Assembly (NCBI RefSeq): GCF_006345805.1
Contig: NC_043005.1
Location: forward strand, 868,001-932,000
Source: Octopus sinensis
Lineage: Eukaryota
Length of the DNA: 64,000 nucleotides
Reading direction: 5' to 3'
In this document: in pieces, positions 1 through 64,000 of the stretch
Layout of the letters: each line of letters starts with the position of its first letter
Numbering within the stretch: position 1 is the first letter of the stretch
Notes under the pieces: generated by a model
What the model was told of the DNA's origin: nothing
Seen by the model: only the letters and a program-made list of their open reading frames with translations
The model's database searches: none
Made by a program: the position numbers and the translations under genes

Positions 1-961
1 AAAATCGAGGATTGCTTTTGAAACATCCGATGGAACTTCTTTTTGTCGAATTCCTCCAATAAGTAGAAAGGCAACTAGAATTCTGAGTGTTTAGTAAGAA
101 TGTCACAAACCTCGGCATTTTCGGTGATTCACATGTTGAGCACTTTACTTTCGCTTTTGATAGTTGAGCAGCTCATTCTGAATGGGATGTCGGAACTGTT
201 TCAAGCTAAATCTACCTCTCACATACTGTGACGACAGAATGTTTTGTTTCATGCCTCGTCTGCCTGGATTTCGTATTTCTTTATCTGTGATGTCTTTGGT
301 AATATTTTGTAGTTTTTATTTTGTTTCCCTTGTTTATTACAAAATTTCTTTGCTTTTGATTATATTCGTTTTCCACTTCAGTTTTGTTGGGATACGTATT
401 GATATGTCTGTGATGCTGCTGACGTTTTTACTTTGTCCAAATCCATCACATTTATAAAGGCTTTTGTAGATAAACGGTGCTTCATGCTTTCAATAGTCTG
501 AACGTTATTTCTTGCCATTCATTTTTATTGACAAAAGTGAAAGTAATGTTCTCATTTCAAAAATCGACAGAACAGTGGATGTGAATAAATGTGCTCTCAA
601 TTATTATTTTCTACCACTATTATCGTTCACGCAGAAGTAGATGCAATCTATGAGGTTATATTCCACTAACGAGAACCACACCGATTTTCATAGGTGTCTT
701 CTCTCAGGTCCTGAATTTCATTTCCATTTCACTTCTGTCTAACATGTTTGCTTGCGTTAAATTTTTGTTTATTGGATGAAATTTATCGTGAAGTGAAATA
801 CCGTTGCTGTTGTGAATTATTCCGAATTTTACCTGATTTTTGTTTAGAAATTTGAATTTTTGTTCTTCATATATTTCAGCTTCGTTGTATTTGAAAGTAA
901 ATTTAATTTGGGCGAAGTTTCGTTTGTCGCAGCACACGTTTCCGTCGATTTCCGTAAAAAA
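1..961 (-). mobile_element. Unclassified repeat with degraded coding-like sequence
   Basis: CpG-retaining segment containing ORF 704..937; its right end recurs inverted at 1393-1444. Family not recognised. Confidence 0.3.
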
Positions 962-1444
962 CTTTTATTTTTTTACATATGGCTTTGCGGGAATATTTGA
1001 AGTAATGAGAGCGAAAGAGACTAACAGGAAGCGATTTTATGACGAGGGAATTTCTTTTTGAAGTCCCCGTGTGTGTGTTTGATGGGGTGTGGGAGACAGA
1101 CAGTATGTTGTGTAAGTGAAGTGCTTCTGTTAGTGTGTGCGAAGAGACAGAGAGAGTAATGTGTGAAAGAGAGAGATAACTGAAATTTTTTACTCGGTGT
1201 ATGTATATGTATGTGTGTGTGTATCTATCTATGTATGTGTGTATGTATGTATGTGTGTAAGTATGTGTGTGTGTGTGTATGTATGTATGGCCGATTCAGT
1301 GTAATTTTTTACTCGGTGTATGTGTATATGTATGTCTGTGTGTATGTGTGTGTGTGTGTATGTATGTATGTATGGCCGATTCAGTGTTTACATTTTTTAC
1401 GGAAATCGACAATCGACGGAAACGTGTGCTACGACAAACGAAAC
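917..1444. repeat. About 45-bp inverted repeats (917-961, 1393-1444) enclosing TG/TATG microsatellite blocks
   Basis: The reverse complement of 917-961 matches 1393-1444 apart from a 7-bp AATCGAC duplication and one substitution. Confidence 0.7.
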
Positions 1445-1481
1445 GAAACATTGCCTTAATTTGTAATAATAAAATCATTTC

Positions 1482-1946
1482 ACATAAGGGGGATCAGCCA
1501 TCTGAATGTGGCTAGGGTCAGGGCGGGGTGGTGGGGGTGTTACTGATGCATTTAGCCCCAGGCGAACATCAACGTCACCAGAAGAGCTGACACCATCTCG
1601 GTGTCCTTGCCAGCCTGCAAAGGGAGATCAGCCTCCCCGAAGATACGGATACTACACACGGACCGGTTTCGAGGTTATTGCCTCTTGTCAACGTATGGTA
1701 AGCACCGCTCTTCGTTGAGGGACTCTCTCTACAGGCTGGATATATAGATTTTCACAGTAACCACAGTCACTGGCGTAGAAAATCCGTTCGAAAACAATAA
1801 CAAATCTCTGAGCGAGATATAAACAGTAACTGCTCTATAACATAAGGGGGATCAGCCATCTGAATGTGGCTAGGGTCAGGGCGGAGTGGTGGGGGTGTTA
1901 CTGATGCATTTAGCCCCAGGCGAACATCAACGTCACCAGAAGAGCT
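1482..1946. repeat. 107-bp direct repeats (1482-1588, 1840-1946) around a 251-bp spacer
   Basis: Constant offset of 358 bp, one mismatch seen; GC-rich relative to the flanks. Confidence 0.85.
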
Positions 1947-2426
1947 CATTTCAGTTTCACGAAAATGAAAGTGATGTTGGAGTCTCAAGTATCACCGAAG
2001 TATAGTTTACGCTAATTTCTATTCAAAAAAGGAAACTTCTCTTCAGGCAGCATTTTGTTTAGCCCAGGGTTAGGGTGATCATGAAGTATTCACTTACTCT
2101 AATCTTACCCTTCCTTTCAATATCATTCATAAAAATAATGATGTTGATTTCTTTTATTGGATACATGAGTCTAACACATTGAGGACAATATAAACGGACG
2201 ATAAAAACTTTGTTTTTTGTTATAACGTGTCATTTCATATTGTTTATTGTTCCGTTAAAGTAGGATTAACAAAAAAAAAAGTACTCTGTCTAGTGAGCGA
2301 TAAATATTTAATGTACACTATTTCAAATAACATCTACTAATAGTTTCTTGACATAGAGACAGTGAGATATAAATCTGCTTCATCTCATTGTCTGTATGAC
2401 AAGAAACTATGAATAGCCCTTATTTT

Positions 2427-3113
2427 GGATCTTTTCCTTTTGAACGGCAGTTTTCAACACAATTTCTAGTTAACTAAACACTTTTAAACTTCGTATACTG
2501 GTAGAATGTGTCAAAATAAAACATTTTTTTCTCTTGGCTTTCTTGAGAAAATTGTAATTTGTAAGTTTAACGTAGTTTAATTTTTCGAATTTTAACCAAT
2601 CCTATGCCCTCTATTGAGCTAAAATCCTTTGCTGCGTCTAAAACTGAGACAACATCCTGTCACTAATCCTAACCCTAAATTTTAGCCTTTTTTTTTTCTT
2701 AATTGTTAAATTAATTTAAGGATAACAATTAAGAAAGAAAAAAAAACGAAAGGCTAAAACGAAAGCAAAAACTCAAAACAAAAACAAAACAAATAATTTT
2801 AGACACGCGTAACAATTAAATTAATTTAACAATTAAGAAAAAAAAACAACGAAAGGCTAAAATTTAGGGTTAGGGTTAGTGACAGGATGTCGTCTCAGTT
2901 TTAGACGCAGCAAAGGATTTTAGCTCAATAGAGGGCATAGGATTGGTTAAAATTCGAAAAATTAAACTACGTTAAACTTACAAATTACAATTTTCTCAAG
3001 AAAGCCAAGAGAAAAAAATGTTTTATTTTGACACATTCTACCTGTATACGAAGTTTAAAAGTGTTTAGTTAACTAGAAATTGTTGAAAAGTGCCGTTCAA
3101 AAGGAAAAGATCC
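2427..3113. mobile_element. Foldback MITE with long TIRs (GGATCTTTTCCTTTTGAACGG...) and 8-bp TSD
   Basis: Near-perfect palindrome over about 280 bp per arm; TSD CTTATTTT at 2419-2426 and 3114-3121. MULE- or hAT-like by TSD length (inference). Confidence 0.85.
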
Positions 3114-3656
3114 CTTATTTTAAATACTGTGTTGTCTTTATATGCCACGCTTGCAATTCTCCATATAAAATGATAGCAACATGTATATCAAATGAAATTA
3201 AAATCTTGGTTCACTGACAAATTGATCAATTTACTAAAGTTTCTCCCTTTTAATTGAATATTGAAAAAGAGAGAAAATGCCAAGGAAATTAATTTTAGCA
3301 GTAACGACTAAACCCTTGATTCCTTATCTCAATTAAAAAGAAATTTAGAGGTTAACATTGCACAAGTTCATTTCTGTAAATGTTTTTCTTGCGCACCCCC
3401 TCGTTTTATGGAAAATATCTGTACTTTTGGTTATTTCCCCCAACTAAAAAAATGTGTTTAATTCTCAATAAAACAAAAAAAGAAATGAAAAAATTATAAA
3501 CAGGTGCAGGAGTTCCTGTGTGGTAAGGAGCTTGCTTCCCAACAACATGGTTCCAGGTTCAGTCCCACTGCGTGGCATCTTGAGCAAGTGAGTGGATTGG
3601 GTAGATGGAAAGTGAAAGAAGCCCATTGTATATATATATATATATCTGTAAGTGTA

Positions 3657-3853
3657 ATCATCATCATCATCATCGTTTAACGTCCGCTTTCCATGCTAGC
3701 ATGGGTTGGACGATTTTGACTGAGGACTGGTGAATCACATGGCTGCACCAGGCTCCAATCTTGATTTGGCAGAGTTTCTACAGCTGGATGCCCTTCCTAA
3801 CGCCAACCACTCTGAGAGTGTAGTGGGTGCTTTTTACGTGCCACCAGCATGGG
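3657..3853 (-). mobile_element. RTE LINE 3' end fragment
   Basis: (CAT)n tail, CCATGCTAGCATGG palindrome and GGATGCCCTTCCTAACGCC motif, as in the 3' ends of the long RTE copies. Confidence 0.85.
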
Positions 3854-3882
3854 AATATATATATATATATATATTGATAAAA

Positions 3883-4259
3883 ATGGTAAGACAACAAAAT
3901 AATGAAAGAGACCTCGATATTATGTAAATAGAGGAATTTATCTGTAAATGTAATATGTGACAATTATTCAGTGGCCATGATAAAACTCCGAGTTTCGGAT
4001 GCCGGAGTGGAAATCCATGCTGCCATCTCTTCAGTTATCCGGCCATTGAAGAAATACTATTTTAGTGTAGCATACTAAGTATACCATAGTATTTTTTCGA
4101 TGGCCATATAACTGAAGAGATGGCGGCGTGGATTTCCACCTCGGCATCCGAAACTCAGAGTTTTATCATGGCTACTGAATAATTGTCACATATTACATTT
4201 ACAGATAAATTCCTCTATTTACATAATATTGAGGTCTCTTTCATTATTTTGTTGTCTTA

Positions 4260-4263
<4 letters not shown>
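3883..4263. mobile_element. Palindromic MITE within a (TA)n tract
   Basis: TGGTAAGACAACAAAATAATGAAAGAGACC... / ...GGTCTCTTTCATTATTTTGTTGTCTTACCA; arms pair over about 180 bp. Confidence 0.8.
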
Positions 4264-4298
<35 letters not shown>

Positions 4299-4301
<3 letters not shown>

Positions 4302-4547
4302 CCATGCTGGTGGCACGTAAACAGCATTATCCGAACATGATCAATGCCATGAGCCACTCACTAGCTCCCACGCCGGTGGCATATAAAAAGCAGCCACTAC
4401 ACTCCCGGAGTGGTTGGCGTTAGGAAGGGCATCCAGCTGCAGTAACACTGCCAGATCAGATTGGAGCCTGGTGTAGGCACTGGCTCACCAGACTTCAGTC
4501 AAACCGTCCGACCCATGCCAGCATGGAAAGCAGACGTTAAACGATGA
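4299..4547 (+). mobile_element. RTE LINE 3' end fragment
   Basis: Same motifs as the other RTE tails, ending GTTAAACGATGAT. Confidence 0.85.
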
Positions 4548-4638
4548 TATATGTGTGTATTTGTTGTGTCAGTGTTTGTCCCCCCACGTCATTGCTTGAC
4601 AACCAATGTTGGTGTGTTTACGTCCCTGCCACTTAGCA

Positions 4639-5214
4639 GTTCGGCAAAATAAGACCAATAGAATAGTACTAGGCTTACAAAGAATAAGTCCTGGGGTCAA
4701 TTTGCTCAACTAAAGGCGGTGCTCCAGCATGGCCACAGTCAAATGACTGAAACAAGTAAAAGAGTACAAACCAACGGTGGGGTGAGGACTTTCGCAAAAT
4801 TCTGATAACATTTTTCTAACAAATCATACCATGTCTATTGAAGAGGCCAAAAGTCAACAATGTGTTGAAGTATTGAATCAAAAGATTCTAACCCTTTTAA
4901 TCCAATCTCTTGTCGCCACATGAAATCAGTTTTTTAGTGGGGAGATGACCCAATTTTTTAATGGGGTGACATAACCAAAAAGTATTTTTATTTTTGTTCG
5001 TTGAATGAATTCCAGTAACCGGTTAATGTTTACTTTATTACCCAGTCACGGAAACAAAAAAAGAAAAAATAGTGCAACGGGTGTCAAAAAAAATGTGTAT
5101 GAAACGAATATGAAAACAAAAATGTGCGGGGGTGGGGAGAGGACTTTCGGAAAGTTCACAAAATCCGATTTTTTCCTCCATAACTTTGAGGAAAATGGAT
5201 ATCCTTTCATGAAA
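4639..5214 (+). repeat. 576-bp near-identical copy of 26906-27481
   Basis: Constant offset of 22267 bp, no indels, about 4 substitutions by eye. Confidence 0.9.
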
Positions 5215-5912
5215 GGATCTTTTCCTTTTGAACGGCACTTTTCAACACAATTTCTAGTTAACCAAACACTTTTAAACTTCTTATACTGGTAGAATGTGTC
5301 AAAATAAAACATTTTTTCCTCTTGGCTTTCTTGAGAAAATTCTATATGTTGTAACATATTTCGTCTTTAATTTCGAGCATTTCGGTAATTTTAACCAATC
5401 GCTGACCCCATTTAGGTAAATAACATTCTGTGCATAATGAATATGTCTCTCCTTTAAGAAACAGATTGGGTTTATTTACATTTGTGAAGAAAAAAAGATA
5501 CCCTTCCCCCACCCCTAGCCCTAACCCTAAAACAGATTGAAATGCAATAGATCGATACTAGGGTTATAGTTATGGGTGACATTTACATTCGACACCGCTA
5601 GAAAAAAATACAATTTTCCGTAGCAGTGTCGTATGAAATTGTCACTCATAATTATTATTGCATTTCAATCTGTTTTAGGGTTAGGGGTGAGGGAAGAATA
5701 TCTTTTTTTTTTCTTCGCAAATGTAAATAAACCCAATCTGTTGCTTAAACGAGGGACACATTCATACAGCACGGAATGTTTTCACCCCAAATGGACTCCA
5801 GCGATTGGTTAAAATTGCCGAAATGCTCGAAATTAAAGTGGATTATCTTACAAACTATAGAATTTTCTCAATAAAGCCAAGAAAAAATGATGTTTTATAA
5901 ACACATTCTACT
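5215..5912. mobile_element. Foldback MITE related to 2427-3113, right TIR truncated
   Basis: Starts GGATCTTTTCCTTTTGAACGG; internal arms are inverted and contain CCCTAACCCTAA motifs. Confidence 0.75.
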
Positions 5913-8900
5913 AGAAAAGAACCTAAAAATATTTTTTTCTCAACTTACTCAAGATCTTTTGTTGTTTATAAATGGGAGAGAGATAGATAGGGAAAGATAG
6001 AGAGTAAGAGAAAGCGAGGGAAAGTCCGAGAGAAATGAAGAGTAAGAGAGTGGGAAAGTGAGAGAGAAACAAAGAGGGAGAATGTGGCGATAAGAAACAG
6101 AAAGTAACAACCACAAACTCACCCGCAAAATTAAATTGGTCGGAGGTGCATTGTGCTGTAGTCTATATTTTGGGTTCTATCCGGAGTCTCAATCTTTAAA
6201 GATCTTATCTATGTCAGGTTATCTTTTCAGTCAGAAATTAAAGATTGTTCAGGTAATTATTTGTAATTAGTGAGATATTTTGGAACTGTGTAGTTGAGAA
6301 GTTTGTCTTGTGTCTCTAAGTCTGAACGAGATCATCTTGATAAGTTACCATTTTGGATCCTGTTTAAGATGGATTGACACACGTGGAAGGAGGGTTTAGG
6401 TGAATGTTCGAAGCTTTTGTGCACAAAATGAAGTGTAAAGTGATTTCATCTGTCTGAGGGTTAGGTTGGTAATGATGAGTAGCTGGTTGTTAATATAAAA
6501 TTAGTAGCATTGCTGCTCTGCCTCAAGTTAAGTAGCTCTTTGGATAAAGGGGGTTGGTGTACTGTCAGTTTTTACTGCATTTTTTGACTTTGAGAAAAAG
6601 TATTTTTGACAAGTGTTCACTACTTTACAAAAATTACAGCTAAGCAAAGGACTTCCTGTAAATGCATTAAAAAGACACTATAACATATACAGAACACTTT
6701 CAGAAAATTACCACCGTTCTCTTTGAGCATATAAAAGACAAATTTAGCTGAGGCAAAACGAGTAAACTAAGGTAAGGTAAATTTGCCTCCTCAATTCTTC
6801 AGAATTACATTTGAAAACAGACTCATACACATCAGTATCCATCCTTAGACATCAGAAATGAAACAAAAATTAAGAGTAGTATCTGGCCGAAATGAAAGAG
6901 GAGCGTGGGAAAAGGGCACACATGAAATTAACAAAATTCAATAAAAAAAAACTCAACATAAAAATTCTCTAGCATCTTGATGGTCTCCTGGAGTGTCTCT
7001 CCTGCCGATATATTTACGCACCATGCAACTAAAGAGAAGGAATTATTGAAATTAGTCACTATTCATTTTACCCCATTTTAGCGACATCATTTTTTGAAAA
7101 TTGAAAATTATGTCAAATAAGACATTAGTGTTGGAAAAATTGGCTTGGGATCCAACAAATCAAGGAATACTGATTGTTAAACACCAAAAATTATCCAGAT
7201 ATTTTATTAGCAACCCCAATTACAATCGGATCGAAGTTGAAAAATTTCTTGAAAAAAAAATTTCTGTCACCTGATTGTTTCAAATTCTTTCAATTTCAGC
7301 AACACCCATGCCAACCAATTTTCACTCCCAGAGATGATGTAACATTACAAAATGATGACGCAATATTTGCAATGTAATGATTTCAAACAGATAGGCAGAA
7401 ATAACGAGAAATTACTCATTTTACCCCGGTTCCGAATTTTGCGCTCTTTCCCTTTATATTCCGCATTCCTGGCAAAAAACATCAGATGTTCTTTAGCTTT
7501 CACTGCAAGTTAGGCCTCATAGGGTGAAAGACATTTTATTTCTGAAAAAAAAAAAAAAATGCAAAGATATTTGATTGACATAAAGAAAAAGAACTCGACA
7601 TTTTTCTCTCATGTTGTTTTCCTTCTTTTCTTCTTTGCTCTTATTCTTCCGTATAGCTTTCTTTAATTCAACTTCTTTTGCTATTTCTTTTCCCTTTTAC
7701 TTGCATTCACCCAGAAATAATTTAGAAAACACTGTCGTACTGAATACGCTAACCCTTTAGACTCAAATGTCCTACTCTGGCAGTAACACCCATCTAGGCA
7801 GTCATCCGTTTCTCATGTAAAACTGCACTGACAAACCCACTGCAACTTATCTACAGGCTGTTAGGGATAGAAAAAGGGTCTTTCCGGTGTGTGTGTGTGT
7901 GGTGCCTGTGTTTATGAGTGTGTGTAGTGCGTGTTTGCACACACACACACACACTTGTTCATTCTGTAGCTAGATAAACTTTCTTTCCCCCTATTTTGAC
8001 ATATTTACATGTAATGTATCTGACTGTTATTGATGTGTACATAAAATAGGTAAACAGCAATTGGCGTTTAAATTAGTGAGCTAGCTGGGACTCTAAGCAA
8101 TACAAAACAGAGAGAGAGAGAGAGCGCGTAGACTGTAAAGCTGTCACCTAACTTACATGTTGGATTTAGTCATATCTCATTACATGGAATTTTAAATATT
8201 TCATTGGATTTGGGGAAGATAAAATAAATGCAGTGTTTTACTGTTGGTAACATAACGTGTTCATTTGTTCAGTTGACAATTTGTTAGTACAATTTCTTTA
8301 TATAATGTTAAATAAATGAAACAGCATTTACAATGAACAAATACAAAATTAGTAATGTATTCACTGGAAAGATTTATTGCAGCTTTTTAAGACCAAGAAA
8401 GGTTTTTGTCATATGTTTGTATACACTGATATTGTCATCTCTTTGCATGGAATGCTTTTGTCCCGAATTCTGCAAATTAAACTAGAAAAATGTGTAACTT
8501 CCCTTAATACTTGTGGGCTGGAGCGGGTGTTAGTTAGGGGTGGCTCTTACTGCTGGCCACTGTCGCCACGCAGTCTACCATCAACTGTTATATTCATCAC
8601 ACGCCCGTATTTTGCTGTTCGTGTTTATTCTTTGATAACGCTCACCTGGTTAGCTAGTCTGGTATGTATACTTTTTAGTGTCAGGGTGTGTTGTGAAGCC
8701 CCCCCCCCCCGGGCAACACCTCGTCATCCACTCTGATTCTGTATCAAACGTAGGTTGACTCTACGTAGCATTTCGGATATATTATACCTCTACCTTGTTG
8801 GGGGCAATAGTTTACATTTCGACATGCAGTCGTTTATCGTATGGAATACCGTGTGAAAGTCTGGGTATGTTGTATCTTTCTATTATCTATGTACATGTGT

Positions 8901-10779
8901 TGTTGTTTCTCCCCATGTCAGCCCTTATGGAGCAGACTTATGATGATAGGCATTCTAGACATTACTATCCCATATTTTTTCAGGGTTTGTCTGCCTCTAA
9001 CTACATCATATAACGTGTCCATTTATAAGACAGCAGGGTGTTAATCGAGAGATGTGGCTGCTATTTCTAGCAAGTCAGAAGACCATGTAGAATTTCATTC
9101 GTTGGCTCGTATCTTGTTCTTTACTCTCAGGTCATCCTTCATCGAGTATTTTAACCTTATTAACTTATCTTCCTAGAAGTATCTATCACTTCATTATCCA
9201 GTGTAACCATATTAAAAATAGCAAAGTGACTTGAGGGAATTTTCGCCGCTTTTTCATGCAGGTCACAGCGGAATGAAGTGAGGCGGCCTACATGAGTGCA
9301 ACTATAGTTGTGTTCACTGGTGGTATGTACCCAGTGCAATGTTTTTGAAGGAAGAGTATTTCTATATAGGGTAGCAATAATGTGGGATATGTGATAAGAA
9401 ATTGTATTAGTGTCTGGACACTACTAATTTCTTGTGGCCCCAAAATTTAGCGATCTTGGAATATAACTGTTTTCCTTTCAGTTTTGCAAATTCCATTCAT
9501 AACACAGTAACAATGAAAATGTTGTTTATGTACAACAAAAGGATTTTTTCTTTCACGTTTAATGTACAACAAATCAGAATACTTTTTATAATTACTGAAC
9601 TACATGAAATAGATGAGAGAACATTTTTAATAAATAGTTTGTGGTCCGAGACAAACTAATAACTAAAGTTTGGTGAAACTGAGTGTTAAACTGTAGGGGG
9701 AAAAAGAAAACATCATAGTCAAAGTTACTGAAGTCTCCAGGACATAAAAAACCACAAAAAAAAAAAAAGTACCCTCCCCCACCGAAAAGGGTATGTTTTT
9801 TTTCTCACAATTCTGGAAATCTAAAAAGGTATAGTTTTGTCTTTTATTGATAATTTCTAAATTGTATTAAGCAGTGCAAAACGTTATTAGAGACGTTGGA
9901 TTGTGACCCGGAACTGCCTTTTCTAACAGTCGTGTAAGAGGGACGACATCTCGATGCATGTTGCTTGGTCAATATTATTTCATGGAGATATTGCAGGCAG
10001 TAGGAAGAGACATCTAACTAAAGATTGTGTGTGTAAGCTAACAATGGGACGTATGAACGACATAATATATTTAATAGCGTAACAAGTCAGACACTGCAAG
10101 ATGTTAGTAATGCTGCCGTTCTGGGTTATTTATCCTCCTGTTCAGCACTGATTGACCTAAATCACCATATGATAAAGGGGCTTCAGCCCTCATCATGTCT
10201 TTTTAGGGGTGTGTAGAAGAAATGCATTAAATTTTGTTTTTGCTAAGAGTTCAGGATGTAATGTTAGGGATATATGGCTGTTTTTTCTGGACTATTATTG
10301 AATTTTTCTAGTATTTTGGGAGAATTCTTTTAATGGTTTCAGTCGCTCGACTGTGGCCATGCTGGAGCACCGCCTTAATTTTTTTTTAGTTTTGGTGTCG
10401 CTTTATGATTGAAAGTGGGTCAGTGATCGAGTTTGTTGCTGATCTCCCCTGAGTTTATCCTTGAATGGCTGGTTGGTCCGGTATCGTCGTTAGGAGATCG
10501 TCCAATGTTTGTTTGAAAGTTTCAGTAGAGGTCCTTTTTATATATATATATATAATGCGAAAACTAATTCGTGTGTCAGTGTGTCACACTTATACTCCCT
10601 CTTTTACTATTCATCGACACTTCTACTAGTGCTCATACTGGGGTAAGAGTAATAGTAGGCATAGAGACGGTGAGGGTGGTGGCCAAGAGAGGGAGATAGA
10701 GAGACAAAGAAATTTAGGGAGAGTTGATGTTTTTATTAAAAGGAGTAGTGTTGATGGTGGAAGTGAGAGTAACAATAAG

Positions 10780-11090
10780 AGAGAGAGAGAGAAAAAGAGA
10801 GACTGAGCACTGATTCAACATACTTCTAACATACTGGACTATAGTAATGGGTGACAGTAATGGTATGAGCTGTAGTTGTGATAGAGGAGGCGGTGGTGAT
10901 GATGATAGTGGTTGTGGTGGTAGCGAGGTGGTCAGGGATGACTGTAAGAGTAAGTGATGTGAAGGACAGCGGTGATGGTGGCGGAGGGGAAGGTGGCGAA
11001 GCCAAAGATATTGATGGTGGTGGCGTCAGAAGTCTAAATGGTGTGTGTATGGCAGCTGTGGCAATGGTGGTGGTACCGTTGTTTATCATG
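10780..11090. repeat. Low-complexity GA and GGT/GAT-rich tract
   Basis: Degenerate trinucleotide repeats; the ORFs here are compositional. Confidence 0.7.
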
Positions 11091-11271
11091 CAGCTTTGCA
11101 ATAAGTTCCAAGTCGACTAATTATATCATTGTTTTGATGAAAATTGTTCATTGCTTGAAAAATATTGGTCAAGTTTAATAAAATTTAATATGTACTCAAT
11201 GCATGAAGTGTCATTGTTGGGCCCAGGGCCTAATGAAGAGCCCTCCACAGGAGCTAGCTTAAATAAGCTAG

Positions 11272-11326
<55 letters not shown>

Positions 11327-11487
11327 GATTTAGTTGAATTGGGTACTTAAATTGAAGCACCTTGTTAGGTCAGTATAATCTGCACATCCAAACAAAATTA
11401 ATTGAATATCAAGACTCTGTGTGGGAGTGTTTTTACCTGATATTCCTGTTATGTGTGCAGACAATGCAAGCCATCTAAGTGAAGATA

Positions 11488-12342
11488 TGTTTCTTTATTA
11501 GCCACACAGGGCTGCACACAGATAGAACAAATTACAAGGTAGAGCTTTTCTTTTGAAGGTTTAAAAAAAAAAATTAAAAAAAGGAAGGGGGAGGTCGATC
11601 AAAAGGGATCGTAAAAGGAGAGAAAGAGGACAAAAAAGGGGGGTTAAAAAAAAAGGGGGAGAGGAAAAAAAAAATTGATCAATAGGGATCGTTATCACAG
11701 AAGTGTCAATATGAAGTGTAAAGGGGAGGACAGGTGAGGTTTACCCGTGGAAAGAAAAGACCACGGTAACCTCGGTCAATGGAGTCACATGTTATATTTC
11801 TTTTTTTTTTTTTTTTGCGAATAAGCAACTCTCTGTTTTCAATTTCTGGGTTCATAGGATCATGCTCAAGGTGGCTTCGTCATTCATACGTGCCATTCTT
11901 GCTACATTCACCCATCTTTTTTTAAAACATTCGCTAGACAAAACTTGCCTCTCTACTCTCACTTTCCTTTTCAAGTGGTACTTGAAGAAGTTGATGAGAG
12001 ATTGACCAGAGAGGTAAGTGTTTGTCTCCAATCCTTTCAGACGCGTCCACCAGATACATTCTTTCGCCATAGCCACAAGGATGATGAAAATAGCTCTTCC
12101 TTCCCGTTTGAAGGAGGGAGGCGTGACAATATTGACGATAAACTCAGCTGATAAACCAACTCGTCCCACACGTGACAGCAGTTGTTCGACATAAGCCCAC
12201 AGGTCGGAAATTGTTGGACACTGCACGAGTGCGTGCAGAACGGTTTCGTCGCTCTGACCGCATCTCGGGCAGGTCGGCCCCGTGTTTCTCGAGCCGTGTC
12301 TGTAGAGCTTATCCCGAACGGGTAGCGCTTCTCGGTAGCACT
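11488..12342 (-). mobile_element. 5'-truncated Tx1/L1-clade non-LTR retrotransposon
   Basis: ORF with C-terminal zinc knuckle CPRCGQSDETVLHALVQC; 3' UTR with AATAAA; flanked by 18-bp direct repeat GCCATCTAAGTGAAGATA (11470-11487, 12343-12360). Confidence 0.8.
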
Positions 12343-12434
12343 GCCATCTAAGTGAAGATAACCACTCTTGGCAATTCAGACATGTACCTTTTATAAAAGT
12401 ACTTTCCAAAGTGCAGATTCCTAGTTAGGTGAAC

Positions 12435-12834
12435 AGAATACAAATGAGTTACAAAGATGTACAGGTGTCAGTTCATTACGGCTGTTTCAAGCAGCTCCTT
12501 TAATTGATTAATGAAAACATTGCATCAGTTTGAAAGGAACTGTTCTAGTCAGATGACTGCATAGACTTCAAACATATAACCATTTTTTAAAAACATATTT
12601 ACATCAATATTGGAACTCAAAGTATTTACATTGTTTCTTTTGTCATTTCTGTGACAAAAGATGTAAATATGTCATAAAAATGGTTATATCCAAATGTTTG
12701 AAATCTCTGCGGTCATCTGACAGTTTTTTTTTCTTTCAAATCAATGTAATGTTTCCTTTAATCAATCGAAGGAGCCACTTGAAATGGCCGTAATGAACTG
12801 ACACCTGTACGTCTTTGTTACTCATTTATATTCT
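12435..12834. mobile_element. Palindromic MITE
   Basis: AAATGAGTTACAAAGATGTACAGGTGTCAGTTCATTACGGC... pairs with ...GCCGTAATGAACTGACACCTGTACGTCTTTGTTACTCATTT. Confidence 0.8.
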
Positions 12835-12837
12835 CTA

Positions 12838-15800
12838 TATCATCATCATCATCGTTTAACATCCGTTTTCCATGCTGGCATGGGTTGGATGATTTGACTG
12901 AGGTCTGGAGAGCCAGTGGCTGCACCAGGCACCAATCTGATATGACAAGGTTTCTTCAGTTGGATGCCCTTCCTAATGCCAACCACTCCAAGAGTAGTGG
13001 GTGCTTTTTATGTGCTACTGGCACAGGAACCAGTCAGGAGGGCCTGGCATCGATCACGTTCGGATAGTGCTTTTTATGTGCCACCAGCATGGGTGCCAGT
13101 CAGGGGATACTGGCATCAGCCTCGTTCGGATGGTGCTTTTAATGTGCCACCAGCATGGGTGCCAGTCAAGACACTGGCATCGACCACGTTTGGATGATGC
13201 ATTTTATGTACCAGCAGAACAGGAGCCAGTCAGGGGGCTCTGGCCATAGCTATGATTTTGGTTTTGACTCAACAGGTCTTCTCAAGCATATCATGTTGCA
13301 CGACGCATTAAGGGTACTCTTAAATGGACCGGACATGCAACATTGGCATCGGCCATGGCTGCAATCTCACTTTACTTGCTGGGTCTTCTCAATCACAGCA
13401 TATCTCCAAAGCTCCCCGTCTCCTGTCATTGCCTCTGTGAAGCCCAATGTTCTAAGGTCATGCTTCACCACCTCATCCCATGCCTTCCTGGGTCTACCTC
13501 TTACACAGGTTCCTTCCACAGTTAGGCTGTGGCACATCCTCATACAGTTGTCCTCATCCATACACAACACATGACCATACCATTGCAGTCGTCTCTCTTG
13601 CACACCACATTTGATGCTTCTTATGCCCAACTTTTTTCTCAGGGCGCTTACATTTTGTTGTGTATGCACACTGACATTACACATCCAGCGAAGCATACTA
13701 GCTTCATTTCTTTCAAGCCTATGCATGTCCACAGCAGTCATGGCCCATGTTTCATTGCCATGTAGCATGGCAGTTCACACACATGCATCATACAGTCTAT
13801 CTTTCATCCTGAACTGGAGGCTCTTAGTTGCCAGCAGAGGTAAGAGCTCCCTGAACTTTGCCCAGGCTATTCTTATTCTAGCCACTACTCTCTCAGCATC
13901 CACCCCCACTATAGACTTGGTTGCCTAAGTTGTGGAAGCTATCAAATGCTTCTAGTTTTCCCCCCCTGGCATGTAGTAGAATCTGTTTTCTGTACATCTT
14001 CAGTGTTTATTGCCCCTGTGCATCTGCCATACATAAAAACTATCTTCCCGGTTAACCTTCCTTTGATATTGCTGCACCTTTTATGTGTCCATAGCATACA
14101 CTGGGTACATCATATGGAATTTCTACCCATGCCTTTTCTACAGATCGAGCAGGGCCATTTACCTGAAGGGTTTTTTGATTTGTCAGCCTTCCTACTTACT
14201 AAGACTGGTTTTTACTAGGTTAACCCTGATTTACCTCTTCCTCAGGTTCTGTCCACAATTCAATATGCGGCTGTCCTCATCCATATACATCACAATTTTC
14301 TCTCTTGCTCACTACATCCAATGACTTTTACACACAATTTATCTCTTCAAACATTTACACTTTGTCATACATGCACACAAACTTTGCACGTCCAATGGAG
14401 TATGCTCTGTTAATTTTTTTCAACCCTACACATGATCTGTGCAGCCACAGCCCAGGTTTCACTGCCATATAGTATAACTGTCCAAATAAACTCAGGCATC
14501 ATACAATCTGCTTTTCACCCTGTGGGAGAGGCTCTTTGTTACCAACAACAGTACTAACTCTCTAAACTTTGCCCAGCCTGTTCTTAAAGTAGCAACTACT
14601 GTTTTAGAGCGTCCTCCTTAATTGCTAAATTTGTTTCCTTGGTAATGGACACTATGTACTACTTCTAAGGAACATCCCAGACATTTCAGAAAGTGTATTT
14701 CCTGTACATTCTTAGAGTTTATTGTACCTGGACACCTGCCACAGACAAAGACTACTTTCTTAGTTAACTTTCCTTTGGTACTGCTGCACCTCTTGTGTGT
14801 CCATAACTTGTGCTGAGCACACTATATGGAATTTCTACATATTGAGCAGGGCTGCCGCCTTGAAGGGATTAGTGATTTATCTGTGTTCCTATTTACTAGG
14901 ACTTTAGTCTTAGCTAAATTTAAGTTTAAGGCCCTTTGATTCCAGACCTTGCTTCCACATCTGAAATTTCTTCTCTAATTATAAGAACAGGGTTATCAGT
15001 TTAGAAGAGCTCTCTAGGACATCCAGTCTTAAATTCCTCAGCTAAGGCCTGGAGGACTATGATATGCAAGAGTGGGCTGAATACCAATCCTTCATAAACT
15101 CATACCAGTATACTAAACTCATTGCCAACTTTCAGCTTACTGACGGCATCCCAGTACATGGCTTGTACTACTCTCATCAACCACTCACCTATCCCTAGCA
15201 TTTGCATTGCCCACCAGATAAGGGAGTGGAGGACCCTGTCAAAGGCGTTCTCCATGTACTGTAGTTTATTCTTCATTAGATGTTTCTTCCTAGAACAAAA
15301 CCAAACTGCATTTCATGTAGGCTAATTCTCTTCCTAGTTAGTTGAGTTATGACCCTTTCTGTAACTTTCATCACCTGGTCCAGCGATTTGAAACCTCTAT
15401 GATTATTTCTGTCAGCTTTATCTTTGTAGTAGTTGACTATAATGCTGTTACATCAGTTGTTGGATATGATTCCCTTGTGGACAAACTTATTCACTATATG
15501 AGTGAGTAGGTCTTATCCCTCTTTGCCAGATATTTTAAGCATTTCATTGGTGATACTTGATGGGCTGGGAAATTTCACTGTCTTCATATCTTTAATTGCT
15601 TTGTCTACCAAGCTACTGTTGATTCAGATAGCTAGTCCCTCTGTTTGGTCTATATGAGGTATGCATTCTGCTCACTTAGCAGTCTTTCATAGTGCACTTC
15701 CAAGCCTCTTCCTTTGCAGAATCACTAAGTGCAGGTGTATTATCATCCATGCCAACACACTTCTCTCCTACATCACAATTTTCTCTGACATACTGTCTTG

Positions 15801-15860
15801 CCATCTGAAACAACTCAAGTCTCTGCTTCTGATGCTGCAGAACACTGGCAAATTTCTTGA
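12838..15860 (-). mobile_element. Older degenerate RTE LINE fragments (at least two, with deletions)
   Basis: Remnants LHGNETWAMT..., ERRLQWYGHV and PHD-like CCKKGMGRNSI; (CAT)n tail at 12838. Confidence 0.85.
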
Positions 15861-15980
15861 TATCACTGCCAGATCTGACTGGCCTGGTGCAGCCTTCGGG
15901 CTTGCCAGACCCCAGTTGAACCGTCCAACCCATGCTAGCATGGAAAGCGGACGTTAAACGATGATGATGATGATGATGAT
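15860..15980 (+). mobile_element. RTE LINE 3' tail fragment
   Basis: CCATGCTAGCATGG palindrome and (GAT)n tail. Confidence 0.8.
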
Positions 15981-16149
15981 ATATATATATGGTACACTGT
16001 GCACCTGTTTAGGCAGCGTTGATTTGATGGAGGAAGTGAGCTAATGTATGCCACATACATTTGATCACTATAAATGAATCGTGTGCAGGCTGTTCAGCAA
16101 AAGCTGAATGATCATACACTGTTTTCAACAGGAGAGTCCATCATACACA

Positions 16150-18340
16150 CACACACACGCTATATAGCATTGCCAGGTAGCATCTGGTGAGACAGAAGTC
16201 TGTGCAGCAAGCACTCTGGAGAACTGGCGATCTCTCAGTAGCTGTATTACCTCAGAGGGCCAAGCCTATCCAGCAAGAATGTTCCATCACTTGGAGCAGG
16301 GAGAGAAATCAAAACCCTCAATAAGCAGTAAAAGGGAGCTCTTGCAAATAGAAGAGAAGGTATCAAGGATTTGACAAGTCAACTCAAGGAACTTAGAAGA
16401 GCAAAAAAAAAAAGCTCAGAAGAAGACTAAAAGGGTTCAGTATAGAAAGGACACATTTGGGTTTACCAGGACACTGCTGGGTGTGATCAGATCGAGTAGA
16501 TTCTAGCCATAGATATGTAAAAACTACCCTGGGTACCAACCCAGACATTGGTAGAGTTGAATTATCGAAAAATAAGCTTAACAGTCCATCATAGAAAAAA
16601 GTTACAAAAACAGTGAGGAAAATCAGAACAGGATCCTGCTCTTTGCCCAAGTGGTATACTGTAAAAATATATATAAAACATACGTGATGCTCCTTCAGAG
16701 ATTATGGACCAAAAGATCTGGAAAAAGAAAATCATTCCATCAAGAAGGTAGAATGTTGTTTTGTAGCAAAAGAATTCTCTCATTCATGAGTTTTGAAGGT
16801 AAAACCTTCTTTTCAATACTGGTCAAAAAGATGACTTGTATATGACTGAGAATGGATACATGAATCCCTCTATCCAGAAATCTAGAACAGTCTAGAATTC
16901 TCAGAAGATTTAGGAAGCATAAAAGCAAAGGTGAACTTGATAGTGGTCTGATGAGATTTGGTTAATACATATGGATTAATCTCTCATACAGAAAGCGCTA
17001 CACTACCACTATATCTCTTCTCACATCAAGGGAATGATCACCAGCTACTTTGGAGTCATCCAGTTGTGTTTTAGAATGTGTCACCATACAGTTTGGTAGC
17101 AAGCCTTAGTGAAAGGAATCATAACTGGTTACACAACTGGTTTCCCCATTCTTTTCATCATAGGAATGAACCTCCTCATAACAACTGCTGATAAGGATGT
17201 TTAAAGACTACAAATAGAGTTGGGCAGCCAATAACATCTAAAAAGTGAGGACCATGGATGTTCTTAAAGTGTTAACCACAGCCTATGTACAAACAAAACA
17301 TACAAACTTCACTTGAACACAGCAACATGGGTTAGAATGTAGTTTACGCTTAAGAAATCTAGAAAGTATCATGATCAGTTAGGCATGCAAGATAAAGCTG
17401 CAAGTACAAGAATCTGCTATTCCATAGGTGGAGGAAAACCTGATCAAATGCCTTGAAAAATGTTTTGATATTTCACTCACTGACTAGAACGACCTTACCA
17501 ATACTGAGAAGCAGGCAGATCAGGGCTTTCAGGAAAATTCAAAGCATGGCTCTTCCGACATAGATTACATCTGAGATTTGAGTTGGTTGACGGTATTTGA
17601 CATACAGACAAATGGAAGGAGTGGAAAAGATAAGTAACTCATAAGTGGTACCTAAAATCTGGGTTACTCTAGCTTCCCCTGCCATTTGTGGTGTAGAATA
17701 GTAATGATGAGCATGTCAGACAGGCAGGTGTCACTACAAGATCAGGATGCAAGTGGGCAACCAACAGCACAGTTGCACATGCTGAAAGTCTGCTGAAGGT
17801 ATACAGCATTTGAACAGAATGGTAAGGTCTTGGTTCTTCCTATTTCCAACAGTGATCCAGGAAGATGTATGACACCAAGATGAAGAAAGATCAAAAACTA
17901 TAGAGCAAGTATCTCAGAGAAACTGGACCAAATGAGTCTACACAAGACAAAGACCGCCTGGATTAGAACATTTGTGTAGTGTTTCTGCTGTCAGCAATGT
18001 ATGGCATGCTACCAACACCAACAAACCTGCACAGACAGGACATGAAGGATGACCAGCTGTGTGGATTATGTGGCAAGAAGGGTACTGTCGTATACATCTT
18101 GTCAGGATGTAAAACAGTGCTTATTCAAGGGAGATATTAGTGGTGCCATCATGAGCAGGTGTTTACAACACTAGCTCACACCTGATGGGTAAGAGAGACG
18201 CAAAAAGCACCAACAGCAGGAGAAAACAGCACCACCAATGAATTTTGTGAGGGAAAGAGAAAAATTCTTGATAATAGTGAAAAAAATGAGAAGTTTACAG
18301 AAGGTCCAATCATGGAATATGACAGTAGACCTGGGAGAAA
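16150..18340 (+). mobile_element. Degraded HERO/NeSL-like (restriction-like endonuclease) non-LTR retrotransposon
   Basis: Remnants resembling RKW..AES.L....GLG (about 17740-17850), CGKKGTVVYILSGCKTVLIQGRY*WCHHEQV (about 18065-18170) and WNMTVDLG (about 18312); many stops. Confidence 0.55.
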
Positions 18341-20991
18341 GTAAAAAGATCCTTTACTTTTAAAACAGATAAGGGTTAGCATCAGGAACGGCATCCACCT
18401 GCAAAACAATGCTTCAGATAACATATTTATCCAGTTCATGTGAGAATGGAAAACAATGGATGCAAAACAAATGAAGAAATGAATCCATATAAAATTGAGA
18501 AATTTAGTTTTGCACTTGTTTTTTTTTGCTGGAAGTGTAAGTACATATATATGTGAATTTCTTAATATGAAATCTAAATACTCTGTATTACCTTAATATT
18601 GATATGGAAGTAAGTATATAGAATTATTTGATTAGTTAAGAACTGGCTAAATAAATAAGCGTTTGGAGTATCGTGTCATACTGCAGGATTTTCTATCCAC
18701 TGTTCGACACACATTTGTGATATGGAAGGATTATTTACAACCGTGTGGTTTGGGGTTTGATCCCACTGTATGACAAATTAGCCTTGAGTTGACTAATACT
18801 TTGTGAAATTTAATAGCTGGAAACTCTAAAACAGGGGTGGGGGAAACGTTTTAGTGTGGCAAGCAAAAATTTACAAAGAAAAAGGGTCCATAGGTGGATC
18901 ACAAATTCTAACTCTTTATGTCTGTGTATAATTTGACAAAACATTAATAAAGATAAGTTTAACACATTAAATTAACGGATAACATCTTCATTAACACCAC
19001 CATTGAATTTAGAATGTTTATACTACTTATGAGGTATTCTATATTTTTCAAAATGTACCTATCCAAATGTTGGAGAAATCATAATCAAGCACAGACCAAA
19101 TTTGATTTTGAAAAATTACATTAATACCTAAATAACGTAAATGACATATTTAAATAAATTTATCCTTGAGATAGTTTTATCATAGCTAATTAACCTTAAC
19201 TTTAAAATTTGGTTTTGTTTAATGAGAAGAGTTGAAATTGCTTTTTTTTTTTTTTTGCTTGAAAGTTTAGGAATATCACAGGCCTTTGAGGAAAGTGATA
19301 TTCTTAGTTCATTACTCAAGTTTTCGTCAGTAAGTCTGGTACGAAGACAATTTTTTGCATAATTCAATTTGGTAAAAATCTGCTCACATTGATAAGTTGT
19401 CAAAAATTGAGATTGATGAATTCCAATAGACAGATTATCATATTTCGATTTTATTAACTTATACGATTGCAAACCAATTAATGCTAATTGTAAGGGATTT
19501 GAAGCTTCCTCAGGAGACCTCGACAGGTGTTTCAAAAACACATAGATCGATTTTGTTATCTTGTATTTCTTCTACTTTCAAATTTCTTCATGACTTCCTC
19601 ACTTGTCTGAGTATTCCTTTGTTGTTTTGGGATTTTGTTGGCTCAATTTGAAAAAATGTGTGAAACGCTTTCTTTTCAATTGTGTGACAAATAAATGAAG
19701 CAGTGATTCAAAGCTTTTGGTATGAGAAAGCAAAGAGGTTATTAGCTGATTGGAACCTTGTAGTCTCAAGTTCAAATTATTTAAATGACTAATTATCTCT
19801 CTATATAAAATTCTTCGTCTCTGTTCCCTATTCATTCTCAAATGGCTCCACAAAATCAAATCAAATTTTACAAGGTAATAACAGTGGTGTCAACATGTAA
19901 TTTTTATTTTAATTTGGATTGAAACAATATAACATTATCTAGGCATAATCTTTCTATGACGATGTCACATTTTGTGTGTGTGTGTGTGTCTGTTTGTACC
20001 TTCCTTACATACAACACAGTAAAGGGCATTTTATACCATGACGACAACCATGATGACACATCTTGTATGTGTGTGTGTGTGTGTGTGAATGTTTGCGCCT
20101 TATGTACAACATGGTGAAGGACATTTTATACCATGACGACGGCACATTTTGTATATGAGTGTGTATGTGTGTGTGTGTTTGCATGGTCGTTATGTAAATG
20201 TATGGTTGTGTGTGTTTGTCTTAGTATATGTGAGTGTGTGTGACAGTCTATGTGTGTGATTGTCAATTACACTGATGTAAACTGGCTCTGTGAAAGAGCT
20301 ATACTGGCTCCAACTAATGAAATGGTTTATTAAACTCAATCATGAACTTTTGCAAAAGTTAACATGTACATCAGAAATGACTTTTCAATCAATTGACAAT
20401 AGTTGATCAAGATCATGTTATTCAATATCCTGTTGAATTTCTGAACACACATAAACCCACTGGGATCCCATCGCATAATTTGACACGAAATCTGGATGCT
20501 CCCATTACATTGTTCAGGAATCTTGACCCACCTCGCCTGTGTAATGGAACTCAATTGTTACTTCCATGAAGCCCACATGTCCTACAGCAACAATCATAAC
20601 AGGTAGTTACAATAGAGAAAACGTCTTTATTCCAAAATTTCCTCTCACACCTACAGATGTTCCATTTCAATTTAAGAGGTTTCAGATTCCAGTCAAACTA
20701 AGTTTTGGTATTTCAATTAACAAATCTCAGGGGTCAATCCCTCACGGTAGTTGCACTTAATCTCTCTACTACATGCTTCTCCCATGGCCAACTCTATGTT
20801 GGTTGCTCACGAGTTGGAAGCAGCAACAATTTATTCATTTGGACATAAACCAAAAAAATTACACAAAGAATATTGCTTACCCTGAGGTGCTTCAAGACTG
20901 ACAGATTTTCAATCTAAATTCTATTATCATCACAAGTTGGATATTTAAAAAATAAAATATAGATATATTTAAAAAATAAAATATAGATATA

Positions 20992-23900
20992 GGTTATCGA
21001 GGTAGTCAGAGTATGTGACAGAATATTGAAGATTAGATTAGTGCTCCATCATAGTTTAGCAACTATTATATCGGCCTATGCCCCTCAGCCAGGGTTACCC
21101 GATGGACAGAAAGACCGTTTCTATGACACCCTACTGCAGACCACCTCATTGACAAACAACAGGGACCTTCTCTTTGTGGCTGGTGACTTCAATGGGCATG
21201 TTGGACGATATGCTGAGGGCTTCTATGGCGTTCATGGAGGCTATGGTTATGGTTCTCGCAATGAGGAGGGAACCAGGCTGCTGGAGTTCTGTGATGCGAA
21301 TAGTCTTATGGTTTGCAACACTAACTTCAGGAAACCAACAAGCCACTTGGTCACCTACTGTTCGGGCCAGCATACTAGCCAAATCGACTACATCCTTGCC
21401 AGAAAAAGGGAAAGATGGCTGCTTATAAATGCCAAAACCTTCCCAGGCGAAGAATGTACCCCACAACATAGAATGGTAGTCAGTGACTTTAGGATCAGGA
21501 CTAAGAGGACGACTAGAAGACGACCAACATGGAGAAGAAGGGTCTGGAAGCTTAAAGACCCTGCTAATGGACAGAGATTTAGAGACATGTTACTTGAAGC
21601 CTTCGACGAAATAGAAGGGGGCATAGCTACACATGGGGTAGAAGATAACTGGGCGCTTCTAAGGGACAACCTGCTGAAAGCCACTGACCAGATCTGTGGC
21701 TGGTGCAAAGTCCCCACAAGACCCAAAATAACGTGGTGGTGGAACAATACTGTTGACAGGGCTATTAGACAAAAGAAACAGGCTTGGAAGGACTGGAAGA
21801 ACGGTGGTAGCAGGGAAGTGTATCAGACTGCAAGAAGGGAAGCTAGGAGGCAGGTTTATTTAGCCAGAGGGGAAGCAGATAGGAAAAAATTTGCCAATGT
21901 CCTGCGCCGTGAGGATGAAAGACTTGAGGTATTTCGTATAGCAAGACAGTGTGTGAGAGAGAATTGTGATGTGGTAGGAGAAAAATGTGTTCGCACGGAT
22001 GATGGCTCACTTGCGCTAAATGAGGATGCAAAGAGAGAGGTTTGGAGAAGCCACTATGAAAGGTTGCTGAATGAGGAAAATGAATGGGATAAAGAGAGTC
22101 TGCCGAATGTTGACCCAACAGAGGGACCAGCTATCAGGGTTGATAGTTCCTTGGTAGCTAAGGCAATTAGAAGCATGAAGACAGGGAAAGCCCCAGGCCC
22201 ATCAGGTATCACTGCAGAGATGCTCAAAATATCTGGTAGTGTCGGCTATAGCCTAGTCACCTGTATAGTTAATCAGGTGATACATGAAGGAGTCATACCC
22301 TATGGCTGGTGTAGCAGCATAATAGTCAACTGCTACAAAGGTAAAGGTGATGCCCTAGATACAAATAATTACAGGGGTATCAAGCTGTTGGATCAGATGA
22401 TGAAGGTTACAGAGAGGGTCATAAGCCAACTAATTAGAGAGAGAGTTAGTTTAGATGAGATACAGTTTGGGTTCGTTCCAGGGAAAAGTACCACTGATGC
22501 TATATTCCTGGTAAGGCAGCTGCAGGAGAAATACCTAGCCAAAGATAAGCCCCTGTACCTGGCTTTTGTTGACATGGAGAAAGCCTTCAACAGGGTCCCC
22601 CGATCCCTCATCTGGTGGTCAATGAGGAAACTAGGGATAGATGAATGGTTAGTGAAAGCTGTACAAGCCATGTACAGAGACGCTGCTTGTAAAGTGAGGG
22701 TTGGCATCGAATACAGTGAAGAATTCAGGGTAGAGGTTGGGGTCCACCAAGGTTCAGTCCTCAGTCCCTTCCTATTTATCATAGTCCTCCAGGCAATAAC
22801 GGAGGAATTCAAGACAGGATGCCCCTGGGAGCTCCTCTATGCTGATGACCTTGCTCTAATTGCTGAATCTCTATCAGAACTAGAGGAGAAGTTTCAGGTA
22901 TGGAAGCAAGGTTTAGAATCGAAGGGCCTTAGAATCAACCTAGCCAAAACCAAAGTCCTAACAAGAAGGAAGGTAGACCAATCACAAACGCCTTCAGGTA
23001 GATGGCCCTGCTCGATCTGTAGAAAAGGTGTAGGTAGAAACTCTATAAGATGCACCAAGTGTAAGCTATGGACACATAAGAGGTGCAGCAATGTCAAAGG
23101 AAGGCTAACTAGGAAGATGGTTTTTGTATGTGGCAGATGCTCAGGAACAAAAAACACTGAAAATGCTCTGAGACCAACTTCCGTCACTTTCCAGGGAGAA
23201 AAACTAGAAGTAGTTGATAGTTTCCGCTACCTAGGTGACCAAGTCAGTAGCGGGGGGCGGGTGTGCTGAAAGTATAACTGCTAGAGTAAGAATAGCTTGG
23301 GCAAAGTTTAGAGAGCTCTTACCCCTGCTGGTGACAAAAGGCCTCTCGCTTAAAGTAAAAGGCAGACTGTATGATGCATGTGTACGTACAACCATGCTAC
23401 ATGGTAGTGAAACTTGGGCTGTGACTGCTGAGGATTTGCGTAAGCTCGCAAGAAATGAAGCTAGTATGCTCCGATGGATGTGTAACGTCAGTGTTCATAA
23501 TCGACAGAGTGTAAATACCTTGAGAGAAAAGTTGAACCTAAGAAGCATCAGTTGTGTGCAAGAGAGACGTTTGCGCTGGTATGGTCATGTGATGAGAATG
23601 GCTGAAGATAGCTGTGTGCGAAAGTGCCACACCCTGGCAGTTGAGGGGACCTGTGGAAGAGGTAGACCCAGGAAAACCTGGGTCGATGTGGTGAAGCACG
23701 ACCTTCGAACTCTAGGTCTCACCAAGGAAATGACCAGTGACCGAGACCTTTGGAAGTATGCTGTGCGTGAGAAAACCCGGCAAGGCCAGTGAGAACAGTC
23801 AAAATCAAAATCAAACCAATATCAGAAAGCAGAACCAAATTGAGGTTGATCAACATCAGGGCCCCCGTGCAGGTGACACGTAAAAGCACCATCCGTTTGT

Positions 23901-24294
23901 GGCTGTTTGCCAGCCCTGTCTGGCCCCCATGTCGGTGGCACGTAAAAGCACCATCCGTTCGTGTTCGTTGCAAACCTGGCCTGGCCCCCGAGCCGGTGAC
24001 ACGTAAAAGCACCATCCGTTCGTGGCCGTTTACCAGCTCTGTCTGGCCCCCGTGCTGGTGACACGTAAAAGCACCATCCGTTCGTGGCCGTTTGCCAGCT
24101 CTGTCTGGCACCTGTGCGGGTGGCATGTAAAAAGCACCCACTACACTCACGGAGTGGTTGGCGTTAGGAAGGGCATCCAGCCGTAGAAACACTGCCAGAT
24201 CTGACTGGGCCTGATGCAGCCTTCCAGCTTCACAGACCCCAGTTGAACCGTCCAACCCATGCTAGCGGACGCTAAATGATGATGATGATGATGA
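20992..24294 (+). mobile_element. Young RTE-clade LINE, 5'-truncated within the endonuclease domain
   Basis: AP endonuclease motifs (AGDFNGHVG, SQIDYIL, QHRMV), RT motifs (QGSVLSP, YADD), repeat-containing 3' UTR and (GAT)n tail. Confidence 0.95.
21026..23792 (+). pseudogene. RTE ORF2 (EN-RT-PHD-like) broken by a +1 frameshift
   Basis: ORFs 21026..23269 and 23235..23792. The G run at 23252-23257 has 6 G versus 5 G in the intact copy at about 51145; this could be a homopolymer sequencing error. Confidence 0.85.
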
Positions 24295-24977
24295 TTTTGA
24301 AACAATTATGAGAAAAAGGATGTATCTTCATATTTATTTAGTTATGTGAATAACAACAGTAACCTGGGCAACGCCGGGTAATTCAGCTAGTATCTACTAA
24401 AAATGCTAAATCACTATGAAACGTATCTTCCAGTTCTACAATAGGAACACCTTTAACATTCATAAAAAAATTTCACTTCTTCCATCAGTTCATAAAATCG
24501 CTGAAGCATTTGGGCCTTACTTAACCACCTAACTTCACAATGGTACAATTAATCCCCATGTTCAGCTTCAAGATCTTTCAAAAATTCTTTAAATTCCCTA
24601 TTATTCAACCCTTTGTTTTTATCAAATTAACAGCCTTAGTTACAACCTTCATTACATTGCCCATCTTGAGAGATTTTGCACTTAAACTTTGCATATGAAT
24701 AAAGCAATGGCACACAAAGTTTCTTAAATTTATTCTTAAGCAGAGCTATGAACCCTTTTTCACAGCCTACCATAGATGGAGCGCCATCTGTAGCAAGACC
24801 ACTCGCTTCTTTCATACGGTAAATCAAAATCCTTTAAGGCTGAGTCGACCATTTGAAATAAATCTTCACCTCTAGTTGTTCTATGCATTAATTTCAAGGC
24901 AAGAAATTCTTCCCAAATGTTGAGTTTTGCAGTTATTCCACATATAAATATTGCTATCTGGGCGGTATTAGACAGAG

Positions 24978-26440
24978 CCCTTAACACGACTATTCAATAT
25001 GTCATTGGCGACGGGTGTTATACCTGCAGACTGGAGAACAGCGATAATCTGCCCAATTTTCAAGAAAGGGAGCCGCGAAGACCCGCTTAACTACCGACCG
25101 GTTTCCCTTACATCAATAATCAGCAAGATGTTCGAAACCATCCTTAAGAAAAGTATGATGCTCCACTTCCTAAACACAGCCTCGATCACTGATTCCCAAC
25201 ACGGCTTCGTGCCGAAGAGATCATGCTTGACCAACTTACTAGTAATGGAAGAATTGGTGACGCGCATCCCCGATGATAGTGATGCTGTTGACATCGTTTT
25301 ATTGGACTTTGCCAAAGCTTTTGACTCGGTAAACCACCGCCTACTACTTGTCAAGCTTCAAGCATATAGTTTCCATCCGGATATTGTACGATGGGTTGGT
25401 GCCTTCCTCTCAGATCGCTCCTTCCAAGTTCAAGTTAATGGTTCGCGGTCCGACGTCTCCAGTGCGAGCAGTGGCGTGCCTCAAGGTTCAGTGCTTGGGC
25501 CCTTGTTGTTCTTAGTCTTCATAAATGACTTGCCCGACGACCTCATGCAACACACCCTTCTATTTGCCGACGATATCAAACTGGTCGCTCCTCGCGGTAG
25601 TATAGAGGATCTTCGTCGATGCCTCCAACAAATTTGGAAGTGGTCTAACGATTGGGACCTGTGTCTGAACGTGTCAAAGTGCTGTCATCTGCCTGTCGAC
25701 TCTACTCCTGCAACTCAACTTGATTTCGAGCCGGGTCATCTGCTGCTGGAGAGGACCGATCAGGTAAAGGACCTGGGTATCTTTTCGCCTTCGGCCCAGT
25801 GCGTCCATGCTGCCAACAAAGCGTGCGGAATTCTGTTTTTGATTCGACGGTCATTCGGAATGCTCACAGCAGCCATATTCCTGCCACTCTATGTCACGCT
25901 GGTGAGACCCATATTGGAGTATGGGATTCAAGCCTCTTCTCCTTATCTCCTCAAAGACATACAGCACCTCGAAAGAGTCCAGAGGCTGGCTACCCGCATG
26001 GTTCATGGTCTCAAAAATTTGTCCTACGAAGAAAGGCTGAGGACGCTCGACCTTTATTCTCTTGAAAAACGCCGCCGCCGTGGTGATCTCATTCTCGCCC
26101 ACAACATCATAAGCGGGAAGTGTAACCTCTCGAAAGAGCTGTTCTTCACTCCTGCTCCGGAGTGTCGGCTGCGGGGTCATTCCGAAAAGCTCTACCTGCG
26201 ATGATTTCATCTCAATCGAAGGAGAGGAGCTTTCTCCGTCCGGGTTGCGGATCCGTGGAACAAGCTGCCAGACGAGATGGTGAAGATGCCGACGACCGCT
26301 TTGTTCAAAGCCTCCCTGGACCTCAAGTGGCCTGAACTCTTTACATGAACACCACCCTGTACTTAACTCCATGTCCCCCTACATGGCCTTGCTATTTGCT
26401 TTTGAGCCAAATTAACTAACTAACTAACTAACTAACTAAC
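24978..26440 (+). mobile_element. 5'-truncated CR1-group LINE with (AACT)n tail
   Basis: RT ORF 24999..26204 (NYRPVSLT, DFAKAFD, PQGSVLGP, LFADD); coding continues after the TGA at 26202; TAAC tail at 26412-26440. Confidence 0.9.
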
Positions 26441-26613
26441 AATTGTCTCATCAATAGCTAATGAATGCAATACGAAATCTACTGAATCAGATTTTGGAAA
26501 ATTTTGAATGTGTTTGGTTAATGATTACAATATTACCCGGAAACGAAATCGGAAAAAAAAAAGTGCAACAGGTTTTTAAAAAATATGTATGAAACGAATA
26601 TGAAAACAAAAAT

Positions 26614-27033
26614 GCGCTCAGGAGTGGCTGTGTGGTAATTAGCTTGCTTACCAACCGCATGGTTCCTGGTTCAGTCCCACTGCGTGGCACCTTGGGCAAG
26701 TGTCTTCTACTATAGTCTCGGGCTGACAAAAGCCTTGTGAGTGGATTTGGTAGACAGAAACTGAAAGAAGCCCGTCGTATATATGTATATATATGTATGT
26801 GTATATATATATATATATATGTATGTGTGTATATGTTTGTGTGTCTGTACCCCCAACATCGCTTGACAACTGTTGCTGGTGTGTTTACGTCCCTGTAACT
26901 TAGCGGTTCGGCAAAATAAGACCAATAGAATAGTACTAGGCTTACAAAGAATAAGTCCTGGGGTCAATTTGCTCAACTAAAGGCGGTGCTCCAGCATGGC
27001 CACAGTCAAATGACTGAAACAAGTAAAAGAGTA
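26614..27033 (+). mobile_element. tRNA-derived SINE, full length
   Basis: Box A/B-like head, central (TA/TG)n, tail GGTGCTCCAGCATGGCC...AACAAGTAAAAGAGTA. Confidence 0.85.
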
Positions 27034-27879
27034 CAAAGCAACGGTGGGGTGAGGACTTTCGCAAAATTCTGATAACATTTTTCTAACAAATCATACCATG
27101 TCTATTGAAGAGGCCAAAAGTCAACAATGTGTTGAAGTATTGAATCAAAAGATTCTAACCCTTTTAATCCAATCTCTTGTCACCACATGAAATCAGTTTT
27201 TTAGTGGGGAGATGACCCAATTTTTTAATGGGGTGACATAACCAAAAAGTATTTTTATTTTTGTTCGTTGAATGAATTCCAGTAACCGGTTAATGTTTAC
27301 TTTATTACCCAGTCATGGAAACAAAAAAAGAAAAAATAGTGCAACGGGTGTCAAAAAAAATGTGTATGAAACGAATATGAAAACAAAAATGTGCGGGGGT
27401 GGGGAGAGGACTTTCGGAAAGTTCACAAAATCCGATTTTTTCCTCCATAACTTTGAGGAAAATGGATATCCATTCATGAAATTTTATATAAATACCTTTC
27501 AAATGGCATACATTAATGGTTAAAAAGAAATTTGTGGTGAAAATCTTTTCCGAGACGTGGGGAGAGGACTTTCAGAAAATTCACAAGATCCTATTTTTAT
27601 CCTTATGGCATTAGGAAGGGCATCCAGCTGTAGAAACTTTGCCAGATCAGACTGAAGCCTGGTGCAGCTTTCTGGGGTGCCAGCCCTCAGTGAAACCGTC
27701 CAATCAATGCCAGTATGGAAAGAGGATGTTAAACGACAATAATGATGATCTTTGAGGAAAATGGATATCTTTTGATGAAATTCTTTATAAATACCTTTCA
27801 AACGGCAGACATTAGGGTTTTTAGCATATCTCATGACCGTCTGATACCTTCCTTATTTGTTCAATATTTTCTGTTAATT

Positions 27880-28032
27880 TTTATGTTCTGAGTTCAAATT
27901 CCACCGAGATCAACTTTACCTTTCATCCTTTTGGGGTTGATAAATTAAGTACCAGTTGCGTACTGGGCTCGATCTAATCAACTGCATCCCTCCCCAAAAA
28001 TTTCGGGATTTGTGCCTAGAGTAGAAAAGAAT
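27880..28032 (+). mobile_element. Partial SINE of a second family
   Basis: GAGTTCAAATTCC...CTTTCATCCTTTTGGGGTTGATAAATTAAGTACCAG, shared with 61431-61665. Confidence 0.7.
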
Positions 28033-29868
28033 ATTTTTGGTTAATTACTCCAATTTCTCTCAGTCACCAATAAGCAAGTTAACAAGTCTAATGGGTGTAG
28101 GAAGATCTGTATTGAATGTTGTAAAGTATATAAGCATAGTTGAGGGTAAGAAGAATGTCTTCCAGTATAAAAAAAGGGCGCCATTGGTGAACGGCATCAA
28201 GAACCAGTATACATTCTAACATCAGGAACATGGGTATAGTCTTACAGCTGTCAAAAGAAACTTATGAAGTGGCTGGGCTGATGACATATTGTTTCAGGTA
28301 GCTAGGTCTCATTCCTGGTCGAACAATACACTTTTTCGGGTTTCCTCATAAATGCTCAGTATTTTGAGTGTGAATAGAAAGGTTTGCTGTTTGAAAGGTA
28401 TTTATATAAAATTTCATTAGAAGATATCAAAGTTACGAGGGAAAAAAATTGGACCTTGTGAATTTTCCAAAAGTCCTTTCCCTACCCTCTCAGAAAAGAT
28501 TTCCCTCACAGGTTTCTTTATAAACGTAATGTATGCCATTTGAAAGGTATTTATATAAAATTTCATTAAAAGATATTCATTTTCCTCAAAGTTATGGGGG
28601 AAAAATCCATCATTTTGAATATTCCGAAAGTCCTCTCCCCCCCCCATTGCTCGCATTTTTGTTTTCATATTTGTTTCATACACATTTTTTTTTTAACCCG
28701 TTGCATTATTATTATTATTATTATTATCATTATTATTTTTTGTCTTTGTTTCCGGTAATAAGTGTAAATATTAACCATATCAGTTATCTTTAATTCGATC
28801 AGAAACACTTCTTCTGGATATGCTAATATTTCCTAACAAAGGTTTTCTAGGCATTCTCAACAGTCAGGATACATTCTTTCACAAATTCCCCCATCGCTTT
28901 GTGCTTTTTTAGCAATTATTTTCGCACACTGCACAATTAACCCAAGTTACTGATTCACTTTTAAGAATTGGCCTTTAAAAAATCTTTTCTTTTGGTTAGA
29001 TTTTCTTGCTTACAAAGTGCTCCTCAGTATTATATTTTTTGTGAACAGTGATTTGTTTGTTGCAAATGAGACAAAGGCACTTCTCTATTTCAATTAAAAA
29101 ATAAGGTTCAGTCCATTTCTTATCAAACAAAGCACGTTCATCAACACTTTTTGTTTCTTTTTAGGATTTTTATAACCACTTGCCATATTGATAAGACTAT
29201 CGAAAAAATTGGTTTAACAAAGTTATAAACTGGTGAAACTTATCAATTTCGGAATTTTAGTCATTACTGCTGCCTGGGGAAAACAAAAGCCAACTGACTC
29301 ATATCTTGCATGCATTCAGTGTTGTAAAAAAAATTTAAAATCTGACAAAAATGAAGATATTGTTTGGTTGGGCAATAACTGATAAGATGATGACATGAAA
29401 ATAGTTGCTGTTGACCTTCTTGGCACTGACTGATAGCAAAACTGCAACATCCCTTTTGATGGTTTTGTTTATTTATGAATTGATATCTTAATTTCAATGG
29501 AGTATAAATGTATAAATACCTATAATGGGGATACTTGGAAAACAAAAAGAAAAAAGGAAAAACTTACAAATTTAAAAAAAAAGACGTTTTTCACTGCTTT
29601 TTCAAAAAAATAAAAATATTTTTTTTTATAATTCTGTTCACAAAGCACCAAATTAATAGTTTCAGTTTGTTTTTGATTTTTTAATAGACTTTTAAATATT
29701 TTGCTTATAGATTGACAGAAAGAGGGTGAGTGTCGATTTTGGAGATTTTTTTTTCCCCGTAAAAAACGTGAAAATGAAATAGGGAATGGGGTTCTTAGAT
29801 ATGAATAATTTTTACACAATATCTTCTACAATCCTTTAGCTTCATTTAACAAAAAAATTATTTCACTA

Positions 29869-30260
29869 CTCTTTACTCTTTTCAGTCATTTGACTGCGGC
29901 CATGCTGGAGCACCGCTTTTAGTCGAGCAAATCGACCCCGGGCTTTGTAAGCCCAGTACTTATTCTATCGGTCTCTTTTGCCGAACCGCTAAGTGACGGG
30001 GACGTAAACACACCAGCATCGGTTGTCAAGCAATACTGGGGGACAAACACACACACAAACACACACATACACATACATATATACATATACATATATACGA
30101 CAGGCTTCTTTCAGTTTCCGTCTACCAAATCCACTCGCAAGGCATTGGTCGGCCCGGGGCTATAGCAGAAGACACTTGCCCAAGATGCCACACAGTGGGA
30201 CTGAACCTGGAACCATGTGGTTGGTTAGCAAGCTACTTACCACATAGCCACTCCTGCGCC
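29869..30260 (-). mobile_element. tRNA-derived SINE, full length
   Basis: Reverse complement of the 26614 family. Confidence 0.85.
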
Positions 30261-30500
30261 TATGCAATCTATTTTTAGTTTTCTCACCTTGAGTGTAGTT
30301 GAGTCTCAAGGAAGTGGTACAACCCTAGCAATATGTGTTTTACAGTGAAAACAAAATTTCCATTCAAATGGCAACTACTGGACAATTTCTGTTTGGGTTT
30401 GACCGTTATAAGTCATAGTGGAAACATGACCTATGTCGCAAATAGACGTACGAGTTTTGTATAAATTTTATAATTGAAAAACTTAGTATATTTCGTAGTA

Positions 30501-30894
30501 TGTGCAGGAGTGACTGTGTGGTGATTAGCTTGTTTACCAACCACATGGTTCCGGGTTCAGTTCCACTGCGTGACACCGTGGGCAAGTGTCTTCTACTATA
30601 GCATTGGGCCGACCAAAGCCTTGTGAGTGTATTTGGTAGACGGAAACCGAAAGAAGTCCGTCATATATATATGTATGTGTGTGTGTTCATGTCTGTTTGT
30701 GTCCCCAACATCGCTTTACAACTGATGCTGGGGTGTTTACGTCCCCGTAACTTAGCAGTTCGGCAAAAGAGACTGATACAAATTAGTACTAGGCTTACAA
30801 AGAATAAGTCCTAGGGTCGATTTGCTCGACTAAAGATGGTGCTCCAGCATGGCTGCAGTCAAATAACTGAAACAAATAAAAGAATAAAAAAGAA
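30501..30894 (+). mobile_element. tRNA-derived SINE, full length
   Basis: Same family as 26614; forms an inverted pair with 29869-30260. Confidence 0.85.
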
Positions 30895-31803
30895 TATGAG
30901 TATCTCAGCCTGCGGATGCAATAGTGTGGGCTTGCAGGTACAATTGTACTCGCAGGCAGGGGTTTTTCCACCCCCCTTCTCAACAGGGACCGCTTGTGTG
31001 TGTATGAGAATGTGCACGTGTTTATATGCATCTTCATATTGACACAATTTATGGAATGTCAGTATTTGTTTATGTCCCACATAAGACTGGAGCCTGGTGC
31101 AGCCATCTGGTTCGCCAGCCCACAGTCAAAACCGTCCAACCCATGCTAGCATGGAAAGCGGACGTTAAACAATGATGATGATGATGATAAACGCGTCTGG
31201 CAGTTATGCAGTTTTGATATATTCAGATGAGTGGAATAATATGCCTTGAAAAAATAAAAATATGTAAGTGTTGGCACCAAGAAGGGTTAGGGTTAGCTGT
31301 TGAATACTTTCTCAAGAAGTTTCCTGCAAATCATATCAGCCTGGAAAACACTTGTAAAACCAATTATGATGCCAAGATTTTGTTATTCTTCTGAACAGGA
31401 CACTCAATTCTGTAATTGTCTCCGATAAATTACCTTTATGAAACAAGTATCAGGTGTTCACCTACTTGGAGTAGATCAGTTTAGTTTAGACCATAGCCTA
31501 TGGGGGGGGGGGGATCTGAAACATTGGCTGTTGCTGTGTAAAAAAATACAAGAGGAAAACTTATATTTAATCAATTTAATCCCCTGATTAAGTTCATAGC
31601 TTTGGGTTCCTTGTAACTTGTAATGACCTCTTTATATTTTCAAGTATATTTCACTATAGACTACCATTCTGACTATGGCTGATATCTGTAGATATCAGTG
31701 GATTAACATGGTTTCCATTTTTAATGTTCTTTTTCCTATTTTGTATTTCTCCAGAATTGTTACTAAATAGTTAAGGAAGTCCAGTCTATTATTTACATCT
31801 TCT

Positions 31804-32238
31804 ATGGACAACACAACCATCACTACTTCACCACCTGTTGCTAATACAACTGATCTCCTCACCACTGCTGCTCTTACAGATATTAATATTACTGCAACCA
31901 CTGTGAGTATCAATAATATTGAAACTTTTCAAGATTCTGATGAAGATGTCAAACTCTTTGACTTGAAGAGAAAGTTACACTCTGAAGGCTGTAAGTCAAA
32001 CCACATGACAGATACTAAATATTTAGAAACTAATGGATTACTCCTAGAATTCCACAGCAAAGCAAAGAAGAGGAGGGGCCGAAAACCGAAAATGGTGCAC
32101 CCAAAATCATGTGATAGTGAAGGATTGAAGGAAGAAATAGAACAGTGTCTAGAGAAGAAAAAGACAAAAAGTTGTAAAAGAAAATTACACAGCCATCAAA
32201 TCCCTTTAAGCCCCCAGAAAGATCTTGGAAACAAGGCA
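31804..32238 (+). CDS. DNMT3: DNMT3-like gene, coding exon 1 (Thr-rich/basic N-terminus, KKRRGRKPK motif)
   Basis: Polypyrimidine tract and CCAG acceptor at 31754; in-frame TAG at 31768-31770 upstream of ATG 31804; donor GCA|GTAAGT at 32239. 435 nt, phase 0, joins in frame to the PWWP exon. The track ORF 31804..32289 runs on into the intron. Confidence 0.75.
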
Positions 32239-33017
32239 GTAAGTTATTTTACAACAAGGTTGTATTTTGTTTTAAAGTCTTTGAAATAATTTATTTAATA
32301 ACTGAAAGTTGCTGGAAGATTGCTAAGACTGAGCAGATTATCTCGTTATCTGATTAATTTCAAGTGTTTGTTTACAACCAACCTTTTACTTTCAAGAATC
32401 TTGTATTTTTAGACAATCCTTGAATATTGGTTTTGTAGATTAAAAAAAATCTTACCTGTAAGCCTACAGCTAGCATTTTCCTATCTCTATGCTACTAGCT
32501 TCGTCTTCTCTCTGTTTCTTATATATTGCTACTATAAGCTGCTACTCCATTTGTTCTTAGTGTACACATTGCACTCTGCTTGTAAACCCTTTGTCCAATT
32601 CTTTCCTACTCTTGACACTTGCAATTTTCTATAATTCCTTTTTGCCAACATTTTCTTTTCAATTAGTGTCAGTTCAAATATTAACCATTCTAACCTCATC
32701 AAATTTTCTTCTGTTCATGTCCAAAGCAACTTACTTAGAATGGTGGATACTCTTAAATATCATTTGTAAATGAAGAATAAACAATTTTGATGTTGCTAAA
32801 GTATATTTTAGCAACTGAAAAATAACATATTAGAAACATTTTGTTACTAGTGAAAACCTTACAAATGACGGCTGAATAAAATATCCACCCAACATTAAAC
32901 AGCAGAGAAAAATAGATGTTCACTATCAGATATAAATTATATTTTTCTTTCAGATGTTATGGATTCATAGCGGAATGATTTTAAATTTACGTTTAAATGT
33001 TTGTCTCTATTGTCCAG

Positions 33018-33164
33018 TGTTTTCCTGTTGGCAGTGTAATATGGGGTAAATTATCTGGATTCAAACCGTGGCCAGGATTAGTAATAAATCATGAAGACAT
33101 ACAGAAAAAGTCATCTCCATTAACTGTGTGGGTTTTATGGTTTGGTGACTATAAAATCTCAGAG
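33018..33164 (+). CDS. DNMT3: DNMT3-like coding exon 2, PWWP domain (CFPVGSVIWGKLSGFKPWPG...VWVLWFGDYKISE)
   Basis: Acceptor TGTCCAG|, donor GAG|GTATGT, 147 nt, phase 0-0. Matches the DNMT3 PWWP pattern (VWGKxxGFxWWPG...WVMWFGDGKFS). Confidence 0.9.
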
Positions 33165-33560
33165 GTATGTTATCTTCTATTTCATATGTTTAATGTCTGG
33201 CAAGTTAACAAATTTTGTCAGAAATAGATATCTGTCTAATTTATCTGTGTGTGTGTGTGTGTGATTCATATTCTTTAACTGTTGGAAGGACTAGGTGGAC
33301 TGTAACCAAGGATGCCTGCTGCATCAAATACAATTAGTAAAGTAAATGCTTGTAAACTTAGTCTCACATGCTCTCCTCTTTGGTGCATTTGTTTCTTTTT
33401 CTAACCTGAAAGTTCACTGGTGATTAGTGAGTCTACTGTTTTTTGCCTGTAAAATAGTGTCCAATTAATATCTGGTCATTGTGTGTGCCTGTGGTATGGT
33501 GTGCCTGTGTGTATGTACACAACACACACACACACTTGAGGTTTTTCTTTGTAATTTCAG

Positions 33561-33659
33561 TTACCACTTTCTAAAGTGACTCGTTTTGACCAGTACTTTT
33601 ATTTGAATTATAAGAATCCTTCCAAAGTGTTCAGTGTGGCTGTTACAGAAGCTCTAGAG
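33561..33659 (+). CDS. DNMT3: DNMT3-like coding exon 3, PWWP helical part (LPLSKVTRFDQYFYLNYKNPSKVFSVAVTEALE)
   Basis: Acceptor TTTCAG|, donor GAG|GTAAGT, 99 nt, phase 0-0. The end resembles DNMT3A/B KAIYEVLQ / KAMYHALE. Confidence 0.85.
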
Positions 33660-34199
33660 GTAAGTGTACTGTGAGTTGTTGCTTTATTTATTTGTGTATA
33701 ATGCACAAATGCTTGGAAAAAATATCTTTTATAATATTCACTTACTGCTCTTTAGTGTTGTGATGTATGGAGAAAAAACCCAAAAGATTCATATTTATTA
33801 TAACTGCAATATAAAACATACTGTAAAAGTTGATGTAAGCTAAACAAAACAAATTTGAATGATGTTTGAACTTTATTAGTGTTGCTGTGTATCACTAAAC
33901 TATCTGAATCGAAAATATTGAAACCCCTATGATATAAGACTATATAAGCAGCAACATGTTTATATTTCATTAGTGTTTGAAAATGATGTTATGCTAATAG
34001 AAGTTTCTTTTTGATACTGTGGTTCTGGTCATTTCTCAGTCAATTTTACTAATTGGCAACTGAATTTCCCCCAAGTAGATATATGTGAACCAGTGAAACC
34101 TCTACATGGTTACCAGATATGTTACAAAAAGCAGCTGAATCTCCCTAAAATTACAACCTTCTGTCTCGAAACAATGAGCAAGACCTCAGCATATTAGAA

Positions 34200-35740
34200 A
34201 TGGTATCTGGACAAAATCCCCTGAAGAGGACAAAATCCCCTGGTGGTCAATATTACACCTCAGGAATATTGATGAATTACCTTGTTTGTTATAAACTGAT
34301 GAATTGCCTGTTTTTTTTAAAAATCTTACTTTTTATTAAAACAGTAGTACAGTCGCTTGCTTGTTTTATTTTTTTATGGCTTATACAGTTGTCCTCAGGG
34401 TGGTGAGGAATTTTTTTAATATAAACCTACTTAACTTCCACCCATAGAAGATGGAGCTTGTGAAGAGTAACAAAGGAAAGTTGAAATTATTTCAAGAGGG
34501 ATATATTTATGTAAAGCAGAAAGATTTGGCAAATGGTATGTTATCTTAGGAATGTGAATGATGGAGGTCTAAGGCATCCTGTAAAGCAAATGTAAAAACG
34601 TGGAAAGGTGAGATTATTAAACCATTTCACAGTCAAACACCAGATACACTGAAGTGTGAAGCTGCAAAAGTGTCTCAAGAAATTAAAAAATGTGCATCAG
34701 AAACTGGAGAGAGTCTACAACAAATTATTGCCAAAGCTGGTATAGGAAGAGGTAGCTACAAAAATACCTTCCCTTCAGATCCTTCAACGAGATGTATGAT
34801 GCTATAAACAGAAAGAAAGGAACTATTTACCATTGCCATCATATGCTAAAGATCTTGTTATACGTGAAAACTGTAAAAACAGCCAATGGTAAAAAATTTT
34901 TGTTGCATGAAAATTTGATGACAAGAGGATTTTGATATTTGAAATGGCTAAAAGCATAGAATTTCTAAAAAATTCTCTTTGGTGTTTTAATGGAACACTT
35001 AAAGTAGCTTCTGAAGTTTTTAGCCACTTTTATACGATTCATGCCATAGTAGATCAACACACTATACCCTGTACCTATGCATTCTTGCCGGATAAGACTC
35101 AGATAACTTATAACAAATCAATACAGGAATTAAAGAACTTAACAAATTGCACCCCCTGTGACTGCAATGATAGATTTTGAAAAAGCAATGCTGAATACTT
35201 TATTTGTGCACTTTCCTGGAAATAATGTTAAAAGTTTCTTCTTTCATTTGTGTCAAAAATTATATAAGAAAATGCAAGAGTTTGGCTTTCAAAAGCATTA
35301 TCAAGACAATATTGAATTTTCTCTCAAAATAAGGATGGTAGCAACCCTTGTCTTCATACTCATTGAATCTGTTCAGGCAGCTTTTGAAGAGATCTTTGAT
35401 ATTATGCCAGAAGAAGCTTTGCCAGTTTTGGATTACTGTGGAGATAATTGTATGTCAACGAGGATGCCAAGAACCAACATTTAGCCTGTCATTTTGGAAT
35501 ATGCTCACAAGAACAAACACTGAACTTCATTGTTTGAATAATTCTATCAAAGGATGGCACCGGCACTTTGTATCATTTGCTGGGTGTTCCCATCTAGTCA
35601 TCATGAAGTTTATGATTATTTTAGGATGAGGAATTAACTTTCAAAATGTTCAGATGACTCCGATTATTGCTGGTGTCACAACTGAACCACCGCAAAAGAA
35701 ATATCGGTTGTGCAAAAATACCAGGAAAAACATCTTGTCT
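34200..35740 (+). mobile_element. Degraded Mutator-like (MULE, FLYWCH-type) transposon in DNMT3 intron 3
   Basis: MELVKSNKGK...GYIYVKQK, WCFNGTLK..FYTIH, DFEKAM..FHLCQ, NNSIKGWHRHF; GGACAAAATCCCC repeats at about 34208-34240. Confidence 0.75.
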
Positions 35741-36669
35741 TTCGGGTCTGGAATACTCCCATTACTCTCTAGGGAGCCATGGGAGTATTTGAGTTTAGAA
35801 CTACAAGATAGTTAAATACTGGTCAATATGTGCCTTTGAAGATGTGTGGAATATGAGATTACTTACTTGAAAAACAAATTTTATTGACAAGAAAGGTATC
35901 CAGCTGTAATATTGTATTTGTCTAAGCTATGCTGACGTAGAAACATGGATGTAAAAATGAATGGAAACAAACTTAGAAATGAGTAAGAGTTGGCAGCTAG
36001 CTGTAGAATACTACTTCAACAAAGTCTCACCCAGCCCATGCCGGCATAGGAAGCTTGGACAGAAAAAACAATGGTGAGGATGTTGATTGCTTTTCTAAAA
36101 TGTTCCTACTCTGCAAATAATTGCATGAGTGAGTTTTACAGCATGGTTTCCAATCAAAATGAAATCCACCATACCTTGAGCATTGTATATCTTTGGTGCT
36201 GGAACTGAAATATGATATGTCTGTGGATTCATGCTAAATTGTTAGCAAGCCAATAGCTGAACACAACCAATAACAATGTCATTGGCATAAACATCATTAC
36301 CAAAAATACTGACTTCAATATTGATCCCCATTATCATTATCAACACTATCTAGCCTCTGCTGTCAGCATCAACCTATGATTACATGAACGGATGAGGTTG
36401 CTTGGCTTGCTACAAATAGCAGCCAAATTTCACTCAAATTAGATCCTACCATCTTAAAACAAGAAGGGAGAACACATTGGGTAATATGAAATGTAGTCCT
36501 AGATAACTCTTGTTTGAAAAAGAAAATAATGGAGGAGAGAGAGTCACATCTGGATTCTTTTGAACATGATTTACCTTAATCAAATCTGACCTGAAAACAT
36601 AAACACCAGCTTCCCCCTCCCCTCTTTCTCTCTTTCTTTCTGGTTGAAACTGATGTTTTTGTATTCCAG

Positions 36670-36790
36670 GTATGTGCACAGCGTAGTGGTTTGAAACAAG
36701 ATGAACTTAGCTCAGAACATTTGTTTAACTGGGCAAAACACCGTTTTATGGAAATGGTTGAGGATAAAGATCCATTTCTACCTTTGAAAG
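36670..36790 (+). CDS. DNMT3: DNMT3-like coding exon 4 (VCAQRSGL...LFNWAKHRF...PLK)
   Basis: Acceptor TTCCAG|, donor AAG|GTCAGG, 121 nt, phase 0-1. VCAQRSG and the W-A-x3-F motif parallel DNMT3A VASSRAG and WALGGF. Confidence 0.8.
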
Positions 36791-36879
36791 GTCAGGTTTG
36801 TTCACTTTTGCATTTTAGAATCACCTGAAATGTTAACATAATTTTTCTCCATCTTACTATTTGTTGTATGTGGATCAAG

Positions 36880-38050
36880 AGAGCATGCCCTCTGACCCCA
36901 GCGAAATTGATGTTCTTAATGTTCTGATTAAACTGTTACAAGTCAATACCTGCAGGGAGGAGATCCAAGGAGGCCAATATCGTAGAGAGAAAGTACTAAA
37001 CTTAATGGTTAGTGCAGAGTCTGCAGTGATTAAATACAACACAGATGATGAGAGGAGGTGACAGAAGAAGACCAGTGAGCTTGACGAACAGAGGCCATTA
37101 GTGTGTGATAGAAAAGGCACAGGAGACAATATATCTGAGGATCAGAGACTGGAGCATGTTTATGAATGATTTAATTTCAATAAGTTCAGTGGCTTTTCTC
37201 TGGATGCAGGAGCAGTATTTAGTTGTGTGTCTCACTTGAGCTTCATAGAGTATCAGCACTTGTTGAGTATCTTCTAGCCCTGAAAAGAGAAGTCCAGTCT
37301 TTGAGACACTGTCCTAGCAATGTTAAGGATGTACTTTCACCAAGAGTAATCCTTGGAGATAGTGATGCCCAACATTTGAAGGCTCTGGTTGAGTACTGCT
37401 CATGTAAATGTAGTGATGCTTTCCTGATATGAGCAGTGCTTGTGTTTTCTTGTTGAAAGACATAAGATTTACATGGTTCATTGGAGGATGCTTTCAACCA
37501 GGTAGAAGCAGCCTGACACAGCTCTTGCAGCACTATGGTAGTGCAGGGCTTGGAATTTGCCAGTATTAAACTGCATGTTATTTTCCTCAGCCTACCTGTA
37601 TATTACATCCAACTCCTGTTGCAGATGCACAACATTTCAGAGATTTTTGTATCATCTGCATAACTAGCAAGGATAGCTATCTGGGTAGCTGAGGAGATGT
37701 CTGAAAAGGTCAGTATGAATAGCAGTGGGCCAAATACAGGGCCCTGTGGGACACATTGAAAGTTACACAAACAGCTGAACTAGGTGCCACTGCATGGTAC
37801 CAAAAATCCCAACATTGCCATCAAGATACTGGACCAGATGATGCAAAGTTTGGGTTTCAAGGACCTACAGTTCTTTAGTATCTTCCCATAAAGCCTGAGA
37901 GACCTGTATTGTGTAGATGTAGATGTCTTCAAAACAAAACTGAATTTTCTCCTATCAAGAGTTCCAGATGAACCTATTTTGTGCAAGGGACACAGATGAA
38001 AGTAGCAACATCAAATTCTCTCAGTCACATATCAGTGGAGGTTTAATGAA
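36880..38050. mobile_element. Old LINE (CR1/L2-like) RT fragments in both orientations
   Basis: Minus-strand LGITISKD-like and VPQGPVFGP remnants; plus-strand VDVFKTKL..RVPDEP remnant. Confidence 0.55.
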
Positions 38051-38124
38051 AGTGTAGCAAGGCTAATAGTGGTGGCCTAGAATGGCCACTGTTCTTGAGC
38101 TGAAACTAGTAAAGAAAATAAAGA

Positions 38125-38204
<80 letters not shown>

Positions 38205-38334
38205 ATGTGATCTGATCAATCAATAAGTATCTGGACTGTTGCCATAGTAACAAAGTGAAAGCACACAGAGTAAGGCTGCTTGGCACAGATTAACATTGAA
38301 ATCTTCTGTTGTGCATGCATACTAAATTTTAATG

Positions 38335-39060
38335 TTCTGGTTCATTTCCACTGTTTACAGCAGTGCTTGGAAGGAAGGTGTGTAGCATGTGATCGTCACA
38401 TTAACCATAACAGAGGAAGTTGAGCAGAGAATCTGAATCAAATTTTGCCAAAAGCTTGGCGATACCTGCTCAGAAGCCTACATAAAGTTTTGAAAAAGTT
38501 TTCATTGTTCTCAACACAATCAAGGAAATATTGTGCAGCCCAAACCTGAGTGTCTTTTTGGTCAGCTGAAAGCAGTTTTGGCACAAACTTGGCAGACATG
38601 AGTCTCATACCCAAATCTTCAGTGATAATGGACTAAACTGAACCGTAACTAATATGCACATCCTCTGATAACTCACAGATGGTGATTCAATGATTTCCCC
38701 TCATAGCTGCATGCACATCTGAGATGTTTTCTTCAGTTCTGCTGGTTGCAGGTCTCCCAGAACATTTGTCAATATCGATATTTCTTCGGCCATCTTGGAA
38801 ACATCTGAACCACTCGTACACTTGTGTGTGAGTCATACACTCTTCTCTATACAGTTTCTGCAACTTTGCCTAGGCCATGACAACTTTCTCTGTCATGGTC
38901 GATGCAATGATCACATACTACACACCTTCCTTCCAAATACTGCTGTACACAGTGGAAGTAAGCTAGAACGATAAAACTTAGTGCGCATGCACAGCAGAGT
39001 TCAAGGTCAGTCTTTGTCGCACTCCAGCTATACAAGTCATGCATTGCATGGCCATTTTTT
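38335..39060. mobile_element. Two converging mariner-like 5' fragments
   Basis: 38340-38490 (+) matches the reverse complement of about 38800-38965; minus-strand VYEWFRCFQDG and AKFVPKLL motifs. Confidence 0.65.
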
Positions 39061-39949
39061 ATATAAATCAAAAATAAATTTGATGACATAATTTATTTGT
39101 TACTCTGTCAAAAAGTCTTCAAAATTATTGAAAATGAAACTAAGTAGTTAATTTTCTTTGAAAAGACATCAACTGCAATATAAACATAGCATTAGTTGGA
39201 TTATTGAAGATAGCTCTATTCTAACCTTATTTCCCATCCCGTTAAAAATAGCTTCAAAATCTTACAATGTTAAAAATGCATAATGGCACTTGTCTTTGGT
39301 CTCCTTTTGTAATCGGTGTCCAGAAAGACTAATCATATGGTTGAATGGATTTGACCGTTTGACCTCTGTCTAAAAATAAAAGCCCTTTCAAAATTCTTTG
39401 TTAGTCAGATCCAAAGTTTTGATAACCAACAAAATTATTTTCTCTTTGATATTTAATGTTTATTGTTACGTTGCTGAACTTTTTTTTATCTATCCCATGT
39501 AAGTTAAAATTTTTCCCTTTTGACCAGGGTCTTTCATTGCTTTGTTGATTTATTAAGATTATTTTCCATTTTATTCAAATTGACTTTCAATTCAAGCACA
39601 CATGCGTGCAGATATTTCTTTTATAAAATCTTTTGAACTTATGTCAATCTTATGTCAATTGAAAAAGATTTACTTCAACAACTGATTAAGATAGACGACT
39701 TCTATAACAATGTAACAAATATATTTGACCTGAAAGATCAAAGAATTTATATATAAATGAGGTATGTAAATAATAATTTTTGGTACATCTTTAAAAAAAA
39801 ATTTAAATGCATTAAAGCATCAACTATCATGGGCATGTTATGAAACTAATTTGGTTCTCTTAATTAAACAATTTTAGAAAATGAATTAGCTCAACCAATA
39901 AGTATGAATGTGGGTTGAAACATTCTATGAAGGAGTGCCACTAGAAATC

Positions 39950-41580
39950 TTGCCTGCATTCATTTCAGCTCTGCATATTTATAACTGCATTGTTTCCTTG
40001 CAAGTAAACTGACACCTGACTGTTCAGAAAAGACTTCAAAAGTAACTAGTTGCAACTTCTCTTGAAAATCAATCAAATTTGGCATCGTAGTGTTATCACA
40101 AATCTTCAGAAAAAGGCTTTAGCCCACAAGGACGTTCATGCTGAAATGGTTTCTGCATTACCGGATGATGCTTAAGCTTTATCAACAGTGTAAAAGTAGA
40201 CAGTTAAATTTAGGAGGAGAAGGGAGAGTCTTGAAAATGACCCAAGGTCTGGATGCCCCACAACTGCCACCACCGAGGAAAACATTGTGTTCACCATCAT
40301 CATCATTGTTCGACTGTGGTCGAGAAAATGGAATTTACTATGCTACGCCAGACTTCACGGTCCATCATAGCATTACGGAGGTCCTGTTGCTGGATGCCTG
40401 TATCCCTGGAGATTATATCAGGGTAGGAGAGTGTGCACCCTCTGGTATCACGAGTAGATGGCTTCCAGAGAAGAAGAGCAGAAATTACCTCGTTTTCAGC
40501 TCTACAACAATGTCCAGCAAACTGGACTCTTCTACCTTTCACAAGAGATGATACAGGTAGTAGTTTCCCATATATTTGCACTTTGGTTGGATGACGCTTC
40601 CACGAGAGATTTTGAGCTCTCATTAGGAGGCGAGTGTAAGTGCCATCCAACCGCCTCTCAAGCTTCTTTGATAACGTCCAGGTTTCTGAGCCATATAGTA
40701 GAATTGGTTTGATTGTGGTTTTGAAGCTTTTAAGTTTGAAATCTCTACTTAGATTTGATGACCTCCACATGTGTTCACCACATGTTGACGGATAACAGGC
40801 AATTGACTATAAATCAAATAGCCAATATTATTGGCATATCCTGTGAAGAGAGTATTCTGCACAATGAACTTGGCATGATGAAAGTTCATGCTTGATGGGT
40901 TCCATGACTTCTGACACCTGATCAAATGCACACCAGGTTGGTCACATGACTGGAAAATCGGACATTGTTTGACACAGATCCAGCCAGTCTTCTTGAATGT
41001 ATCCTAACGCATGATGAGCGTTAGGGTCATCACTTTAAGCCAGAGACAATCAGTGCAGAGGAAACGCCCCTCGCCTGCTTGATAGAAAGCCAAGGTTGTT
41101 TCATCTGCAGGGAAGGTCATGGCCTTAGTTATTTGGTATGCAAAAGGTGTTGTGTTTATTTACCTCTTCCAAAGGGCCATATCATCAATGCAATGTACTA
41201 TGCCAACATGCTGGGGCAGTTACAAAACGCCCAGCAAAACTGATGGAAGGGGTCCTCCTTTGTCAGGACAATGCTCCAGCACACATCCTTGGTTTCAATG
41301 GCTGCTATGCATGAATGACTTCTAACTAGTTGCTCACCATCCCCTATTCTCTTGATTTGGCTGTCTGTCTGTCATCTGTTTGCTAACATGAAAATGCACG
41401 GCTAGGAACCAGTATCACTATGATGAGGTCATATCTGCTGTTGATAAATTTTTGGTGCCCAGGAAGAAAGTTTTTCACCAATGGGCTCCAAGCACCGCAG
41501 CATCATTGTAAGAAGTGTAGGGACTACAAGTGTGGGAGGGGGGGTCTATGTTGAAAAATAAACCTTATTTGGTCACATTT
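39950..41580 (+). mobile_element. Degraded mariner transposon interrupted by a LINE fragment
   Basis: DDPRSG.P.TATTEENI-, WVP.LLT-, SAGKVMA.V.W.AKG- and HHPYS.DLA-like motifs with stops. Confidence 0.8.
40297..40769 (-). mobile_element. 5'-truncated RTE/RTE-X-type LINE fragment with 11-bp TSD
   Basis: ORF ILLYGSETWTL...VQFAGHC; (ATG)n tail; TSD TGTGTTCACCA at 40286-40296 and 40770-40780. Confidence 0.85.
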
Positions 41581-41699
41581 CATCTTTTCAATCAACCCTT
41601 GTATTTATTGCATGACCAACTTCAAGAGTCACCGCATGCCACTGATATGTGTGTGTATGTGTAAAAAAAAATCATTGATAGGGTATTACCCAACCTTAA

Positions 41700-42395
41700 G
41701 TCTAAAAGTAGGTTAGCCTCTGGTTTGATACCCAAGAGGTGGTTGGATGGTTTAAGCTTCTAGAAATTAGTAAGAATAGTAAATTCTTGCTATAGAAAAC
41801 TATTAACCTGATTGTTGTTAATCAAGCCCTGATTTATGGCATGAAAAATTCCAATTTGTCCCAACACGAAATAGATATTATACTTGCCGTGCAAACCACT
41901 CTAGTAGATTTCGATGGTAGATTATGGTGTAGATTAGATGGGGAAAATGCATTTGATATAGAAATGGGCTCACATTCTGCTCAGGCCAGTGACCTAGTCA
42001 GAATATATATCCTTTCATTAATCCAGTCTTCCTTTCTGGAATAAAGTCTGTATAGGGGTAATGCTTTATTTTTTCTGGACAGAAGCAACAAAGTACAGTT
42101 AGAAAACATAGGAAAAATTTCTTTAAAGTTTTCAAAAATTTAGGACTAAATATTACTATGGGTAAAGATTATCGTAGAGTGAATTTTCTTGATGCTACCT
42201 TCTGTCTTGATACTGAATTATTTGAACGATTTCATATGCCAAATAATCATATTTAGTACATTAACGTAGCATCCAACCATCCAACCTCGATTATATGGGG
42301 ATTAGTTAAGGATATTTCTACAAGAATTTCTAGATTTTCTGTTAATAATAAAATTTTTGAATCACATGCAACTTCTTATAATGCTGCTCTAGCTA
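41700..42395 (+). mobile_element. Penelope-like RT remnant
   Basis: FDIEMGSH..SDLV.IYILS, LYRG, VNFLDATF and YINVASNHPTSII motifs. Confidence 0.7.
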
Positions 42396-42749
42396 GGGCT
42401 GGGTTATGTGAAAAAATTCAGTATATACACGAAGCAGGCATACACAACACTGGTAATTCATCCAACTGTGATACGCATTGTACACCACCACAATGTCACG
42501 GTTTGAGAACTCACTCATATAAGGAATACAGACGAAGAAGAATTGTTGGAAGTATAAATAATTTGAATAACATCTGCATTTGACTCCATTTCTTAATTTA
42601 TCTATGTCATACAAAAATATTTCACTTAACCCTGGAATTGGTACCTTTATGAGTAGGCTGTAATATCCTTGGCACTCGTGAATTTTTGCTACCCTAGTAA
42701 CTGTTTTTTTCCGTGTTATTTGTATACATTGAAAAAATACACACACGTG

Positions 42750-42995
42750 ACACGTAAAAAGCACCAACTAATTGTGGCCGTTTGCCAGCCTCCTCTGGCC
42801 ACTATGTCGGTGGCATTTAAAAAGCACCCACTACACTCACGGAGTGGTTGGCGTTAGGAAGGGCATCCAGCAGTAGAAACACTGCCAGATCAGACTGGAG
42901 CCTGGTGCAGCCTTCTGGCTTCACAGACCCCGGTTGAACTGTCCAACCCATGCTAGCATGGAAAACGGACGTTAAACGATGATGATGATGATGCA
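42750..42995 (+). mobile_element. RTE 3' tail fragment
   Basis: Conserved tail motifs and (GAT)n. Confidence 0.8.
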
Positions 42996-43231
42996 TGTGT
43001 GTGTATATATGTGTGTGTGTGTATGGGGAAAGTAAGAAGAAAAAAGCGAAAATGCACATTGAATATAAAAAAATAAAGGCTTTTTTATGAAAAGTAGCGA
43101 TAAATAAATACAATTAGATGAACTGAGATAGAATTAAGAGGAATTAAATTCATTATTTTGAATTGTTAAAAAGATTCAAAGTTAAACTGGTGTCAGCATA
43201 GCTGTTCACTCGCTTTGGATGTGTGTGTGTG

Positions 43232-43267
<36 letters not shown>

Positions 43268-43897
43268 TATGTGTTTATGTCCCTGTAACTTAGCGGTTCG
43301 GCAAAAGAGACCGATAGAATAAGTTCTCGACTTACTAAGAATAAGTCCTGGAGACGATTTGCTTGACTAGAGGTGGTGCTCCAGCATGGCCGTAGTCAGA
43401 TGGCTGAAACAAGTAAAAGTGTGAGTGTATTGAGTATGATGTTAGATTAGGACCAGCCTGTGCTCAGTCCTTCTGTATGTTAGTCTGTGTGGTTGGTGTA
43501 GTACAGAGGACCTGGGAGCTAAACTAGGTACAAGTGGAATGAATAGGAGCATGCAAGAGTGTAGAGTGTGTTGCTACCGGGACTTGATGTGTACGAAGGA
43601 TATAACAAGATGACAGATGGGTGTAGAAGTGTTGTGGGGATTTGGGTGGAAAGAAACTATTGAAGGGGAACGCTAAGGAAGACTTGGGTGATAAAACTGA
43701 TCTCAGGAAGCTGAACTTCACGAAGATGATAAAGAAACACTGTCTGTGTTGTCTTGTCCCTCCTTTGTGACAAAAGGCAAGGCACTGTGTTGGAAAGCAT
43801 GTAAAAATGATGATGATATATATGTGTGTGTGTGCGTATATTCTTAAATTTACCAGCAAAATCTTCATGTTGGGTGACTTGTTAACCCAACATGCTG

Positions 43898-43929
<32 letters not shown>

Positions 43930-45674
43930 CAATATAATAAATCTGCAACCCTACTACTAAAAGGTGTTGCTCCAACTTGGCCACAGGTCTAATGCCTGAA
44001 ACCAGTAAAAGAAGCATATGTGTCATACAGTAAACCCCAACAAATTAGTTTATGGGATGGGTGGTATGGATGATAGCTTATCCTTAACCTTTTAGCATTT
44101 ATACTGGTCATTTAAGGCCCTGTTTTAACGACTTGTAGGGCCTCCATCTCAGAAGCATATGTATTTTAGATAGTGCCTGTAAATGAACGACCCAGTCCAC
44201 CTAGCTGTTAATAGGTAGTGCAGTGTAGAGGACAAACTCACAGCTTTAAAAGTGTTAGAATTGATGAGATTGTTTACTTGTTTGTAGAGCAGGGTTCAAC
44301 CTGTACTGCAGGTCATAGAGATCAGGATCACTTCATATGGTTATTGGAGTAGTGGCACCAGTTGAGAGCATTTTCTCTACTTTGTGTTGAGTGCATTCTG
44401 TGGATGGCAATTATAGCACTAAAGTTCAAGATAACTAGCTGATGCAGAGTCAGTGGCTTGCATCCTGTACACTGGCCATCATTTCATTGTGTTCAAGACA
44501 CTCACAAATGACTTGGTTTGTCTGCTTATAAGTAAAAATTCACTGTTGGAAGCAGTGGGTTAGATTATAGCCTATTGGGTTCTGGACAACTATATTACTA
44601 CTCTTGTTGTTTCTAGCAGAAGGGGCTGAAACAAAAGGCTCAGAGTAATATGAAGGGGAAGGACTGGATAATATGTATTAAATAGGGTTCCTTTCCCCAC
44701 CAGATTTATTTTGATTTTATCATGATTTTTCAAAAAGAAAACAAAAAAAAACTCATACTTATATTTTACAATTAACTCCCTCTTCCCTAAATTTTAACTG
44801 AATAAAAATTGCTTTAAGGAGAGAATTTATTCATATTTTTTAAAAAATCAAATAATTTATCATTTCGAAAATGGTAAATATCTTTTTTTTTATTTATAAA
44901 ATATATTTTTAAATTCAATACCAGTTCAAATATGTTGGGAATATATTCAAACCTACAAGAAAGCCATTCCATGTGTTTTGTCATGGAGAAAATTTCTTGC
45001 TATTGACAAAATTTTTAAATGTTAGAAACCCCCTTTGTCCCACAGAACCCTTGGAATTTTTTTCCATAGAACCTAGTCTAAGAAATTCTTGCAATAAGGC
45101 ATTCATTCAGTGTTTCGAATTACTTATTCTACCAGACACAAAGCTCCTATGCTGTCACTGAACCACTCAACATGCTAGAAATAGCAATTAAATCTCTTTC
45201 AAATTACACTTTACTTTTTTTTTTCAAAATCCTATTGGATTGTCCTAGGCACACTGTTTGTTAAAAGATCGGAGGATGGTCAGTATTGGAATGTCTTTGA
45301 CCATAAGGTGTGCTCAATCTGGGATGACTTGTGGCTAAACAACAACTCTGCCACATCTGTCACTAAATTATTAATTAGTTACATTAATTAAAAAGGTAAA
45401 AATTTTTGTTGTTGTTTTGTTTTGGCATTTCAATTATATCAAAGGCATGGTTTTTTTAAGGGACAGTAAAACAGATAATTAATTAAAGCCTGTTCGTGTT
45501 GTTTATGTTCAACAGTGTGTGTGTGGACTTAATTTGAATTTTGATATATTTTCTTGTCTTCCCTCACACATGATGAGGTCTTTTGACAATCAAATTCTAC
45601 CTCCTTAATAATTTCTCATTTGTTATGTTTTCATCTAGTTTTCTGTATGGTGTGTTCTTTCTGTTCAACCCTTG

Positions 45675-45683
45675 ATTTATATA

Positions 45684-45715
<32 letters not shown>

Positions 45716-45761
45716 AATATATGTGTATATGTATATATATATATATATGTATATATATAAA

Positions 45762-45803
<42 letters not shown>

Positions 45804-45833
45804 AATATGTATATATGTATATATATATATGTG

Positions 45834-45865
<32 letters not shown>

Positions 45866-46023
45866 CATACATACACACACACGTGTATGTATGCATTTCT
45901 ATGTATATGTATGCATATGTATGTATGAACATATATGTGTATTTGTATATATGTATGTGTATATGTATATATATATGTGTCGGTGTGTGTATCTATATAT
46001 GTATGTATATATATATATATATA
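45675..46023. repeat. Compound (TA)n/(TATG)n microsatellite
   Basis: Directly visible. Confidence 0.95.
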
Positions 46024-46024
46024 T

Positions 46025-46380
46025 CATCCGAGCGTGGCCGTCTGCCAGCCTTGTCTGGCACCTGTGTCGGTGGCACATAAAAAACACCATCTGAGCGTGG
46101 CCGTCTGCCAGCCTCGTCTGGCACCTGTGTCGGTGGCACATAAAAAACACCATCCGAGCGTGGCCGTTTGCCAGCCTCGTCTGGCACCTGTGTCGGTGGC
46201 ACATAAAATCACCCACTACACTCTCGGAGTGGTTGGCGTTAGGAAGGGCATCCAGCTGTAGAAACACTGCCAGATCTGACTGGACTGGTGCAGCTTTCGG
46301 GCTCCCCAGACCCCAGTTGAACCGTCCAACCCATGCTAGCATGGAAAGCGGACGTTAAATGATGATGATGATGATGATGA

Positions 46381-46385
<5 letters not shown>
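46025..46385 (+). mobile_element. RTE 3' tail with three ~60-bp subrepeats, embedded in (TA)n
   Basis: CATC(C/T)GAGCGTGGCCG...GTCGGTGGCACATAAAA x3, then the conserved tail. Confidence 0.85.
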
Positions 46386-46437
<52 letters not shown>

Positions 46438-46984
46438 TATGTATTGATTAAGTCTTTCCTTGTTTGATTTGCAAAATAGTAGTTTTGTCTCGAATTAATA
46501 TTATATATATATATATAATTTTTCAAGTGAACACACAATTGCTGATTTTGCAACAAGTAAAAATGTTCTAAAATCTCTCTAAGAGATCAATGCAGTGGTT
46601 GTAGCCACCTTAACATGGATTTTACTGCGATTTTTTTAAAACCCTAAGAGGACATATCTTCTAACTGGTTAACGATGCACGGCTGCATCTGATAAAATTG
46701 TGAGCAGGGGAGTGAACACCTACCACCTCCTAGTGATGGGACCACAGCTGTGCATTATCAACCAGCTAGAGGAGATGTTCTCTTTGAGTGCAAAAATTGC
46801 AGTATAGTCTGCTTGAATGGACAGCCATGTTAAGGTGGCTACAAATCTTACTTCTCATTACAACTACTGTGTTGATCTCTTAGATTTTAGAAATAGGTTT
46901 TGAGTTTTGTGATCAATGAGCCATTGTCTTTTAAACAATCTTGTTCAACATTACCTGTTACTCTTAAAAGTATATGTATGTATA

Positions 46985-47300
46985 TCATCATCGTTTAGCG
47001 TCCGTTTTCCATGCTAGCATGGGTTGGACGGTTCTACTGGGGTCTGAAGCCAGAAGGCTTCATCAGGCCCAGTCAAATCTGGCAGTGTTTCTATGGCTGG
47101 ATGCCCTTCCTAATGCCAACCACTCCGTGAGTGTAGTGGGTGCTTTTTACGTGCCACCCGCACAGGTGCCAGACAGAGCTGGCAAACGGCCATGAACGGA
47201 TGGTGCTTTTTATGTGCCGCCGGCACGAGACCAGTTGGGGCGGTGCTGGCAACGGTCGCGAAACGGAAGGTTCTCTTACATGCCATGATAGCATGGGTAG
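46985..47300 (-). mobile_element. RTE 3' tail fragment
   Basis: Reverse complement of the conserved tail. Confidence 0.8.
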
Positions 47301-47479
47301 GACAGTTTGATGGGGTTCAGTGGGTTCAAGTATTATGCCTTGCTCTAATATTTCATATTTTTTTATGGTTTCTGTGGCTGGTGTGAACTTCCTTATACCA
47401 ACCACTTCACAGAGTATACAGAAATAGCTTTTTCTTTTTTATGGTACCAGCACTATAGAGGTTAACTTAAGGAAACTAC

Positions 47480-48400
47480 TGGACATTTTTTGTGGCACCA
47501 GCACTGTTTAGGTCACCTAGCAATGCGAAAAAAGATCTCTCAAGATGCAAGGAAAAGATTTATTGTGAGAGAATGGTAATGGAGAGAATAACAGAAGGAA
47601 CTGTGTAAGACTAATGGATGCAGAGGAGAGGGAAAGAGTAATGTTAGGTATTAGTGTGAAGGAGACAAAATGGTTATAGAATGGGTTGAGTAATGCCACG
47701 CCAGTATGGGTTGACAGAGTGTGATAGGGAAAAGACTAACAAAGACAGTATTAGATAAAGTGGTTGGTGAGAGGATAGAGAGGTGATGGGGGTGTACTAC
47801 ACTGTTACACATGGGTGAGTAATGGGAGGGACAGGTAAAGTTAGTGGGATTTGAGGGAGGGAGTCAGAATAATAATGGAGATGTAGTGCTAGCTTACATT
47901 ATATATGGATGGTTAGAGTGGTTTGTGGAGGAAAGATTAGGTGATAAAGTGGGGCCATGGCATATCTTCAAGATAACATTTGCAAGAGATCATGGTGACT
48001 GAAAAATCAGTGATGGTGGGTAAAAGTTGCCAGAGTGCAGCCCCTCCCTATTCAAGCATCATGATATGAGAGGAAGGAGGGGAGCAGGATATATGTATGG
48101 AGGTATGGAGAAGGGGAGATATTCAGTATGCAAAAAGTGGATAATTTCCTCTCAGTTATTGGAGGCATGGCACAGTGAGTAGAAGAGATAAGTGGATACA
48201 GAATAGATACAAATTGTTTGGAGAATAGATGATGGAATGGGATGTAGATATAAAATGGGCAGCAGACAGTGTGCGCAAGTACAGAATCATAGTTAAGGGA
48301 AATCATGGTGTATGCATTAAATTGTACTGGAGGTTGAACCTTCTACAGTATCCTGAATCATCAGTGGAATCCATCAGTTACCATTTTCATTAGCTATAAC
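47480..48400 (-). mobile_element. Highly degraded Penelope-like RT remnant
   Basis: Purine-rich + strand; weak similarity to Penelope RT motifs only. Confidence 0.35.
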
Positions 48401-48479
48401 ATCTTGACATAATTTTCCACATTTCCCCGAGTCTCCCATTCACATCACATGCCCCATCACAAGTGCAGTCTCCTTTTAC

Positions 48480-49340
48480 CTACTAAATCTGCTGCTTGTT
48501 TGCTTCTCATTTCATGCACACTTACATGGCACCTGCTTGCCTCATTTCTTTCTAGTCTTTGCATTTATAAGCCATTCTTGCTGCTATGTACAGTGCACTT
48601 TGCACGCAAGCATCATATAATTTAGCTTTCATCGTGAAAAGTAAGCTCTTCTTGTTGCCACTAGAGATAATAGTTCTTTAAACTATATCCAATGTTATCT
48701 TATTCTAGCTATCACATTTTCAAAACAGCCACCCCTGTTGCTAGTTTAGTCACCTAGATAACAAAAGCAGTCTAAGCATTTGAGAGTGTTCCCAAGTGCT
48801 TACTGCCCCAGTTCACATGAAATCTATCTTCTTGGTCCACCCATCTGTGATCCCAGTACACCTTTTGTGTGTCCAGACCCTTCAGTTCTATATTATACTT
48901 CCATATGTGGAATTTCTGCTCCAGTTCTTCTGAATTTGCTATAAGAGTTAGGTCATTAAAATATTGTGTTCCTAAGGGCAGCCTGTCCTAAATACCTCTG
49001 GCATGGCTTGGAGGAGTGAGAGAAATTGGAAGCGACCGAGAACTGAGTCCTGATGTGCTTCCACCAACATACTAAATTCACCACTGAACTATTTTGCTGA
49101 TTTTCATCTTGCTGACTGCCCTTTGTATTTAACTTGTGTGGTCCTCAGAAATCGTTCATCTATTCATAGTTTCCTAAGTGATCACTAAATTATAGTATGA
49201 GGGACCTTGTTAAAGGCGTTCCATAGCTTGACAAACACTAGGTATAGGGGTTTATTCAGTCATACATTTGTCTTGCAGTTGTCTCATAACTTTACACCTC
49301 TTCCTAGAAAAATGCCAGATTGCCTTTCATCTAAATATAC
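48480..49340 (-). mobile_element. Old RTE remnant
   Basis: Degenerate KP.YL.FV...KAF and LLFTMKA-like segments. Confidence 0.5.
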
Positions 49341-49341
49341 C

Positions 49342-52300
49342 TTATCCTTAATCCCACAACATAGACTGGTAGTTAGTGACTTTAGGATCAGGACTAGGAG
49401 GACAACCAGAAGACGACAAATATGGAGAAGAAGGATCTGGAAGCTTAAAGATCCTGCAAATGGACAGAGATTTAGGGACATATTACTTGAAGCCTCTGAC
49501 GAAGTAGAAGGGGATAGAGCATCACAGGGGGTAGAAGACAGCTGGACGTTTCTAAGGGACAACCTGCTGAGAGCCACTGACCAGATCTGTGGCTGGTGCA
49601 AAGTCCCCTCTCGACCTAGAATAACGTGGTGGTGGAACAATATTGTAGACAGGGCTATTAGAGAAAAGAGACAGGCTTGGAAGGTCTGGAAAAATGGGGG
49701 TAGCAGGGAATTGTATCAGACTGCCAAAAGAGAAGCTAGGAGACAGGTTTATTTAGCCAGAGGGGAAGCAGATAAGAAAAAATTTGCCAATGTTCTGCGC
49801 CGTGTGGACCAAAGACTGGAGGTGTTTCGTGTTGCAAGACAGTGTGTGAGAGAGAATCGTGATGTGGTAGGAGAGAAGTGTGTTCGCATGGAAGATGGTT
49901 CACTTGCGCTAAATGAGGATGCAAAGAGAGAGGTTTGGAGATGCCACTATGAAAGGTTGCTGAATGAAGAAAATGAATGGGATAAAGAGAGTCTGCCGAA
50001 TGTTGACCCAACAGAGGGACCAGCTATCCGAGTTGATAGTTCTGTGGTAGCTAAGGCAATTAGAAGCATGAAGACAGGGAAAGCCCCAGGCCCATCAGGA
50101 ATCACTGCAGAGATGCTCAAAATGTCTGGTAGTGTCGGCTATAGCCTAGTCACCCATATAGTTAATCAGGTGATACACAAAGGGGTCATACCCAATGACT
50201 GGTGTAGCAGTATAATAGTCAACTGCTACAAAGGTAAAGGTGATGCCCTAGATACAAATAACTACAGAGGTATCAAGCTGTTGGACCAGGTGATGAAGGT
50301 TACGGAGAGGGGCATAGCCCAACTAATTAGAGAGAGAGTTAGTTTAGATGAGATGCAGTTTGGGTTTGTGCCAGGGAAAAGTACTACTGATGCTATATTC
50401 CTGGTAAGGCAGCTGCAGGAGAAATACCTAGCCAAAGATAAGCCCCTGTACCTGGCTTTTGTTGACATGGAGAAAGCCTTCGACAGGGTCCCCCGATCCC
50501 TTATCTGGTGGGCAATGAGAAAACTAGGGATAGATGAATGGTTAGTGAGAGCTGTGCGGGCCATGTATAGGGACGCCGCTAGTAGGGTGAGGGTTGGAAA
50601 TGAGTACAGTGAAGAATTCCGGGTAGAGGTAGGGGTCCACCAAGGCTCAGTACTCAGCCCCCTCCTATTTATCTTAGTCCTCCAGGCAATAACGGAGGAA
50701 TTCAAGACAGGATGCCCTTGGGAGCTCCTCTATGCTGATGACCTTGCTCTAATTGCTGAGTCGCTATCAGAACTGGAGGAGAAGTTTCAGGTGTGGAAAC
50801 AAGGATTAGAATCGAAGGGCCTCAGAGTCAATCTAGCTAAAACCAAAGTCGTAATCAGTAGGAAGGTAGACAAATCACAAACACCTTCAGGTAGATGGCC
50901 CTGCTCGATCTGTAGAAAAGGTGTAGGTAGAAACTCTATAAGATGCACCAAGTGTAAGCTATGGACACATAAGAGATGCAGCAATGTCAAAGGAAGGCTA
51001 ACTAGGAAGATGGTTTTTGTATGTGGCAGATGCTCAGGAACAATAAACACTGAAAATGCTCTGAGACCAACTTCCGTCACTTTCCAGGGAGAAAAACTAG
51101 AAATAGTTGATAGTTTCCGTTACCTAGGTGACCAAGTCAGCAGCGGGGGCGGGTGTGCTGAAAGTGTAACTGCTAGAGTAAGAATAGCTTGGGCAAAGTT
51201 CAGAGAGCTCTTACCTCTGCTGGTGACAAAAGGCCTCTCGCACAGAGTGAAAGGCAGACTGTATGATGCGTGTGTACGAACAGCCATGCTACATGGCAGT
51301 GAAACATGGGCCGTGACTGCTGAGGATATGCGTAAGCTCGCTAGAAATGAAGCCAGTATGCTCCGATGGATGTGTAATGCCGGTACTCACACTCGGCAGA
51401 GTGTAAGTACCTTGAGAGAAAAGCTGGACCTAAGAAGCATCAGTTGTGGTGTGCAAGAGAGACGTTTGCGCTGGTATGGTCATGTGGCGAGAATGGATGA
51501 AGATAGTTGTGTGAAAAAGTGCCACACCCTAGCGGTTGAGGGAACCTGTGGAAGAGGCAGACCCAGGAAAACCTGGGACGAGGTGGTGAAGCACGACCTT
51601 CGAACTTTAGGTCTCACCGAGGAAATGACTAGAGACCGAGACCTCTGGAAGTGTGCTGTGCGCGAGAAGACCCGGCAGGACAAGTGAGTCCACAACCCGT
51701 GGCCTTCTACATGGGATGGAGCCAGCCTACGTATGCATACCTTCCCTACTTGGGACACAAAACTCTACTTGTGAAGACCTGTTGAGGCAAGTGAGGATCA
51801 GAATCGAAATCGATCAATGGAAATTGCGGATGTGCTACCAGTGCCGGTGGCATGTCGAAACTCTGCTTGTGAAGACCCATTGAGGCAAGTGAGGATCAGA
51901 ATCGAAATCGATCAATGGAAATCGATCAATGGAAATTGCAGATGTGTTACCAGTGCCGGTGGCATGTAAGAGAACTTTCCGTTTCGCGACCGTTGCCAGC
52001 ACCGCCCTGTTTCGTGTCCGTTGCCAGCCTCGCCTGGCCCTCGTGCCGGTGGCACATAAAAAGCATCATCCGTTCGTGGCCGTTTGCCAGCTCTGTCTGG
52101 CACCAGTGCGGGTGGCACGTAAAAAGCACCCACTACACTCACGGAGTGGTTGGCGTTAGGAAGGGCATCCAGCCGTAGAAACACTGCCAGATTTGACTGG
52201 GCCTGATGAAGCCTTCTGGCTTCACAGACCCCAGTAGAACCGTCCAACCCATGCTAGCATGGAAAACGGACGCTAAATGATGATGATGATGATGATGATG
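49342..52300 (+). mobile_element. Young 5'-truncated RTE LINE in DNMT3 intron 4
   Basis: Roughly 90% similar by eye to 21460-24294; duplicated ~100-bp 3' UTR block at 51760-51965; (GAT)n tail. Confidence 0.95.
49345..51687 (+). CDS. RTE ORF2 remnant with uninterrupted RT and PHD-like finger
   Basis: Open from PQHRLVVSDF to the stop. The first ~45 codons of track ORF 49207..51687 come from the flanking element. Most of the endonuclease is missing. Confidence 0.85.
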   Translation, partial: SLIPQHRLVVSDFRIRTRRTTRRRQIWRRRIWKLKDPANGQRFRDILLEASDEVEGDRASQGVEDSWTFLRDNLLRATDQICGWCKVPSRPRITWWWNNIVDRAIREKRQAWKVWKNGGSRELYQTAKREARRQVYLARGEADKKKFANVLRRVDQRLEVFRVARQCVRENRDVVGEKCVRMEDGSLALNEDAKREVWRCHYERLLNEENEWDKESLPNVDPTEGPAIRVDSSVVAKAIRSMKTGKAPGPSGITAEMLKMSGSVGYSLVTHIVNQVIHKGVIPNDWCSSIIVNCYKGKGDALDTNNYRGIKLLDQVMKVTERGIAQLIRERVSLDEMQFGFVPGKSTTDAIFLVRQLQEKYLAKDKPLYLAFVDMEKAFDRVPRSLIWWAMRKLGIDEWLVRAVRAMYRDAASRVRVGNEYSEEFRVEVGVHQGSVLSPLLFILVLQAITEEFKTGCPWELLYADDLALIAESLSELEEKFQVWKQGLESKGLRVNLAKTKVVISRKVDKSQTPSGRWPCSICRKGVGRNSIRCTKCKLWTHKRCSNVKGRLTRKMVFVCGRCSGTINTENALRPTSVTFQGEKLEIVDSFRYLGDQVSSGGGCAESVTARVRIAWAKFRELLPLLVTKGLSHRVKGRLYDACVRTAMLHGSETWAVTAEDMRKLARNEASMLRWMCNAGTHTRQSVSTLREKLDLRSISCGVQERRLRWYGHVARMDEDSCVKKCHTLAVEGTCGRGRPRKTWDEVVKHDLRTLGLTEEMTRDRDLWKCAVREKTRQDK

Positions 52301-52536
52301 TAACTTCCATAGTCTTGTCCAACAATTTCGTATTTCTTTTAGCAGCATCTGTTATTTTACTTGATTTGCAACATTGGACTGTGGCCTTGCTGGGGCACCA
52401 CCCTGGAGGGTTTTGTCAAATTGTTCCCAGTATTTATTTTATCAGTCCATTTTATTGAACCACTAAGTTACATATTCTTAAACAGTCCAATATTACTGCT
52501 GTCAGGCATAAAGTAAAATACCATGCACACGCGTGT

Positions 52537-52567
<31 letters not shown>

Positions 52568-52782
52568 GGGCTTCTACCCAGTTTCTGGTCATCAAATGCG
52601 CTGGAAAGGAACTGATCAAACTAGGATTGAATCTGATTTTGAAGCAATCGTCTCCACCATATAGCCATGCCTGTTCCTTATAATGAATTTGCTTTTACAA
52701 TCTGCCATATCAAGTCTATAAAGTAAATTTTTATTATTACATCAACAGTTATATAATATTGTTTTCACATTTTTCACTTCAG

Positions 52783-52899
52783 GAGATCCATATCCACAAT
52801 TTGTTAAACGAAAGCTACAACCAATATTCAAGACAGCTGAAAATATCGAGGAAGAACCAGTTCGAGTATCATCCCCACCCAATCCACTTTTTGAAAACA
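52783..52899 (+). CDS. DNMT3: DNMT3-like coding exon 5, linker (DPYPQFVKRKLQPIFKTAENIEEEPVRVSSPPNPLFEN)
   Basis: Acceptor TTTTCACTTCAG|, donor ACA|GTGAGA, 117 nt, phase 1-1, open frame continuous with exons 4 and 6. Confidence 0.65.
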
Positions 52900-53794
52900 G
52901 TGAGATACAGTTTGCTTCTATCTGATAATTAGTAATGAAAATAGGGATGTTGTCATGAGGTTTTGATGATAACCAGCCTCCTCAGATCTCAAGAACTACC
53001 TCTTAGGATTCTTGCAGAATACAAGATTGTATTTTCCAACATTCTTTAGTCTCTTATGCAGTAGTTTGCCTGCTGTGCCAAGTGCACCTGTTACCAAGGA
53101 AACATTTTCTACCTTTGTCTCCCTCAATCTCATCTGTGTGCTGAGCTCTGAGACTTCTCAATTTCTTTTCTATCTACTCTATTCTCATATGTTATTGCCA
53201 TGTTTGATCTTACATTTTTTTCTTTTGCTTGCCCTTTACAATCCTATCTGGTTGCCTTGCCTTAATAGCATGATCAAGAATCCAATAATTATTATTCACC
53301 ATCACAATCTTTGGTCCGATGTTCATACCACTTTTATGGCAACCACACACTTGGCCGACATACCAGTCCACCTCTTACTGACATAGTCATGCCTGTGCTT
53401 TACTCATTTTGCATTAGCTTATTTCATTCGCTTACGAGATGGTTCATGCTTTCATCTTCTTTTTCACTGACTACATTTAGCCTCTGATAGAATTGTAATA
53501 ATTCTAGTCATTATCAAGTCTATTATTTCTGATTTTGGGTACAAAGTCTAAAACTTCTGGTAGACAATTTAGTTGATCAAATCAACCTTAGTATTTAATA
53601 GGTTCTTTATTTTATTGAGCCTGGAAGGATGAAAGGCAGAGTTGACATGAGTTGGATTTGAAGTTAATATCTAAAGAGTAGGAACAAATTTAGCAAGGTA
53701 TTCTGTACAATGCTCTAATGATGCTGCTCCATTCAACTGCTCTAATAAAGTATTTCTAAATTTATTGAAATATTTTGATTTTGACTTTTAACAG

Positions 53795-53839
53795 ATGATC
53801 TCATAAATAAACTGAAGACTAATCTAGTAAAAATTCAAG
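53795..53839 (+). CDS. DNMT3: DNMT3-like coding exon 6 (NDLINKLKTNLVKIQ)
   Basis: Acceptor TTTTAACAG|, donor AAG|GTGAGT, 45 nt, phase 1-1; positionally like the helix that precedes the ADD domain. Confidence 0.65.
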
Positions 53840-53949
53840 GTGAGTCACTCATTTATTAATATTATTTTTTATTTTATTGTGGATCTTTTGAGTTGTTAAA
53901 TTTGTTACCAGTAATCTATTAATTTCAATAAAAGTTGCTATACTCTTTC

Positions 53950-56525
53950 ATCCTCATCATTTAACGTCTGTTGTCCATGCTGGCATGGGTTGGACAGTTT
54001 GACCAGGGCTGGCAAGCTGGACTGGATGGCTGCACCAGACTCCCATCTGATTTGGCATCGTTTCTATGTCTGGATGCCCTTCCTAATGCCAACCACTCTG
54101 ACGTGCCTCTGGCACAGGTGCCTTTTGTGTGACACCAGTATCTGCCCCAACTGTGATTTTACTTGGCTTGATGGGTCTTCTCAAACATGACATAATGTCA
54201 AAGGTCTCAGTCCTTGTCTCTGTGAAGCCCAACACTTGAAAGAAGCTTTTCATGTGCCACTGGCATCAGACATTTTGCCTCCATGAGGCTCAATACTTGG
54301 AAGGTGCTTTTTACGTGCCACTGGTACAAGTGCCAGTGGCATGGCACCAGCATCAGCAATGACTGTGATTTCACTTGGCTTGACAAGTCTTCTCAAGCAC
54401 AGCATATCTCCAAAGGTCTCACATACTGGTCATCACTTCTGTGAGGTCCAAAGTTTGAAGATCATGCTTGACCACCCCCTACCATGTCTTCCTCTCCCAC
54501 AGATTCCCTCCACCTGTCCTCATCCATATGCATCACATGACCATACCAGCACAGTCGTCTCTCTTGCTCACCACATCTGATGCTTCTTATATCCAACTTT
54601 TCTCTCAAAATGCTTACACTCTGTCGAATATGCACACTGACATTGCACATCCAGCAAAGCATACTGGCTTCATTTCTTTCAATCCTAAATGTGTCCTCTG
54701 CTGTCACAGTCCATGTTTCACTGCCATGTAGCAGAGCTGTTTGCACACAGGAATCATGTAATCTGCTTTTCACTCCGAGAGAGAGGCTCCTTGTTACCAG
54801 CAGGGGTAGGAGGTCTCTGAACTTTGCCCAGCTTAATCTTATTCTCACAGCTATGCTCTTGGAGCATCCACCTCCACTACTTACTTGGTCACCTAGATAA
54901 CGGAATCTATCTCCTACCTCTAGCTTACCCTGCTGGAAGTTGATAGAGTCTCTTTTCTGTACATTTTCAGTGTTTATTGTACCAGTGCCTCTTCCACACA
55001 CAAAAGCTGTTTTCCCTGTTAACCTTCTTCTGATATTGTTGCACCTCTTACATGTCCAAAGCTTACACCAGGTGTATTGTATGGAGTTTCCACCTATTCC
55101 TTGTCTACAGATTGAGCAGGGTCATCTACCTGAAGGGATTTATGATTTGTCTGCTTTCCTACCTACTAAGACTTTGGTTTTTGCTATGTTAACTCTAAGG
55201 CCCTTCAATTCTAGACCTTGCTAGTTCTGGTAATGATTCAGCTATAAGAAGGAGGTCATCTGCATAGAGGAGCTCTCAGGGGCAGCCTGTCTTAAATTCC
55301 TCTTTTATTGCCTGGAGGACTATGATGAGCAAGAGTGGATTGAGGACCGATCCTTGGTGAACCGTTACTTGTACCCTAAATTCTTTGCTGTACTCATTGC
55401 TAACCCTCACTTTATTGGTAGCGTTCTTGTACATGGTTTGTACAGCTCTCCCTAGTTTTCGCATTGACCACCAGATAAGGGATCAGGGCACTCTGTCAAA
55501 GGCTTTCTCCACGTCAACAAAAGCCAAGTACAGGGGTTTATCCTTGGCTAGGTATTTCTCCTGCAGCTGCCTTACCAGAAATATAGCATCAGTGGTGCTT
55601 CTACCTGGCATAAAACCAAACTGCATCTCATCTAGGCTAACTCTCTCCCTAATTAATTGGAAAGTGACCCCTCTCCATAACTTTCATCACCTGATCCAAC
55701 AAACTGATACCTCTGTAATTATTTCTATCTAAGGTATCACCTTTACCTTAATGCCAGTTGACTCTGGTGCTTCTACACCAGTCATTGGGTATGACTCCTT
55801 TGTGAACCATCTGAACCAGTCATTGGGTATGACTCCTTCGTGAACCATCTGAACCAGTCATTGGGTATGACTCCTTCGTGAACCATCTGAACCAGTCATT
55901 GGGTATGACTCCTTCGTGAACCATCTGAACCAGTCATTGGGTATGACTCCTTCGTGAACCATCTGAACCAGTCATTGGGTATGACTCCTTCGTGAACCAT
56001 CTGAACCAGTCATTGAGTATGACTCCTTCGTGAACCATCTGAACCAGTCATTGGGTATGACTCCTTCGTGAACCATCTGAACCAGTCATTGGGTATGACT
56101 CCTTCGTGAACCATCTGAACCAGTCATTGGGTATGACTCCTTCGTGAACCATCTGAACCAGTCATTGGGTATGACTCCTTCGTGAACCATCTGAACCAGT
56201 CATTGGGTATGACTCCTTCGTGAACCATCTGAACCAGTCATTGGGTATGACTCCTTCGTGAACCATCTGATTTACAATATGGACTAGACCATAACCCACA
56301 CCGCTAGATATTTTAAGCATCTCAGTGGTGATTTCTGATGGGCCGGGGTCTTTCCCTGTCTATATATCCTTAATTGCTTTATCTACCAGGGTACTGTTGA
56401 TTTGGGTAGCTGGTCCCTTAACTGGGTCGACATTTGGCAGACTCTCCTCTTTCCATTCATTCTCCACATTCAACAGTCTTTCATAATAGCATTTCCAAAC
56501 CTCTTTTATTGCAGATAAGGGAATT
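53950..56525 (-). mobile_element. Older RTE LINE in DNMT3 intron 6 containing a tandem array
   Basis: RT motifs (HQGSVLNP, ALLHGSETW, WYGHV) with stops; degenerate (CAT)n tail at about 53950. Confidence 0.9.
55777..56270. repeat. Tandem array, 13 x 38 bp (ACCAGTCATTGGGTATGACTCCTTCGTGAACCATCTGA)
   Basis: 494 bp = 13 units, two single-base variants seen, no spacers; the unit is RTE coding sequence (QMVHEGVIPNDW on the minus strand). Confidence 0.95.
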
Positions 56526-56835
56526 AGCACGTAAAAGCACCATCCATTCATGTCCGTTGCCAGCCTCGCCTGGCCCCGTGCTGGTGGCACATAAAAGCAC
56601 CATCCGTCGTGGCCGTTTGCCAGCCCCGTCTGGCACCTGTGCGGGTGGCACGTAAAAAGCACCCACTACACTCACGGAGTGGTTGGCGTTAGGAAGGGCA
56701 TCCAGCCGTAAAAACACTGCCAGATCAGACTGGGCCTGATGCAGCCTTCTGGCTTCACAGACCCTAGTTGAACCGTCCAACCCATGCTAGCATGAAAAGC
56801 GGACGCTAAATGATGATGATGATGATGATGATGAA
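56525..56835 (+). mobile_element. Young RTE 3' tail
   Basis: Subrepeats, conserved tail and (GAT)n. Confidence 0.85.
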
Positions 56836-57739
56836 TATACAAGTGAAGCCTGCCAAATTACTACAAATATTGTGCCCCTGAATCTCAGGAAATCTGCCAT
56901 AGGGATCTGATATATACAACTTTACCAACAATACCTTTATTGGATCACAATAACAATGTTTCATGTTTGGATTGAGGGAACACTTTACTCTTCATCATTT
57001 CTTGATCTAAAATCTCACATGTGACCCACATTCAAGTACTGTTCACATATCTTGGATGGTTCTGCTGCTGCACACATTTACACAGACATCCTAGCTTACA
57101 TTCAAAAGGCCATCTGGTGAATTGGCGAAGATTCACTAACCAACATACCATAACCTCCAATTCAGAGGCATTTCTTCTTTGTTTTTCTAGAGTTTCTATA
57201 TCATCACCCGCTCTTCTGTCACAATTTCGATTTAAACACATTCATTCATTCTTTGATAAGCAACTCTAGGGAATTTCAATCTGCTCATATTTCTCTTGAA
57301 GATCTGAAGATTTACGGGTTTTCAAATTAAGCATTCACCACATTGATCTCTACAGTTTAGGTGGGTGATTAACATCAAACATGGGTGCTGCACTTCTGAC
57401 AAATGAATAACAAGCAAAAACCATTGAGGTATATGTGCTTTGAAGGCACATAAATAAAATTTTTCTTACCCGACTTGCAATTGGGTACTGCTGGCAGATT
57501 GATCAATTCTTCACCTGTGTTGTCACGACTTTTCTATCTTCACAACTGGTATCTCTCACTGCTCGTGTCCCTAGGAAAAGCAAATGCAGGGAAAAACTTT
57601 TCTTCTCAATTGCTGACATGATGTCATCTCTTGCTACTTCCAGTCTTCCTTCCACCATACACCCCCGCCCCCTATCTAATGATCATTGCTCACCTGTTCT
57701 GTCTCGTAATCATCCATCCACCTAGGGGGTTGACGTTCC

Positions 57740-60700
57740 CTTAGAAATCTTCATAGAGTCTTGGCGCCACTTTCTCCCTCCCCTTCGTCATCGGAAGAGC
57801 TAATAACCCTTTGAATATCTAGGATCCACTGATACATCATTCGAAATACTGATTGCGATCCCCTTTCTTTTTTCCACTGTGTTGTGCACTGAGTATTCAG
57901 GGGCTTCACCCACACTTCATCTCCAACCTGCACAGATGTAATTCCTTCCACTTCTCACTTCTGTGGCACCATGCTCAGGTGTCTCCATTTATATTGGAAT
58001 ATGGCCCTGTGCAGGACTGACTCTTTGACTTACCCTACCCTGGGCAATATGTTATACCAGAAGACTGCCTCCATAGGGAAGATTCGTCCCCTTTCAGCCA
58101 TGGCTTTAATCATACGGTAGTGCCGTTCCACAATCCCATTTCCCCCTGCCCTGTATGCAGCTCTGAAAAAAGTGTCTTGTGCACCATCTTCCAAGTATAT
58201 CTCTCAGCTGCTCTGAGCAAAAAACTGCACTATTATTTATCAATAGCCCGTCTACAGGATCCCTTTCCAAAAACACTGCATTCAGCACCTCTGTTCCCTT
58301 GGCAGTAGTCTCCACCCTGATTTCTCTCTTTATAGCCTTTCACTCCGGCCCACAGTCAACCATTGTGTCACATCAATGGCCAGCCCCTTTCATTCTTCCT
58401 CTACCTGGATCTTTCCTGGTTCGCGTGTGTTCAGAGGCAGGATCAATCAATTGGCCCCTGTTACACTTCCTCACTATCCTCTGAATGCTCTCTTTGGTGA
58501 CATCAGGGTCAACGATCCTTGCCAAAAACATTGTCCTGTCGACCCCTATATCGTGCATATTGTGCAGCCTCCTTAGTTCTGAGCCCTCCAACTGACAAAC
58601 TGCTGCTACCTCACCCAGAACATCCTCTGTTGTCTCCAACCAATTCTTTTTCACTCTGATTAGAATGTCTGCTTTATTTTTTTCCAAGGGCGCGAACGCC
58701 ACATGCAGTTCTAGGGCAAACTTGGCAGCTAGCTCCCTCAGGATACCCAGATGACGCTTGATCACAATTTCCGTGTCCCCTTTCATGCAAATCCTCTTCC
58801 AGTTGGTGATCACTGACTCCACCCACCCTCGCACTCTGCCAGAATCAGTCTGGATCTCAACAGTTCACAGTCCCTATCTCAATGCTAGGTTGACACCTTT
58901 CAGCACAGCATCCAGTTTGGTTACAGTGATGTGGTTGTAAACGTCCTTCTTTCTAAGTCATGCTGCATCTTCCACTTCAACACCTCCTATTTCTAGCATG
59001 ACTCTCAATGCTATGCTGCTTGCGTTGCACCACATGATCCTTTTCTTTGTATCAGGCACTTACCAGCCGCCCCTCACTGGATCCTGTGCTCGCACTCTCT
59101 CCAAGACCTCTTGCATCATCACCATTGTCTTCTCTGCCACTTTATCACCCAGTTCTCTCTTTCTGCTCGTCTTTTGAGATAGCTCTATGCTGTTTGGAGC
59201 CATCCTGCAACAGGATAGTGGCCCACCAACTTCCCATACTTCCCAGCTCTTGCCTATTCATATTCTGTTTCAAATCTGGGATCTCGTTTCCTCTGTGAAA
59301 CACAAGCCTACCCAATTTTTGTCTCTTTTGAGCTTAAGCCCCAGAGCCGTACCTCCTTCTATACTTCCAGGTGGTTTTACTGTCAGCCCAAACCTCCTCA
59401 GATGGTCCACAATTTCCTCTGCTGGCATCACATTTTCATCTACTATGATATTGTCAATATATGAGCAGGTAGCCTGCTCCACTTTGCCCAAAACTGTCTT
59501 GAGGACCTTCGCCATGATCTTTGGCACTGAACTCAACCTGAAACTCAGTTGAATCAGGCAGTATGTTTTGCCCCTGTACCTCACCAGTTGGTACTTCCAC
59601 AACTTCTCTGGTACATGGAGATGCAGACAGACTGAGGTTGATGATTGTAGCAGGTCCCCTCATTTGTCTCCACTCACGAAGAGTTTCTCCACACACGTCT
59701 TCTGCCTTGCCATCCACATGACAGGACACATTTTTGTTCAGTTTCCTGAAGTCTAGCACCGACCGAACTTTATTTTTTGTCGGATGAACAACAGCCATCA
59801 ATGGCAGCACACCGCCCATCGTTTCTTCACTCCATGGCATCAGAATGCCCTCCTCTGTCCACCTCTTCACCTCTGTCTCGAATTCAAACCTGGCTTCTCT
59901 TTTCAGGGTATGCTCATAGCAGCTCACCCTGTTTCTCAGTATGGGAGGTTTTCCTTTCAAGAAATATTCCACCATCCATCTTTTGCTGTCAAACTCAGCA
60001 CGGAAGTCCTTGTCCTTAACAGAAAATCCTCTCTGGGCTAGTAATTTATCATTCTTACAGTCTTTTTCCTCCACTTCACACTCACAGCATGCAGCACACT
60101 GGTTACCAAACTCTACTCCTGTCCTGCCAACCGTCACACCTCCCAATATTGTGATCACATCCATTCTGGTCACTACATCAATGCAATCCACTATCTCATC
60201 AACTACAATCACCTGCAGCCTCAACACAGACCCCTGTATCTCCATTTCATAGTCGCTGATGCCCCTACATTTGACTACCCTAGCATCTACCGCTCTGAGC
60301 CTGGTGTTTCCTCTCCAGTTCTCAACCATTTTTGTGGTCGCCAGGGTTGTTGTACAACCTGTATCCACAAGGGCTCATGCTTCTCTCACCCCCACCTTAA
60401 GCCTCACTACAGGCAACGTTTGGTTGTGCACCTTCAACTAGTATGTTCGTTTCCCTGCTTGCAGATTTTTTTCTGTGTGCCCAGGGTGGCCGCATCAGAA
60501 ACCTACCCCCATTGGCTTCGGTTGCATGCATTCCCTGACCATTTGCAGACCTTAGCATTTGAAACATGATCCCTTGGTCATTTGCCTTGCCAGACTCTTG
60601 CTGTCATTATTTGCTACCTGCCTCTTCGTCCCACCCATGACCATCGTCACTGGTCTCACTTTGTCTTGAATGTCACCTTGCATCAATATACGTCACTTAT

Positions 60701-60980
60701 TAATTATCTCTCCTACCGATATCGTTTTGATGTTCGGCATCTGCTGCAGACGTACAGACATATAGTCAGGGAAGCTGGTCACAAAAGCCAGCTTCACCAT
60801 CCATTCCATTGCTGCTCTGTTAGGCCCACCAATCTTCTAATTTCGCTCACATAATTATCTATCTGCTCGCCAGTTTATCTCACCTTCCCGAGCTTGCTAT
60901 AGGCTTTAAAAGACCCTTCTGTGTATGTGTCCTTCAGCCATTGTTCAATTTTTTTCTGCTTTCTCTTGATCTGCTTCATC
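57740..60980 (-). mobile_element. Degraded Ty3/Gypsy LTR retrotransposon (gag, PR, RT, RNase H, IN); LTRs not identified
   Basis: Two CCHC-like knuckles (about 60480-60570), protease DTG, RT VLDFRKLN and YIDN, RNase H-like region, integrase-like ERHY..IKAM; domain order is Gypsy-type. Confidence 0.85.
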
Positions 60981-61430
60981 CGTCTCCAGGTAGAGTTCCA
61001 GTGGATAAAATGCCTTATGGTATTAATTCTGTAAGGCAGTTAATTTTGTCATCCTTTGGGGGATTGATAAAGTACTATCTATGGTAACTCCGCTGCAACT
61101 GTAACATTGAAAACATGTTAAATTTATGACTTCATGAGAAGATACAACTGAAACGTAACTGAAACTGTTGAGGTTTATTCTTTCAGAAGATATTTTGGAG
61201 GATAGGGATTTGATGTGAACACAAAAGCAGAGCTTGTGTTAATGGCAGTAATTCAATGGAAATAGTTAATCTCTCTCTTAGAGTAGAAGCAAAACATATT
61301 GTTTTGCTGTTCAGATAAATAAAAGTGAATAGGTAAAGAGGGAAGGAGTTTCATGTTACAAGTATCCTTAAAGATTCAGTTGTTGGTGACATCACAGTGC
61401 TGCTGGTAGTGGTCGTAATAAATATGGCAC

Positions 61431-61665
61431 AAGGCGGTGAGCTGGCAGAACTGTTAGCACGACGGGCGAAAAGCGTAGCCGTATTTCGTCTGCCGTTACA
61501 TTCTGAGTTCAAATTCCGCTGAGGTCAACTTTGCTGCTCATCCTTTCGGGGTCAATAAATTAAGTATCAGTTACACACTGGGGTTGATGTAATCGACCTA
61601 ATCCGTTTGTCTGTCCTTGTTTGTCCCCTCTGTGTTTAGGCCCCTGTGGGCAATAAAGAAACAGC
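61431..61665 (+). mobile_element. tRNA-derived SINE, second family
   Basis: GGCGGTGAGCTGGCAG head, GAGTTCAAATTCC box B, CATCCTTTCGGGGTCAATAAATTAAGTA core. Confidence 0.8.
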
Positions 61666-61708
61666 TAATAAACATGGCATAGTGTAAATAATATTGCCTT
61701 TTTTCCAG

Positions 61709-61794
61709 AAATCTGTATTGGCTGTAAGTCATCAGACAGAATAATTGTGGCACAGCATCCATTGTTTGAAGGAGGACTCTGTGAGCAGTGCAAG
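61709..61794 (+). CDS. DNMT3: DNMT3-like coding exon 7, first zinc finger of ADD domain (EICIGCKSSDRIIVAQHPLFEGGLCEQCK)
   Basis: Acceptor TTTTCCAG|, donor AAG|GTAATT, 86 nt, phase 1-0. Matches DNMT3A [26 protein letters not shown]. Confidence 0.92.
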
Positions 61795-63240
61795 GTAATT
61801 ATTTCATATTTTTCACATGTATGTGCCTGTGTAACCTCCTCTTTCTCATTTTATGCTTTCTTTTCCATACTAGCATGGGTTGGACAGTTTCTTTGGGATA
61901 AAATCTTTGTGGCCCGATGCCCTTACTTTCACCAACTTTTGCTGCTTATTACAACAGATAGGAATGCAAAACACACATGTCAGTATATATCATATACTTC
62001 TTCCTTAAGGTCTGCCAACCTGACAACCCTATCATTTCTACCTGTAACTGCCTGAAAAATGTCATTGCCACTCTGCTCCTCACCTTCCTCCTAGATTCAC
62101 TAAACATACTCTCTTCCTCTACCGTCCTTCCTGCCCCATTTTTGCCACGAGTGTAAATTCTTTCTATACTCTCATCTCTCATCATAAGACCCTCTCTTCT
62201 GCCCGGCCCCTGCTTCACTTCCACTCTACTATTTATCCTACAACCTCCACTCTTCTCTGTCTAACAGAATTTGATCTTGCTCTGGATTGTTTCTCCTTTA
62301 TGGGCAAAATTTACTCACTATTTCCTGGAATGGTCATTGGCATGAGAAAGGTCCTTAACTGCACCAGTGCATTTCAGTTCCTAATCATTTTAAAGTTCAC
62401 TGGTCTTAAACCCACAGTTCCACAGCTATTATCTTGATAACTGTATTGCTGCCACACCTCTCTCTTTCTCATGAATATTTAAACACTTTCATCTCATTTG
62501 TTAGCTCCTTTCAATCCCCTCTCCATTTCAGATAATCTCCCTTAATTTTATTTACTCTTTCTGTTTACCATCCTACCCTCTCCACTTTTATTTTATACAA
62601 ACCCCTGACTCCTCCTCCTTCTTTGATTTTCCTCCTCTTCCCCCCACTGTCTTGTCACTGCTGAGGCAGAAATTGTAACTATGATTTTGAAACCCAGGTT
62701 CAACACACGACTATTCATTTCACATAGTTATCCCCCCCTACCTTTATTTAACCCTTTCGTTACTATATTTCTGACCAAAATACACCCCTCATGAGTTTCA
62801 ATTAAATTCTAAAATAATCATGAATTTAGGCTTGTTTCATTAAATAACTGTAACTTTTTTACTTATCAACATATTAATGTGATATTTGGAACATAATTAA
62901 AGAAAGGGTTCTTAATCAATTCTATTGCATAACTTTTGTCTCAAAGTGACTTTAATTACAGGTAAATCCAGGTAAATTGAGCAAAAGGTAAAAATATTAA
63001 AATTTTGTTTAAACATCACCATAGAAAATGAATCATCAGCTAATATTCAAATGGGTATGCAACAAAATTTTGATAATGAAGAATTGTGCACATCACTAGA
63101 TCATCAGTTGAATTTAATGCACAACAGGTGTACCATAAAGGTGGAATAAAGTGAAATACTGGAATCCACCGTAAGTTTGACCGAACTAAAGAAATCGGTC
63201 AAAAAATAATATACGGCCCTGGTTATGGTATAGAAGTGAT

Positions 63241-63583
63241 AAATTCCAGACCACAGCGTTCCCTAGGCCATGCTGACTAACATTATTTTCCCTGTATAAA
63301 AACTAAATCCATGAAGTACCCAGTATTTGCTTCACAAATTTTCCAAAATTTGATCCCCCATTTTATGTTTTGTTTACATTCTGCGTAAATTTGTTTCCGC
63401 ATTGATCGCTTCAAACAATAACTTCCAGACCACATCATACCCTAAGCCATGCTGACTAACATTAGTTTCCCTGTATAAAAACTAAATCCACAACAGTACC
63501 CAGTATTTGCTTCATAAATTTTCCAAACTTTTGTGTTTGTTTACAATCTGCGTAAATTTGTTTCCGAAGTGATCGCTTCAAAC
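63241..63583. repeat. Two diverged ~170-bp tandem units
   Basis: TTCCAGACCACA...GATCGCTTCAAAC at 63241-63416 and 63421-63583; possibly inside a TTAA|CCCTTT-starting element beginning at 62752. Confidence 0.75.
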
Positions 63584-64000
63584 TAGCATACTGAAAAAAT
63601 AAAAAAGTCTAATGGTTTCGCTTCCTGAGAAAGACAATGGATAAACTATCTCCCCAGAAAAATTGCTAATAAAAACATTTTAAAAGTTTTTTTACTTCAT
63701 TCTGATGTAAAACCGTCTTTGCTGTCGCCATCGCAGCTTTGTTTCTTCGGAATCGCTGCTTTCATTTTCGGATAAAAAAATATCATATTGTACACCACGT
63801 GCTTTAAGACCTCATTCATTCTTTTTCTTGATATCTCCCTATTTTCCGTTGAAAAAGCTTTAAATTCGGAATCAATGCTTGATAACATGAAACTCCTATC
63901 CATTTTCAAAGTTGAAGAAAAATCGATGCCGAAAAAAATGTGGAAAAAAATCTCCCAAAATTCACTGAGTTGAGATATCACTTCAAGCAATGTCGGATAC

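Follow-up and report, generated by a model that had tools for sequence, protein, structure and literature searches.

ATRX joins an ADD domain to an SNF2 helicase and has neither a PWWP nor a methyltransferase domain, and DNMT3L lacks a PWWP domain and carries degenerate catalytic motifs. CpG methylation in octopus is reported to be unusually low (<10%). A DNMT3 gene is not new to octopus, as the sister species Octopus bimaculoides already carries an annotated copy, the DNMT3B-like gene LOC106869540 (XP_014770810-14), which Macchi et al. 2022 treated as 'DNMT3B' (PMC9476566). The tables supplementing that study name Ocbimv22010486m/22010487m DNMT3B/DNMT3B.1, the older annotation of O. bimaculoides having split DNMT3 in two (PMC9476566). 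LOC106869540 has DNM3B_MOUSE as its best match and is expressed at a low level (0-6 TPM), with a peak in suckers and skin (PMC9476566).

We analyzed a 64,000-nucleotide stretch of Octopus sinensis contig NC_043005.1 (the window). Judged by its sequence, the plus-strand interval 31804-61794 is very probably the 5′ half of the octopus orthologue of DNMT3, the de novo DNA cytosine-5 methyltransferase; it comprises exons 1-7 and aa 1-350 of ~750. The interval and the start of the intron that follows it divide into these segments:

31804..32238, plus strand: exon 1, 435 nt, aa 1-145; start codon; donor GTAAGT; matches the start of the public Octopus vulgaris model CAI9728526.1 exactly
33018..33164, plus strand: exon 2, 147 nt, aa 146-194; PWWP core, with 'SGFKPWP' and 'LWFGD'
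33561..33659, plus strand: exon 3, 99 nt, aa 195-227; helical portion at the C-terminal side of the PWWP domain
36670..36790, plus strand: exon 4, 121 nt, aa 228-268; PWWP tail, then the beginning of the PWWP-ADD linker; aligns with cephalopod transcript L002
36791..52782, plus strand: intron 4, 16 kb, mostly retrotransposon-derived
52783..52899, plus strand: exon 5, 117 nt, aa 268-307; variable linker; also in CAI9728526.1
53795..53839, plus strand: exon 6, a 45-nt micro-exon, aa 307-322; 'NDLINKLKTNLVKIQ', where the ADD_DNMT3 match begins
61709..61794, plus strand: exon 7, 86 nt, aa 322-350; the GATA-like zinc finger of the ADD domain in full
61795..64000, plus strand: the opening 2.2 kb of intron 7; lacks any additional coding exon

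Joining the seven exons (435+147+99+121+117+45+86 = 1050 nt) reproduced all that the original prediction had said of them, namely GT-AG boundaries, cumulative phases of 0,0,0,1,1,1,0 and 350 open codons; frame 0 is free of stops, which are abundant in the other two. Internal junctions are bounded by AG and GT throughout, a polypyrimidine tract and AG precede each of exons 2-7, and the donors of exons 1-7 read, in order, GTAAGT, GTATGT, GTAAGT, GTCAGG, GTGAGA, GTGAGT and GTAATT. An in-frame stop lies 12 codons upstream of the exon 1 ATG. The N-terminal region encoded by exon 1 is Thr/Lys-rich, has a basic KKRRGRKPK patch at aa 88-96 and is probably disordered. The gene had been described as invisible among the open reading frames, which is true of exons 2-7, these being too short, but not of exon 1, which can be seen as a 161-aa ORF.

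The product of the seven exons matches Pfam PWWP (PF00855; 7.1e-11, aa 150-227) and ADD_DNMT3 (PF17980; 7.6e-10), both above their gathering scores, and its best relatives in the PDB are all DNMT3A/B, headed by the DNMT3B PWWP domain (4.9e-23). The join is therefore not a product of chance, and the proposal that a PWWP followed by an ADD denotes DNMT3 architecture is borne out, as is the assignment to DNMT3 rather than to another PWWP family (PWWP2B follows at 8e-9). Exon 2 is 43% identical to a spider DNMT3 over 58 aa (tblastn E 4.7e-10). By alignment to DNMT3A/B it carries F160, W163, W186 and D189, which we take to be the H3K36me-binding aromatic cage, corresponding to F303/W306/W330/D333 of DNMT3A. 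The zinc-finger cysteines of exon 7 are arranged as C324-x2-C327 ... C346-x2-C349. Exon structure, domain architecture and the conserved cage, zinc-ligand and catalytic-motif residues were read directly, the catalytic half in the O. vulgaris reference assembly (another haplotype, individual or sibling species), as the window ends inside the ADD domain. Six proteins tried as cephalopod sources of the ADD (P0083, P0061, P0063, P0018, P0020 and P0040) are vertebrate or other invertebrate DNMT3s.

The reference used was a stretch of O. vulgaris chromosome OX597823.1 (L001) that reaches 40 kb beyond the window. Window positions 21824-64000 are colinear with L001 1-35022 at 99.4% identity by substitutions (0.62% divergence), in agreement with the predicted octopus origin of the DNA. 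Coding differences between window and reference number 2/1050 sites, both synonymous and both in exon 3, compared with 6.6 expected from intron divergence (P = 0.04). The original prediction had called for a downstream search for the rest of the ADD domain and motifs I, IV and VI, and all are present on this near-identical chromosome: eleven further AG/GT exons, intact, in phase and on the same strand, carry the rest of the ADD (including the PHD finger), then the methyltransferase motifs and the target recognition (TRD) loop. The resulting 18-exon chain has 701 open codons with no stop or frameshift and canonical splice sites throughout. It contains FDGIGTG at 473-479 (motif I), GGSPCN at 539-544 (IV), ENV at 589-591 (VI) and RPR at 623-625 (VIII, which reads RPRYFWGN), together with the TRD loop RTVTTRSNS. 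Exon 8, the ADD linker, encodes the conserved D362/D364. The chain stops ~45 residues before the C terminus, and motifs IX/X and the stop codon lie beyond the end of L001. Retrotransposon-rich introns lie between the small exons, of which there are at least 19; the whole gene spans >65 kb and appears to be single copy.

Two of the downstream features escaped simpler searches. A regular-expression search for a PHD-finger exon as one open segment found none, since the finger is divided among three exons, and exons 9 and 10 were located by a looser Cys-rich scan. The linker exon was missed when all 522 phase-0/phase-0 AG..GT mini-exons in intron 7 were scored for a vertebrate-like 'DDG' linker motif, and was found only with the cephalopod transcript L002 as probe; intron 7 measures 16 kb in the O. 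vulgaris reference, with exon 8 ~13.8 kb past the window end.

With the downstream exons in place, the chain matches four Pfam domains, namely PWWP, ADD_DNMT3, the DNMT3 ADD PHD finger and DNA_methylase. Addition of reference exons 8-11 raises the PF17980 match to 1.7e-14 (profile positions 4-55 of 56), and, outside the window, the PHD finger (PF21255) matches at 3.2e-9 (positions 1-50 of 50) and DNA_methylase (PF00145) at 2e-14. Against the PDB, the chain scores 2.9e-105 with DNMT3B, 6.4e-104 with DNMT3A and 3e-33 with DNMT3L; all 34 matches below 1e-20 are DNMT3A/B/C/L, with DNMT1 absent from among them, and database matches of the protein are named DNMT3A/B/C. Unlike in ATRX, the Pfam search of the 18-exon chain returned no helicase match.

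The introns had been predicted to be filled with transposable elements, and LINE reverse-transcriptase ORFs and repeated LINE tails are indeed present in introns 4 and 6. Three insertions in intron 4 (39530-40585, 43270-46383 and 49353-52299) are missing from the O. vulgaris reference, the last being a 5′-truncated LINE with an 826-aa reverse-transcriptase ORF and a (GAT)n tail. Rfam and tRNA scans across the window gave no matches, and neither did a Pfam search with the minus-strand ORFs 54462-55001, 58373-58834 and 59454-60368.

L002, a spliced transcript from another cephalopod species, is colinear with the gene from the end of exon 3 through exon 18. It aligns without gaps across exons 6, 7 and 8 (junctions 6/7 and 7/8), with exon 7 69% identical, supports the exon 8 donor, the exon 10 acceptor and the colinearity of exons 10-18, and continues through motifs IX/X ('FGFPPHYTDV…GKAWSVPV') to a stop codon. 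The distance between the PWWP tail and the ADD finger is 80 aa in L002 and 77 aa in the window gene, so the model lacks no exon in the interval from exon 4 to exon 7. Junctions 3/4 and 4/5 are supported by the public O. vulgaris model, and exon 2 is predicted to be included, its flanking junctions being placed by homology only. In L002, precisely the 65-nt exon 9 is left out, so that the reading frame changes immediately downstream of the GATA finger. Because of this, and because the O. vulgaris model skips the in-frame 147-nt exon 2, we considered that splicing, either unproductive or domain-removing, might regulate DNMT3 output in cephalopods, an idea that we regard as unlikely. Were such exon-skipping isoforms real and abundant, octopus would produce DNMT3 variants devoid of the PWWP or of the MTase domain, which could contribute to its low (<10%) CpG methylation.

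That O. vulgaris model, CAI9728526.1 (A0AA36F7C4_OCTVU; P0001), is a 268-aa 'Hypothetical predicted protein' from the same locus. Its exons 1, 3, 4 and 5 are identical to those of the window, but it skips exon 2 (the PWWP core) and exons 6-11 (the ADD), runs into the motif-I exon in the wrong frame and terminates; it has no detectable Pfam domain, and exons 13-18 are unannotated at the locus. Its C-terminal tail, sought within the window, is not encoded there. The O. vulgaris DNMT3 is thus a mis-modelled gene. A search of a 5.8-billion-protein collection yielded no O. bimaculoides or O. sinensis DNMT3; reading this null as 'unannotated' is ruled out by LOC106869540 in the supplementary tables of PMC9476566. 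The suggestion in the original prediction that octopus annotations recover DNMT3 inconsistently accordingly fits the domain-less O. vulgaris fragment and the old O. bimaculoides split, but not the annotated LOC106869540.

The original prediction offered either a de novo methyltransferase or a dead DNMT3-like reader. A reader-only or catalytically dead gene, DNMT3L-like in function or truncated in this genome, would account for a window that ends at aa 350, ahead of all catalytic motifs, for the absence of motifs IX/X from the octopus sequence recovered up to the end of L001, for a public model reduced to a domain-less fragment and for L002, in which translation without exon 9 would end after the GATA finger. 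However, motifs I, IV, VI and VIII and the TRD are intact and in phase 3-40 kb downstream in the reference, the match to DNMT3A/B (~1e-104) is far better than that to DNMT3L, the gene has the PWWP domain that DNMT3L lacks, and the odd C terminus of the public model is simply the motif-I exon in the wrong frame. We consider this explanation very unlikely; the intact motifs favor the methyltransferase option, and sequence evidence supports a catalytic-type gene rather than a reader-only one.

Two further explanations are close to negligible. PWWP domains of PWWP2B, MSH6 and ZMYND11 do appear lower among the PDB matches, as would suit a member of another PWWP family (PWWP2A/B, MSH6, NSD, ZMYND11 or HDGF-like) or an ATRX-type ADD gene, but such a reading is refuted by the DNMT3-specific ADD model, by the lead of the DNMT3B PWWP over that of PWWP2B and by the DNMT3-type methyltransferase domain downstream on the same strand. 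Tiny exons within 30 kb of repeat-rich sequence might likewise suggest open segments that line up by chance, or a pseudogene undergoing decay, whereas the uninterrupted, canonically spliced chain, the purely synonymous coding differences between two haplotypes or species, the conserved functional residues and the expression of the O. bimaculoides orthologue all argue against decay or chance.

For the catalytic-type DNMT3, the roles of the domains can be proposed from DNMT3A/B. The PWWP domain (exons 2-4) would read H3K36me2/3 and bring the enzyme to the bodies of transcribed genes; the ADD domain (exons 6-11) would bind the unmethylated H3K4 tail, releasing autoinhibition of the catalytic domain; and the C-terminal methyltransferase domain (from exon 12 onward, beyond the window) would transfer the methyl group of S-adenosyl-methionine to CpG cytosine via the motif-IV cysteine. 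In octopus, methylation occurs mainly in gene bodies (PMC9476566), which fits PWWP-H3K36me targeting. We infer that the O. sinensis gene would be expressed and, by homology, that its product would read histones and be enzymatically active. The gene is real and apparently intact, but ordinary, and the importance for cephalopod methylation biology originally suggested for it was overstated, given that LOC106869540 had already been annotated and used as 'DNMT3B'. The biological value is modest, in that octopus has a complete-looking DNMT3 with predicted H3K36me- and H3K4me0-reading modules. The practical value is an annotation fix: O. vulgaris DNMT3 now stands as a domain-less 268-aa protein with unannotated catalytic exons, and domain-based screens of the O. 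vulgaris proteome would wrongly score it as lacking. An hmmsearch strategy was used for proteome screening in the Nautilus study (PMC12532940). The 18-exon model offers a basis for amending the record and for designing probes, primers or guide RNAs.

Like vertebrate DNMT3A/DNMT3B, the octopus protein has the order PWWP, ADD (GATA-like plus PHD finger) and C5-methyltransferase (E ~1e-104, aa 146-701), and shares with them the aromatic cage (F/W/W + D), eight of eight zinc-finger cysteines in the PHD part, the D-x-D of the ADD linker, motifs I, IV, VI and VIII and the TRD 'RT(V/I)TTRSNS' loop. It differs in its short (145 aa), unrelated N-terminal region, in its divergent PWWP-ADD linker and in having 'KPWP' in place of 'SWWP'. 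Octopus apparently has one gene, stretched by LINE-rich introns to at least 65 kb, whereas vertebrates have an A/B/L family, and the DNMT3L-like inactive cofactor is set apart by the PWWP and intact motifs I/IV/VI/VIII found here. The O. bimaculoides LOC106869540 is, from its annotation rather than from alignment, the presumed direct orthologue of the window gene. PWWP, ADD_DNMT3 and DNA_methylase are also combined in the DNMT3s of Nautilus pompilius (PMC12532940), Lottia, Capitella and the spider Caerostris; nothing suggests that these differ functionally from the octopus protein, and with 37-57% identity in the common domains, the Nautilus and other invertebrate DNMT3s and that of octopus are species orthologues.

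The original prediction held that seven GT-AG exons on the forward strand of the window (31804-32238, 33018-33164, 33561-33659, 36670-36790, 52783-52899, 53795-53839, and 61709-61794) join into 350 open codons, and translation of the join confirmed this. The segments sum to 1050 nt with one frame open and stops throughout the remaining two. A pyrimidine tract and AG directly precede each of exons 2-7, GT directly follows all seven exons, and the cumulative phases are 0,0,0,1,1,1,0, as predicted. An in-frame stop lies 12 codons upstream of the ATG at 31804, and no further coding segment was found in the 2.2 kb from exon 7 to the window end.

The proposed DNMT3-type order of PWWP followed by ADD was borne out. 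Within the 350-aa product, Pfam PWWP matches aa 150-227 (E = 7.1e-11) and ADD_DNMT3 matches aa 308-350 (E = 7.6e-10), both exceeding the Pfam gathering scores; the ADD_DNMT3 match stops at profile position 44 of 56 because the window ends there. Against PDB sequences, the top 15 matches are DNMT3A or DNMT3B (best, 4.9e-23), with DNMT3A chains matching both the PWWP and ADD segments, and the highest-ranked non-DNMT3 PWWP is PWWP2B, at 8e-9. In the alignments to these matches, F160, W163, and W186, the PWWP cage positions by analogy with DNMT3A/B structures, are conserved together with D189, as are the four cysteines of a GATA-like finger (C324, C327, C346, and C349).

A search of 5.8 billion proteins with the 350-aa product returned only two matches, a spider DNMT3 (37% identity) and the public 268-aa Octopus vulgaris model CAI9728526.1 (A0AA36F7C4_OCTVU), which sits on OX597823.1 of assembly GCA_951406725.2. 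We used record 63,866-138,991 of OX597823.1 (75 kb; locus L001), which extends 40 kb beyond the window, as a reference. L001 1-35022 is colinear with window 21824-64000, with 0.62% substitutions. At this divergence, the window belongs either to O. vulgaris, as a different haplotype or individual, or to a sibling species, O. sinensis being one such candidate. Coding differences number two in 1050 positions, both synonymous, versus 6.6 expected from intron divergence (Poisson P = 0.04), a weak but consistent indication of constraint. The gene begins ~74 kb from one end of this 118-Mb chromosome-scale scaffold.

L001 was searched by tblastn with the spider DNMT3, with DNMT3 catalytic domains from a second database search, and with L002, a cephalopod transcript (Logan contig SRR8281685_169722). 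Eleven further exons were located on the same strand as exons 1-7. The rest of ADD and methyltransferase (MTase) motifs I, IV, and VI, which the original prediction proposed to look for past 64 kb, all lie in exons 8-15.

Exons 8-18 of the DNMT3 gene (L001 coordinates, same strand as exons 1-7)
48826-48873, exon 8, ADD linker (ALDVDN)
50375-50439, exon 9, PHD finger
51162-51216, exon 10, PHD finger
57857-57991, exon 11, PHD finger
65092-65173, exon 12, motif I (FDGIGTG)
67691-67836, exon 13
68728-68821, exon 14, motif IV (GGSPCN)
72326-72471, exon 15, motif VI (ENV)
73161-73246, exon 16, motif VIII (RPRYFWGN)
73756-73831, exon 17
74097-74218, exon 18, TRD (RTVTTRSNS)

All 17 introns of the 18-exon model are GT-AG with phases that chain correctly, giving 701 open codons. 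The product matches four Pfam families (PWWP, ADD_DNMT3, the DNMT3 ADD PHD finger, and DNA_methylase), and its aa 146-701 match DNMT3B at 2.9e-105 and DNMT3A at 6.4e-104, whereas the DNMT3L match to the product reaches 3e-33. All that the model lacks is its final ~45 residues, covering motifs IX and X, because L001 stops 0.9 kb past exon 18; both motifs are found in L002. The window thus holds the 5′ half of a genuine DNMT3 of the catalytic type, which appears to be intact.

L002 (72% identity over the MTase domain) is intron-less, colinear with exons 3-18, and runs on to a stop codon, and is therefore cDNA-derived. Its alignment spans exons 6, 7, and 8 without gaps. At nt 440-460, the last base of exon 8 is immediately followed by exon 10's first base, which confirms those two boundaries exactly; the skipped 65-nt exon 9 encodes the first part of the PHD finger, and its omission shifts the frame to a stop three codons on. 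L002 could be an unproductive exon-9-skipped isoform or reflect an assembly choice. The distance from the PWWP tail to ADD is 80 aa in L002 versus 77 aa in the window model, and thus no exon is missing between exons 4 and 7. Support for exon 2 is by homology only, to the spider DNMT3 (43% identity, E = 4.7e-10, tblastn).

The O. vulgaris model, labeled "Hypothetical predicted protein," is the sole gene called in the 75 kb (L001 10001-65126). Exons 1, 3, 4, and 5 are identical in it, exon 2 is missing, and its tail is unrelated. It joins exon 1 directly to exon 3, and exon 5 directly to exon 12, thus omitting exon 2 and exons 6-11; the tail, TQFVLPYQVS, is the motif-I exon in a different frame. 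No Pfam domain was found in its product, and exons 13-18, which encode the catalytic core, are unannotated in L001. The public model is wrong, and DNMT3 would be overlooked if that proteome were screened by domain.

As predicted, the introns are filled with transposable elements, non-LTR retrotransposons being abundant. A ~300-bp LINE 3′ tail with terminal (GAT)n occurs at least eight times.

Retrotransposon ORFs in the window
21026-23269, forward, RVT_1/endonuclease ORF
24999-26204, forward, RVT_1/endonuclease ORF
49207-51687, forward, RVT_1/endonuclease ORF, intron 4
11852-12409, reverse, zf-RVT fragment

Three insertions in intron 4 are absent from L001. The one at 49353-52299 is a 2.9-kb 5′-truncated LINE with a (GAT)n tail and an uninterrupted 826-aa RT/PHD ORF, oriented as DNMT3, 484 bp upstream of exon 5, and 92% identical to a copy at 21460-23793; the O. 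vulgaris reference has 20 bp of different sequence instead. It looks like a young, polymorphic insertion. The insertion at 39530-40585 has no second copy within the window, and that at 43270-46383 lies within a (TA)n microsatellite and likewise ends in the LINE tail and (GAT)n. In intron 6, two reverse-strand ORFs (58373-60368; 153 and 304 aa) contain RT-like sequence and begin like a protease (D-T-G), but gave no Pfam match and have no second copy in the window; they are probably a degraded LTR-retrotransposon pol fragment. Scans found no Rfam families or tRNAs in the window, and no non-TE gene was recognized in 1-31803, where small-exon genes could escape such methods.

By homology, the PWWP domain would bind H3K36me2/3 and direct the enzyme to transcribed gene bodies, ADD would bind the H3 tail unmethylated at K4, relieving autoinhibition, and the MTase domain would methylate CpG via the motif-IV cysteine. 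The conserved D362/D364 are counterparts of the acidic residues in the DNMT3A ADD linker. This mechanism is consistent with the octopus methylome (PMC9476566), where expressed genes are enriched for methylation along their bodies and transposons carry little. SETD2 and NSD homologues present in octopus are likewise consistent with this mechanism. CpG is strongly depleted in the 5′ gene body (31500-36000; o/e 0.0-0.4; joined CDS, 0.24), and o/e is 0.9 in the upstream LINE at 26001-26500. The depletion would fit past methylation, in the germline, of DNMT3's own gene body.

Macchi et al. 2022 take up only DNMT1 and UHRF1 in their main text, but their supplementary tables list Octopus bimaculoides "DNMT3B" and "DNMT3B.1" (Ocbimv22010486m and 22010487m), both corresponding to NCBI LOC106869540 (XP_014770810-14), with DNM3B_MOUSE as best match and expression of 0 to 6 TPM over tissues, maximal in suckers and skin (PMC9476566). 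XP_014770810-14 were not returned by the 5.8-billion-protein search, so that collection is incomplete for them, and absence there does not mean unannotated anywhere. The corrected O. vulgaris gene model is the only new product. A 2025 paper (PMC12532940) describes a Nautilus DNMT3 that combines PWWP, ADD, and MTase domains, with mention of octopus sequences in the trees. The DNMT3 described here is an ordinary gene, conserved and with an existing annotation in a sister species.
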